From assembly GCA_009779255.1 (NCBI GenBank), contig WREQ01000004.1:1-53768 (forward strand): 53,768 nucleotides of DNA, in the 5' to 3' direction. Below the pieces are notes generated by a model that was given only the letters and a program-made list of their open reading frames with translations, was not told where the DNA came from and made no database searches. This document shows, piece after piece, positions 1-53,768 of the stretch. The translations under genes were made by a program, and so were the position numbers. Numbering within the stretch: position 1 is the first letter of the stretch; every line of letters starts with the position of its first letter. The stretch comes from Dehalococcoidia bacterium (GTDB lineage Bacteria; Chloroflexota; Dehalococcoidia; Dehalococcoidales; UBA1222).

Positions 1-1
1 A

Positions 2-184
2 ACAAGTATTGGCTATGGAGCTTTTGCCTGCGGGGTCATCTTATACAACGACTTCGAAAAAGGTGTCGCGTGGAGGGACTATTACACTTGCCCCGACCTC
101 ACCATCATCTGCTTACCCAATTCATACGCACACTCGTATTGTTCGTGGAATAATATCTCTGTTATATTGGTTGTATCGCCGTAG
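2..184 (+). CDS. 3' end of a probable BspA-type leucine-rich-repeat surface protein (partial, runs off the window edge)
   Basis: Frame +2 is open from the edge to TAG at 182-184 and reads TSIGYGAFAC...LTIICLPNSYAHSYCSWNNISVILV. TSIGxxAF is the BspA/LRR_5 repeat signature, and LTIxC..NSYA..Y resembles the usual C-terminal cap. Not in the ORF track. Confidence 0.55.
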   Translation, partial: TSIGYGAFACGVILYNDFEKGVAWRDYYTCPDLTIICLPNSYAHSYCSWNNISVILVVSP

Positions 185-300
185 GCTCTGACATTTTCAA
201 CAAGACTTTTTAGATACATGTCCCGTTGACACGTCCAATGTGTATTGGGTTTATACACCAGCTTGAATTTTTTTCTTAAACAAGGCAAACTAGCAGAGAG

Positions 301-858
301 GTGATTATGGATAACGTCGCGCAGATACCCAAAAGAATCAGAGAACTGAGGGAGATTATGGAAATCTCCGCTTACGATATCGCCAGGGAAGTTGGCATTC
401 CCTTGGAGACCTACGAAAAATATGAAGCCGGAGAGCTGGACATCCCCATCAGCGCGCTGTATAAAATCGCCGGCCACCTTGAGGTGGACGCGACCATACT
501 GCTAACTGGTGACAGTCCGCGAATGGATACAGCAGCGGTCTGCCGGGCAGGCAAGGGTCTGGAGGTCGAGCGCTATCCCGGCTACGAATATCAATCGCTG
601 GCCTACAACTTCAAGTCCCGTAAAATTGAGCCGCTGATGGTCAGCCTTGACCCCGCCAAAGAGCCTGCGCTACCGGTGAGCCACAATGGTCAGGAATTCA
701 ATTATGTCACGGAAGGTCGTGTCAGGGTGACCGTGGGAAAACGAGAGTACATTCTTGATGCCGGAGACTCGATTTACTTTAACGCCGAGCTGCCGCACGC
801 CCAGTCGGCTGTTGAGGCACCGGCCAAATTCATTACCATCATACAGGAATTAGCATGA
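301..858 (+). CDS. XRE-family HTH / cupin transcriptional regulator
   Basis: N-terminal HTH (RIRELRE...YEKYEAGELDIPIS) plus C-terminal cupin (SHNGQEFNYVTEG...GDSIYFNAELPH). Overlaps the next start; the ATG at 307 is an alternative start. Confidence 0.9.
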   Translation: MIMDNVAQIPKRIRELREIMEISAYDIAREVGIPLETYEKYEAGELDIPISALYKIAGHLEVDATILLTGDSPRMDTAAVCRAGKGLEVERYPGYEYQSLAYNFKSRKIEPLMVSLDPAKEPALPVSHNGQEFNYVTEGRVRVTVGKREYILDAGDSIYFNAELPHAQSAVEAPAKFITIIQELA

Positions 859-2615
859 ACGAAATTCTTTCCAGATACTGCCCCAGAATTGACTTTGACA
901 GCTACGAGGATTTCTATGCAAATTATCGCTGCATCGTACCGGAGAACTTCAACTTCGCCTACGACGTAGTAGATGAATGGGCCAGAGTTCAGCCAGAAAA
1001 ACTGGCACTAGTCTGGACCGACGATACGGAGGCGATGAAATCCTTTACCTTCGCCGACATGAAACGCCTTTCGGACAAGGCCGCCAGCGCGCTCACCGGT
1101 CTCGGCATCAAAAAAGGCGACGTGGTGATGCTGATACTCAAACAGCGCCCGGAGGTCTGGGTGATTATGACGGCGCTGATGAAAATCGGGGCGGTGTGCC
1201 TGCCAGCCTCGTTCCAGCTTACGCGCAAGGATGTGGTCTACCGCTGCAATATGGCCGAAGTCAAAATGCTGATCACGGTTGACGATGCAGAACTGCTGGA
1301 AAGCATCGAGCAGGCTCTGCCGGACTGCACAACCATTGAGCATAAAGTCGTACTGGGCGAGGCGCGCCTCCCAGACTTTCTCGACCTGCGGGAGCTTATT
1401 GAAGCCGGCTCCGAAGATTTTGTGCGACCGACCGGCGCTGGCGCCACACGAAACGGCGATCCTATGCTGATTTATTTTTCTTCCGGCACCACTGGAATGC
1501 CCAAGATGGTGCTGCATAATTTCATTCTGCCACTGGGACATATCGTCACCGCCAAATACTGGCACGAAGTGGAAGACGATCGGGTACACATGACCCAAAC
1601 CGATTCCGGCTGGGCTAAATTCGCCTGGGGCAAAATCTATGGGCAGTGGATCTGCGGCGCCGCCATCGGTGTGTACGATACGGAAAAATTCACCCCACAA
1701 GGGATGCTGACGGCCATCCAGCGCATTCGCCCATACTCCTTCTGCGCGCCGGCCACGATTTACCGCTATCTCATCAAGGAAAATCTTTCCGGTTACGACT
1801 TCAGCTTCATTGCCCACAGCTCGGTAGCTGGCGAACCGCTCAGCCCTGAGGTTTTTCATCAACTGAAAGAGAAAACGGGAATGGAAATCCGCGAGGGCTT
1901 CGGACAGTCCGAAACCTCGGTGCTGGCCGCCGTTTTCAAATGGCTGCCGGTCAAGCCCGGCTCGATGGGAAAACCCAGCCCGCTCTTCGGCCTCAACATT
2001 CTCGATGATAACGACGTTCCCTGCGATGACGGTATAGTGGGTAACATCAGCATAACCGCCGCCGGCACCAATATGTACGAGATTGAACAGGAAACAACCG
2101 GAAGCGGCGTGCCGTTTCCCGGCGAAAACAGCAACCTGCCGGGGTTATTCAGAGGCTACTGGAAGGAGCCGGACGCCACGCAGAAAAGCTGGCACAGCGG
2201 CTGCTACCGCACCGGCGATATGGCTTGGCACGACGCCGACGGCTATTACTGGTTTGTCGGGCGCAACGACGACGTCATCAAATGCTCCGGATACCGCATC
2301 GGACCTTTTGAAGTGGAAAGCGCGCTTATGGAACACCCTTCGGTGCTGGAATGCGCAGTGACGGCAGCCTCCGACCCGGTACGCGGGCAGGTGGTCAAAG
2401 CCACTGTCGTACTATCCCGCGGATTTGAGGCATCGGACACCCTGAAAAAGGAACTGCAAAACCACGTCAAGCACGTTACTGCCCCGTACAAATATCCGCG
2501 GATTGTGGAATTCGTCACGGAGTTGCCAAAGACATCCAGCGGCAAGATACAGCGCAATGTCATCCGGCAGCGAGATGACGCCTCCATGCGCGGCGATACA
2601 TCGCGCCAGCCCTGA
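855..2615 (+). CDS. AMP-forming acyl-CoA synthetase (acetate/medium-chain CoA ligase family)
   Basis: AMP-binding motifs YFSSGTTGMPKMV, EGFGQSET, YRTGD, GRNDDVIKCSGYRIGPFEVE and LPKTSSGKI. XRE-cupin plus acyl-CoA synthetase is a common pairing. Confidence 0.92.
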   Translation: MNEILSRYCPRIDFDSYEDFYANYRCIVPENFNFAYDVVDEWARVQPEKLALVWTDDTEAMKSFTFADMKRLSDKAASALTGLGIKKGDVVMLILKQRPEVWVIMTALMKIGAVCLPASFQLTRKDVVYRCNMAEVKMLITVDDAELLESIEQALPDCTTIEHKVVLGEARLPDFLDLRELIEAGSEDFVRPTGAGATRNGDPMLIYFSSGTTGMPKMVLHNFILPLGHIVTAKYWHEVEDDRVHMTQTDSGWAKFAWGKIYGQWICGAAIGVYDTEKFTPQGMLTAIQRIRPYSFCAPATIYRYLIKENLSGYDFSFIAHSSVAGEPLSPEVFHQLKEKTGMEIREGFGQSETSVLAAVFKWLPVKPGSMGKPSPLFGLNILDDNDVPCDDGIVGNISITAAGTNMYEIEQETTGSGVPFPGENSNLPGLFRGYWKEPDATQKSWHSGCYRTGDMAWHDADGYYWFVGRNDDVIKCSGYRIGPFEVESALMEHPSVLECAVTAASDPVRGQVVKATVVLSRGFEASDTLKKELQNHVKHVTAPYKYPRIVEFVTELPKTSSGKIQRNVIRQRDDASMRGDTSRQP

Positions 2616-2997
2616 GGCAGCAACCACAATGCACAAGGCAACTGGCTAATACGCCTTCGGGACTGCGGCAAGTCGTTCTCAATTCATCCGCACAAGCACA
2701 GGTGGACGGCTTCGTGGTAGCTTGGGGCGTCGCGCTTGGATACGCCCCGCCATCGTGGTCTTTCGGCATGTTAACAGCCAACCGAACACTTAACGGCAGG
2801 CATTACCGCCAGACAGACACCGACGTCAACTCCGGTGGCCCGCTGCTAAACATAAAGGGAATGGCACCGGCATGGCGTGAGAGGCCTACGACTACGTAGG
2901 CCCGATGCAGAACATAGCATACTGCACACCGATAAACGAAATTATATCCATCCTGTCTTTGGAATTAGGGCAGGAATGGGAGAAATGATTGGAAAAA

Positions 2998-3070
2998 TGA
3001 GCCGCCTGGGGCTCGAACCCAGCACCTACTGATTAAAAGTCAGTTGCTCTACCGAATGAGCTAGCGGCCC
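2998..3070 (-). tRNA. tRNA-Lys (TTT), CCA not encoded
   Basis: Reverse complement GGGCCGCTAGCTCATTCGGTAGAGCAACTGACTTTTAATCAGTAGGTGCTGGGTTCGAGCCCCAGGCGGCTCA folds as a cloverleaf with anticodon TTT and a GTTCGA T-loop. Confidence 0.96.
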
Positions 3071-3216
3071 GCCAACACATTAGGATAGCAATAATTGCCG
3101 TAACGCGCAAGAATCCACGCTTGTCAACTTCACACATCTCTACACATCGGTTAACAGGTAAGGTACAGGTGGATGTATCGTCTGAAAACTGATTACCGAG
3201 AGATGCAGGTTGCACG

Positions 3217-3831
3217 CTATCCGTTCATCTCCCTGCCCAGCATGTAGTAAATCGCCTCGCGGCGGCTGGTGACGCCAATCTTGGAATAGATACTGTTGAT
3301 GTGATTTTTGACCGTTTTCTCTTCGATGGCGAATGAAGCGGCGATTTCACGATTATCCATGCCAGCGGCAATCAGCTTCAGGATTTCACTCTCGCGCCTG
3401 GTCAACTGCCACGAGGAAACATCCGGAGAGTCAGGCGTCTGGGGTAGCGGTGGAATGCCTACACGCTCCCCCTGTGCCACGGCGCGCACCGCCATCAACA
3501 GCTCCCCAACGCTGAAATGTCCGTAAACCAGATACCCCGCGGCACCGGCCAACATGGCCTGCATATGCACAGCGGGATCTTCGCTTACGGTAGCCATCAG
3601 TATCCGGATTCCGGGGATAATTCGCGCGATTTCGGCAGTAGCGGCAATCCCGTCGACGTCCGGCATACGCACATCCATCAGCACCACGTCGGCGGGGGTT
3701 CTTATCAATTTTTCGATGGCTTCCCGCCCACTGGCGGCCTCGCCGGCAACGACGATATCCGGCTCCGATTCGAAAACGCCGCGCAATCCGCGCCGCGCCA
3801 CGAAATTGTCGTCCACGATAAAGATTCTCAT
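3217..3831 (-). CDS. NarL/LuxR-family response regulator
   Basis: Receiver domain (IVDD, VLMDVRMPDVDG) plus LuxR HTH (LTRRESEILKLIAAGMDNREIA...TVKNHINSIYSKIG). Confidence 0.93.
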   Translation of the reverse strand: MRIFIVDDNFVARRGLRGVFESEPDIVVAGEAASGREAIEKLIRTPADVVLMDVRMPDVDGIAATAEIARIIPGIRILMATVSEDPAVHMQAMLAGAAGYLVYGHFSVGELLMAVRAVAQGERVGIPPLPQTPDSPDVSSWQLTRRESEILKLIAAGMDNREIAASFAIEEKTVKNHINSIYSKIGVTSRREAIYYMLGREMNG

Positions 3832-5036
3832 GCCGCCCCCTCGGACAGCGGGATGCTGGCAGAAACCGTAGTGCCCTCAGGGCGGCTGTCGATAGCAAAA
3901 GCGCCACACACCGCATCCACCCGCTCTTTCATGGACACCAGCCCCAAACGTCCCGCGCTGACAAAACGGTCGAGGCCGCCGGAAGCGTCAAAGCCATGGC
4001 CATCGTCAGCCACCTCAAGCTTCAAATAACCGTCGTGAACACCGAGGCGGACACTGACACCCGTGGCTCCAGAATGGTTCGCCACGTTGGACAACGCTTC
4101 GCCGGCAACTCGGCGCAGATTATGGGCGCGCTTTACAGGCAAATCGGGAATATCGCCGTAAACGCTGAGTTCCGCGCTGATGCCGGAAGCCCGACTCCAG
4201 CCATCCACAATGGTTTTCAACCCAACGGCAAAGTCGTGAACGCTGTCCGCATCATCACGCATCTCCAGCGCTACGCCGCGAATCTCTTCGCTCATCTCGC
4301 GACAAACGCCGGCGATATAGCGCGCCTGTTCCGTCACCTTCAAGCTATCCTGCGCGGAGCGCTCCATTGCGTGGGCTTCGAATGCCAGCCCCTGCAAACT
4401 TTTGAGCACGGTGTCATGCAGTTCGCTGGCAATACGGCGGCGCTCTGTCTCGCGCGTACTTTCAGCAGCCAACGCCTCAGCATAGAAACGCTGTTTGCGC
4501 CCTTCGCGCACCGCCATGCCAACCATGATAGCCTCAAGCACAATCAGCCCAACCCAAAAAACATATGATGAAAGATCAAAGTCCATGCCCAACACTAGCA
4601 CGCGGTATCCCCAGGCAACAGATAGCCCCACCACAAAAAATGCTCCGGTCAGAAGACTTCCGACAAGGCTGAAGCGCACCGCCCCTTCAATTACTATCAG
4701 GGTGAAAACAGCATACACCAGCGCCACCGGCTCATCTATAAACAGCAGCATCAATCCCCACAGCGAAAGGCCGTCCACGGCAAAAGCCGCCAGACTGAGC
4801 GCCCGCTGTGCCTGAAGTGTAGATAGCCGACGGTACAGAAAGGCCACCGCCAGGTTGGTGACGCCCAGCACACCCGCCAACACGATAATCACCGTTATTG
4901 GCAACTCCGGATATACCAGTGCCATCAGGCCAATGGCGGCCATATACAGCCAACGATGATAGATAAAAATGCGCTCTATACGCCGCATTTCGCGCTGGCG
5001 CATGGCAACGCGCTGTGAAAGATTCTGGTTGCTCAC
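3828..5036 (-). CDS. Membrane-bound HisKA_3 (NarX/DesK-type) sensor histidine kinase
   Basis: About 6 hydrophobic helices, H-box ERRRIASELHDTV, N-box EALSNVANHS, G-boxes DDGHGF and GLVSMKERV. Overlaps the response regulator by 4 bp. Confidence 0.92.
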   Translation of the reverse strand: MSNQNLSQRVAMRQREMRRIERIFIYHRWLYMAAIGLMALVYPELPITVIIVLAGVLGVTNLAVAFLYRRLSTLQAQRALSLAAFAVDGLSLWGLMLLFIDEPVALVYAVFTLIVIEGAVRFSLVGSLLTGAFFVVGLSVAWGYRVLVLGMDFDLSSYVFWVGLIVLEAIMVGMAVREGRKQRFYAEALAAESTRETERRRIASELHDTVLKSLQGLAFEAHAMERSAQDSLKVTEQARYIAGVCREMSEEIRGVALEMRDDADSVHDFAVGLKTIVDGWSRASGISAELSVYGDIPDLPVKRAHNLRRVAGEALSNVANHSGATGVSVRLGVHDGYLKLEVADDGHGFDASGGLDRFVSAGRLGLVSMKERVDAVCGAFAIDSRPEGTTVSASIPLSEGAA

Positions 5037-5059
5037 GCCGTTAAAGATAATTCTCTTTC

Positions 5060-5329
5060 CTACTTTGAGTAGACGCCTTTTCGGTGCCCGACCTGAAGAG
5101 CCAAAACAATCAGCACATTATCCTGTATTTCAATAAGCACCCGATAACTGCCAATCCTGTATCGCCACTTTCCTTTATGGTCGACGGACAACGGAGATCC
5201 GAAAACACGCGGATTATCACAGCCTTCAATATTTTTCAAAAGCCAGGCAACAATAATTCTGCTCTGTCCCCCGTCGAGCTTGGAGAGCTGTTTTTCAGCC
5301 TTCGCGGCATACCTCAGGCTCCACTTCAT
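5060..5329 (-). CDS. RelE/StbE-family type II toxin
   Basis: 89 aa, basic: AEKQLSKLD...NPRVFGSPL...WRYRIGSYRVL...VGHRKGVY. Confidence 0.9.
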   Translation of the reverse strand: MKWSLRYAAKAEKQLSKLDGGQSRIIVAWLLKNIEGCDNPRVFGSPLSVDHKGKWRYRIGSYRVLIEIQDNVLIVLALQVGHRKGVYSK

Positions 5330-5550
5330 AAATACTTCTCAGCTACCTCAGATGAGGAATAGCTGATCGGGTTCCTGTCGTATTCACGCTTTGCTGCGTC
5401 CCAGGCCTTCATGTCAAGCTCGTCTTCAATGCGTTCCAAGGCCGATTCCCGCATGAAATCCGATACGGACTGTCCGAAGGCCTTTGCGTAGGCACTGATG
5501 AGGTCTTTGTCATCAGCGTTGAGCCTGATTGTCATTGTCGTACTCGCCAT
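5326..5550 (-). CDS. RelB-type ribbon-helix-helix antitoxin (DUF6290-like)
   Basis: MASTTMTIRLN...SVSDFMRESALERIEDELD with an acidic C-terminus. Overlaps the toxin start; GGAGA precedes the ATG at 5550. Confidence 0.85.
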   Translation of the reverse strand: MASTTMTIRLNADDKDLISAYAKAFGQSVSDFMRESALERIEDELDMKAWDAAKREYDRNPISYSSSEVAEKYL

Positions 5551-5753
5551 ATCATCTCCAAGCATTTTTTCAGCGTAAGACATTGTAGCACATTCTTGTT
5601 TCAGTCAAAAACACCTGGTACGTCACCTGTATCGTTTTCCATGGCTGCTTCATCTCGAAATCATTGATTCCGGCACTCCCGAAAATATCCTTCATCACGC
5701 CGCAATTCTACACCAAAACAGCCGGTGAGCGTCAGTTTTGAATTATGAGTTGC

Positions 5754-6060
5754 GGATAAAGGCCATGGCTTTCTTGGCAGATAAAGGTTATGACGTAAAT
5801 AAGTTGTTTCAACTTGCAAAATCAATGGAAATGGAAATCGTGATTCCGCCCAAAAGAAACCATGTGGAGCAAAGAGAGTATGACAAAGATTTATACAAGC
5901 TGCGTCATTTGATTGAAAATGCATTCCTTATGCTCAAACGATGGAGAGGTATTGCTACACGATATGCCAAGAACACGACTTCGTTCATTGCCGCTGTGCA
6001 AATTCAGTGTATTGCACTGTGGTTGAAGATATTGGCTTAATATCATGTCCACACTATCTA
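5754..6060 (+). mobile_element. Truncated IS5-family element: 3' part of the transposase plus right inverted repeat
   Basis: Closely similar to the 3' end of the full element at 27803-28659. Encodes LADKGYD...YKLRHLIENAFLMLKRWRGIATRYAK and ends TGTCCACACTATC-TA. Confidence 0.9.
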
Positions 6061-6084
6061 GTTATTTTGCTGTTTTTGAAAAAT

Positions 6085-6159
6085 TGGAGCGGGTGATGGG
6101 ATTCGAACCCACGACTTTCTGCTTGGGAAGCAGACATTCTACCGCTGAATTACACCCGC
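6085..6159 (-). tRNA. tRNA-Gly (CCC)
   Basis: Reverse complement GCGGGTGTAATTCAGCGGTAGAATGTCTGCTTCCCAAGCAGAAAGTCGTGGGTTCGAATCCCATCACCCGCTCCA; cloverleaf, CCA encoded. Confidence 0.96.
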
Positions 6160-6507
6160 GCATCCACAATTCTAAAGCAAAGACGGCAGGCTGTAAAGTA
6201 CCAGTATTTGTTCATGTGATTAGTGGCATTTGGTATGGAAGCGGGCAGCAATTGGTTTTTAGTCTTCAGTTTTCGCCCACTTTTCCCAAAAGGTGCTACA
6301 GGAAAATTTTTCCCAGACAATCCAGCTAAAAAACCCTCTGCTTGCCTGTGGGCAAGGTCTCTCTTTCTGCAAAAAGGAGCGGAGACAGGTCTTTACAGGG
6401 GGGTGTCACCGCTCTGGATTGTCTAACTCAGCGTAAACAGCCCACCGAATAAAGCTTCTATTACCGGTAATACAGCGCTATCGGTTTATGGTATAATTAC
6501 GCCTGTT

Positions 6508-7491
6508 ATGACCCGCAGCCTGCTGGATACATATCATCGTCAGATAGACTACATGCGCATATCGGTCACCGACCTGTGCAACCTGCGCTGCGTTTATTGC
6601 AGCTCTTCAGAGTTTGAACACCTCTCCCACGAAGACATCCTGCGCTACGAAGAAATTGAGCGCGTGGTGCGCTCTGCGGCGGCACTCGGCATAAGTAATA
6701 TCCGACTCACCGGTGGCGAGCCTACGGTTAGACCCGGCGTGACCGATTTGATACGTATACTCAAGGCTGTGCCCGGCATTGAGGAAATTTCGATGACCAC
6801 CAACGCCATCCGCCTGACGCAGATGGCAAAAGAATTAAAGGAAGCCGGACTGTCCCGGGTGAATATCTCTCTCGACACCTTTAAGCCGGAGCGTTTTGAA
6901 CGGATGTGCGGCGTGCCGGCGCTACCGGACGTGCTGGCAGGCATTGAGGCGGCCAGACAGGCCGGCCTCAATCCGGTCAAGACCAACACCGTAGTCCTAC
7001 GCGGGATCAATGAGGACGAAATCAACGATTTCGCCCGCAGGACGCTCACCGACAACTGGCACGTGCGCTTCATAGAGGAAATGCCACTGGTTAAGGACGA
7101 TGACGGACACAAAATGGTATCCATCAGCGAAATCAAAGAGCGCATTGAGCGCGAATTCGGCGAACTGCTTCCCAGCAGGACCGCCAACGGACACGGCCCT
7201 GCCCGCTATTTCAGGATAGCTGGCGCGGAAGGCACCATCGGTTTCATCGCGCCGGTAACCGATTGCTTTTGCAAAGAATGCAACCGCTTCCGACTGACCG
7301 CCGACGGCAAGCTACGCCCGTGCCTGCTGCGCGACGATGAAGTAGACCTAAAGCCGGCGCTGCGCGGCGGAGCCAGCGACAGCGAACTGCAAAAACTGCT
7401 GCTGGACACCGCTACCCTCAAATACGAGCGACATCAACTGGCGGAGAGCATCGCGCCAAGCGGCCGCAACATGAGACAGATCGGGGGATAG
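6508..7491 (+). CDS. moaA: GTP 3',8-cyclase (radical SAM)
   Basis: YMRISVTDLCNLRCVYC, RLTGGEP, C-terminal FCKECNRFRLTADGKLRPCL and terminal IGG. Confidence 0.96.
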   Translation: MTRSLLDTYHRQIDYMRISVTDLCNLRCVYCSSSEFEHLSHEDILRYEEIERVVRSAAALGISNIRLTGGEPTVRPGVTDLIRILKAVPGIEEISMTTNAIRLTQMAKELKEAGLSRVNISLDTFKPERFERMCGVPALPDVLAGIEAARQAGLNPVKTNTVVLRGINEDEINDFARRTLTDNWHVRFIEEMPLVKDDDGHKMVSISEIKERIEREFGELLPSRTANGHGPARYFRIAGAEGTIGFIAPVTDCFCKECNRFRLTADGKLRPCLLRDDEVDLKPALRGGASDSELQKLLLDTATLKYERHQLAESIAPSGRNMRQIGG

Positions 7492-7587
7492 CTGTGGGTT
7501 ACCAGTTATCAGTTTTTAAATCTGCACACCACGACTGCGAAAATTCCTCACGGCTCACTCTTGCCAATGGAAAGAGGAGAAATTAAA

Positions 7588-8076
7588 ATGGCAGATCTGA
7601 CTCACGTCAATGCCGCCGGCGAAGCTCACATGGTCAATGTGGGAGGTAAGCCCGACACCGAGCGCATAGCTGTTGCCTCCGGCGGGGTGCGCATGCGAAC
7701 GGAAACATTGCTTAAAATCAAACAGAATCAGCTTAAGAAGGGTGACGTGTTGGCCGTGGCGCGCATCGCGGGCATCATGGCCGCCAAAAAAACCCCAGAA
7801 CTGATACCATTGTGCCACACGCTACTGATTACCGGAGTGGCAGTGGATTTCGAATACAGCGAAGATGATTATGTCAAAGTAACCGCAACCGCCAAATGCA
7901 CCGGCATGACCGGCGTGGAAATGGAGGCGCTAACAGCGGTCGCTGCCGCCTGCCTCACCATTTACGACATGTGCAAGGCCGTAGACCGCAGCATGACCAT
8001 AGAATCCATCAGACTGGAACACAAGAGCGGCGGCAAAAGCGGCACATACAATAGGGGAAAGGAAGGCAATGGCTAA
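7588..8076 (+). CDS. moaC: Cyclic pyranopterin monophosphate synthase
   Basis: [57 protein letters not shown]. Start set at ATG 7588 after GAGGAG. Confidence 0.96.
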
Positions 8077-8509
8077 AATCGTAGCGGTTTGCACAAGCGA
8101 AAAAGCGGGAGAGAAAAAGCATGACATCGGCTGCGGCCTGCTGAAAGAGGACTTCGGGCTGGAAGGCGACGCCCACTCCAAGGCGGGCTGGCATCGCCAG
8201 CTGTCACTACTTTCGACGTCCAGCATCGAGAAAATGCGCAAACTGGGCATCGAGGTAGGACCAGGCGATTTCGCGGAGAACCTTACCGTGGATGGACCGG
8301 AGTTGGTGCTTTACGAGCTGCCCATCGGGCAGCGCATCAAAGTAGGAAGCGACATCCTGCTGGAAGTCACACAAATCGGCAAAGAATGTCACTCACACTG
8401 CGAGATTTTCAAACAGGTCGGCAAGTGCGTCATGCCTCACGAGGGTATTTTCACTCGCGTCATCAAAGGCGGAGAGGTAAAGACCGGCGATGATGTAGTA
8501 TTGGTCTAG
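8069..8509 (+). CDS. Stand-alone MOSC-domain protein
   Basis: [49 protein letters not shown]. Overlaps moaC. Confidence 0.88.
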
Positions 8510-8597
8510 AACAGAACCTTTCCAGTTTGATTGTCTGGTTCACCTGTACAAAGTTTTATAATCTTCCCACGATTGGCGATGCAAGAAACGCTCCAGC

Positions 8598-9791
8598 CTA
8601 AAACAGGATAACGCGCACGGCGGAGCCGGCAGGCAGATCGGCATCCGCCGGAATGACGGTGTAGCCTTCTGCGCGCGCCATGCTGGTGATGGCGCCGGCG
8701 TTTTTGAACACATTGAAGACCTGGCCGGCTTCCAGCCGCACCGGCAGAAACAACGGCCTTCCGGGAACGCCTTTCAAATCCTCCCCAGTCACCGCAGAGA
8801 CCTCGTGCGATTTGGCTTCCGGCAGGCGTGCCATACGGCGCACAGCGGGCGCCAGCAGCAAATAGGCATTCATCAGACAAGAAGTGGGATACCCAGGCAT
8901 ACCAAGAACAGGTTTGCCGTTTACCACAGCAAAAGCCGATGGTTTGCCAGGTTTAAGCCGCACTCCGTGAAACTTTACCTCACCCATCTCTTCCAGTAGT
9001 TCAGGCATGTAATCCTTTTCCCCAACCGATGAGCCGCCGGATGTCACCACCATGTCGGCGGACGCCAGCGCCTGCTCCAACGCGGCCTTGAGCCCGTCCC
9101 TATCATCGGCAGCTATCGCCAGCAGGCGCGGAATGCCCCCGTTCTGCACTATGACAGCCGCCAGCGTGTGAGAGTTGATATCGTATACCTGGGCGTCGTT
9201 CAGCTTCCCACCAGGAGCAACAATTTCCGAACCGGTCGTGAGGATAGCCACCACCGGAGAGGCAAATACCTTTACCTCCCCAAACCCCTGCGCAGCCAGC
9301 ACGCCAATGCGCGCAGGAGCAAGCAGAGTACCGGATTTCAACACAACCTCACCAGCCACGATGTCCGATCCCCTGAGCAGAATGTTAGAGCCTTTCGACC
9401 AGCCATGGGTGATATTGACGCTATCGCCGATACGGCTGGTATCCTCAACCATCACTACGGTATCGGCGCCCTGCGGCAGACGCGCACCAGTTGTTATGTA
9501 AACAGCCTGCCCCGCCATAAGCGGTTTTTTCGCCACACTGCCGGCGTATAACTCACCCGTCACCTCCAGAGTTGCCGGAACAGAGGCTATATCGGCAGCC
9601 TGCACGGCGTAGCCATCCATGGAGGCACGGTCGAATGGGGGCGTTGAATCAGCGGCGACAATATCCTCGGCCAAAACGCGCCCGGGCGCCATGTCAAGCG
9701 GCACGGCCTCGACACGCTCCACGAAGTTCATCGCGCTCTGCACCGCGGTAAGCGCCTGGTCAAACTCCACCAGCTTTGCAAGTGGCTTCAT
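8598..9791 (-). CDS. moeA: Molybdopterin molybdenumtransferase
   Basis: PPFDRASMDGYAV, ITTGARLP.GADTVVMVE, SGGSSVGEKD, KPGKP, GMPGYPTS. Start moved to ATG 9791, which gives an ATGA overlap with moaB. Confidence 0.95.
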   Translation of the reverse strand: MKPLAKLVEFDQALTAVQSAMNFVERVEAVPLDMAPGRVLAEDIVAADSTPPFDRASMDGYAVQAADIASVPATLEVTGELYAGSVAKKPLMAGQAVYITTGARLPQGADTVVMVEDTSRIGDSVNITHGWSKGSNILLRGSDIVAGEVVLKSGTLLAPARIGVLAAQGFGEVKVFASPVVAILTTGSEIVAPGGKLNDAQVYDINSHTLAAVIVQNGGIPRLLAIAADDRDGLKAALEQALASADMVVTSGGSSVGEKDYMPELLEEMGEVKFHGVRLKPGKPSAFAVVNGKPVLGMPGYPTSCLMNAYLLLAPAVRRMARLPEAKSHEVSAVTGEDLKGVPGRPLFLPVRLEAGQVFNVFKNAGAITSMARAEGYTVIPADADLPAGSAVRVILF

Positions 9792-10291
9792 CGGGAAGCC
9801 TCGCGAAGCAGATGACCAATCTCCGGCAGGATTATCTTCTCCAGCGCCAGCCTGACCGCCTTGGGCGATCCTGGCAGGCAAATCGCAATCTTGCCGAGAG
9901 CGACCCCTGCGGTAGCCCGACTGAGAATACTACCCGTACCGATTTCCTGATAGGTAAGGAATCGGAACAGCTCCCCGAAACCATCCAGCCGTTTTTCCAG
10001 CATCGGCAGCACCGTTTCAATGGTAATATCTTTCTTAGATGCGCCGGTACCGCCGCTAATGATAATCACCTGCGTACCGGCAGAATGCAACAGGTCTCCC
10101 AATTTTTCACGGATGGATTCTGCATCATTCTTGAGCATTGCAAAGGAACTTACCTTGTGCCCGGCCGCTGTCAGCCCGTCAACCAGCAGTTTGCCGGACT
10201 CATCGGTCTTTTCGGTGCGCGAGTCGGAAATAATGACTACGGCGCAGTCGACAACCTGAGGCGATATATCCTTGTGATCTTCGTATCCCAT
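9788..10291 (-). CDS. moaB: MogA/MoaB-family molybdopterin adenylyltransferase
   Basis: ISDSRTEKTDESG, GGTGASKKDITIE, GFGELFR, LSRATAG, LPGSPKAV. Confidence 0.92.
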   Translation of the reverse strand: MGYEDHKDISPQVVDCAVVIISDSRTEKTDESGKLLVDGLTAAGHKVSSFAMLKNDAESIREKLGDLLHSAGTQVIIISGGTGASKKDITIETVLPMLEKRLDGFGELFRFLTYQEIGTGSILSRATAGVALGKIAICLPGSPKAVRLALEKIILPEIGHLLREASR

Positions 10292-10452
10292 ATCAATCTC
10301 CTGCGGAAATATCCCGTGAGGACTAAGGTATTATAGCCAGACAGGCAAACGGGCGCAACGCCAGTCAACAGCATTACTCAAAAACCCAGCCGTGTGGGCG
10401 CGTTGAGTTTAGTCCTGCATTCATGTATCATAAACGAACTGGGGTCGGGCTT

Positions 10453-11334
10453 ATGTTCAAAAAAATGCTGGTTCCGCTGGATGGTTCTGAAATCTCTGAA
10501 GTCACGTTCAATTACGCCAGAGAACTGGCGGAGCGTTTTGACGGGCTTGAGGTTATCCTTCTGCATGTCTCGCAGGATCGAGCCGCCGCCATGCACCGCA
10601 CCTATATTGAGCATTCCGCCGCCAAAATCCGCGAGGCCGCCGGCAGGCCTGACGTCAACGTACGCGGTGAATTGCTGTTCGGCACGCCAGCGGACGAAAT
10701 CCTGCGCTATACCCAGCAAAACCGCGTCGATATCATCCTGATGGCAACCCACGGACGCTCCGGCGTCAGCCGCTGGGCCATGGGCAGCGTAACCTACAAG
10801 GTACTGCGCCAGGCTAAAGTGCCGGTGTTGCTGGTGCGCGCCGGAATAGACGACGCCATCATTTTGGACAAGCTCCCCGAGCGACGCATCTTGGTGGCGC
10901 TGGACGGCACAAAATCGGCGGAGGCAGTGTTGCCCTCAGTGGAGGCTATCGCCACCCAATGGGGCAAGGATTCGGTACAAATAATACTGATTCGCACCTG
11001 CACCCCCACGCAAATATGCTCCGATTATCCTTCCGACCTGGAGCAGAGCTGGGAGGCGCGGGTCGAGCAGGAAAACCTGAAATGCAGCCTGGTGGCCGGA
11101 GCATATCTGGCAGATATTGAAAAACACTTCAAGGACGCAGGGTTCAGGGTCAGGTCGGAAATACCGTTCGGAGATCCGGCAGAAGAAATCCTGCAGGCTT
11201 CGGTGAACAACAACGCCAATCTTATTGCCATGGTGCTACACGGCCGCTCCGGCATCAGCCGCTGGGCCTACGGCGATACCGCAGAAGACGTCATGCTGGG
11301 CGCCCGCACGCCAATTATGCTGGTTAAAAGCTGA
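10453..11334 (+). CDS. Tandem-domain universal stress protein
   Basis: Two USP domains (KKMLVPLDGS / RILVALDGT), each with G.PA.EIL and HGRSG.SRWA.G motifs. Confidence 0.92.
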   Translation: MFKKMLVPLDGSEISEVTFNYARELAERFDGLEVILLHVSQDRAAAMHRTYIEHSAAKIREAAGRPDVNVRGELLFGTPADEILRYTQQNRVDIILMATHGRSGVSRWAMGSVTYKVLRQAKVPVLLVRAGIDDAIILDKLPERRILVALDGTKSAEAVLPSVEAIATQWGKDSVQIILIRTCTPTQICSDYPSDLEQSWEARVEQENLKCSLVAGAYLADIEKHFKDAGFRVRSEIPFGDPAEEILQASVNNNANLIAMVLHGRSGISRWAYGDTAEDVMLGARTPIMLVKS

Positions 11335-11363
11335 CGGCTATTTCCGGCATACCCATACACTTC

Positions 11364-11780
11364 TTACGCGCCGTTCTTCAGCCTGAAGATCTTTTTGAGA
11401 AGCTTGAACAGCTCCAGCTTTACGAATATCGTGGATGTCAGCCCCAAAGCCATCAGCCACTCCCCCATATCAAGCGAGTGGGTTATTGAAAAAACCATGC
11501 ATAGCAGGCAGATGCACGATAAGCACCAGAAGCACAATTTCCCATGCAATGGCCAGCTATTCTTGAAAATCCCCACACGGAATATGGAACGCTCCAGTAA
11601 ACGGCAATTGAAGGCCTTGAAAAACTGCACCAGAATCAGAATAACGAAACACGGGCTTTGCGCTTCCTCAAGAGGTTTTTCGGCTTTGACAGCCCATCCT
11701 TTAACAGGCACAGTTCCCTGACGATAGCGATGGCGGTGGCCTTGTGATCTCCGGCAATCATCACCGTGCGGATTCCGGCG
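11364..11780 (-). pseudogene. Remnant of a cation-transporting P-type ATPase (Ca2+-type)
   Basis: AGIRTVMIAGDHKATAIAI (the MITGD motif) is joined directly to C-terminal membrane segments (VQFFKAFNCR..SIFRVGIFKNSW; EWLMALGLTSTIFVKLEL) across frameshifts. Most of the gene is missing. Confidence 0.75.
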
Positions 11781-11850
11781 TCCACCCATGCAGACCGGAA
11801 TGACATTCTCTTTCCCGCGTCATTGCAGGATTGCCCCGCAATCCAGAATG
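11770..11850. repeat. REP-like palindromic repeat of the GTCATT...AATCC class (two arms)
   Basis: GGATTCCGG-N16-CCGGAATGAC (11770-11804) and GTCATTGCAGGATTGCCCCGCAATCCAG (11819-11846). The latter matches 45936-45963 on the opposite strand at 22/28. Confidence 0.65.
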
Positions 11851-12078
11851 CTCGTAAATCCATGCCGGAGAAGCGAGCCTGCGAGTGACGAAGCATCCGG
11901 AGGAGGCGGGAGTAGTAATTGGCACCTCACCACCAGGATGGACTTGTGCGAAACTCATAACTGACCACTGAAAACTGATTACTTTCGGCCTTGTGTCCCC
12001 AAACACCTGGACAAGCATGGCTGCTTGTCAGCCGCCGGCGCCGGTGTTATAATCCCCCGTACCCCTTAGGAATTGATA

Positions 12079-13841
<1,763 letters not shown>

Positions 13842-13906
13842 AGGCCGGCCAGTGTGATAGGCTTCGCTAATTCCGTTCTGGTTGGTTCGTAGAATCATTG
13901 ATGGCA

Positions 13907-13941
13907 AATTGAGCGTTCTCCCTACAGGAGAACGCTCAATT
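13907..13941. terminator. Perfect 15-bp stem hairpin between the convergent eno and lipoprotein genes
   Basis: AATTGAGCGTTCTCC-CTACA-GGAGAACGCTCAATT. U-tracts are weak, so the terminator role is only inferred. Confidence 0.55.
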
Positions 13942-13984
13942 CTTCAGCGGGTTGGACAGCAAGATAAATAGAGTGTTGAAGATT

Positions 13985-14491
13985 TTACATCGGATTCTGC
14001 GTAGGCGGAAAGGATTGATATTCCTCAGTGTTCGCGCAGTAATCATATAGCATATTGCTAAATGCCCACAGGTTTGGATATGATGCATACGCCGAATTGT
14101 TATAAATAATGGTATGCAACTCACCGTTTAAGCGGAATGTGATTCTATAATCCACCCATGGAGATATTATAGGCCCTTCTGTCAACGTATCACCAAGCCC
14201 GCTGAGTGATTTTATATCATGCTCAACGAGGGCATTGTAAATGAGCTTTAAATCATCGCTTGGTATAACATACGTTGTATAAATATAGTCTCCAACGCTT
14301 GGACTAAAAGTCTTACCTATAATTTTTCTTTTAGTATCAAGCATTGTCCTGAATGGGCCGGAACGCCAGTCGTTTTCATAGATGATATAAAAGTCACTGG
14401 GCATAACAGTTGGTGCGGGCGCTGCAGTAGTGGTCAGTTTCGTGGTATCCACGTTTCGGCAGGCAGGGAGCATACCCAAAACAACAACCAT
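13985..14491 (-). CDS. Putative lipoprotein, family A copy 1 (true start probably 14511 with a 1-bp frameshift)
   Basis: Lipobox-like MLPAC. Shares FYIIYE, LDT...I(I/V)GK, RITFxL and EYQSFP with the ORFs at 14592 and 28713. Confidence 0.75.
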   Translation of the reverse strand: MVVVLGMLPACRNVDTTKLTTTAAPAPTVMPSDFYIIYENDWRSGPFRTMLDTKRKIIGKTFSPSVGDYIYTTYVIPSDDLKLIYNALVEHDIKSLSGLGDTLTEGPIISPWVDYRITFRLNGELHTIIYNNSAYASYPNLWAFSNMLYDYCANTEEYQSFPPTQNPM

Positions 14492-14591
14492 GGCAATAAC
14501 AACTTCCTCATAGTCAAACCCTTGTCATAGCTGTGATTTCACACGCACTTTAACCACTCACACGGCTAATGCGCTGCGGCAATGCACTTTA

Positions 14592-15131
14592 TCAAGGCCA
14601 TGAGGCTTCCGGAAGTGACTGATATGCATCGTTATCTGCGTAGTACTTCACTAAAACGCTGGACACAAATGTAAATAAATCGCGATTGCCTCCCCCACTG
14701 GAAGTTGACCCATCCCAAAGTATGGGATACACCGTGCCGTATAACCAAAAGGTTATTCGATAAGTGCGATTGTCAGATATGCTAACCCATTTATTGCTTT
14801 TGATTAACGAACCCCTATACGCTGTAATCCTATACTTGGCAATGCCGTCATATATAGCCTGTAAATGCTCATGCGGCATCTGGTAGTAAACGGAGGCATA
14901 TTGGCCGCCACCCAGGTATTTACCCACGATGTTATTGCGTGTATCCAGCAGAGTCATGAAACCGGACTGAGGAAACCCGGCTACTGCCATTTCGTAAATG
15001 ATGTAGAAATTATTCGGCATATCCTCCGGCATATCCTCAACCCTATTTTTCGGCATACACCCGAATGATAGTGTCAGAATCATTATTGCCAGAACGGCCG
15101 ATAACAACCTTTTCAGCACTATTATTACCAT
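14592..15131 (-). CDS. Putative lipoprotein, family A copy 2
   Basis: Signal peptide KRLLSAVLAIMILTLSFGC; FYIIYE, LDTRNNIVGK, YRITFWL, AYQSLP. Start codon uncertain. Confidence 0.8.
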   Translation of the reverse strand: MVIIVLKRLLSAVLAIMILTLSFGCMPKNRVEDMPEDMPNNFYIIYEMAVAGFPQSGFMTLLDTRNNIVGKYLGGGQYASVYYQMPHEHLQAIYDGIAKYRITAYRGSLIKSNKWVSISDNRTYRITFWLYGTVYPILWDGSTSSGGGNRDLFTFVSSVLVKYYADNDAYQSLPEASWP

Positions 15132-15215
15132 GCGGTAAATTCCCTTATCACGAAGCACCTGATATTCATCGGGTCTCTTGAATCAGGAGTTTTTCATGTT
15201 CCTGCTTATGACTTG

Positions 15216-15244
15216 ACTCTAGCAATTCAAAGCAGGGTTGTCAA
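15216..15244 (-). promoter_or_regulatory. Sigma70-type promoter for the family A lipoprotein pair
   Basis: Minus strand TTGACA-17 nt-TAGAGT. Confidence 0.6.
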
Positions 15245-15256
15245 GCATTCGCTATA

Positions 15257-15273
15257 TATTCTCCGTAAATATC
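15257..15273 (+). repeat. Islet-boundary motif, copy 1 (17-bp core)
   Basis: TATTCTCCGTAAATATC, identical to 29820-29836 and to the reverse complement of 39407-39423. Confidence 0.85.
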
Positions 15274-15329
15274 TATTCTATCCGCTTGCAACTCAGCCAA
15301 ACGATTTGCGCCTCTGTCAGCACCCCCAC

Positions 15330-16178
15330 CTACCCCTCAAGCCACCTCAAAAAGTCCTCGTTGGATGAGAACCAGTGCAGATTCTTGTCGTTGAAGCAGA
15401 CGCTCACCGTCAGACCGAGCTGATCACCAGATCGTGACCACCAATCGGACCAGTCACCCAACACTTCCGCAGCAGGAGCGCTGCGATTGCTGCGGGGATT
15501 ATTAAGGAAACTCCCGGCCGGATCCAGTATGGATAACCCGCCGCCGCTCACCGGTATGATCACCGCCGCGTGTCCAGACCCATCATCGAAGAACACTATG
15601 ACCACATAAGCATCTATATCAGAAGCAGAATAAGCCCGAATCATGCTGAGCAGCAGCAACGCCATATCCTCGCAGTCACCTGTCCGGATGTTCAGAGTTT
15701 CGACTGGCCGCTGCCAACCTGCCTGCTCCAACCACTCCCCATAATTCCGCGCGACCGACGGCAGCGGCTCCGACACATCGTCAACATAGTCAATATTGCG
15801 ATAAACCCATGAATACAACGTGGTCAAATCGCGCCGTGTTTTAGAGGCATCCGAAGCATCGTAACCGGACACCAGCGACTGCACTTGCGCTACAATAAAT
15901 GGGTCATCAGGGGTAACGAAGGCCTTCATGGCATTTGCCGCAGACATCTCGTTTGCCAGCGGAATGAAGAATCTCCAGATCATAATCAGAGCCAGCAGTA
16001 GCAGCACCGGAATTATGGAGAACTTGAATCTGTTGTGGCGGCTGACGGGAGCATGATGAACGGCGAAATCAGACAATAATGCCGTGCTGCCAGGCGGCAG
16101 GTTGCATGGTCTGCCGCATCGGGAACAGAACATGGCACCAGCCGAAACGATACCGCCGCAGCTATTGCAGTAAAACAC
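15330..16178 (-). CDS. Zinc-ribbon / single-TM / transglutaminase-like cysteine protease domain protein
   Basis: N-terminal CxxCG...FCxxCG, one TM helix, putative triad in GDCEDMALLL / GHAAV / ILDP. Confidence 0.8.
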   Translation of the reverse strand: MFYCNSCGGIVSAGAMFCSRCGRPCNLPPGSTALLSDFAVHHAPVSRHNRFKFSIIPVLLLLALIMIWRFFIPLANEMSAANAMKAFVTPDDPFIVAQVQSLVSGYDASDASKTRRDLTTLYSWVYRNIDYVDDVSEPLPSVARNYGEWLEQAGWQRPVETLNIRTGDCEDMALLLLSMIRAYSASDIDAYVVIVFFDDGSGHAAVIIPVSGGGLSILDPAGSFLNNPRSNRSAPAAEVLGDWSDWWSRSGDQLGLTVSVCFNDKNLHWFSSNEDFLRWLEG

Positions 16179-16245
16179 TCTGGCTCACTCCCCAAAATAC
16201 GTTCAACCGGCACACCGGCTGATTATCACCTGATAAAACGCCTCG

Positions 16246-16878
16246 CTAACGGATGAAATTCGTCCTGACCAGCGCCTCTCGCTCCGGCAGTGGCACGCCG
16301 GCCGCAAAACCAGCCTCTTTGCACTTCAGGAACCACGCCATGTTGCGCGCCAGCACGCGCATGATCTGCAATCCTTCAATATCCCGACGCACATCTTCAG
16401 GCGTATGCCCATGCACCATGTTCCAGTAGCGGGACGAAATGACCGGCATCTCGGAAATGGTGAAATATTTGTTCAGCTGGTCGAAGGCAGCAGTAGTTCC
16501 AGCCCGTCGCGCCGAAACCACGCCTGCCGCCGGCTTGAGATAGAACGAGCGCCGCCCGGACTGCGCGTCCGCGTAAAACACGCGATCCATGAAGCAGGTC
16601 ATGGCCCCGCCCAGCGCCGCGTAATGCACCGGCGAACCGAAAACGAAGCCATCGGCATCACTGGCAACATCCAGAAACTCGTTGACCCTGTCCTCGAAAA
16701 CACAGCGCCCAAGTTCGGCACACCTCCTGCAGGCAACGCAGCCAGACAGCGGCCGGGCGCCTATCTGGAAAATCTCTGTTTCGATGCCTTCCACAAGCAG
16801 TGTGTTCGCCACCTCCTCCAGCGCCGTATAGGTGCAACCGTTGGCATGGAGTGAACCGTTAACCAGCAAAACTTTCAT
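16246..16878 (-). CDS. Iron-sulfur flavoprotein (flavodoxin / NADPH-dependent FMN reductase family)
   Basis: VLLVNGS, CVACRRC-x5-C cluster motif, GSPVHYA, SARRAG, YWNMVHG. Confidence 0.9.
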   Translation of the reverse strand: MKVLLVNGSLHANGCTYTALEEVANTLLVEGIETEIFQIGARPLSGCVACRRCAELGRCVFEDRVNEFLDVASDADGFVFGSPVHYAALGGAMTCFMDRVFYADAQSGRRSFYLKPAAGVVSARRAGTTAAFDQLNKYFTISEMPVISSRYWNMVHGHTPEDVRRDIEGLQIMRVLARNMAWFLKCKEAGFAAGVPLPEREALVRTNFIR

Positions 16879-17208
16879 ATCTCTCTCCCATATCTGACTG
16901 TTATATGATAGACCGCCGGTAAAAAATTCTCCACCTTTTGGGGGTTATTATCCGTTATTTTAACTGATGTTGAGAAAAACTTTTAGCAATGCATCTGGGT
17001 TAGCCCTACATACAGCGAAATATGTCGTAACTCCTGGAGAGAAACATTACTAACCAAGTTTACCATATCATGTAAAGCCCCCTGACTTGTGACAAGGTTA
17101 ATCCATGGTGTGAGATAACCATCTATTGGCATAGCATGCCTCTTCTGAATAGACCATAGAGCCGCTACTTTGCCAACCGCCACACAACCGCCTAAAATAT
17201 AAGCCGGA

Positions 17209-18288
17209 ATGCAAAACGTAAATAAGTCAGTCGGCATCACCACCACCGTCCCAGTCGAGGTCATGATAGCTGCGGGCTACACACCGATAGACCTCAACAA
17301 TATCTTCATTTCCGACGAACACCCAGAACGGCTGGTGCGCACCGCAGAGCGCGCCGGATTCCCGCTCAACACCTGCGCATGGATTAAGGGGATTTATGCG
17401 GTGGTGCTGGAGCGGGGCATCGACGCCGTGCTGGGCGTCACCACCGGCGACTGCTCCAACACCGCCATGCTGATGGAGGTGCTGGGGACGCGTGGGGTGA
17501 AGACCATCCCCTTCCCATATCCCGACCACCCCGACACCGCGCTGATGCAGGCCGCGCTGGAGCGGCTGGCAGACGACATGGGAACAACGACAGCAGAAGC
17601 GGAGAGGGTAAAGGAAGCTCTGAGTCCGGCACGCAATGCAGTTCACGAACTCGACCGACTGACCTGGCAGGAAAACACCATCTCAGGGTTCGAGAACCAC
17701 TACTGGCTGGTATCTGGCTCTGACTTCAACAGGGACACGGAAAAATATCAATCAGACATTGAGACGCTTATCGCCGAAGCGAAAAAGAGGCCGGCCTATC
17801 CCGCCAGCGAACTAAGACTGGGCTACATCGGCGTGCCTTCGGTTTACGGCAGGGAATTGTATCCCTTCCTTGAACAAAACGGGGCGCGGGTGGTATATAA
17901 TGAAATCCAGCGCCAGTTCGCCATGCCGGAGCACGGCAGACCGCTGGCGGAGCAGTACACACGCTATACCTATCCATATGACATCGTGGGACGTATTCGT
18001 GACATCAAAAGCGAAATTGAAAAGCGGAGTATTGATGGCATTATCCACTACGTGCAGGCCTTCTGCCATCGCGCCATCGGCGACATCGTGCTGCGACAAC
18101 GGCTGGGCGTACCTGTCCTCACCATCGAGGGCAACGCCGAATTCGGCCTCACCCAGCACCTGAAAACACGTCTAGAGGCATTCGTGGACATGCTGGCGCA
18201 GCTCAAGCAAAGAGCCAGGCAGGATTCAAGCGGGGACGCTCCAGTCAATGGAGAGATGCCAGCATCTCCCCACTTGCGGGGAAAGTGA
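17209..18288 (+). CDS. 2-hydroxyacyl-CoA dehydratase subunit (HgdB/BadD-like family)
   Basis: GITTTVPVEV, GFPLNTCAWIKGIY, GDCSNT, DGIIHYVQAFCHR, TRLEAFVDML, with three Cys as candidate Fe-S ligands. Confidence 0.8.
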   Translation: MQNVNKSVGITTTVPVEVMIAAGYTPIDLNNIFISDEHPERLVRTAERAGFPLNTCAWIKGIYAVVLERGIDAVLGVTTGDCSNTAMLMEVLGTRGVKTIPFPYPDHPDTALMQAALERLADDMGTTTAEAERVKEALSPARNAVHELDRLTWQENTISGFENHYWLVSGSDFNRDTEKYQSDIETLIAEAKKRPAYPASELRLGYIGVPSVYGRELYPFLEQNGARVVYNEIQRQFAMPEHGRPLAEQYTRYTYPYDIVGRIRDIKSEIEKRSIDGIIHYVQAFCHRAIGDIVLRQRLGVPVLTIEGNAEFGLTQHLKTRLEAFVDMLAQLKQRARQDSSGDAPVNGEMPASPHLRGK

Positions 18289-18379
18289 GAGAAGGGTAAA
18301 GTTATTGATAAAGAATCTCTCTTCAAGTTAGTTGCGCAATCATCTATCATCGTCAAATAAAATATTGGGGAGGAGAAAT

Positions 18380-19396
18380 ATGACAGTCAAAGTAGGCATC
18401 AACGGATTCGGACGCATCGGGCGGCTCACTCTCAGGACCATTCACCAACGCTACGGCGGCGAACTGGAGGTGGTGGCGGTAAATGACCTTACGGATACCA
18501 AAACCAACGCCCACTTGTTCAAGTATGACTCCACCTACGGCCGCTATAACGGAGAGGTGAAGGCGGCAAACGACATCATCAGCGTGAACGGTGAACATAT
18601 CAAGGTCTTCGCTGAGCGAGACCCCGCCGCCATCCCCTGGGACTCCGTCGGCGCCGAGATTGTAATCGAGTCAACAGGGCTGTTCACCGACGCCGAGAGA
18701 GCCGCCGCTCACCTCAGGAGCGGAGCCAAAAAAGTTATTATCTCCGCTCCAGCCAAGAAGGATGATGTTACCATCGTGCTGGGCGTAAATCAGGACCAAT
18801 ACGACCCTGCAAAACACCATATCATCTCCAACGCCTCATGCACCACCAACGGGCTGGCACCCGTGGCCAAGGTGCTGAATGACAATTTCGGCATCCAGAA
18901 GGCCTTCATGAGTACCATCCACGCCTATACCAACGACCAGCGATTGCAGGATACAGCTCACAAGGATTTGAGGAGAGCGCGCGCCGCCTGCGAAAACATC
19001 GTGCCCACCGCCACCGGCGCCGCCACCGCCATCAGCCGCGTGCTACCTGAGCTAGCGGGCAAAATGCACGGCATCGCTTTCCGCGTACCCACCGCCACCG
19101 TCTCTCTCATCGACCTGGTGGCTGTCACCGAAAAAGATGTGACGGCAGAGCAGATCAACACCGCCTTCAGGGAAGCCGCGGCGACCGGCCCGCTGCACGG
19201 GATTCTGGAATACGTGGAGGATGAGCTGGTTTCCTCCGACTTTGCCGGCTCGGTCTACTCTTCCAGCTTTGATGCCAAATCCACACTGGTCATGGGCGGC
19301 AATCTGGTCAAGGTGCTCGCTTGGTACGACAACGAATGGAGCTACTGCTGCCGGCTAGGCGATCTGGCAGCCTTCATCGCCAGAAAAGGTTTGTAA
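18380..19396 (+). CDS. gap: Glyceraldehyde-3-phosphate dehydrogenase, type I
   Basis: VGINGFGRIGR, IESTG, SNASCTTN, FRVPT, WYDNEW. Start ATG 18380 after GGAGGAG. Confidence 0.98.
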   Translation: MTVKVGINGFGRIGRLTLRTIHQRYGGELEVVAVNDLTDTKTNAHLFKYDSTYGRYNGEVKAANDIISVNGEHIKVFAERDPAAIPWDSVGAEIVIESTGLFTDAERAAAHLRSGAKKVIISAPAKKDDVTIVLGVNQDQYDPAKHHIISNASCTTNGLAPVAKVLNDNFGIQKAFMSTIHAYTNDQRLQDTAHKDLRRARAACENIVPTATGAATAISRVLPELAGKMHGIAFRVPTATVSLIDLVAVTEKDVTAEQINTAFREAAATGPLHGILEYVEDELVSSDFAGSVYSSSFDAKSTLVMGGNLVKVLAWYDNEWSYCCRLGDLAAFIARKGL

Positions 19397-19473
19397 AGGC
19401 GGCAGATAATAGACAAACACCTGCTCAAACAGCTAGAATTAGCCAGTTTCTCCCGAATCTCTGGAGGTAAAAG

Positions 19474-20643
19474 ATGAAGATTGTGGTAATAGGCATCGGC
19501 CAGTGCGGATCGCGCATCGCCGACGAGTTCGCCCGCATCAACCGGAAGGCCATATCGGAGCGCGGCATTGAAATCTGTCCTGGCGCGTTCGCCGTAAACA
19601 CCGACTCCACCGACCTTTCCGGACTGCGAACCATCAAATCGGACTTCCAGCACCGCATTCTTATCGGCACCAACCGTACTGGAGGGCACGGCGTAGGCAA
19701 GATGAACGATGTTGGCGCCGAGGTGGCACGCGAAGACGCGGACAAGATAGTGGACGCCCTGCGCTCGTCCAAAAAGTTCTATGAAACCGATGCCTTCCTG
19801 GTAGCTGCCTCCACCGGTGGCGGCACCGGCAGCGGCGGGCTGGCCATCATCACCCAGCATATAAAAGACCGCTACGCCGACAAGCCGGTCTACGCCATGG
19901 CCGTACTCCCATTCGAACACGAACAGGAAAACGAGGAACGCGCCATCTACAACACCGCCGTCTGCCTGAAAAGCGTTTACACGGTAGCTGACGCCGTTTT
20001 CCTAGTTGACAATCAGCGTTATGTAAAAAAGGGCCAGTCCATGCAGTCAAACCTCGACCATATCAACGCCTTGATTGTCGAACCGTTCTACGACCTGCTG
20101 TGCGCAGGCGAGGAAAAACGCGCCGCCAACGTCGGCTCCAAGACGGTTGACGCCGGGGACATCATCCAGACGCTGTCCGGATGGAGCGTCATCGGACACG
20201 GCTCTATCAAACTCGATGGCGGCCTGAGATTATCCGTAGGCAACGACTTCCGCCAAAAGAGTACCGAGACGCACAAGGGCATCAGGGCTATGGACACCGC
20301 CGTCTCCGAACTTTCCAGTAAGATATCCGCCAGAGACGCCGGACGCGCCATGTTCCTGATTTCAGCCCCAGCCAACGAGATTAACGTGGATTTGGTCAAG
20401 GAAATCGGCGGCTGGATCAAGGAAATCGCCCCCAACGCCGTGGTGCGCAATGGCGACTACCCGACTGGCAAGACGCTGGACGTAACGCTGATTCTCTCCG
20501 AGCTGGCGGACGCCGAAATCGTGCGCAATTACTACACCCGCTCCGCCAGTCTGGTACCGGTGATGAAAATGCGGCAGGAAGAAGTGCGCGCCAAACTACA
20601 GGCCATTGACGACGCCGGCAAAGATATTCCGACTGTGCTCTGA
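19474..20643 (+). CDS. Tubulin/FtsZ-superfamily GTPase, CetZ-like
   Basis: MKIVVIGIGQCGSRIAD, AVNTD, GHGVG, GGGTGSG signature, VLPF, VDN. T7 region reads VDAGDIIQTL rather than the FtsZ NxDFAD. Confidence 0.85.
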   Translation: MKIVVIGIGQCGSRIADEFARINRKAISERGIEICPGAFAVNTDSTDLSGLRTIKSDFQHRILIGTNRTGGHGVGKMNDVGAEVAREDADKIVDALRSSKKFYETDAFLVAASTGGGTGSGGLAIITQHIKDRYADKPVYAMAVLPFEHEQENEERAIYNTAVCLKSVYTVADAVFLVDNQRYVKKGQSMQSNLDHINALIVEPFYDLLCAGEEKRAANVGSKTVDAGDIIQTLSGWSVIGHGSIKLDGGLRLSVGNDFRQKSTETHKGIRAMDTAVSELSSKISARDAGRAMFLISAPANEINVDLVKEIGGWIKEIAPNAVVRNGDYPTGKTLDVTLILSELADAEIVRNYYTRSASLVPVMKMRQEEVRAKLQAIDDAGKDIPTVL

Positions 20644-21173
20644 TGCACCATACGCTCAAGCTCTACAGCCGCAACCGCCCGTTGGTGCTGCGCGCCTATA
20701 TCTTCTTCGGCAAATGGACGCGCATACCGCTAATCGGGCGCGTCGTCAAATGGTTTGGCAACAAGTGGGGTGGGAACATGACCTCCGCCTACGCGCTGAC
20801 ACTGGAGGAGGCGGGCGCCATCGTGGACGCCGCGCATGGGCTGGCGCTGGGACCATGCACCTGCCGCGAAACCTTCCATAACTGCGACGCGCCGCTGTCC
20901 GCAGAACTACTGCTGGCAATAGACCACGAATTCGCCGCCAAACGCGGCAAAGAGTTCCGCGAGGTGAACAGGGACGAGGCTAAAAAAATCCTGCAAGACT
21001 GCCACGAGCGCGGGCTGATTCACGCCGTCATCAAATGCCGAGGTGATTTTTACGCCATTTGTAACTGCTGCCGCTGCTGCTGCGTGCCGCTGAGGCTGAA
21101 AAACGACTACGGCATCGGCAAGGCGCTGATGCGTGACAAAGGGATAGTGGAGCGGTTCAGACAGAGCGCCTGA
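20643..21173 (+). CDS. Cys-rich, probable Fe-S protein
   Basis: GPCTCR...C and ICNCCRCCC motifs; EAKKILQDCHERGLIH. TGATG overlap with the tubulin-like gene. Confidence 0.7.
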   Translation: MHHTLKLYSRNRPLVLRAYIFFGKWTRIPLIGRVVKWFGNKWGGNMTSAYALTLEEAGAIVDAAHGLALGPCTCRETFHNCDAPLSAELLLAIDHEFAAKRGKEFREVNRDEAKKILQDCHERGLIHAVIKCRGDFYAICNCCRCCCVPLRLKNDYGIGKALMRDKGIVERFRQSA

Positions 21174-21240
21174 CCAGATAAGAACACCGCGCCGCCACCA
21201 GCCGATGCATGAAAGAAGTCGGTCGTGCTTTGCCGACAGT

Positions 21241-21351
21241 AAGCTAAAGCCCACTCTACAACCGGAGTTTCAAGACTACGTCCTCCAGCAAATTGACCGT
21301 CTGTTGGAAATTCAGGCAAAAAGCCTTTCTAAAGAAAGCGAAGTGAGGTAG
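21241..21351 (+). pseudogene. Possible 3' remnant of an XRE-type repressor gene
   Basis: Start-less open frame LQPEFQDYVLQQIDRLLEIQ...*, resembling C-terminal tails of XRE regulators. From recollection, unverified. Confidence 0.3.
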
Positions 21352-21363
21352 GTAAAATAACGC

Positions 21364-21413
21364 TTGATACTACGTGGTATTACGTGGCACTACGTGGTAT
21401 TACGTGGTATAAT
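21364..21413 (+). promoter_or_regulatory. hicAB promoter/operator with four tandem 10-bp repeats
   Basis: TTGATA-C-(TACGTGGTAT)(TACGTGGCAC)(TACGTGGTAT)(TACGTGG)-TATAAT. Confidence 0.75.
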
Positions 21414-21432
21414 GGGTTAAGGAAGTGGGGCA

Positions 21433-21615
21433 ATGACAGCAAAGGAACTAAAACGGAGGCTAATCGCCGAAGGCTGGAAAATCACACAGGGCGGTAGACA
21501 TGAACAAGCAACACATCACGACAAGCCCGGCCTTAAAATTTCAATTCCCCGACACACAGGCGACATCCCCACCGGAACCCTTAGCAAAATCCTTAAGGAC
21601 ACGGGGTTAAAGTAA
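21433..21615 (+). CDS. hicA: HicA-family toxin
   Basis: 60 aa: ELKRRLIAEGW, GGRH, IPRHTGDIPTGTLSKILKDTGL. Confidence 0.92.
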   Translation: MTAKELKRRLIAEGWKITQGGRHEQATHHDKPGLKISIPRHTGDIPTGTLSKILKDTGLK

Positions 21616-21637
21616 GCCAGATTGACGGAGGTTGATC

Positions 21638-22024
21638 ATGAAATATGTTTATCCAGTCATACTGTACCCAGATGATGACAAAATAGGTGTCACCGTACCT
21701 GACCTTCCCGGCTGTCACACTTACGGAGATGACAAAGCTGATGCGTTGTTGGCGGCAAAGGACGCGATTGAAATGTGGCTTTGGAGCGCGGAAAACCAAG
21801 ATGAGGATATACCACGAGCATCAGAATCACTCGATATTCATGACGGGCAAACTCTAACGCTGGTAGCCGCCGATACAGATGAGTGGAGACGGGCGCACGA
21901 TACCCGCTCTGTCAAGAAGACATTATCTGTTCCATCCTGGCTGAACGCGCAAGCAGAAAAAGCAAACGCACCTTTTTCCCAGATTTTACAAGAAGGATTA
22001 AAGGAGTATCTTCGCGTTTCTTAA
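21638..22024 (+). CDS. hicB: HicB-family antitoxin
   Basis: YVYPVIL, VTVPDLPGCHTYGD, IPRAS, C-terminal RHH VKKTLSVPSWLN...FSQILQEGL. GGAGG SD. Confidence 0.93.
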   Translation: MKYVYPVILYPDDDKIGVTVPDLPGCHTYGDDKADALLAAKDAIEMWLWSAENQDEDIPRASESLDIHDGQTLTLVAADTDEWRRAHDTRSVKKTLSVPSWLNAQAEKANAPFSQILQEGLKEYLRVS

Positions 22025-22067
22025 TAAATTGTCCATTTTGCCGACGTCGGCAAAATGGACAATTTAT
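22024..22067. repeat. 44-bp perfect loop-less palindrome
   Basis: ATAAATTGTCCATTTTGCCGAC|GTCGGCAAAATGGACAATTTAT; the 22-bp arms are exact reverse complements. Confidence 0.95.
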
Positions 22068-23200
22068 GCGTGGTCCCATAAAAAAGCTCTATAAGTCCAG
22101 TTATACTATCGTTGCTGGGTCGCGATCCAGTGACCGGTAAGTATAAACAGCATTGGGAAAACGTCAAAGGCACTAAGGCAGACGCAGAACGCCGGCTTGC
22201 AGAGCTGCAGAACGATATTTTCAAGGGCATATATGTCAAGCCGCATAAAATCACTGTGGCTGAATATTTAATTGATTGGCTAGAGAATACCGCCAGTATG
22301 CAAATCTCCCCGACAACCTACAAGGGCTATAAATACATCATAGACAGACACCTTATACCCGGCATCGGCAAGATATACTTGTCTAACCTCAACGGTATCG
22401 CCATCCAAAAATATTATGCCCAAAAGCTCAAGGCGCCGCGGATGGACGGCAATGGCACACTTTCGGCGCGCAGCGTCCGGAGTCACCATCGAGTGCTTCA
22501 CCGTGCGCTGAAGTCGGCCATAACTAAGGGACTACTAGCGCATAACGCCGCCGACAACACCGAGCCGCCGATGCCGGTAAACAAAGAGATCCATCCAATG
22601 ACCGAAGAGCAGCTGGCGCACTTTCTCCAGCAGCTGCGGGGATCGCCATACTATGAGATGTTTTACTTGTGCTTGTTTACGGCGTTACGCCGGTCCGAGC
22701 TGCTAGCGTTGCGCTGGGAAGATATCGACTTGCAGGCCGGTCAGATGGCCGTTAGCCGCGCCATGCATTACATCAATCGAGAATACATTTTCCGAGAGCC
22801 TAAAACCGCACAAAGCAAGGCTACCATATCGCTAACACCCTCCACGATAACCTTGATGGATGACTACAAGCAACGCCGGTCCGCGGAAGGGATACTGCTC
22901 GGTGTTGAATTGCAAGAATCCGATCTGGTATTTTGCCACATCGACGGATCCCCTTTGCAGCCAAACACCATAACAAAATACTGGCAACGCTTTGTTGTGC
23001 GCATTGGCATGCCGAATATCCGCTTACACGATGCACGGCACACACACGCAACACTGCTGATAAAAAACGGCGTAAATAGCAAGCTGGTACAAGAGCACTT
23101 GCGGCATTCGCGCATTGAGACAACTTTAGGGATATACACCCACGTTACACCAGGAATGCACGATAAGGCCGCCGCTCAATTTGACAGATTCGCCCCGTAG
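22066..23200 (+). pseudogene. Tyrosine integrase (phage/ICE type) with a probable 5' frameshift
   Basis: Catalytic motifs LRRSELLAL, PKT, HDARH, LRHS and IYTH. ATG 22066 reads MRGPIKKLYKSSYTIV, out of frame with LGRDPVTGKYKQ (frame from 22112). Points toward the tRNA-Ser 3' end. Confidence 0.85.
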
Positions 23201-23303
23201 GCGTGGTGGAAAATCCATTAGCGATTTATTAGCGGTTTTTGTTATTGTAAAGCAAATAACCAAACTGTAAAGTAATAAAAACCTGAATTTTAGCTTTAAA
23301 ATC

Positions 23304-23391
23304 TGGCGGAGGGGGTGGGATTCGAACCCACGGTACCCGAAGATACAACGGTTTTCAAGACCGTCTCCATAGGCCGCTCGGACACCCCTCC
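23304..23391 (-). tRNA. tRNA-Ser (TGA)
   Basis: Reverse complement GGAGGGGTGTCCGAGCGGCCTATGGAGACGGTCTTGAAAACCGTTGTATCTTCGGGTACCGTGGGTTCGAATCCCACCCCCTCCGCCA; long variable arm, CCA encoded. Confidence 0.96.
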
Positions 23392-23456
23392 GCATGACAC
23401 GGCAAAAGCTATTATACAGGAAGAGCGCCAGTGTGTGAAAACGACGTGGAGATGGT

Positions 23457-23870
23457 TCAGGTTACGATTTGGCTAAGGTAGAAAATCACGGCACCGCTCA
23501 ATCCGCCGATGAGTCCGCCTCCGGCAATGTCCGACAGCGCCGCCGGCCACGACCATTCGCGTCCGAAGACAAGGCCACGCAGGGCGCAGGCGCCGTAAAC
23601 CAGCAGCCCAAAGAATATGCCGGTACCCGCGGCATATCCCATCGAGTCGGGGCCGCGGTCGTATGCCGGCGCAATCACAAAAATCATCAGGCCAGCGGCA
23701 TATACCGTGTGAAACACCAGAATAAACGCTGATGTGGTTCTGATATCCACCGGGGTTTCATCCGGCGGCGCACATAGGCGGCGCGACACCGCGCCAGTCC
23801 AGAAGAAATCCAGCATAGCGGCCAACGCCATGCTTATCAGGTACAACAGAAAGATCTGCGCAAAACTCAT
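23457..23870 (-). CDS. Membrane protein, DUF2177-like
   Basis: Four hydrophobic helices: LDFFWTG, VYAAGLMIFVIAPA, GIFFGLLVYG, WSWPAALSDIAGG. Start set at ATG 23870. Confidence 0.65.
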   Translation of the reverse strand: MSFAQIFLLYLISMALAAMLDFFWTGAVSRRLCAPPDETPVDIRTTSAFILVFHTVYAAGLMIFVIAPAYDRGPDSMGYAAGTGIFFGLLVYGACALRGLVFGREWSWPAALSDIAGGGLIGGLSGAVIFYLSQIVT

Positions 23871-23886
23871 GAACAATGCCTCGCTT

Positions 23887-24441
23887 TTATTCCGGTGTAT
23901 CCCGAGAAATAGTGCTGAAAGTAGCATCGTTGATGTTAATGCGGAATTCACGATCAATATGCCGTTGAACCCAGCGGTACTTTCCGCTAGCTGAAATATT
24001 GCCGCGGATGATAATTTCCACCGGACTTTGGTCTATCAGGTCGTTCATGATGTCCCAGCCAATGGTGATGTTACCCTCGAAAATGGCATAGCCGATGGGA
24101 ACATCCTTGCTCCACTGGCCATCCTGCGACATGTTGAAGGAATAGCCGTCAATATCAATTGAAATGTCAGAAACCGTCACACCAACTGTCTCAGGGTAGA
24201 TGTTATAGACCTGGATGGTGATATGGAAAATGTTAGCGGGAGGGTCATTAATGGTGCCGCTCTGGACAAACCCTTCGTTATACGGGAGGATGACGATTTG
24301 GGTAATGGTATTGAGTGTGCTTTCAAGGCGGCTGCGAGCGTCCAGATACAACCATCCGAAGACTCCCGACACCAGCATGATGATAATGGCGATGAATACC
24401 CCCAGCCAGTTTGAGATAAAGGTGATAATTCTTTTTTTCAA
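23887..24441 (-). CDS. Hypothetical membrane-anchored protein
   Basis: N-terminal TM helix followed by a beta-rich domain. GGAGG precedes the TTG start; directly downstream of serS. Confidence 0.7.
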   Translation of the reverse strand: MKKRIITFISNWLGVFIAIIIMLVSGVFGWLYLDARSRLESTLNTITQIVILPYNEGFVQSGTINDPPANIFHITIQVYNIYPETVGVTVSDISIDIDGYSFNMSQDGQWSKDVPIGYAIFEGNITIGWDIMNDLIDQSPVEIIIRGNISASGKYRWVQRHIDREFRININDATFSTISRDTPE

Positions 24442-24456
24442 GGCTGACCTCCGCTA

Positions 24457-25698
24457 TCAGGAGATTATGTCCGTATACATGAAATCCTGCAGGGCGACTG
24501 GCACACGAATTGAGCCGTCAGCCTGCTGGTAATTCTCCATTATGGCAATCATGATGCGTGGAAGGGCCAGCCCTGAGCCGTTGAGCGTATGCACATACTC
24601 CGGCTTGGCGTCAGGGGTTGGGCGGTACCTGACACCGGCTCTTCTGGCCTGAAAATCGCCGCAATTCGAACAGGAGGACACCTCCAACCACTCCCGGCAT
24701 CCGGGCGCCCATACTTCTATATCGTAGGTCTTGGTGGAAGAGAACGAGATATCCGCCGTACACAGCAACTTGACACGGTAATTCAGTTCCAACTTCTGGC
24801 AAACACGTTCAATGTCTGACAGCATCATCCGGTGTTCTTTATCCGATTCCTCAGGCCGGGCGAACTTGTAAAGCTCGACCTTGTCGAACTGGTGGCCGCG
24901 TTTGATCCCGCGTGTGTCCTTGCCCGCCGACATTTTCTCGCGACGGAAGCAGGCAGTGTAGGCGGCGTATCTTATCGGCAACACCGATGCCTCCAGTATT
25001 TCACCAGCATGTAGGCTGGTAAGCGGCACTTCGGCCGTGGGCACGAACCACATATCGTCGGTATCGTCGTGATACAGGTTGTCAGCGAATTTGGGCAGGT
25101 TGCCGGAAGCAATCATCACCTCGCGCCTGACCATCCACGGAGGATAAATCTCGCGATAGCCGCCCTCACGGGTGTGCGAGTCAAGCATCATGTTAATCAC
25201 GGCGCGTTCCAGCCGGGCACCGAGTCCCTTGAGAATGTAGAAGCGCGTGCCAGACAGCTTTACACCGCGGTCAAAGTCAATTATGTCAAGTTTTTCACCC
25301 AGCTCCCAGTGTGGTAGCGGTGTAAAATCAAGTTTGCGCTCCTCGCCCCAGCAGCGCTCCACAATATTGTCGTCTTCGCTCCTGCCGACGGGGACGGATG
25401 GTTGGGGAATGTTGGGCAGCTGCAGAAGCAACTCCTCCAATCTGGCGTCAATCTCGCGCAGTCTGTCCTCTACAGCCTTAATGCGGTCACGCAGTTCACG
25501 CCCACCTTCTGAAGCCTCGCCGCGGCTGGATTTGGCGGCTTCCTTTTTGGCACGGCGCAGTTCATCCTGTTCAGCAATCTTTTGGCGGCGCTCAATATCC
25601 AATGCCAGAATTTCATCAAGCGGCGTCCCATCACTACGGTTGAGCAACGCCTGACGCACCATATCGGTGTTTTCGCGAATGAATTTTATATCAAGCAT
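24457..25698 (-). CDS. serS: Serine--tRNA ligase
   Basis: MLDIKFIREN, PTAEVP, CFRRE, RGHQFDKVE, EVSSCSNC.DFQARR, HTLNGSGLA. Confidence 0.98.
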   Translation of the reverse strand: MLDIKFIRENTDMVRQALLNRSDGTPLDEILALDIERRQKIAEQDELRRAKKEAAKSSRGEASEGGRELRDRIKAVEDRLREIDARLEELLLQLPNIPQPSVPVGRSEDDNIVERCWGEERKLDFTPLPHWELGEKLDIIDFDRGVKLSGTRFYILKGLGARLERAVINMMLDSHTREGGYREIYPPWMVRREVMIASGNLPKFADNLYHDDTDDMWFVPTAEVPLTSLHAGEILEASVLPIRYAAYTACFRREKMSAGKDTRGIKRGHQFDKVELYKFARPEESDKEHRMMLSDIERVCQKLELNYRVKLLCTADISFSSTKTYDIEVWAPGCREWLEVSSCSNCGDFQARRAGVRYRPTPDAKPEYVHTLNGSGLALPRIMIAIMENYQQADGSIRVPVALQDFMYTDIIS

Positions 25699-25713
25699 GG
25701 TCTTTTTCTCTTG

Positions 25714-27201
25714 CTACTCTTTCTCCTTGAGCGCCGGGAAAAGGATAACCTCGCGTATGGACTGCTGGTTGGTCACCAGCATTACGATGCGGTCAATGCC
25801 GATGCCGAGTCCGCCGGTGGGCGGCATGCCGTACTCCAGCGCGGTAATGAAGTCCTCGTCCATTACCTCGGTCTCCTCGGTACGCACGATACAAACATCC
25901 GCCTTGCTCTGAAGCTGGCCTGCGAAACGCCGTTCCTGCTCCACAGGATCGTTGAGTTCGCTGAAGGCATTGGCAATTTCAGTGCAACCGGCGTAAACCT
26001 CGAAGCGTTCCACAGTGCGGGCGTCTCCCGGCTTGTTTTTGGCCAGCGGCGACATGTCAATGGGATAGTTGACCAGAAATGTCGGGTTTTTAAGCGTCGG
26101 CTCAACAAACTCCGAGAGCAGATGATCAATAAGCCGTCCGCGGTCACGGGACGGGTCAAAGACCATATCGCGTCTTTTCATCTCCGCCGCCAGAGAAGCG
26201 GTATCGGAATAGTCTTCGTAATCTATGCCGCAACCATCTTTCACCGCCTGACGCAGGTCAAGCCGCCGCCATGGCGGGGTAAAGTCGAGGGTATCCTCGC
26301 CGTATGGGATTATGTAATCTCCGGCCACCTCTTTAACGATACCGGAAACCATCTCTTCCACCAGATTCATAACGTCGTTGTAATCGGCATAGGCCTGATA
26401 GCATTCCATCAGAGTGAACTCCGGGTTATGGCTGGTGTCGATGCCTTCGTTACGGAAAACACGGCCAATTTCGTAAACGCGGTCGAAGCCGCCGACCAGC
26501 AGTCGCTTGAGATGCAGCTCCAACGCGATGCGCAGATAGAAGTTGCAGTCCAGCGCGTTGTGATGCGTGATGAACGGCCGCGCCAGCGCCCCTCCAGCGG
26601 ATGGTTGTAAAATCGGTGTTTCCACTTCCAGAAATCCATGCCCGTCAAGGTAGCGGCGCATGGATGAAATCACCAAGCTGCGTTTGCGAAAAATGTCTTT
26701 AACTCCGGGATTGGAAATCAAATCAACGTAGCGCTGGCGGTAGCGCAATTCGGTATCCTGTAGCCCATGCCATTTCTCAGGCAGCGGCTGGAGGCTTTTT
26801 GAAAGCATGACCAGCTCTTTTACATCTACGCTGGGTTCGCCGGTGCGTGTACGAATCAACATCCCAGTGGCGCCGACGAAGTCGCCTATGTCAAAGTCCT
26901 TGAGCAGTTGCAATGGCTCCGGCTGAAGCTTGACCTTGTTGATGAAAAGCTGTATCCGGCCAGCACCGTCGGTCAGGTTGATGAAGGCTAGCTTGCCGAT
27001 GTCGCGCAGGGCAGTGATACGCCCGGTGACGGAGGCCTCCGCGGGGGCAGCCCCCTCTTTTTCCTGTTTTTCCAGTGCGGCTACGGCCTGGGCGCTGGTA
27101 TGCGTGCGCACGCAACGCGGCGGGTAAGGGTCAATGCCACGCTCACGCATGTTTTTGAGTTTATCCAGCCGTTGCTGGCCGATACGATCTATAAGCGACA
27201 T
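25714..27201 (-). CDS. lysS: Lysine--tRNA ligase (class II)
   Basis: PLPEKWHGL, RYRQRYVDL, YLRIALELHLKRL, FRNEG, HNPEFT, YGMPPTGGLGIGIDR. Confidence 0.98.
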   Translation of the reverse strand: MSLIDRIGQQRLDKLKNMRERGIDPYPPRCVRTHTSAQAVAALEKQEKEGAAPAEASVTGRITALRDIGKLAFINLTDGAGRIQLFINKVKLQPEPLQLLKDFDIGDFVGATGMLIRTRTGEPSVDVKELVMLSKSLQPLPEKWHGLQDTELRYRQRYVDLISNPGVKDIFRKRSLVISSMRRYLDGHGFLEVETPILQPSAGGALARPFITHHNALDCNFYLRIALELHLKRLLVGGFDRVYEIGRVFRNEGIDTSHNPEFTLMECYQAYADYNDVMNLVEEMVSGIVKEVAGDYIIPYGEDTLDFTPPWRRLDLRQAVKDGCGIDYEDYSDTASLAAEMKRRDMVFDPSRDRGRLIDHLLSEFVEPTLKNPTFLVNYPIDMSPLAKNKPGDARTVERFEVYAGCTEIANAFSELNDPVEQERRFAGQLQSKADVCIVRTEETEVMDEDFITALEYGMPPTGGLGIGIDRIVMLVTNQQSIREVILFPALKEKE

Positions 27202-27425
27202 CTGTTCAATCCTGAAAGGCTCTCCATTTGGAGCTATTATATTTTATCCCGGCTGGTATAGCAAAGAGGGAGAGGAACAGACGTCAGTTATCAGTGCCGT
27301 CCCGCTTTTGAAAATATTTAACGAGGAGGGCAGACCTTCCTCCCGAATAGCTTTGGTTTTACTTTCAGGAGAACGCTCAATTCTTCAGAGAGTTGGACAG
27401 CAAGATAAATAGAGTGTTGAAGATT

Positions 27426-27710
27426 TTACATTGGATTCTGCGTAGGAGGAAAGGATTGATATTCCTCCGTGTTCGTATAGCAATCAGATAGCACTCTATG
27501 AAATGCCCACAGGTTTGGATATGCGTACACAGAGTGGTTGAAAGTAATGGCATGTATCTCGCCGTTTAAGCGGAATGTGATTCTATAATCCACCCGTGGA
27601 GATCTACAGGCCCTTCTGTCAACGTATCACCAAGCCCGCTAAGTGACTTTATATCATGCTCAACGAGGGCATCGTAGATGAGCTTTAAATCATCATCAGG
27701 TATAACATAC
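27426..27710 (-). pseudogene. 3' half of a family A lipoprotein paralogue, frameshifted
   Basis: 27366-27710 aligns with 13925-14273. There is a 1-bp deletion after TLTEGP and a 3-bp deletion; the sequence ends EEYQSFPPTQNPM*. Confidence 0.85.
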
Positions 27711-27802
27711 TTTTTCCAAACTGGCATATTCGTTATTGATTTGGATAATGACAATGGCTTTAAATTTTTGTCCATCATCGAGGCGAAAATATTCACCTGG
27801 AC

Positions 27803-28659
27803 TAGATAGTGTGGACATGATATTAAGCCAATATCTTCAGCCACAGCGCAATGCACCTAATTTGCACAGCGGCAATGAACGAAGTTGTATTCTTGGCATA
27901 TCGTGTAGCAATACCCCTCCAACGTTTGAGCATAAGGAATGCATTCTCGACCAAATGGCGCAGCTTGTATAAGTCTTTGTCATACTCTCTTTGCTCTACA
28001 CGGTTTCTTTTGGGCGGAATCACGATTTCCATTCCCATTGACTTTGCAAGTTGAATCAACTTATTTACGTCATAACCTTTATCTGCCAAGAAAGTCACGG
28101 CCTTTATCCCCATGATTAGTCTTTCGCCATACTCGCAATCCGCAACGGTACCTGCTGTAACAAATATTCTGACCGGCATACCATGCGCATCCACGGCCAA
28201 ATGTACCTTGGAGTTGAGCCCCCTTTTGTACGTTCCATATCCTGATTACCGCCGACTGCTCCTGCGGCATGAGGATGAACCTTGATATGCGATGCATCTG
28301 TCATAAGCCATTCATAATCAGGGTCGTCTATCAGTAGTTCAAACAACTTTTCCCAGATATTTTCTTTTACCCATCGCCTAAAGCGCTTTGCTACACTGTT
28401 CCAATTGCCGTATGACGGCGGTAAATCACGCCACGGGGCTCCGGTACGCAGTATCCAAAAGACCGCGTTTACAAATGCCCGGTTATCCTTTGCAACTCTT
28501 CCCCATTGGCCTACCCGGCCCGGTAGATGCGGCGCTATCAGCTCCCAGGCTTTGTCGGAAATATCATGCCGGTGTTGTGCACACTCCATATTTCTAACTC
28601 CTACAATCTGTTATGCTACAGAGTATAGTGTTATTTCTATCTCTTGTCCACACTATCTA
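27803..28659 (-). mobile_element. Complete IS5-family (IS427-like) insertion sequence, about 0.85 kb
   Basis: Perfect 13-bp inverted repeats GATAGTGTGGACA (27805-27817) and TGTCCACACTATC (28645-28657), each flanked by TA (probable target duplication). Two overlapping transposase ORFs. Confidence 0.93.
27823..28589 (-). CDS. IS5-family transposase (orfA/orfB joined by a probable -1 frameshift)
   Basis: orfA: WILRTGAPWRDLP, FRRW, DASHIKVH. Slippery AAAAGGGGG at 28227-28219. orfB: KVHLAVDAHGMP, LADKGYD, RHLVENAF. Confidence 0.9.
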
Positions 28660-28712
28660 ACACTACAACCGGTATAAACTATGGGGCTGGTCATCTTTAA
28701 AAAACCCACGTC

Positions 28713-29354
28713 CTAATAAGGTATCCAAGCATCAGGGAAGGCTTTGTATTCATCAGTGTCATAAACGTATACTCGAGCAAACTTTGAGTAAAATATCGTC
28801 AAATGGTGATATTTCTCGGGAAGCGCAAAAGGGGGATTAAAGTGGCTCATGCTAAGCACTGACGCATCGCAAAAAACCGAGTATATCTCACCGTTCAAAC
28901 AGAAAGTTATTCTGTGATACCTGTTTGGAGTAACTGTTACACCATCTTCCCGGGCTATCAATTCAGGGCTACTATATGACTTAATGTCATACTGAATGAT
29001 TAAATCATAAATTTCCTGCAATTTATCTTTCGGTACAGTGTAATCTATGGAGTAATGCCCATCATAATAGGTATTTTTACCTATTATATTGTTTTTAGTG
29101 TCTAATTCTGGCTTCAATTTGCCTAGACTATACCCAAACTCATAAATGATATAGAACCCATCTAGGAAATCTTCCGACATGGCTAAATCATCTTCACCAG
29201 TTTCTTTGTTAGTAGGTACGGCACCCTCGGCACCACGTGCAGTGTCAGTATCAATTGGCGCATTAGATAACACACAGCCAAGTGGCAAGGTAAAAAGCAT
29301 TAAGCCGATTATGAGTAAAAGTATTATCTTCAACGTAAGCAATCCCCATAACAT
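28713..29354 (-). CDS. Putative lipoprotein, family A copy 3
   Basis: Lipobox-like LPLGC; FYIIYE, LDTKNNIIGK, IYDLIIQYDIKS, RITFCLNGE, DEYKAFP. Confidence 0.8.
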   Translation of the reverse strand: MLWGLLTLKIILLLIIGLMLFTLPLGCVLSNAPIDTDTARGAEGAVPTNKETGEDDLAMSEDFLDGFYIIYEFGYSLGKLKPELDTKNNIIGKNTYYDGHYSIDYTVPKDKLQEIYDLIIQYDIKSYSSPELIAREDGVTVTPNRYHRITFCLNGEIYSVFCDASVLSMSHFNPPFALPEKYHHLTIFYSKFARVYVYDTDEYKAFPDAWIPY

Positions 29355-29361
29355 CTTACGG

Positions 29362-29730
29362 TCAATATTGATAAACCATCGTGTTCTCTATGCCTAAACC
29401 ACTCGGCAGGATTGTAACGTCCTCCTTAACCAGAAAACAAGCGGATGGCTTAGCGAATGTTACAGAACCTTTGGAGTTTGTAGATACCGAATGTGAATAC
29501 TCATGGGTGTAAATGTAAGCTCCAATAGATGAGTCATGTCTATCCAGCACCGCGTCGTAAACATCAATTTTGATACCAGAGAGATCGCCGCTCTTGGTGT
29601 TATCTGCAATCTCCAAGGTGAAACAGCCAAAAGAACCCGCTGCGAGAACAAAGGAGGTAAACAATAAAGCCGTGGACAATGCAAAGGAGGCGAGGATTCT
29701 TTGCAGACTAGATTTGGTGTGAAGTTTCAT
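29362..29730 (-). CDS. Hypothetical secreted protein, possibly truncated
   Basis: GGAGGAG SD before ATG 29730; signal peptide, then a short beta-rich domain that ends abruptly. Confidence 0.6.
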   Translation of the reverse strand: MKLHTKSSLQRILASFALSTALLFTSFVLAAGSFGCFTLEIADNTKSGDLSGIKIDVYDAVLDRHDSSIGAYIYTHEYSHSVSTNSKGSVTFAKPSACFLVKEDVTILPSGLGIENTMVYQY

Positions 29731-29815
29731 TACAGATACTCCTCCTAAAGACAGTTTGCCTTCTTGCACTTGTAGTTTAAACGTAGCAGACCTAATGCAA
29801 AGCTGTCAAATTCTT

Positions 29816-29841
29816 GCTCTATTCTCCGTAAATATCCGACC
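29816..29841 (+). repeat. Islet-boundary motif, copy 2 (26 bp)
   Basis: GCTCTATTCTCCGTAAATATCCGACC, 26/26 identical to the reverse complement of 39402-39427. Confidence 0.92.
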
Positions 29842-29931
29842 GTCCTAATCTTATCTCAAATCTAATGCCGCCTGCATCGTGAGACAGGCTAGTCTCATGA
29901 ATTCTTCGGGTGATAACTACCTGATGCGGTC

Positions 29932-30696
29932 TTAGCTCGTCTTTTTAAGGCAGTCCAGCCACGCGGCGCTGCGCAGGTCTCTCTCCAGCAGGTGGCGCAT
30001 ATAGCTGCGCAACAGCCGCGCCGCCTCGTCCAGCGTAGTGGCATCAATCGGTGCAGCTGCCACGCTTTCCCAGTCGCCGCCCTGGATGAAACGCATGACC
30101 CCCAGTGTGTCCCATGCCACAGCATATCCATAGTGTCTGCCGCTTCTGAGGCAGGATGGGCACAGCGCTCCGCCCGCCGAGGGGGCGAAGGCATTGGCCG
30201 CCATGATGAGTGTATTGCGGCACAGGGCGCACTTTTCCAGTTCCGGACGGTAGCCGGCCTGGCGCAACAGATGCAGTTCAAAATGGCGCAGCAGGAGGTC
30301 TTTGTCACTCGCTTCGGGCAGCCGCCGTAGCGTTTTCAAGAACAGGTCGAACAATTGCGGGTCCTCGGTTTCAGCTGGAGTGAACTGATTTATCATCTCA
30401 GCCGCATACAGCGCGCAGGACAGCATGTCGAGGTCGCTTTTGAGCTTGAGCAGAGGTTCAATGGTGACACTACCGGTAATGGTATCAATATTCTTGCCGC
30501 GCACCAGCGTCACCTGCGAATACGAAAGCATTTCGAGGTGCCCTGAAAGTTTGCTTTTCGGTTTACGCACCGCCCTGGCAAAACCCTGTATCTTGCCCAT
30601 GTGCGGGGTGTACAGCGTCAGGATGCGGTCGGCCTCACCGAGGCGGGTTTTCCTGATGACGATGGCCGTGGTCTGATATATTTGCGGTTTGGACAT
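29932..30696 (-). CDS. recO: DNA repair protein RecO
   Basis: GEADRILTLYT..GKI, ARAVRKPKSKL, FELHLL..AGYRPEL, Zn motif CALC...CPSC. Confidence 0.95.
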   Translation of the reverse strand: MSKPQIYQTTAIVIRKTRLGEADRILTLYTPHMGKIQGFARAVRKPKSKLSGHLEMLSYSQVTLVRGKNIDTITGSVTIEPLLKLKSDLDMLSCALYAAEMINQFTPAETEDPQLFDLFLKTLRRLPEASDKDLLLRHFELHLLRQAGYRPELEKCALCRNTLIMAANAFAPSAGGALCPSCLRSGRHYGYAVAWDTLGVMRFIQGGDWESVAAAPIDATTLDEAARLLRSYMRHLLERDLRSAAWLDCLKKTS

Positions 30697-30904
30697 GGCT
30701 CATGGATAGTATAACACTGAAGTTCCAGTGAGCAAAGAGACGCAGCCTGTCTTTCACGGTCGGCTTTTTTGCCAACCGTGTCCGTGCTGCTTCAACTTTC
30801 ATATCCTGTAATGGCACCAGCGGCAATCCGGTGGGCGGACTCAGTGTCGTGGATTTTCCGAAAACCCTGGTGATGTCCTGACGGGAAAATCGCCGCTTGG
30901 GCGT

Positions 30905-31516
30905 TCAGAATTCCTGCCGGCCTTCTATAGCCCGACTGAGCGTCATATCATCAGCGTATTCCAGTTCTGTTCCGAAAGGCAGTCCGCGCGCCAGCCGCGT
31001 TACACGGATGCCAAGAGGGGCAATCAGCCGCTTCAGATACATGGAGGTGGTTTCACCCTCGACGGTGGGATTTGTGCCGACAATAACCTCTGTTACGCCC
31101 CCTGCCGAGAGACGACGCATCAGCTCCTTGATGCGTATATCACCGGCACCCACACCTTCGGTGGGGGATATGGCGCCATGTAGCACATGATATTGTCCCT
31201 TGTAGAGCGCCATATGCTCCAGCGCCAGAATATCCTGTGGCTGTTCCACGACAAGAATCTGCGACGTTTTTCGCTGGGTATTGCGGCAAATCGGGCACAG
31301 TTCGCCGTCGGCGATGTTGAAGCAGGAAACACACAGCTGCGTTTTGCTTTTGAGCGCCATCAACGCCTCCGCCAGCGCCTGCGTCTGTTCAACAGGGGCG
31401 CGCAACAGGTAATATGTCAGACGCTGGGCGCTCTTGGGACCAACACCCGGCAACTTCGCTAATTCCTGTATCAGGCGGTTTATCGTATCCGATGCCTGCG
31501 GAAAGGTTTTTTCCAC
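30905..31516 (-). CDS. recR: Recombination protein RecR
   Basis: [12 protein letters not shown]4 zinc finger, [25 protein letters not shown]. Confidence 0.97.
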
Positions 31517-31563
31517 AATTTACTCCTGCGTCCGCTTTCCTGCCTCATATCCGGGGCAGAGGT

Positions 31564-31869
31564 CTAGGTCAAACCGGGAATCTTCAGCCCGCCGGTTACT
31601 TCCTTGAGATCCTTGGATGCCATGTCCTGCGCCTTATCGATGGCCTCGTTGACAGCCTTGAAAATCAGCTTTTCCAAGTCTCCAATTTTATTGAGATTAA
31701 CAGCGGCTGGATCTATTTTGAGCGCGGTGATGCGCAGATGACCATTGACCGTCACTTTTACCGCCCCTTTGCCCTGTTCAACATCTATGGTCTTTTTGGC
31801 CAGTTCCTTCTGTGCCTTTTCCAGTTTGGAGCGCATTTCCAGCGCCTGTTTCATCATGCTTAAGTCCAT
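31564..31869 (-). CDS. ybaB: YbaB/EbfC nucleoid-associated protein
   Basis: MMKQA..M...AQKEL, GAVKVTVNG, IDP, AVNEA, TGGLKIPG; lies between dnaX and recR. Confidence 0.93.
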   Translation of the reverse strand: MDLSMMKQALEMRSKLEKAQKELAKKTIDVEQGKGAVKVTVNGHLRITALKIDPAAVNLNKIGDLEKLIFKAVNEAIDKAQDMASKDLKEVTGGLKIPGLT

Positions 31870-33497
31870 TTATCCTCCACATCGATAACCTGCGCGCCCA
31901 GTTTCTGGGCTTCGCGCACCAAGTGATTTTCATCGGGTTCGTAGATACATCTTATCTGGCAGGGCTTGCCCAAAAAGGCGCTTATCAAGCTGGTCACCAC
32001 CTTGCGGTTTTCCAGTTCCTCCAGTTTTTCGCGATGGTACGCGAATTTGAAAGACAGCACCACGGTATCGCCGTCGATACCGATGGGCTTGACTCCGGCG
32101 CTCCTGAGAATGGCTACGGCCGGAGAGCGCCGCACCACGTCCGGCACCTGCAAGGCGATCAGCGTCCATGAGTTTTGTAACTGCTCCAGCGGCGTACCCG
32201 CGCCTTCGAGGGCAGAAATCCGGACCGGTTCTTTGGGCGGCTCGACAGGTGGGCGGGGAGTGGAAGGATGAACAGGTGCCGACGCCACCGATCTCGACGC
32301 GGTATAGCCTGCCGGAACCGCCGCCACTTTAGGTTCAGATGGTGCGGATGGTGCCGTGGCAAGGCGGGCGTCTTTGCCCAATCCCGCCCCGGCTTTCGCC
32401 GCCGGCTGCTCGATAACTGGCTCAAGAATTGAATCCACCAACGCCATTTCCAGTGGCAGGGTGCTGTCGCTTTCCACATGGCCATCCAGCTGTCCGAAGA
32501 GTTTGACGGCACGCAGTATCTGCTCCAAGGTAACGCCTTCAGTCAGTTTTTTGAGTTCGGCCCGCTCCTCGGCGGTGAGGCCGGTATCGTGATCTACGCC
32601 GCTTTTAAGCAGCAAAAGTTCGCGCAGGTAGACCACCACCTCACGCGTTAGCATCCTGACGTCGATGCCGTCCTCAGCGGCTTTCCCTATGGATTTGAGT
32701 CCATCCCCCACATTTTTAGCCGCGATGTGTTTTACCAGCTCGCGGGCGCGCTCGGAGCCGGCCATACCAAGCATCTCCTGCACCTGTTCAAGCGTAATTT
32801 GCCGTCCGTAGCAGGTGTATGCCTGCTCCAGCATATTTTCGGCGTCACGCATGCCGCCGCGGGAACTCCGGCCAATCAGCCGCAGCGCCTCGGGGGCAAT
32901 CTCAATCTTTTCACCAACCGCTATGCGCGCCAGTGTCTCTTCAATGTCTTTCTGCGAAAGCCTGCGGAAATCAAAGCGCTGGCAGCGCGATACGATTGTG
33001 GACAGCACCTTATGGGTCTCGGTGGTGGCCAGTATGAAGATGACGTTCTGCGGCGGCTCCTCCAGAGTCTTCAGCAGGGCATTGGAGGCGGCAGTTGAAA
33101 GCATGTGGACTTCGTCTATGATATAGACCTTGTATCCGGCCTGCGCCGGAGCGTAGCCGACACGCTCAATAAGCTCGCGCACGCTGTCCACGCCGGTGTG
33201 CGAGGCGGCATCAATTTCAATGACATCCAGCGCCCGACCATCGGTGACGGCCAGACACATGTCGCACTGATTGCACGGCTCGCCCCTGCCGCCGGTTTCG
33301 GGATTTGTGCAGTTGACGGCTTTGGACAAAATCCTGCCGGTGGAGGTTTTTCCGGTGCCGCGCGGTCCGCAGAAGAGATAGGCGTGGGAAACCGAACCCC
33401 CGGCCAGCGCGTTGAGCAGAGTACGGGTGACATGCTCCTGTCCGATGACCTCGGCGAGGGACTGAGGGCGCCACTTGCGGTAGAAAACCTGTGCCAT
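31860..33497 (-). CDS. dnaX: DNA polymerase III subunit gamma/tau
   Basis: YRKWRP, GPRGTGKTS, EIDAAS, IIDEVHML, LLKTLEEPP, SRCQRFDF, GGMRDA. Confidence 0.97.
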   Translation of the reverse strand: MAQVFYRKWRPQSLAEVIGQEHVTRTLLNALAGGSVSHAYLFCGPRGTGKTSTGRILSKAVNCTNPETGGRGEPCNQCDMCLAVTDGRALDVIEIDAASHTGVDSVRELIERVGYAPAQAGYKVYIIDEVHMLSTAASNALLKTLEEPPQNVIFILATTETHKVLSTIVSRCQRFDFRRLSQKDIEETLARIAVGEKIEIAPEALRLIGRSSRGGMRDAENMLEQAYTCYGRQITLEQVQEMLGMAGSERARELVKHIAAKNVGDGLKSIGKAAEDGIDVRMLTREVVVYLRELLLLKSGVDHDTGLTAEERAELKKLTEGVTLEQILRAVKLFGQLDGHVESDSTLPLEMALVDSILEPVIEQPAAKAGAGLGKDARLATAPSAPSEPKVAAVPAGYTASRSVASAPVHPSTPRPPVEPPKEPVRISALEGAGTPLEQLQNSWTLIALQVPDVVRRSPAVAILRSAGVKPIGIDGDTVVLSFKFAYHREKLEELENRKVVTSLISAFLGKPCQIRCIYEPDENHLVREAQKLGAQVIDVEDKWT

Positions 33498-33657
33498 GCT
33501 AGTGGAATATTATAGCTTAAAAAAGAGCTTTCAGCTATCAGTGGTTAGTGGGTGGCAATTGGCTGCCCATCTCCACTCCATACACCAAGGGGACGCGGAA
33601 ACAACGGGGAATTTCGGAGTGGATTAGACGAGCTGCGTGGACTTAATCCTGGTGTTG

Positions 33658-33801
33658 CTATTTGATGAACTTGAATATTTCGGTGCAGCTTGTATTCAGC
33701 GCTCGGATTATTTTCACCAGATTCAGGACGGAAACATTTCTTTTTCCAGTCTCAATCTCGGTATAATAAGAACGGCTAAAGCCAATCTCCCCACTGGGCA
33801 A
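33658..33801 (-). pseudogene. 5'-truncated XRE-family HTH gene (controller-protein-like)
   Basis: Minus frame reads GEIGFSRSYYTEIETGKRNVSVLNLVKIIRALNTSCTEIFKFIK*. This covers the HTH recognition helix and RN.S..N motif; the first helices are missing. Not in the ORF track. Confidence 0.7.
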
Positions 33802-33820
33802 TGGATAGAAGTGAGAGTAT

Positions 33821-34282
33821 GTGACTGGGACTCAATCAAAGACTGGAAGTGTGGTCTTGAAACCGAATTTGCTATATAGCGTCAGGGATTGGTTTTTGAA
33901 ACGAGCCAAGGCATCCTTCAAGAACGCGAAAAGGATTCATAAAAGGCACCTCCGTTATAAGAGGGGCCAATTTCTCGTAATTGCAATAATCCTTTGGTTT
34001 ATGTTTGTGTGTGCATTCATCAATAGCGACATCAAGCTCGGATTATCATTTGCTTTTGCAGGATTCATGGCAATATACACGGGCGTCATTTACAAGGGTG
34101 GGCATGTCATTGTATTTGTGATTGTCGGTATTATACTGGCGATGCCTGTTCCTCCTATGGTATTAGAAGGTTTGAAACTTGGCATACGCGGAGATTGGAT
34201 AAGTGCGATAACCCTTTTCATTTTGGGTTTGTGCTTATGGATACTATCCAGCAGGCTCAAAAAAGGCGAATCGCTTGAGTAA
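33821..34282 (+). CDS. Hypothetical membrane protein
   Basis: About 4 hydrophobic segments after a basic N-terminus; AT-rich; start uncertain. Confidence 0.55.
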   Translation: MTGTQSKTGSVVLKPNLLYSVRDWFLKRAKASFKNAKRIHKRHLRYKRGQFLVIAIILWFMFVCAFINSDIKLGLSFAFAGFMAIYTGVIYKGGHVIVFVIVGIILAMPVPPMVLEGLKLGIRGDWISAITLFILGLCLWILSSRLKKGESLE

Positions 34283-34444
34283 TCAACTGTGACTGTGCAG
34301 GTTTTCGCTATCCAGTATTTTTCAGTCACGACACTGCTTTAACCTGCCGACTCCAACTTGAACCACTCCACAATGCAGCAATTCTATCAAGGCCCGCATT
34401 GGCAGCTGACAGGAGTACAGAATGAAGAATGGGGATGATGGGAT

Positions 34445-34481
34445 TTTCCCACTTGACACTATTTCCCACCCATGCTACTCT
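34445..34481 (+). promoter_or_regulatory. Leaderless-type sigma70 promoter with TTTCCCAC repeats
   Basis: TTGACA (34453)-17 nt-TACTCT (34476), 7 nt before ATG 34489. TTTCCCAC at 34445 and 34462 flank the -35 box. Confidence 0.7.
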
Positions 34482-34488
34482 GGGCAGT

Positions 34489-34770
34489 ATGAATACTGTC
34501 ATCAAGGACTCCGAATTTAGCCGTGTATCCTCCAATGTAAAACCAGACACCAAAAATCGCGTCACCCTCAAACGCGACCCGCAGCGTAAAGACGTAACAT
34601 ATCACGTTTACGTCAACAAGCTGGGACAAATTGTGCTTGACCCGCAAGTGACGATTCCCGCAAGTGAGGCCTGGCTGTTCGAAAATGCCGAAGCCATCGC
34701 CTCGTTGCGCCGCGGACTGTCGGACGCCGCTTCCGGCAAAACCAGCCGGGTAGACTTCAAGAAACTTTAG
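34489..34770 (+). CDS. Putative antitoxin (AbrB-like N-terminus)
   Basis: DTKNRVTL...GQIVLDP, then EAWLFEN.EAIASLRRGLSDAASGK; directly upstream of a RelE-like gene. Confidence 0.72.
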   Translation: MNTVIKDSEFSRVSSNVKPDTKNRVTLKRDPQRKDVTYHVYVNKLGQIVLDPQVTIPASEAWLFENAEAIASLRRGLSDAASGKTSRVDFKKL

Positions 34771-34782
34771 GGCATAAAGGGT

Positions 34783-35076
34783 GTGTTCGAAATCTACTGG
34801 ACAGCCGAAGCCAAAGCTAATTTCACAGCGCTCAAGAACGATCGTTCACGCATCAAGCAGTATAAGGCCGTCAAAAAGGCCATTCTACTGCTTTCACAAA
34901 ACCCGCGCCACCCCGGATTGCAGACCCACGAGTACAGTAGCCTGACCGGCCCCGGCGGCGAAAAGATATTTGAAGCCTACGCCGAACAGAATACACCAGC
35001 GGCATACCGCATTTTCTGGTTTTACGGACCGGAGAAAGGCGCGATTACGCTTGTGGCGATAATACCCCATCCATAG
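34783..35076 (+). CDS. Putative RelE/ParE-superfamily toxin
   Basis: FEIYWTAEA, KKAILLLSQNPRHPGLQTH, FEAY, YRIFWFYGP, ITLVAIIPHP. Confidence 0.78.
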   Translation: MFEIYWTAEAKANFTALKNDRSRIKQYKAVKKAILLLSQNPRHPGLQTHEYSSLTGPGGEKIFEAYAEQNTPAAYRIFWFYGPEKGAITLVAIIPHP

Positions 35077-35319
35077 AAGAGGATTTTAAGGGTTTGCTGC
35101 AAGTCCAGTGACCTCCCCTAGATAAGGTGTAAAATACAGACCCTCAAAACTGTGAAAAACAAAGGGCATTATTCGCAGCAGATCTGACATCGACAATATT
35201 GTTCACACACATTGCCTACTGTCAACCAACACGAACCCGCACCTCGAAAACATGCTACAATCTGGCCAAAACAAGCGTACTCGCGGATAATCGGCTTTCC
35301 ATTTCCTATCCTCCCCACC

Positions 35320-37050
35320 CTACCCCTCTAAATAAACCTCGTTCAGCGCCACCATCCCGAACGCATTCAGGCGGTAGCCTTTGACATAGTCGCGCACCAG
35401 CTGCATATTGGCGCCGCTCCAAAGTGGAATACAGGCCGCGTCATCGACAAGCAACTGCTCCGCCCGCCGGTATAATTCCAAACTCTCTTCCCAATCGGCG
35501 ACCGCCGCTTCGGACAGCAGCGCGTTGAACTCCGCATTCCGGTACTCCCCAATGTTATAGGACATTCCCTCCCCAAACAGCACCTCCAGGAAGTTCTGCG
35601 GACTGGCATAATCTGCGCCCCAACCCCAGTAGTAAATGTTGTCCTTCTCTTCAAAAAGCTGATAGATAAACACCATGGGATCAAGCTGGCGAATGGTAAT
35701 TTCAATGCCAAAGGCCTGTTGCCAGTCATGGACGATAGCGACAAGGTCACCAGACACCCGCCCGCCGTACCCGCCAGTGGTAATGGTGATTGGAGGCAGG
35801 TTTGCCGCCGAGCCGTAGGAGGAAGCGGCAATCAGTGCCAGCGCTCCTTCGACATCATATGGAATGCCACGCAAGGCGTCATTATAGCCCGGAATGCCAG
35901 GCGGCAGAACACCATTAGCCGGCGACAGCACATCGCGGAACATCAACTCCGCAATCCGGTCTTTGTTTACCGCCATGGCAAAGGCACGGCGGATGGCCGG
36001 ATCGTTGAAAGGCGCACGGGTGGTGTCAAACCCAAGATAGGTCAGGCTGAGTTCAGGCGTGATGACCAACTGTCCAGAAAAAGAACCGGCGGGATCGGTG
36101 ACACGGTCGTAATAGATAATGCTGACGTCTGCCACATCAATCTGCCCAGATTCGTAAAGATCCATGGGCAATCCCGCCAGCAGTTTGAAAACCACCTTTT
36201 CAAGACGTGCCCTGTCGCCGTAATACAGCGCATTGCGCTCCAGCACCAGTTCCGAGCCTTCCCTCCACACCGCCAGCTTGAACGGCCCGCTACCGTTGGG
36301 AGTTTTCCACCACGACGGCGCACCTGTCTGGTTTTTATCCACCACCATAGCGGTGGCATAGCTCATCTTCGGAAGGAAGGCCGCCGATGGCGCGGCGAGC
36401 GTTACCTCCAAGGTGTAATCATCCACCACCCGCACACCGGCGAGGCTCTGTGCTGCACCGGAAAGCATGGCGGAAGCGCCGAGAATATCCCCGAGATAAG
36501 TCGAGGCGGTCTGGGAAACGATAGCAGGAGAAAGAGCGCGCTCCCATGAGTATTTGACATCCGAAGCGGTCAGCGCGCGCCCGTCATGGAAAACGGCGTC
36601 GCGGCGCAGATTGAAGGTATACACCAGCCCGTCCGGGCTCACCTGCCAGTCCAAAGCAAGGTCGCCCGCCGGCTCCAGACGGTCATCCAACTTGATCAGG
36701 CCGCTGAAAATCTGGTTGACGTAGCTGTTGGAAGTACTGTCGCCGGCCTGTGCCGGATCCAGCGTAAGCGGATCTGAGCCATACAGATTCAGAGTGCCAG
36801 TGCCTCCTAGGTCAGGAGTGGCGGTAGTCGTGGTGGGCGCCGATGTAACCGACGCAGTAGTAGTCGCCGAAGCGATAGACGTCGTGGTGGTGGACACCGA
36901 TGTAGTAACCACCGATGTGGCAGAGATCGTGGCAGTCGTTGAGGTAGCAGGCGCGGTGGTGGTTCCTGAGCGGCCAAAAATGCCGCAGCCACTTACCAGC
37001 ACGACTATCAGCGCGACGCAGGGCAGTATCATCCTGACATGTTTGCTCAT
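35320..37050 (-). CDS. Peptide ABC transporter substrate-binding lipoprotein (OppA/DppA family) with Thr/Ser-rich linker
   Basis: Lipobox LVSGC, TLDPA, YTFNLR..FHDG..LTASDVKYSW, GSGPFKL, WGWGADY. Start set at ATG 37050. Confidence 0.92.
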   Translation of the reverse strand: MSKHVRMILPCVALIVVLVSGCGIFGRSGTTTAPATSTTATISATSVVTTSVSTTTTSIASATTTASVTSAPTTTTATPDLGGTGTLNLYGSDPLTLDPAQAGDSTSNSYVNQIFSGLIKLDDRLEPAGDLALDWQVSPDGLVYTFNLRRDAVFHDGRALTASDVKYSWERALSPAIVSQTASTYLGDILGASAMLSGAAQSLAGVRVVDDYTLEVTLAAPSAAFLPKMSYATAMVVDKNQTGAPSWWKTPNGSGPFKLAVWREGSELVLERNALYYGDRARLEKVVFKLLAGLPMDLYESGQIDVADVSIIYYDRVTDPAGSFSGQLVITPELSLTYLGFDTTRAPFNDPAIRRAFAMAVNKDRIAELMFRDVLSPANGVLPPGIPGYNDALRGIPYDVEGALALIAASSYGSAANLPPITITTGGYGGRVSGDLVAIVHDWQQAFGIEITIRQLDPMVFIYQLFEEKDNIYYWGWGADYASPQNFLEVLFGEGMSYNIGEYRNAEFNALLSEAAVADWEESLELYRRAEQLLVDDAACIPLWSGANMQLVRDYVKGYRLNAFGMVALNEVYLEG

Positions 37051-38171
37051 GCTGCCGCTCCCAGGTACTTCTGCCGCGCAAAAGGCACCCATTCACTGTA
37101 CAGGCCATCCATATCGAAACCGTAAACAGCCAGCAGAGCACCGTCACAGGTGCTTCCACGACTAAATGTTTCAAGCAGTTGTGCCATTTTCTCACGGCCA
37201 TGGACCGAGATAAGGTAATCAACCACGCTGTAGCTCTCGGCGTATCCCAGATAAGCCAGCAATGCGTCTGTGGAGAATGGACTGGCCATACTGCGTACGC
37301 TGAACAGCATATCCTGCATCAATGCAGCTGTCAGCACAGCCCTGAAGGTGGTATCCAGACTGCCTTCGGCGTACATGGCCAAACCCTCTTCCAGCCATAT
37401 CGGGAGACTGGAATAAGGATTGGTGGTCATCTGGTAATTCACCATATGCGCCAGTTCATGCACCAGCGCCCGCTTGCCCCATTCAAGGCTGCTGGCATTG
37501 ATGCCGATAATAATGGTGCTGTACGCCGGATAGGCGGCGCCACCAGTCCACTCCTGGGGAAACATCATGGCACCCCGCATGGCATCAGAATTTTCATAAA
37601 TGTAGATGGAAACCGGACGACTAAGATGCGCACCGGTGTTGGCCTCCAGCTGCGCCAACCCCTGCTGCGCCGCATCCAGCAATCCCCGCGCAAAGGACTC
37701 CGTTCCGCTATACCAGTAAAGCGTGATATAGCCGCCGTCAATATGGCGCCAGTTGAAGCGCATGTCCTCAAAAACGATTCTCTGCCGCGAGGTGACGAGG
37801 CAATCGCCGGCGCTGTCGGTGAGCGTCCACCAATATTCCACCACGGCGCCGACAGGCAGACCGCCACTCCGGCGCATATCCCAGGTATGGGATGCTTTAA
37901 CGACGGTTCCGGCGGTGAAGAGCGGTTTTTCCTCTGTGAAAACATTGGCAAAACTGTCGCGCTCAACGACAAAGAATAATCTCACGTCCACAATTGGAGT
38001 ACTGCCGGTGGCCTCAAGCGTAAAGCTTATGGCGCTGGGGAAATGCAAAACGGCGGTATTCTTCGTAACATTGATGCCGTCCGCAGTTACGAAGGCGCCA
38101 GGAGAAACTCCGGCCAGCAGACTGGCACAGACGACAGTAGCGCCAAACCATGAGCGCCAGTTTTTAAACAT
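37047..38171 (-). CDS. Secreted peptidase MA-like zinc metallohydrolase
   Basis: Signal peptide, TGGAAY, HELAH...WLEEGLAMY, YAES. Start at ATG 38171, overlapping the prfB end; the ORF-track extension upstream is an artefact. Confidence 0.85.
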   Translation of the reverse strand: MFKNWRSWFGATVVCASLLAGVSPGAFVTADGINVTKNTAVLHFPSAISFTLEATGSTPIVDVRLFFVVERDSFANVFTEEKPLFTAGTVVKASHTWDMRRSGGLPVGAVVEYWWTLTDSAGDCLVTSRQRIVFEDMRFNWRHIDGGYITLYWYSGTESFARGLLDAAQQGLAQLEANTGAHLSRPVSIYIYENSDAMRGAMMFPQEWTGGAAYPAYSTIIIGINASSLEWGKRALVHELAHMVNYQMTTNPYSSLPIWLEEGLAMYAEGSLDTTFRAVLTAALMQDMLFSVRSMASPFSTDALLAYLGYAESYSVVDYLISVHGREKMAQLLETFSRGSTCDGALLAVYGFDMDGLYSEWVPFARQKYLGAAA

Positions 38172-39271
38172 CTTCCTGCCCCATGCCGGCCCGCAAACAG
38201 GCATTGATAAAGCCGTCCAACTCCCCGGCGAGCACGGCGTCGGTATTGCCACTTTCAAAACCAGTGCGATGGTCCTTAACCAGACGGTATGGATGCAGGG
38301 TGTAGCTGCGTATCTGGTTGCCCCACTCCGCCGAAACATGCCGCCCCTTGAGCCGTGCCTGCTCCTCCTCGCGCTTGGCCAGCTCCATCCTGAACAGACG
38401 GGAGCGCAGCAGGCGCATGGCGATTTCCTTGTTTTGATGCTGCGAGCGCTCGCTCTGGCTGGTGACCACCGTGTTGGTGGGAATATGCACAATGCGCACA
38501 GCGCTGGAAACTTTTTGCACGTTCTGGCCGCCGGGGCCGCTGGAGCGATAGGCCTCCACCCGAATGTCATCGGGACGAATCTCAATGTCAACATCGCCGG
38601 CGGTTTCCGGCATCACCTCCACCAGCGCAAACGAGGTATGGCGCGCGTGGTCGGAATCGAAGGGGGAAATACGTATCAGGCGATGCACGCCGTGTTCACA
38701 TTTGAGATATCCATAGGCATATTCGCCGGACAGCTCCATGGTCGCGCTTTTAATGCCGGCCTCCTCACCCTCGGAACGCTCCACCACATCCACCTTATAG
38801 CCGTGCCGCCCGGCCCAGCCCAGATACATTTTGAGCAGCATGCCAGCCCAGTCCTGGCTTTCGGTGCCACCGGCGCCGGCGTGGATGCTTAAAACGGCGC
38901 CGCGCGCGTCGTATGGCGAAGACAGCGCCAGCCTGAACTCCATTTCATCGAGCAAGGCGGAGAGAGAATCTATCTCGGAGACAATTTCGTCCGCCAGTGA
39001 CGGAGAAGAAGAGTCGCCGTCGAGATTCATCAACTCGCCCAGCTCCGCCACTTTCCGCTCCAGCTCCCGCCATTGACCGGCTGTTTTTCGCAAATCGGCT
39101 AGGCGGCGCATCTTTTCCTGTGCCGCAACAGTGTCGTCCCAGAAATCGGCATCGGTGATTTCACGCTCTATAGCAGCAATTTCCTTTTCTTTGGCAGTTA
39201 TGTCAAAGACGCACCAGATCGGCGGCGATGCGGTTTTGCTCTGCGGTCAACCTGTCGTGTATCTCTGACAT
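38164..39271 (-). CDS. prfB: Peptide chain release factor 2 with programmed +1 frameshift
   Basis: 22 codons from ATG 39271 to CTT-TGA-C (39208-39202), then the +1 frame with GAGGTES, SPF, GGQ and WGNQIRSY. Confidence 0.96.
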
Positions 39272-39401
39272 TGTAACTACCTCTGTATCAAGTATTCCGC
39301 TTAAGTATAGCGCTTCCCTGCTGATTTTAATATTTGACGACTGGTATTCATAACGACCATGCCCACTGTCGATGCGCCAGCCGCGTTGGCTCCGGCGGGC
39401 T

Positions 39402-39427
39402 GGTCGGATATTTACGGAGAATAGAGC
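39402..39427 (-). repeat. Islet-boundary motif, copy 3 (26 bp)
   Basis: GGTCGGATATTTACGGAGAATAGAGC, the exact reverse complement of 29816-29841. Confidence 0.92.
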
Positions 39428-39505
39428 GATTATCCAGTGCTGTAATCTTGCTGAATCTTTTGCTTAGGTTGAGGTTTGGATGGCTAGGTCTTTGTTAATA
39501 GGCAT
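39428..39505 (-). pseudogene. 5' stub of a duplicate ABC ATPase gene
   Basis: MPINKDLAIQT-(1-bp deletion)-NLSKRFSKITALDN matches the start of 41396-42346 and stops at the 26-bp motif. Confidence 0.85.
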
Positions 39506-39522
39506 CGTTGAAGTATTCCTTT

Positions 39523-40074
39523 TTAGTTATGTTCCTTATGCCACTCAAACTCATATACCATTGAGCTGTCTTCAAAATACATGTAGCCGTAGCCTTTGAA
39601 CTCGATTCTAGTGACGGTTAGTCTGTACTTGCAGGCTTTAGCATATGTATCCGGTCCGATTTGGTTAGAAAATCTTAAAGGTCCCACATTGTATGAAAAT
39701 ACCTTGCTCTCGCCGGGTTTTATTGTCGGAGGCCAGATTTTAGTACGCCAGCAGGAATGAGTATTAAATGGCATTTCGCTAACTTTTCCCGTCAGCAAAT
39801 TAATGGGAGCCTCATAAGGCCACCAATCATGTTCATTCTCCATCCAATAAGACCTTGCGTATGCAAAATAAATAAGATGAATTCCTTTGTTGGTATTATT
39901 TGTTATGGTGAAATCAAGCAGTACTCTATCCTCAACCCACTTCATTTCTCCTGTTACACTTACTGGGTCTCCCTCAAATTCAGGAGCGCTATCATCCGAT
40001 GAACATGACACACTAGCCAAGACGCTCGATGTCAGCAAGAGCGCGCAAAAGATGACAGATAATACTTTTTTCAT
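39523..40074 (-). CDS. Putative lipoprotein, family B (near-duplicate of 42364-42912)
   Basis: Signal peptide ending ASVSC; EGDPVSVTG..W, ITNNTNKGI, IEFKGYG. Confidence 0.82.
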   Translation of the reverse strand: MKKVLSVIFCALLLTSSVLASVSCSSDDSAPEFEGDPVSVTGEMKWVEDRVLLDFTITNNTNKGIHLIYFAYARSYWMENEHDWWPYEAPINLLTGKVSEMPFNTHSCWRTKIWPPTIKPGESKVFSYNVGPLRFSNQIGPDTYAKACKYRLTVTRIEFKGYGYMYFEDSSMVYEFEWHKEHN

Positions 40075-40081
40075 GACATAC

Positions 40082-40624
40082 CTACCTATAGCTTTCGCAT
40101 TCTATCTCTATGGGATTATCAAGTACGAATATGCCATAGCCATCGAATTCAATTTCTAAAATAGCAAAATTGCATCTAACTGCTGTCGCATACGTATCAG
40201 GCCCGTCTTGATTGCGGTAAATTGCGGATGTAACTAGCAAAGAATACTTTTTGCTGCCATAAGCCTTTATTGGCGGGCCTTTCAACAGCTTTTCAAACCA
40301 TTTCCCCGCCCAATCAAGATTAGCTTTTGAAAGCGGCATGTCTTGCCATCCAAGATCGTTTAGGCTATTCGTAATTATTACGGAACTAGCCCGTTCAAAC
40401 CCAAGGGAGTTAATCCCCTTATTTGTATTATTGGTAACTTCTATATCAAGAAAAACACCCCACTCCTCACCCCATCTCAAACTCCCTGTAATACTGATGG
40501 GTTCTCCTTCATATTGAGGAGGGCTATCATCACTGCCGCATGAAGCAACAGTTCCGACGACAATGATTACTAGAGCCGCAGTAAGAACAGTTAACAGCGC
40601 TCTTTTCACGGTTTCCTGGCGCAT
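40082..40624 (-). CDS. Putative lipoprotein, family B
   Basis: Lipobox VASC; EGEPISITGSLRW, VTNNTNKGI, GPDTYA, IEFDGYG. Confidence 0.82.
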   Translation of the reverse strand: MRQETVKRALLTVLTAALVIIVVGTVASCGSDDSPPQYEGEPISITGSLRWGEEWGVFLDIEVTNNTNKGINSLGFERASSVIITNSLNDLGWQDMPLSKANLDWAGKWFEKLLKGPPIKAYGSKKYSLLVTSAIYRNQDGPDTYATAVRCNFAILEIEFDGYGIFVLDNPIEIECESYR

Positions 40625-40626
40625 CC

Positions 40627-41394
40627 TTATAACTCCTTTTTTCTAATAAGCGCTACGGAGCTGCCGATGAGAGCGGGAATCAGGCCAATGTTCAGGTAAA
40701 ATGAAAACCAGTAAGGGGCATTCATTTCGTTAGCCTGGAACCTTCCCGGAATAAACTGCTCCAAGCTCCATCTGAGAATTTCGGATGGCATATATTCCTT
40801 GATGCCATTGGTATAAGAAAACCCGTAAATGGCTATCAGTAAAACAACCGCTATGCCGCCTGCCAGTACGTTGTTGTTAAACACGCTCGAGAGGAAGATT
40901 GTTAAGGCTACAGCGAAAGCCGTATAAAGCAAAAGGAAACCAAGACACTGGAAGAACATCGCAGAGCTGACTGGGGCAGGGTCATACAGGTTGGTGATAC
41001 TCAGCGCATAGACAAAACAGAGTGAAAAGCCTGCTATAACAGCCACGGCGAAAAGCAGATATGATACGGCAAACTTGCTGAGAATGTAAGCACCCCGGCC
41101 AACGGGCTTGACTAATATCGCCGCTGCTAAGCCATCTTTAACTTCTCTGGCCACCGTGCTCATCAAAGCAAATGGTATCAATATGGCTATGACATAGGCA
41201 TAGTATTCGACAAAATTAAAGAGCATATGGCTGGACCTAAGCGGGAATATCAACGGGTCGCCGCGATGGGTGGCATCAGCATAGAATGGAACAAATGCCC
41301 CAAGAATAATGATGCTCGCCAGAATGAGAATAAGCTTGCGCGTTTTCCAGTTTTCAATAAACTCTTTTTGCAGTAAAACGAAGAACTTTTGCAT
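40627..41394 (-). CDS. ABC-2-type exporter permease
   Basis: LLQKEFIENWKT, REVKDG...LVKPVGRGAYILSK, six TM helices, terminal RKKEL. Confidence 0.9.
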   Translation of the reverse strand: MQKFFVLLQKEFIENWKTRKLILILASIIILGAFVPFYADATHRGDPLIFPLRSSHMLFNFVEYYAYVIAILIPFALMSTVAREVKDGLAAAILVKPVGRGAYILSKFAVSYLLFAVAVIAGFSLCFVYALSITNLYDPAPVSSAMFFQCLGFLLLYTAFAVALTIFLSSVFNNNVLAGGIAVVLLIAIYGFSYTNGIKEYMPSEILRWSLEQFIPGRFQANEMNAPYWFSFYLNIGLIPALIGSSVALIRKKEL

Positions 41395-41395
41395 T

Positions 41396-42346
41396 TTACT
41401 TTGCCCCCGCCAGTTTAATAAAGATGTCCTCTAAGGATGGTAACGTAGTGACGTAATTGATAATAGTGAAGTTCTGCTGAATTATCAGTTTGGGCAAGTT
41501 ATCTCTGGCGGCTATCGGGTCTTTAAGATAGATGACCAACTCCGGCACACCCCGCTCATTCTGTTTAGCAATAACATCAGAGCACCACCCCTGCATCTTA
41601 ATCAATGCGACTAATGGTGTTGGTTCTTCCAATGTGTTGACAGTAATACAGTTTTGGGAGAACTGCTGTTTGAGTTCTTGTATACTGGCGGAGGTTATCA
41701 ACCTTCCGTGGTCTATGATGCCTACCTTGTCACTGACTCTCTCAACATCGGACAGAATATGTGTTGAAAGAAAGACAGTAGCTTTTTCCTTAATGCCTTT
41801 AATAATGTCCAATACATCGGCTCGGCCTAACGGATCCATGGCTGAAACCGGCTCATCCAGAAATAACACTTTAGGGTTGCCCATCATGGCAGCAGCCAAC
41901 CCCAAGCGCTGCTTCATACCGCGGGAATAGCCGTTGGCTTTACGGTGAGCGGCTTCTTTAACGCCTGTCAGCTCCAAGAGAGGCCAAGCCCTATTAAGCG
42001 CGGCTTTATTGTCTAAGCCGAAGAGTTTGCCGCAAAGAACAAGATAATCCAAGCCGCTCATATAGCCGAAGAAGTTGGGTACGTCAGGCAGGTAACCTAT
42101 GATCTGACGGCTTTCCGCTTGGCGTCTGGCACAGCTAAATCCATGGATGTAGGCGTTACCGTTGCTTGGACGGGAGAGCCCCAGCATTAAACGGATAGCA
42201 GTGGTTTTGCCGCTGCCGTTAGGGCCTAAAAAGCCGTAAATGGAATGAGATTCTATTTCAAGATTTAAGCTGTCTAAAGCTGTAATCTTGCCGAATCTCT
42301 TGCTTAGATTTACGGTTTGGATTGCTAGGTCTTTGTTAATAGGCAT
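41396..42346 (-). CDS. ABC exporter ATP-binding protein
   Basis: Walker A GPNGSGKTT, signature YSRGMKQR, Walker B LFLDEP, STHIL, SLEDIF. Confidence 0.95.
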   Translation of the reverse strand: MPINKDLAIQTVNLSKRFGKITALDSLNLEIESHSIYGFLGPNGSGKTTAIRLMLGLSRPSNGNAYIHGFSCARRQAESRQIIGYLPDVPNFFGYMSGLDYLVLCGKLFGLDNKAALNRAWPLLELTGVKEAAHRKANGYSRGMKQRLGLAAAMMGNPKVLFLDEPVSAMDPLGRADVLDIIKGIKEKATVFLSTHILSDVERVSDKVGIIDHGRLITSASIQELKQQFSQNCITVNTLEEPTPLVALIKMQGWCSDVIAKQNERGVPELVIYLKDPIAARDNLPKLIIQQNFTIINYVTTLPSLEDIFIKLAGAK

Positions 42347-42363
42347 AGTTGAAGTATTCCTTT

Positions 42364-42912
42364 TTAGTTATGTTCCTTATGCCATTCGAACTCATATACC
42401 ATCGAACTGTCTTCAAAATACATGTAGCCGTAGCCTTTGAACTCAATTTTAGTGACGGTTAGTCTGTACTTGCAGGCTACTGCATACCAATCTGGTCCGA
42501 TTTGGCTGCTAAATCCCAAAGACCCCACATTATATGAAAACGCCTTGCTCTCGCCGGGTTTTATTGTCGGAGGCCAGATTTTAGTACGCCAGCAGGAATG
42601 AGTATTAAATGGCATTTCGCTTCTAGATGTGTAGGGCTGCCAACCTTGTATGTAATCTGATATGTAAGAGTTCTCCTCAGGATATATAGCTCGCTCCATT
42701 GCAAAATAAATAATATGAATTCCCTTGTTGGTATTATTTGTTATGGTAAAATCAAGCAGTACTCTATCCTCAACCCACTTCATTTCTCCTGTTACACTGA
42801 CTGGGTCTCCATCAAATTCAGGAGCGCTATTATCAGACGAACATGACACACTAGCCAAGACGCTCGATGTCAGCAAGAGCGCGCAAAAGATGCTAGACAA
42901 TACTTTTTTCAT
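42364..42912 (-). CDS. Putative lipoprotein, family B (near-duplicate of 39523-40074)
   Basis: MKKVLSSIFCALLLTSSVLASVSC; same framework as 39523-40074. Confidence 0.82.
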   Translation of the reverse strand: MKKVLSSIFCALLLTSSVLASVSCSSDNSAPEFDGDPVSVTGEMKWVEDRVLLDFTITNNTNKGIHIIYFAMERAIYPEENSYISDYIQGWQPYTSRSEMPFNTHSCWRTKIWPPTIKPGESKAFSYNVGSLGFSSQIGPDWYAVACKYRLTVTKIEFKGYGYMYFEDSSMVYEFEWHKEHN

Positions 42913-42962
42913 AATACCCACATCGTACCTGTGTATACGAAAGTATCAGAAACCTGTGAAGG

Positions 42963-43475
42963 CTAATTCATATATCCTTCGAAATTGAATTCCATCTGCC
43001 CGGAGTCAAAAGTCATTACGCCATAGCCTTTGAAATCAATTTGCGTGATGTAAAAAACACATTTATACGCTGTGGAGTAAGAAATATAAGCACCTGAATT
43101 ATCGGCTGATGAACCAATCTTGTCGGAAAAAGTTTGGCTACTATTCGCTTCAATTGGTGCTTTCTTTAGGTTGTCAAGCCAGTTTGAAGAAAATTTGCCG
43201 ACGTTGGGGCTATAATTTGAGGCTTGTCGCCACTCTTCAGAATAGTCTACTTGGCGAACGGTTTCTCCGCTTGTCCTAATGTTCATTATTCCATTATTGG
43301 TATTGTTTGTAACAACAACATCGAGATATACCCATTCACCCTCCCATCTTAGACTTCCCGTCATGCTGACTGGATCACCTTCAAACTGAGGGATGCTCTT
43401 ATCACACGCAGACAGTCCCGCCATGCAAGTAGATAGCATAACAACAGCACAAAGTACCCATAATGTTTTTCTCAT
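42963..43475 (-). CDS. Putative lipoprotein, family B
   Basis: Lipobox LSAC; EGDPVSMTGSLRW, VTNNTNNGI, IDFKGYG. GAGGTG SD before ATG 43475. Confidence 0.82.
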   Translation of the reverse strand: MRKTLWVLCAVVMLSTCMAGLSACDKSIPQFEGDPVSMTGSLRWEGEWVYLDVVVTNNTNNGIMNIRTSGETVRQVDYSEEWRQASNYSPNVGKFSSNWLDNLKKAPIEANSSQTFSDKIGSSADNSGAYISYSTAYKCVFYITQIDFKGYGVMTFDSGQMEFNFEGYMN

Positions 43476-43490
43476 ATTACACCTCACAAT

Positions 43491-43940
43491 TTAATACATG
43501 CGGCGATAGTACCATGCCAAAAATACACGAACCGCGACGACAAACAATAGAGAGGCAAAAAGTGCAAAAAACACCGGGGGATTTTGCACGCCTACAGCGA
43601 GTGTAGCTATAGCCTGCCCAAATATGACAATATCCATTCCAAAAGAACCAGTTTTTTGTTTGATGAATAAGTTGCGTTCATCTGTTTCAGCTATTTGCAA
43701 CTTGTTAAGCCGGCCAGGGTCGCGAAGTACCAACATATTTTTGATAATGAAATAGATCAAAATTGCAACGAGAACTACGAATAGTCCGAATTGAAACAAA
43801 GCTGCCTGCCATACAAATGGGGTACTATCATAATTATAACGCCCTGCTATGGATAGGTATATTGCAACACCGAGCGTGATGACTAATCCTACCGCAAGTA
43901 ATAACACCCTATCTACTATCTGTTTTCTAAAATTGTCCAC
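43491..43940 (-). CDS. Four-TM membrane protein with a DER motif (DUF2178-like)
   Basis: Hydrophobic helices around ETDERNLFIKQK; this type commonly partners short XRE regulators. Confidence 0.7.
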   Translation of the reverse strand: MDNFRKQIVDRVLLLAVGLVITLGVAIYLSIAGRYNYDSTPFVWQAALFQFGLFVVLVAILIYFIIKNMLVLRDPGRLNKLQIAETDERNLFIKQKTGSFGMDIVIFGQAIATLAVGVQNPPVFFALFASLLFVVAVRVFLAWYYRRMY

Positions 43941-44145
43941 TTACTATCTCCACATCAGAGAAATCAAAAACTTCTTCAATTGTCTTGCCGAAAGCCTTTG
44001 CAATCTTATAGGCAAGCGGTAGTGATGCCGTATACTTCCCTATCTCAATGGAGGTTATGGTCTGCCGTGTCACGCCGACAGCCATTGCCAACTCCTCTTG
44101 AGAGAGTCTGTGCTGTTTCCGTAGCTCTGGAATTATAGTTTTCAT
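43927..44145 (-). CDS. Short XRE-family HTH regulator
   Basis: ELRKQHRLSQEELAMAVGVTRQTITSIEIGKYTASLPLAYKIAKAF..IEEVF. Confidence 0.93.
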   Translation of the reverse strand: MKTIIPELRKQHRLSQEELAMAVGVTRQTITSIEIGKYTASLPLAYKIAKAFGKTIEEVFDFSDVEIVSGQF

Positions 44146-44183
44146 TTCGTAATATCTGGAACGCAGATTGCCTTGCGATATTA

Positions 44184-44222
44184 GTAAAGCATGCTTTGCA
44201 AAAATTGTCAAGTATACTTTGC
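44184..44222 (-). promoter_or_regulatory. Two palindromic operator boxes overlapping the XRE operon promoter
   Basis: GTAAAGCATGCTTTGC (44184-44199) and GTCAAGTATACTTTGC (44207-44222); minus-strand TTGACA at 44211-44206. Confidence 0.7.
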
Positions 44223-44224
44223 CG

Positions 44225-44373
44225 ACGGCAATGCTGAATGAACACGGGCAGATATTTACATGGACTTTATCGGCGCGTTTGAAGTACCAGCCGGGATTAT
44301 CACGCCGATGGAGTTAACGGAACAAAAGCGTATTCAAGAAGAACAAGCGGCGATGGCGAAGCGGCACGCTTGA
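44225..44373 (+). pseudogene. Possible remnant of a TnpX-like serine recombinase C-terminus (DUF4368-like)
   Basis: TAMLNE, then in a shifted frame ADIYMDFIGAFEVP..ITPMELTEQKRIQEEQ. Recognised from memory of this family; unverified. Confidence 0.45.
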
Positions 44374-44398
44374 CAATAACCGGCATATCAGGGATAAT
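44370..44398 (+). promoter_or_regulatory. rpsP promoter
   Basis: TTGACA-17 nt-GATAAT, followed by an AAAGGA SD. Confidence 0.7.
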
Positions 44399-44426
44399 CA
44401 GCGGTTAGAAAGGAATTATTCTATTC

Positions 44427-44696
44427 ATGGTAAAAATCAAGCTTCGCCGGCTGGGCGCTCCCAAAAAACCATGCTACCGCATTGTGGTAGCCGACTCTCG
44501 CACCTCAAGGAACGGGGCGGTCATCAGCATTATCGGCCGCTACGATCCGCTGACCAACCCTGAAACAGTGGTTATAGAGGAAGGCCAGGCCATTGACTGG
44601 CTGAAAAAGGGCGCACAGCCTACAGCTACCGTTGCCAGACTCCTGACCAAAACCGGGGTCATGGATAAGTTAAAAGCCGCAAAGGAGACCAAATGA
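44427..44696 (+). CDS. rpsP: 30S ribosomal protein S16
   Basis: MVKIKLRRLG.PKKPCYRIVVADSR, GRYDP, WLKKGAQPT. Confidence 0.97.
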   Translation: MVKIKLRRLGAPKKPCYRIVVADSRTSRNGAVISIIGRYDPLTNPETVVIEEGQAIDWLKKGAQPTATVARLLTKTGVMDKLKAAKETK

Positions 44697-44923
44697 AGGA
44701 CCTCATTGAGTACATCGCCAAGTCACTGGTCAACACTCCCGACGACGTAGTGGTCACAGAGGAAACCGACCCCGAGAACGGCACCCTCCTCAAGCTGAAG
44801 GTAGCCGAAGAAGACAAGGGACGCATAATCGGCAAGCAGGGCCGCATTGCCCAGGCCATGCGCACGCTGATTCGCGTCAAAGCCGCCAAAGCCGGCACCA
44901 AGGCCAGTCTCGAAATCCTTTAG
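44693..44923 (+). CDS. khpA: KH-domain RNA-binding protein
   Basis: LIEYIAKSLV..PD, DKGRIIGKQGRIAQAMRT; lies between rpsP and rimM. Confidence 0.92.
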   Translation: MKDLIEYIAKSLVNTPDDVVVTEETDPENGTLLKLKVAEEDKGRIIGKQGRIAQAMRTLIRVKAAKAGTKASLEIL

Positions 44924-44937
44924 TATTTCATTATCCA

Positions 44938-44987
44938 AGACACCCCGTCAGGCTCAACTCCATTTGAGTGCGGGGTGTTTTGTGTTT
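44938..44987 (+). terminator. Terminator/attenuator-like hairpin between khpA and rimM
   Basis: AGACACCCCG...CGGGGTGTTT stem with an inner CTCAA/TTGAG stem, followed by a T-rich tail. Confidence 0.55.
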
Positions 44988-44998
44988 AAGGCGGTATA

Positions 44999-45529
44999 AT
45001 GGCAGACAAGCAGCCCAAAGCACCTGTTTCGCACCAACCCACTGAATTCGTCGATGTTGGGGAGATTCTTGGCGCTTGGGGACTCAAGGGAGCCTTCCGT
45101 GTACGCTCGCTTACCGATTTTCCCGAACGCTTCAACCCCGGCGAGGTGGTCTACATTCAGGGTGCGCCACACACCATCCTGACCTCCGCGTGGCAGAAAG
45201 ACGGCGCCATCATCAGCATCAATGGCATTGATACCCAGGAGGACGCCGCCAGGCTGCACCGCAAGATGTTGAAAATCCCTGAATCAAGCCTCAAAAAACT
45301 GCCAGCCGGCACCTACTATCAGTTTCAAATCATCGGGCTGGAGGTCGACACTATCGACGGGGTGAAACTGGGAAAGATTACGGACATCCTCAACTGCGGC
45401 AACGATGTCTACGTAATCAAAGGCGAGAGCAGGGAAATCCTTATCCCCGCCACCAGAGACGTCATCAAAAGCATCGACCTGGATAAAGGCTCTATGGTTA
45501 TAGAGCCGATAGAGGGGCTGCTCGACTGA
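44999..45529 (+). CDS. rimM: Ribosome maturation factor RimM
   Basis: VGEILGAWGLKG, TDFPERF, YYQFQIIGLEV, GNDVYVI, ILIPA, IEGLLD. Confidence 0.94.
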   Translation: MADKQPKAPVSHQPTEFVDVGEILGAWGLKGAFRVRSLTDFPERFNPGEVVYIQGAPHTILTSAWQKDGAIISINGIDTQEDAARLHRKMLKIPESSLKKLPAGTYYQFQIIGLEVDTIDGVKLGKITDILNCGNDVYVIKGESREILIPATRDVIKSIDLDKGSMVIEPIEGLLD

Positions 45530-45609
45530 AATTCAGGACTGTATTTGGAAACCAGCAGGGTGATAAATCCGGTATTTAACCGCCGGAATTTTATTCAGGA
45601 GGTATTTAT

Positions 45610-45849
45610 ATGCCAAACTACGGACTCATCGTACAGACAATCGACGTCAAGCCAGGCATGGAAGACGCCACCGCCAACGAAATGAGCGAAGGGATGGCGG
45701 TCAACCTGAACAAGGCGTTGCAGGGCGCCGTCAGGGGAGTGAACAACCTGCCGGGCGGCGGCAGTGGGGAAATACTGTCGCACAACATTACGCGCATCGG
45801 CAGGCATCTGGTGGTATCGTTCCTGTTCAAAAAAGCGACTAGCGATTAG
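45610..45849 (+). CDS. Small hypothetical protein
   Basis: Strong CAGGAGGT SD, 79 aa, plausible composition. Confidence 0.65.
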   Translation: MPNYGLIVQTIDVKPGMEDATANEMSEGMAVNLNKALQGAVRGVNNLPGGGSGEILSHNITRIGRHLVVSFLFKKATSD

Positions 45850-45878
45850 CTACCGGCTTTCTCCCCTTCTCTCCCCAT

Positions 45879-45962
45879 GTCATTCCGGCTAAAGCCGCAA
45901 TCCAGCGATGAGGTGACTGGATAAATGTCATCATTCTGGATTGTGAGCCAAGTCTGCAATGA
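45879..45962. repeat. REP-like palindromic element (GTCATT...CAATCCAG / CTGGATTG...AATGA)
   Basis: Left arm GTCATTCCGGCTAAAGCCGCAATCCAG, right arm CTGGATTGTGAGCCAAGTCTGCAATGA; related to 11770-11850. Confidence 0.65.
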
Positions 45963-46014
45963 AAAAGAGAAAATAAAAGAGGGGAGTAGCTTCTTCTTTT
46001 ATTTTTAGCGCCCG

Positions 46015-46587
46015 TCAGGCAATCGTCTCGAACAGTGAGAGCAATAACGCTTGTAAATCAGCGCTGAATGATCCCTCGTATATCGCCTTATCGGTTTCGA
46101 ACCATATGCTCGTCCCGCTATTGAATCTGATTTGCGAGCCGTCATTCAGCTCGAATACCAGAATGTAGCCGATAGCGTAAGGTATCGTAACCTGCACAGT
46201 TGTGGTTACGCCGTTATCAACTACAGTCGCAAACTTGCCCGTAGTACGCTGCAAACTGGACTCGGCAAGACACCGCTTTATCAGCAGTAGATTCGAATCA
46301 TTTTCTGAAAGAGTAACCGACCGCGATGAAGCGCTGTAATTGTAAATCGTCAGTTTCGTTGTATGCTGAATTTGTTCGACGGCTACGCTAAAAGACTGCA
46401 CGGGCGCGTTTGCCGTAGCACTTGAGGAACAGCCACTGGATGCAACCATAGCAAAAACCAATGCACCGATGACCATAGTGGCGGCGATGCGAGCGGATGA
46501 GATACGACCACGTTTGAAACCTGTACACCTCATAACTGCACTGTAACGCTTCATCATGGCATACAAACCTGCATTACGAGTTATCAC
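46015..46587 (-). CDS. Hypothetical lipoprotein/secreted protein
   Basis: Hydrophobic stretch ending SSGC, then a Ser/Thr-rich domain; has its own promoter; start uncertain. Confidence 0.65.
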   Translation of the reverse strand: MITRNAGLYAMMKRYSAVMRCTGFKRGRISSARIAATMVIGALVFAMVASSGCSSSATANAPVQSFSVAVEQIQHTTKLTIYNYSASSRSVTLSENDSNLLLIKRCLAESSLQRTTGKFATVVDNGVTTTVQVTIPYAIGYILVFELNDGSQIRFNSGTSIWFETDKAIYEGSFSADLQALLLSLFETIA

Positions 46588-46607
46588 CTCACCCCATACA
46601 TAATTAC

Positions 46608-46635
46608 ATTATAGCGCTCCACCACGGCATGTCAA
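46608..46635 (-). promoter_or_regulatory. Consensus sigma70 promoter
   Basis: Minus strand TTGACA-16 nt-TATAAT. Confidence 0.7.
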
Positions 46636-46726
46636 GAGTCCAAAATGACCGGTTGGATGGATTTTGGTTGTTATGTCTGCAAACGAATTTGGAGGCGCTC
46701 CACCACGAGGTATTTACTCCACGAGA

Positions 46727-46770
46727 GAAAAAAGAAGGGACTGTCTCATTCGATTGACAGTCCCTTTTCT
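46727..46770 (-). terminator. Rho-independent terminator of the atp operon
   Basis: Minus strand AAGGGACTGTC-10 nt-GACAGTCCCTT followed by CTTTTTT, about 20 nt after the atpC stop. Confidence 0.85.
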
Positions 46771-46790
46771 ATAAAAAGTGTGCCGCAAAA

Positions 46791-47210
46791 CTATACTTGG
46801 CGTTCCTTGCGGCGGCGCGCCACTTTGAGGCGGAGGAGGGCGCGCTGCAAAGCAGCTTCAGCGGCCAATTGAGACTCGGCTCCCATGGGAGCTTCAGCAC
46901 GAGACTTCTCGGCGCGCTGGCGGGCTTCCTCCGCCCTGGCAAGGTCAATTTCCTCGGCGCGCTCGGCGGTATCGGCCAGCACGATGACGTGATCCGGCCG
47001 CACTTCCAGAAAGCCGCCGGAAACAGCGAGCAAAACCTCAGTGCCAGCCTGTTTGACCAGCAGTTCGCCGGGTTTAAGCATGGTCATCAACGGGGCATGC
47101 TGCGGCAGTATGCCCAACTCGCCGTCGATGCCGGGGGCGATGATTGCATCAACATCCTCGGAGTAGACCATGCGTTCCGCGGTTACAATATCCAGTTTCA
47201 GTTTAGCCAT
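46791..47210 (-). CDS. atpC: ATP synthase F1 epsilon subunit
   Basis: [35 protein letters not shown]. Confidence 0.96.
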
Positions 47211-47260
47211 TATGTTAGCTTTCAGCTTTCAGTTTCCGGATTCACCGGGTTGACTGCTAT

Positions 47261-48652
<1,392 letters not shown>

Positions 48653-48678
48653 TTACCTCCCAAATAGGGTTCAGTTTT

Positions 48679-49545
48679 TTATGCCAGCGCCGCCGCGCCG
48701 CCGATGATGTCCAGAAGTTCGGTGGTAATGGACTCCTGACGCGCCTTGTTATAGGCCAGTGTCAAATCCTGTATCAATTCCTGAGCGTTGTCTGTGGCGG
48801 CACGCATGGCGATCATGCGGGCAGATTGCTCGGAGGCAATAGCCTCCAGTACGGAGTGATACACACTCATCTCCACAAAACGAGGCAACAGCGCATCAAG
48901 TACAACGGCGGCATCGGGTTCAAAGGTATAATCCGTCGCCATCATCTTGTCCGAAGACTCGGGAGCGGGTGTCACCGGCAGAATCTGGATGATGGAAGGC
49001 AACTGCGACATGGTATTTACGAAACGCGCATAACACAGATATACCGCATCGACTTTGCCTGAAATAAAATCGTCAATCACAATACGAGAAATAGGCAGGG
49101 TATCCAGTAAGCCCGGCCTATCGCCAAGATTGGCAAACTCAGCAATAACGTCGCGTCCGGTGCGACGCATGAAATCAACGCCCTTGCGCCCTACCGGCAC
49201 CACACTCACCGGCTTGTCATGCTCCAAAATGAAAGTGGCCGCCTTGCGGTTGACATTGGACACCAGCCCGCCGGAAAGACCGCGGTCGGGAGTGATGTGT
49301 ACAAGCGCCACCCTGTTCACCTGCTGACGCATCTGCATCAGCGGATGCATAGTGCGAGCATCCTGCGACATAGCCGCCAGGCTGGCGATAACCTCGGTGA
49401 TTTTCTCGGTGTAGGGACGACCGGCCAAACCGCGCTCCTGCGCCTTGCGCATCTTAGACGCGGCAATCATCTCCATGGCCTTGGTAATCTTGGCCGTGGA
49501 CTGAACGCCGCGAATGCGCCGCCGGATGAGACGAATATTAGCCAA
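48679..49545 (-). CDS. atpG: ATP synthase F1 gamma subunit
   Basis: KITKAMEMIAASK, DRGLSG, ASEQSARM.AM, YNKARQESIT.E. Confidence 0.97.
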   Translation of the reverse strand: MANIRLIRRRIRGVQSTAKITKAMEMIAASKMRKAQERGLAGRPYTEKITEVIASLAAMSQDARTMHPLMQMRQQVNRVALVHITPDRGLSGGLVSNVNRKAATFILEHDKPVSVVPVGRKGVDFMRRTGRDVIAEFANLGDRPGLLDTLPISRIVIDDFISGKVDAVYLCYARFVNTMSQLPSIIQILPVTPAPESSDKMMATDYTFEPDAAVVLDALLPRFVEMSVYHSVLEAIASEQSARMIAMRAATDNAQELIQDLTLAYNKARQESITTELLDIIGGAAALA

Positions 49546-49551
49546 TTCGCA

Positions 49552-51066
49552 CTATCCCTTGCCGAAAGTCCTGCAGAACGCCGTTACAGCCGCGTTGAGT
49601 TTTTCTTCGACGGCATCATCAATCTGCTTATTTTTAGCGATGAACTCGCCGATGTCTGAGTGCTGCGTCGCCATGAACTGATGGAAACCCTTTTCGAACT
49701 CGCCGACCTTTTCCACCGGCACATCGTCAATAAAGCCGTTGACAGCAGCGTAGAGAATCATGACCTGCTGCTCCACCGGCATGGGTTCGTACTGCGGCTG
49801 CTTCAGCAACTCGGTGATGCGCCGGCCGCGATCAATCTGCGCCTTGGTGGACTTGTCTAGTTCAGAAGTGCCGAACTGAGCAAAAGCCGCCAGCTCACGA
49901 TATTGAGCCATGGCCAGCTTCAGTTTTCCGGCCACTTTTTTCATGGCCTTGGTCTGAGCCGACGAACCGACGCGGGACACCGAAGTGCCGGCGTTCAGCG
50001 CAGGGCGGATGCCAGCGTTGAAGAGGTCCCCCTCTAGGTAAATCTGACCGTCGGTAATTGAAATAACGTTGGTGGGAATGTAGGCCGAAACATCTCCGGC
50101 CTGGGTTTCGATAATGGGAAGCGCCGTAAGGGAACCGCCGCCGTGCTCCTTGGACAGACGGGCAGCGCGCTCCAGCAGACGGGAATGTAGATAGAAAACA
50201 TCGCCGGGATAGGCTTCGCGGCCGGGCGGGCGTTTGAGCAACAGCGACAGCTGGCGATACGCCCAGCCATGCTTGGAAAGGTCATCGTAAATCACCAGCG
50301 CGTCTTTGCCGTTTTCCATGAACTCTTCACCGATGGCGCAGCCGGCAAAAGGAGCGAGGTACTGCAGTGCCACCGATTCGGATGAGTTGGCGGCAACCAC
50401 GATGGTATGGTCCATAGCGCCCATCTCGGTGAGCTTGCCAACCACCTGTGCCACCTTTGAGGCCTTTTGACCAACGGCGACATAGATGCAGACAAGATCG
50501 CCGCCCTTCTGGTTTATAATAGCGTCAAGAGCCACGGCGGTCTTGCCGGTGCCGCGGTCACCAATGATGAGTTCGCGCTGACCGCGGCCAATCGGGATCA
50601 TGGCGTCAACGCACTTGATGCCGGTCTGCACAGGAACGTTCACCGACTGACGCATTACCACATTGGGAGCCACACGCTCCAGCGGGCGTGAGGCAGATGA
50701 CTTAACGGACCCCTTACCATCCAGAGGACGGCCAAGCGGGTCCACCACGCGCCCGATCAGGGAGTCCCCGACCGGAACTTCAGCCACGCGTCCGGTGGCG
50801 CACACCTCATCGCCTTCCTTGATTCCGGAGTCATCACCAAGGATAACGGCAGAAACGCTGTCTTTTTCCAGATTCAGCGCGATGCCGATAACACCACCGG
50901 GAAACTCCAGCAGTTCGTTATATCTGGCGGCGGAAAGCCCTTCAACACGTGCGATGCCGTCCCCGATGCTGATCACCGTACCGACATCAACCACTGCCAC
51001 GCCAGTTTTGAAATTTTCGACCTGGGCCTTGAGAGCGGAAATTATATCCCCACCAGAATTTACCAT
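49552..51066 (-). CDS. atpA: ATP synthase F1 alpha subunit
   Basis: [46 protein letters not shown]. Confidence 0.98.
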
Positions 51067-51599
51067 CGGACCAGCTCCTTGCTAAGTAGATCCAGCTTGC
51101 GGCGCACGCTACCATCAATCAGTTTGTCGCCGACCCTGATGCGCACGCCGCCGATAATAGCGGGGTCGACGCTTGCGTTAACTACCACCGGACGACCCAG
51201 AATTTCGGTAATCTGCCTACCGATTTCAGCACGGTCGGCATCGTCCAAAGCCACAGCAGTGGTTACCTCGGCGATTTCAGCGCCTTCCACCCCATGGTAC
51301 TCGTCCAGCAACTTCTGGTACCCCAGCACAATATCGAAAAACCTATTGAGCTGGCCGTCCTGTGCCATGGCGTTCACCACGCCCAGTGTTTCCGAACTCA
51401 GATCGCCGACGGCGCGCTCCGACAGCAGACGGGCACGCTCCGCGGGAGCAGCCTCTTTGTTGCTCAGAGAAGCAGCAAGGGCATCATCCTTCAGCAGATC
51501 TTCCACCCTGCGCAACTCGCCAAGCCACCTGACTGGCTGCTTCTGCGCCACTGCATACTTAAAAAGCTCTTTGGACAGCATCCTGGGATCAGTCGACAT
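51060..51599 (-). CDS. atpH: ATP synthase delta subunit
   Basis: [31 protein letters not shown]; operon position. Confidence 0.93.
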
Positions 51600-51616
51600 C
51601 GCTTTACCCTTCGATA

Positions 51617-52126
51617 TTAGTTCTTGCTGAGAGCAGCCGCCTCTTTGAGGGCATCGCTGATAAGCTGCTTCTGAGCCTTCTCATCCAGCACATTGCCCAG
51701 CGTCCTGCCGGCAACCTCTACAGCCAGCCCGGCCACGTCATCGCGCAACTCGGCCAAGGTGTTATCGCGCTCCTTCTTGATTTCGATGCGCGCGCTCTCA
51801 ACGATGGCTTCAGCCTGCTTTCTGGCGTCCTGCTCAATGCGAACACGGACCTCTTCGGCGGCCTTGACCGCCTGGTCCACTATCTGCTTGCCGGAAGCAG
51901 CGGCTTCTTCAATCTTCTTCGCCACCTCCAGTTCAGCGGTGACGGCGTTCTGACGGGCGCGTTCTCCAGCATCCAAGCTTTCCTGTATTTTCCCAGCCCT
52001 AGTATCCATCATCTTCATGATGGGCTTATAAGCAAACAATCTGAGCAACAGCAACAACGCACCGAAACTAACCACCTGCGAAATGAAAGTCGGCACATTT
52101 AAACCAAGACTCTCGAATGGATTCAC
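51617..52126 (-). CDS. atpF: ATP synthase F0 b subunit
   Basis: N-terminal TM, FAYKPI..MMD.R, long Ala/Glu-rich coiled coil. Confidence 0.94.
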   Translation of the reverse strand: MNPFESLGLNVPTFISQVVSFGALLLLLRLFAYKPIMKMMDTRAGKIQESLDAGERARQNAVTAELEVAKKIEEAAASGKQIVDQAVKAAEEVRVRIEQDARKQAEAIVESARIEIKKERDNTLAELRDDVAGLAVEVAGRTLGNVLDEKAQKQLISDALKEAAALSKN

Positions 52127-52156
52127 TTTCCCCCTCCTGGGTACAAAGTCTTTTTC

Positions 52157-52387
52157 TTAAGCGACAAAAATCAACAGAATGGAGATAACCAGGGCATAAA
52201 TGGCAATCGCTTCCGTAAGACCGGCCATCAAGATCATGTTCGTAAACATGCGACCTTGCGCCTCAGGGTTACGGGCAACGCCCTGAAGCATAGAATACCC
52301 AATAAGCCCCAACCCGATACCGGGGCCAAACGACCCCACCGCGATGGCCAAACCAGCGCTTAAAAATCTTGCTGCCTCAGCATCCAT
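52157..52387 (-). CDS. atpE: ATP synthase F0 c subunit (H+-type signature)
   Basis: GPGIGLG, ARNPE, LTEAIAIY; lacks the Gln and E-S/T residues of Na+-binding c rings. Confidence 0.96.
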   Translation of the reverse strand: MDAEAARFLSAGLAIAVGSFGPGIGLGLIGYSMLQGVARNPEAQGRMFTNMILMAGLTEAIAIYALVISILLIFVA

Positions 52388-52425
52388 AGTTCCTGAACCT
52401 CCTATAAATTTTCCAGTGAATAATT

Positions 52426-53397
52426 TTACGCTGCTTGATGATGATGATCAGCCGCATCATGGCTACTGACAGACAGAGAGATATACACTATTGTCAGCGT
52501 GCTAAAGACAAGCGCCTGAATCACAGCAAAGAACGCCTCTATACCATAGAACACCATCGGTATGAAATATGGCACCACATAAGCAATAACCAACAAAACA
52601 ATCTTGCCAGCCAACATGCTGCCAAATAGACGGAATGTCAGGGAAACAATTCGGATGAACTCGCCCAACAGCTCTAAAAGACCAACTACGCCTACGATTA
52701 AGCCAGAGAATAGGGCCATTGCATCAAATTTGCCCTTGAAAATTTTCCCAAAGGCACGAATAAAATCACCCCACGTAATGAATTTCTTTAGATAGCCTAA
52801 ACCGAGACGCTTAAATCCCATGAACTCTACTGTACAAAAAGTAATCATCGCTAGAGCAAGCGGAGTATTTAAGTCGGTATTCGCCGGACGTAACACTTCA
52901 ACATGGTAACCATCCACTGTGCTGGTATATATCGCGGTGAACCCTGGGATAAGAGATATAAACGCGCTGAACAAGATGAAGAGAAAAAGAGTTGCCACGA
53001 GGGGAAAGAACTTGCGCCCATCTTTCTCCCCCGCAGTATTAACACACAAATTATAGATGTAGCCTAGGATGCTCTCTGCAACTGACTGTGCACGACCCGG
53101 CACCAATTTCGGCTTGCGTGTAATAAAAAATGCCAAAAGCAACAATACCAAAACGGTCACCCACGTAGCGAGCATGCTGTTGGTTACAGGGAGACCCAAA
53201 ATGTTGAATACGACATCTGCCGGTAGCTTTGGTTGCTTCATTTCCAAAGTCATGAAACTCGGCAAGCCAGTGAAACCGAAGTTGCGACCAAGAGGCCCGG
53301 CTAAAACACCAAGCACCACGGAAGCTAAGACAACAACCGCAGTTAAAATCACAACCGGTAGTGAACAACCAAGAAAGCCTTTTTTCTTATTGGCCAC
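52426..53397 (-). CDS. atpB: ATP synthase F0 a subunit
   Basis: VPGRAQS..E, FFPLVATLFLFI, RPANTDLN, SLTFRLFG, IQALVF..LT.VY. Confidence 0.96.
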   Translation of the reverse strand: MANKKKGFLGCSLPVVILTAVVVLASVVLGVLAGPLGRNFGFTGLPSFMTLEMKQPKLPADVVFNILGLPVTNSMLATWVTVLVLLLLAFFITRKPKLVPGRAQSVAESILGYIYNLCVNTAGEKDGRKFFPLVATLFLFILFSAFISLIPGFTAIYTSTVDGYHVEVLRPANTDLNTPLALAMITFCTVEFMGFKRLGLGYLKKFITWGDFIRAFGKIFKGKFDAMALFSGLIVGVVGLLELLGEFIRIVSLTFRLFGSMLAGKIVLLVIAYVVPYFIPMVFYGIEAFFAVIQALVFSTLTIVYISLSVSSHDAADHHHQAA

Positions 53398-53768
53398 TAG
53401 CTATCCCCTTTACACTGATTGTCCCAGACAAAGGACTGATTACTCTGCACATTCCGAGGGCGGCAACCGCCAGTTCTGCGCCAGACCCTCTGAAATTGTC
53501 GCCGAGAATAATAGCAGAATAGAGAAAGTAAAGTCAAGACGGGTTTCAAGTTGTGAGTTTTGAATTCATAGATGCGGTGGCAGGCGTGGCGGAGAATAGC
53601 CTCAAACGACATGGTCATGCACATAACGCGGAGTACCATTCAAAATTTAATCCGTCGGTGCAGGTAGAATCTCCAGATAATTATAATTGCCGGTTTCAAT
53701 TTCGGTGTATTGCATAATAACCGTCCCTTGTCTCCACCCCAAAGCAGGATTACCCCTATTCCCAAATC

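Follow-up and report, generated by a model that had tools for sequence, protein, structure and literature searches.

Insertion sequences with preferred landing sites

Insertion sequences (ISs) of the IS481 family (Bordetella IS481 and its relatives) are about 1 kb long and encode a single, unframeshifted transposase with an N-terminal helix-turn-helix and an rve-type DDE core. They carry terminal inverted repeats and make a short target duplication, and the target of IS481 is NCTAGN. The terminal repeats of IS3 and IS481 elements are described as beginning with 5′-TGT (10.1101/2022.12.17.520857). Homing to bacterial promoters is described for the Mutator-like TnGBS elements, the ISLre2 family and the ISKra4 group (PMC3942029). 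In that account, Mutator-like elements insert 15–17 bp upstream of the −35 box (13–17 bp for ISKra4), and their orientation is proposed to depend on the asymmetry of the two repeats (PMC3942029). The ISAba32 group of the IS1202 family encodes rve-type transposases distantly related to those of IS481 and IS3; as described, its insertions are oriented and fall exactly 5 bp from a recognised site, and these 5 bp become the target duplication (PMC10132070; 10.1101/2022.12.17.520857). The elements of this group are given as about 1.5 kb long (PMC10132070).

Here we follow up a repeated motif in a 53,768-nucleotide stretch (‘the window’) of a Dehalococcoidia metagenome-assembled genome that is 77% complete (assembly GCA_009779255.1, contig WREQ01000004.1; labelled G000). 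Judged from its sequence, the motif comes from the right inverted repeat (IRR) of a ∼945-bp IS and covers the outer 24–30 bp of that repeat. Our best explanation, to which we assign a probability of about 85%, is that the window holds three dead IRR relics, each a single end of this IS, whose family lands beside −35 boxes, and that copy 3 was joined to the endonuclease V gene (nfi) by deletion. It builds on the observed identity of the IS end, the anatomy of full elements, the register of insertions with promoters and the truncation at copy 3.

Copies of the motif in the window

An earlier note on this DNA had described 26 identical nucleotides at 29816–29841 (+) and 39402–39427 (−), their 17-bp core at 15257–15273 (+), and a GCT end that faces an AT-rich lipoprotein islet. 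All of these were recovered. The window contains the 26-mer at exactly two places, with 0 mismatches; shuffling gave a match in 0/100 cases, and the GCT end is oriented toward the lipoprotein block in 3/3 copies. Copy 1 (15250–15273, + strand) is the most eroded relic and joins an altered tip, CGCTATA, to the 17-mer core. Copy 2 (29815–29845, +) consists of the tip TGCTC, the core and CCGACCGTC; the tips of both copies point toward lower coordinates. In an nhmmer search with a profile built from 13 full-length elements, copy 2 matches IS positions 916–945 (E = 6.4 × 10−5). Copy 3 (39403–39428, −) consists of the tip CGCTC (39424–39428), which points toward higher coordinates, the core and CCGACC, and matches IS positions 921–946 (E = 4 × 10−5). 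The profile match of copy 1 is weak when taken alone (E = 4.8), and its assignment is backed by the exact 17-mer together with a TTGACA five nucleotides beyond its tip. An independent Logan contig of 9832 nt spans 29784–39615 with 0 differences, so the relics in this interval are present in the DNA as assembled.

The same note placed each copy at a transition between core-like DNA and an islet and saw no adjacent transposase. The placement holds for copies 2 and 3, which lie in gaps between syntenic blocks, but is not confirmed for copy 1, whose neighbour at 15330–16178 is poorly conserved (1/15 family relatives matched, with a weak match). The statement about the transposase stands for the cognate enzyme, and we found no intact or cognate transposase in the contigs of G000; copy 2 does, however, have an unrelated transposase gene, of IS4/IS5 type, 1.2 kb away.

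The full-length element and its transposase

Outside the window, 17 full-length elements of 937–961 bp were found. They terminate in 30-bp imperfect terminal repeats with CG tips, so that the two ends read CGC... and ...GCG; among 76 junctions, the tip letters are C in 75/76 and G in 73/76. The second, inverted end reads CGCAATGTT(T/G)CCGTA.A.ATCCGACAGTC. Perfect 5-bp target duplications surround 6/15 distinct full-length elements; their absence in the other nine could be due to chimeric metagenome assembly or to recombination between copies.

Four loci (L096, L112, L128 and L140) contain a single intact transposase ORF of 297–303 aa with no programmed frameshift. The protein ends in ..SDIYGE-stop inside the IRR, with its last seven codons and stop within the repeat, and combines an N-terminal helix-turn-helix with a DDE/rve core (Pfam rve, rve_3 and HTH_23). 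The best of four NCBIfam IS models is IS481 (NF033577), at 102 bits and thus under the equivalog cut-off of 224. The element resembles the IS481 family in its size, unframeshifted transposase, domain order, terminal inverted repeats and short target duplication. It differs in that sub-threshold score, in its CG tips where the family description has 5′-TGT, and in its target, where the 5 nt preceding a −35 box take the place of NCTAGN. By these predicted features it is a distantly IS481-like element with one DDE (rve) transposase. Related proteins form 3023 clusters, mostly from ∼1-kb contigs, whose source names go no further than ‘transposase’ and ‘transposase InsO family protein’.

Records from Dehalococcoidia/Chloroflexota and Nitrospira contain the motif at 65 loci, and metagenomes at 35; in Nitrospira and other Chloroflexota, the genes next to it are unrelated. 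A Nitrospira transposase query against 151 genomes of the order returned fragments only, in 5 genomes. The repeat is multi-copy in related Dehalococcoidia: relative G008 carries the 17-mer 13 times, with identical sequence of 50–76 nt following it at 12 contig ends, and in relative G006 the 17-mer lies at 77–93 from the ends of 2 contigs. G000 itself holds about 13 relics: C50:2640–2853 (E = 5 × 10−42), C26:14571–14681 (E = 2 × 10−23) and eleven end pieces of 17–50 bp, a count that includes the three window copies. Left-end (IRL) relics of like size occur in G000 on C38, C12, C1 (twice) and C16.

Insertions in register with promoters

All junctions that we collected are IRR ends. TTGAC begins exactly 5 nt beyond the IRR tip in 53/111 distinct junctions (TTGAC at +11 to +15 from the tip), with two or fewer occurrences at each of 49 other offsets. 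Among these 53, TANNNT follows at a spacer of 16–18 nt in 32, against 0–7/53 in shifted windows. The 5 nt between tip and TTGAC are the target duplication. Locus L136 has two tandem copies at one promoter, with exactly the duplicated 5 nt between them. The register is not universal, since 43/111 junctions lack even TTG at this position, a Nitrospira subgroup with the inner sequence CCGTC has TTGAC in 1/9, and locus L110 carries TTGACA on the IRL side. Downstream ORFs run forward at 46/51 junctions with TTGAC and at 31/40 without TTG, and many reverse ORFs are present too.

As with the TnGBS, ISLre2 and ISKra4 elements as described, the two ends of the present element differ and insertion is oriented, with the IRR beside the promoter and L110 as the one exception. 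The transposases fall into different superfamilies, rve here (Pfam rve, rve_3 and HTH only) rather than Mutator-like (p-MULT), and the duplication here touches the −35 box at a distance of 5 nt, not 15–17 nt. The ISAba32 group can be likened to the element by its description (rve-type, oriented, with 5-bp duplication spacing), but its described site is a XerC/XerD recombination site, whereas the flank consensus here is TTGACA with a −10 box and is not dif-like. A literature search found no report of promoter homing for the present rve-type lineage.

In this reading, insertion follows mostly a single orientation and places the 5-bp duplication against the −35 hexamer TTGACA. The transposase may find the −35 box through its helix-turn-helix, which would read GACA, a sequence that recurs in the inner box of the element’s repeats; alternatively, it may contact promoter-bound RNA polymerase. 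The body of the element would later be deleted, leaving one end, with deletion as the presumed maker of the relics.

The window outcome is deflationary, in that a candidate undescribed system becomes a set of insertion-sequence stumps. Beyond the window, the balance of the evidence tips toward a widespread, small rve-type lineage in Dehalococcoidia and Nitrospira that reads sigma-70 promoters, inserts in one orientation at the −35 box, can re-enter in tandem and, once decayed, leaves stumps the size of the repeat at the UP position of host promoters. If this is true, it would be a second, independent invention of bacterial promoter homing besides that of TnGBS, ISLre2 and ISKra4, adding an rve-type, IS481-like lineage to the few bacterial transposons that home to promoters. 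The register is exact and simple, and hundreds of natural insertions are available for study; moreover, the subgroups with and without promoter preference would let the specificity determinant be mapped. Such elements would land where harm is small and could rewire upstream regulation, and their stumps are open to misannotation as operators, UP elements or recombination sites.

Copies 1 and 2 lie upstream of lipoprotein operons

Copies 1 and 2 sit in the tip-N5-TTGACA register upstream of lipoprotein operons. At copy 1, a 5-nt spacer (15245–15249), one copy of the former target duplication in the register of the 53 junctions above, separates the IRR tip from a sigma-70-type promoter predicted from sequence (15216–15244, −): a −35 box TTGACA at 15239–15244, a 17-nt spacer and a −10 box TAGAGT at 15216–15221. 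The predicted promoter reads toward the lipoprotein gene at 14592–15158 (−), the first one downstream. This gene belongs to the FYIIYE..LDT.NNI.GK paralog family, shows a signal peptide and Cys in its translation, and gave no family in a Pfam search. The corresponding features at copy 2 (29780–29814, −) are a spacer at 29810–29814, TTGACA at 29804–29809, an 18-nt spacer and a predicted −10 box TACGTT at 29780–29785. A lipoprotein gene follows (29362–29730, −; ATG at 29730, preceded by GGAGGAG) and then an FYIIYE-family paralog at 28713–29354. The TTGACA that the earlier note had seen 10–12 bp from the motif is confirmed, lying on the minus strand 12 nt (copy 1) and 10 nt (copy 2) from the 17-mer. 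Insertion and loss of the element body would have left each of these two copies immediately before a lipoprotein operon’s first promoter. Because the element would land beside promoters, the motif marks only one edge of each islet, and its link with lipoprotein islets would likewise follow from the landing site.

Copy 3 is joined to a truncated endonuclease V gene

Copies 2 and 3 can be compared with conserved gene neighbourhoods. The inner side of copy 2 carries the conserved recO (29932–30696, −; Pfam RecO_N and RecO_C), which is directly followed by lysS, the ortholog of 25714–27201, in 6/12 relatives’ loci examined; here the neighbourhood is broken by 27202–29931. Similarly, the prfB-nfi-rpsP neighbourhood of relatives is broken here by 39428–44420. 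The release factor 2 gene prfB (38164–39271, −; Pfam PCRF and RF-1) has a programmed +1 frameshift site, CTT TGA C, at 39202–39208, and the same CTTTGAC is present in 14/14 relatives’ prfB loci inspected. Immediately upstream of prfB, relatives encode a 232-aa Endonuclease_5 gene that ends in ..YRLPEPSRLAHLAAG... In the window, a 3′ fragment of nfi comprising 17 codons and the stop (39348–39401, −) abuts the inner side of copy 3, and by tblastx the flank of relative G013 matches 39331–39402. An endonuclease V query found no second nfi in this 77% complete genome. From this comparison, copy 3 is probably a deletion joint that cut off endonuclease V, with the body of the gene missing. No −35 box lies beyond its tip, which faces the 3′ end of a gene.

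The earlier note was therefore right to call copy 3 a true DNA joining point, but the duplicate ABC-ATPase gene that it saw cut off there after about 26 codons has to be given up: 39240–39402 has no second copy in the genome, and the abutting stretch is the end of endonuclease V. A nearby 22-codon ORF is the frame-0 leader of prfB ahead of the frameshift site.

Persistence and origin of the relics

The relics may have been kept since they are now part of the promoter, their A+T-rich tips lying at about −41 to −70, the region used by UP elements and class I activators. This possibility, which we regard as unlikely, does not conflict with an IS origin and bears solely on the persistence of the relics. 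It would account for the sizes in G000, where 11/13 relics measure 17–50 bp and are not spread over 0–945 bp, a clustering that random deletion does not predict. It also fits the identity of copies 2 and 3 over 26 nt, the 30-nt identity between the C26 relic and the IRR of full elements, and the TTGAC register of 4/5 rows of relics shorter than 100 bp in other genomes (two of these rows being one locus). However, the same-sized IRL relics in G000 are mostly without a promoter in register and copy 3 does not face a promoter; moreover, detection requires the 17-mer, so shorter relics are invisible. Like ordinary IS scars, the present relics are lone ends that lack a transposase and lie at synteny gaps and at a truncated gene, but they cluster at repeat size and several lie in exact promoter register. 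The same clustering weighs against our best explanation, as do the absence of a full element from G000, which leaves copies 2 and 3 resting on 26–30 nt (E about 5 × 10−5), the non-significant profile score of copy 1, the missing −35 box at copy 3, the junctions without TTG, the CCGTC subgroup, L110, the nine elements without duplications and the low IS481 score.

The earlier note had proposed an undescribed recombination system in which an enzyme acting in trans brings in or reshuffles lipoprotein cassettes. What survives of this proposal is that a trans-acting enzyme, the transposase, recognises the motif as an element end; the cassette system itself we consider very improbable. All three window copies do face lipoprotein islets, in relative G005, too, one copy stands ahead of a paralog from the window’s lipoprotein family, and the breakpoint at copy 3 is genuine. 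Yet the motif turned out to be one end of an ordinary IS, which carries a transposase and exists full-length elsewhere, a finding that the note itself had named as decisive against its idea. Each islet has one copy only, with no second end found at the other edges and no bounding direct repeats; the motif flanks unrelated genes in two phyla; and no recombinase was found beside any copy, among 20 window ORFs around the copies and islets, nor a cognate transposase in G000. The inversion of 29816–39427 that the note had envisaged left no joint at either copy in contigs from three runs, which show no alternative joints there at all, though rare variants could escape contigs. An inversion relative to G001 is present, with ends at about 21.2–23.7 kb and 33.5–35.3 kb, away from the copies. 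It is no more credible that 29815–39428 moved as a unit, a 9.6-kb pseudo-composite transposon with copies 2 and 3 as its ends. These ends are correctly inverted and share 26 identical nt, and the pentamers that flank them on the outside, ATTCT and ATTAT, agree at 4/5 positions, but by our estimate chance gives such a match in a few percent of cases. Moreover, recO is still by lysS across islet A and the nfi remnant and prfB are still by rpsP across islet B; because these neighbourhoods match those of relatives, the segment has not moved.

Other candidates were set aside. A tRNA- or att-type origin was rejected, as the window has only 3 tRNAs and none is near a copy. The motif does not encode the N- or C-terminus of a host gene family, since the frames differ between copies. 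A ∼130-nt stretch inward of the motif, conserved in C50, G005, G006 and G008, resembled a structured RNA, with hairpins and compensatory changes; an Rfam search at E ≤ 1 on L015, L005, L001 and L010 gave nothing relevant, and the stretch is the 3′ end of the transposase gene.

Identity of the repeated motif

The 26-mer GCTCTATTCTCCGTAAATATCCGACC occurs at exactly two sites in the window, 29816-29841 (+) and 39402-39427 (-), and in none of 100 shuffled sequences. Its 17-mer core, TATTCTCCGTAAATATC, has a further site at 15257-15273 (+), so the repetition described in the earlier note is real. The genome as searched (1.14 Mb in 60 contigs, 77% complete) holds the 17-mer six times exactly, seven times at ≤1 mismatch and eight times at ≤2, with sites outside the window at C10:16839, C26:14670, C50:1474, C50:2832 and C15:15065 (C-numbers are contigs of this genome). 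Conservation extends a few bases to either side, as (G)TCGCTC-TATTCTCCGTAAATATC-CGACAGTC, and ends abruptly at the GCT side. At ≤1 mismatch, the 17-mer is present in five of 41 genomes (this one and 40 relatives). One relative, G008, carries it 13 times, and 12 of its contig ends share an identical 50–76 nt on the motif's CCGAC side, where the assembly breaks; in another, G006, two contigs end 77–93 nt away from it. Such contig ends are typical of a repeat on which assembly fails; its outer edge is the GCT side. Scanning a single genome for each species gave 65 motif loci in records titled Dehalococcoidia, Chloroflexota, Chloroflexi, Nitrospira or Nitrospirota, among them the complete chromosome of Candidatus Nitrospira defluvii, and a metagenome scan with a 25-mer of the type found in this genome added 35.

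Seventeen full-length copies of the repeat, 937–961 bp long, were recovered. Their terminal inverted repeats are imperfect and ∼30 bp long, with CG at the tips (of 76 junctions, 75 have the C and 73 the G). The right repeat (IRR) reads CGC(T/A)C-TATTCTCCGTAAATATCCGACAGTC from the outside inward, and the left (IRL) reads CGCAATGTT(T/G)CCGTA(G/A)A(A/T)ATCCGACAGTC. A single ORF of 297–303 aa fills the body, and its final codons, ..(L)SDIYGE plus the stop, are the reverse complement of the motif, the stop codon lying inside IRR. This overlap accounts for the strong conservation of IRR across phyla and for its dissimilarity to IRL near the tip. The encoded transposase matches the Pfam families rve, rve_3 and N-terminal helix-turn-helix families; among NCBIfam models IS481 scores best (102 bits against a cut-off of 224), followed by IS3 (56 bits). 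Its protein family comprises 3023 clusters at E ≤ 1e-5, mostly on ∼1 kb contigs and named only ‘transposase’ or ‘InsO family’. Of the 15 full-length elements that are distinct, six lie between perfect 5-bp target duplications, namely L041, L048 (taken in its 1680-bp form), L075, L096, L110 (one locus with L138) and L136. Their absence from the other nine could reflect chimeric assembly through the repeat or recombination between copies.

The motif is the transposase-binding end of an element that duplicates 5 bp and stands in register with promoters, and the copies in the window are stumps of it. The earlier note had proposed an undescribed system that shuffles surface-protein cassettes, and had itself named the terminal repeat of a known insertion sequence present elsewhere as the finding that would refute this; the proposal falls. 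What keeps its interest is the promoter-abutting choice of target and the repeat-sized stumps left upstream of host promoters.

Target choice

Flanks were read outward from the IRR tip at 111 distinct junctions, collected with a pattern that leaves the flank out. In 53 of them TTGAC begins exactly 5 nt past the tip (complete TTGACA in 42, TTG in 68), and it occurs no more than twice at any of the other 49 offsets. A TANNNT at a 16–18-nt spacer follows in 32 of these 53 junctions, compared with 0–7 in eight shifted control windows, and is found at the same spacer in 14 of the 43 junctions where TTG is absent. Selection against gene disruption can explain the −10 enrichment, because surviving insertions are mostly intergenic, but it cannot alone produce the exact spacing. 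The 5 nt between tip and TTGAC are the target duplication; the staggered cut therefore brackets five bases that adjoin the −35 box, with the transposase gene oriented toward the promoter. At L136 two complete head-to-tail copies, separated by exactly the duplicated CAGCG, lie beside one promoter. The second insertion took the same 5 nt despite having the first element as its upstream neighbour, which places recognition on the promoter side. Exceptions to the register are the 43 junctions without TTG and L110, where TTGACA is on the IRL side. A Nitrospira subgroup with the inner sequence CCGTC (L041, L046, L051, L055, L060, L084, L087, L097 and L098) has the TTGAC register in just one of nine junctions, unlike its sister subgroups, and provides a ready-made comparison for locating what determines specificity.

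The −35 box might be found in either of two ways. One helix-turn-helix might recognise both TTGACA and the inner box that the two repeats have in common (CCGACAGTC), which contains the same GACA in opposite orientation; or polymerase already bound to the promoter may serve as the enzyme's docking point. The promoter-targeting TnGBS, ISLre2 and ISKra4 elements, which have Mutator-like transposases, are described as inserting 15–17 bp from a −35 box (PMC3942029). Enzymes of the rve type, distant relatives of those of IS481/IS3, occur in the ISAba32 group of IS1202, which is described as inserting 5 bp from Xer sites, those 5 bp being the duplication (PMC10132070; 10.1101/2022.12.17.520857). On the features reported in these sources, the present element resembles both in action and belongs to neither. 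It differs from the IS481 family proper, as described, in falling below the score cut-off and lacking TGT tips, and we therefore call it IS481-like. A full-text literature search found no published description of promoter homing by IS481-like elements or of this element in Dehalococcoidia or Nitrospira.

Relics in the genome

Searching the contigs of the 77% complete genome with an intact transposase returned no intact cognate, only fragments at C50:2638-2846 (residues 233–301) and C26:14567-14650 (residues 1–28). A nucleotide profile built from 13 full-length elements found corresponding relics at C50:2640-2853 (IS positions 739–946, E = 5e-42) and C26:14571-14681 (positions 10–120, E = 2e-23), together with eleven end pieces of 17–50 bp. 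IRR-type pieces lie in the window at 39403-39428 (copy 3, E = 4e-5), 29816-29845 (copy 2, E = 6.4e-5) and, as a weak match, 15257-15273 (copy 1, E = 4.8), and outside it at C50:1453-1495, C10:16834-16883 and, again weakly, C15:15065-15088. IRL-type pieces are at C38:214-248, C12:31868-31909, C1:545-580, C1:44023-44052 and C16:13796-13836. Contig ends carry none of these relics, which gives no hint of a live copy left out of the assembly, though the contigs lack 23% of the genome. Elsewhere than in this genome, relics are the minority: five matches are <100 bp and eight are 100–400 bp, whereas 17 are full-length and 76 run off the end of a contig.

The relics probably formed when the element body was deleted, at copy 3 together with most of the neighbouring endonuclease V gene (nfi), in a lineage whose genome is small, and they are inert without two ends and a transposase. 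Random deletion does not explain why their lengths cluster at repeat size. The clustering may stem from detection limits (shorter stumps cannot be found), from a preferred deletion path, or from selection, which is possible because the stump sits at about −41 to −70 of the predicted promoter. At C26:14571-14691 an IRR-type tip (30/30 nt) is joined to an IRL-side body and the first 28 transposase codons, as expected for recombination between two inverted ends. A 35-bp hairpin repeat (CTGTATGAGTCC..ACTTATACAG) has 25 blastn hits in the genome and none in the window; sites include C10:16796-16829, C26:14696-14730, C15:15091-15153 and C38 near 214, plus 20 other hits. In C10 and C26 it starts in the same register, 5 nt beyond the IS tip; it could thus be another type of landing site, or REP-like.

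Copies 1 and 2

Copy 1 (15250-15273) is followed from its tip by GCATT, TTGACA (15239-15244, (-)), a 17-nt spacer, TAGAGT (15216-15221) and the lipoprotein gene 14592-15158. Copy 2 (29815-29845) is followed by ATTCT, TTGACA (29804-29809), an 18-nt spacer, TACGTT, a Shine-Dalgarno sequence and a lipoprotein gene from 29730. On its inner side the recO stop is reached ∼90 nt on. In six of 12 relatives' loci lysS (ortholog of 25714-27201) lies within 120–930 nt after recO, which makes 27202-29931 an insertion into the recO-lysS spacer, containing two lipoprotein genes, a lipoprotein gene fragment, an IS4/IS5-type transposase and the relic. The region of this unrelated transposase (27823-28589, (-), inside islet A; DUF4096 plus a second ORF) has a summed contig depth of ∼1900 in the metagenome run X1, against ∼10 for its flanks, and is thus common to many organisms of that community. 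A lipoprotein paralog family without a Pfam match (FYIIYE..LDT.NNI.GK..YDIKS..) fills islets 1 and A (13985-14491, 14592-15158, 28713-29354 and the fragment 27566-27856); a member also follows the motif in another genus (relative G005, L005:703-1359).

Copy 3 and the truncation of nfi

Copy 3 (39403-39428) has no −35 box beyond its tip, which is turned to the 3′ end of islet B's last gene. Its inner side is joined directly to ..PPEPTRLAH.. and a stop (39348-39401, (-)). In relatives with a long enough upstream flank, a 232-aa endonuclease V gene (nfi) ends ..YRLPEPSRLAHLAAG.. here, between rpsP and prfB. Only its last 17 codons (39348-39401) remain; neither the body nor another nfi was found elsewhere in the 77% complete genome. 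A 5-kb block replaces it (39428-44420), encoding an HTH regulator, a membrane protein, four lipoproteins, an ABC ATPase and a permease; a second lipoprotein family (..VTNNTNKGI..) and an ABC-2 transporter fill this islet. Copy 3 is therefore a true joining point, as the earlier note held, but of truncated nfi and not of a duplicated ABC-ATPase gene, since 39240-39402 is unique in the genome. A 22-codon ORF in this region is the leader of prfB. It is followed by CTT TGA C, the classical signal for a programmed +1 frameshift (leader and site together at 39202-39271, (-)), which all 14 relatives' loci examined also have.

A 9832-nt Logan contig from run X1 spans 29784-39615 with zero differences; the run, labelled termite gut metagenome, may be the source of the assembly and so is not an independent sample. 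No alternative joint at copy 2 or 3 was reported in the Logan contigs of three runs, which would not reveal rare variants. The 5 nt outside these two outward-pointing relics, ATTCT (29810-29814) and ATTAT (39429-39433), agree at four of five positions, a likeness we ascribe to chance because synteny shows that the 9.6-kb segment has not moved. The window is inverted at ∼23661-33500 relative to a relative's genome (G001:C12:25038-35014), and the breakpoints (∼21.2–23.7 kb, near tRNA-Ser, and 33.5–35.3 kb) are low-GC gaps away from the motif copies.
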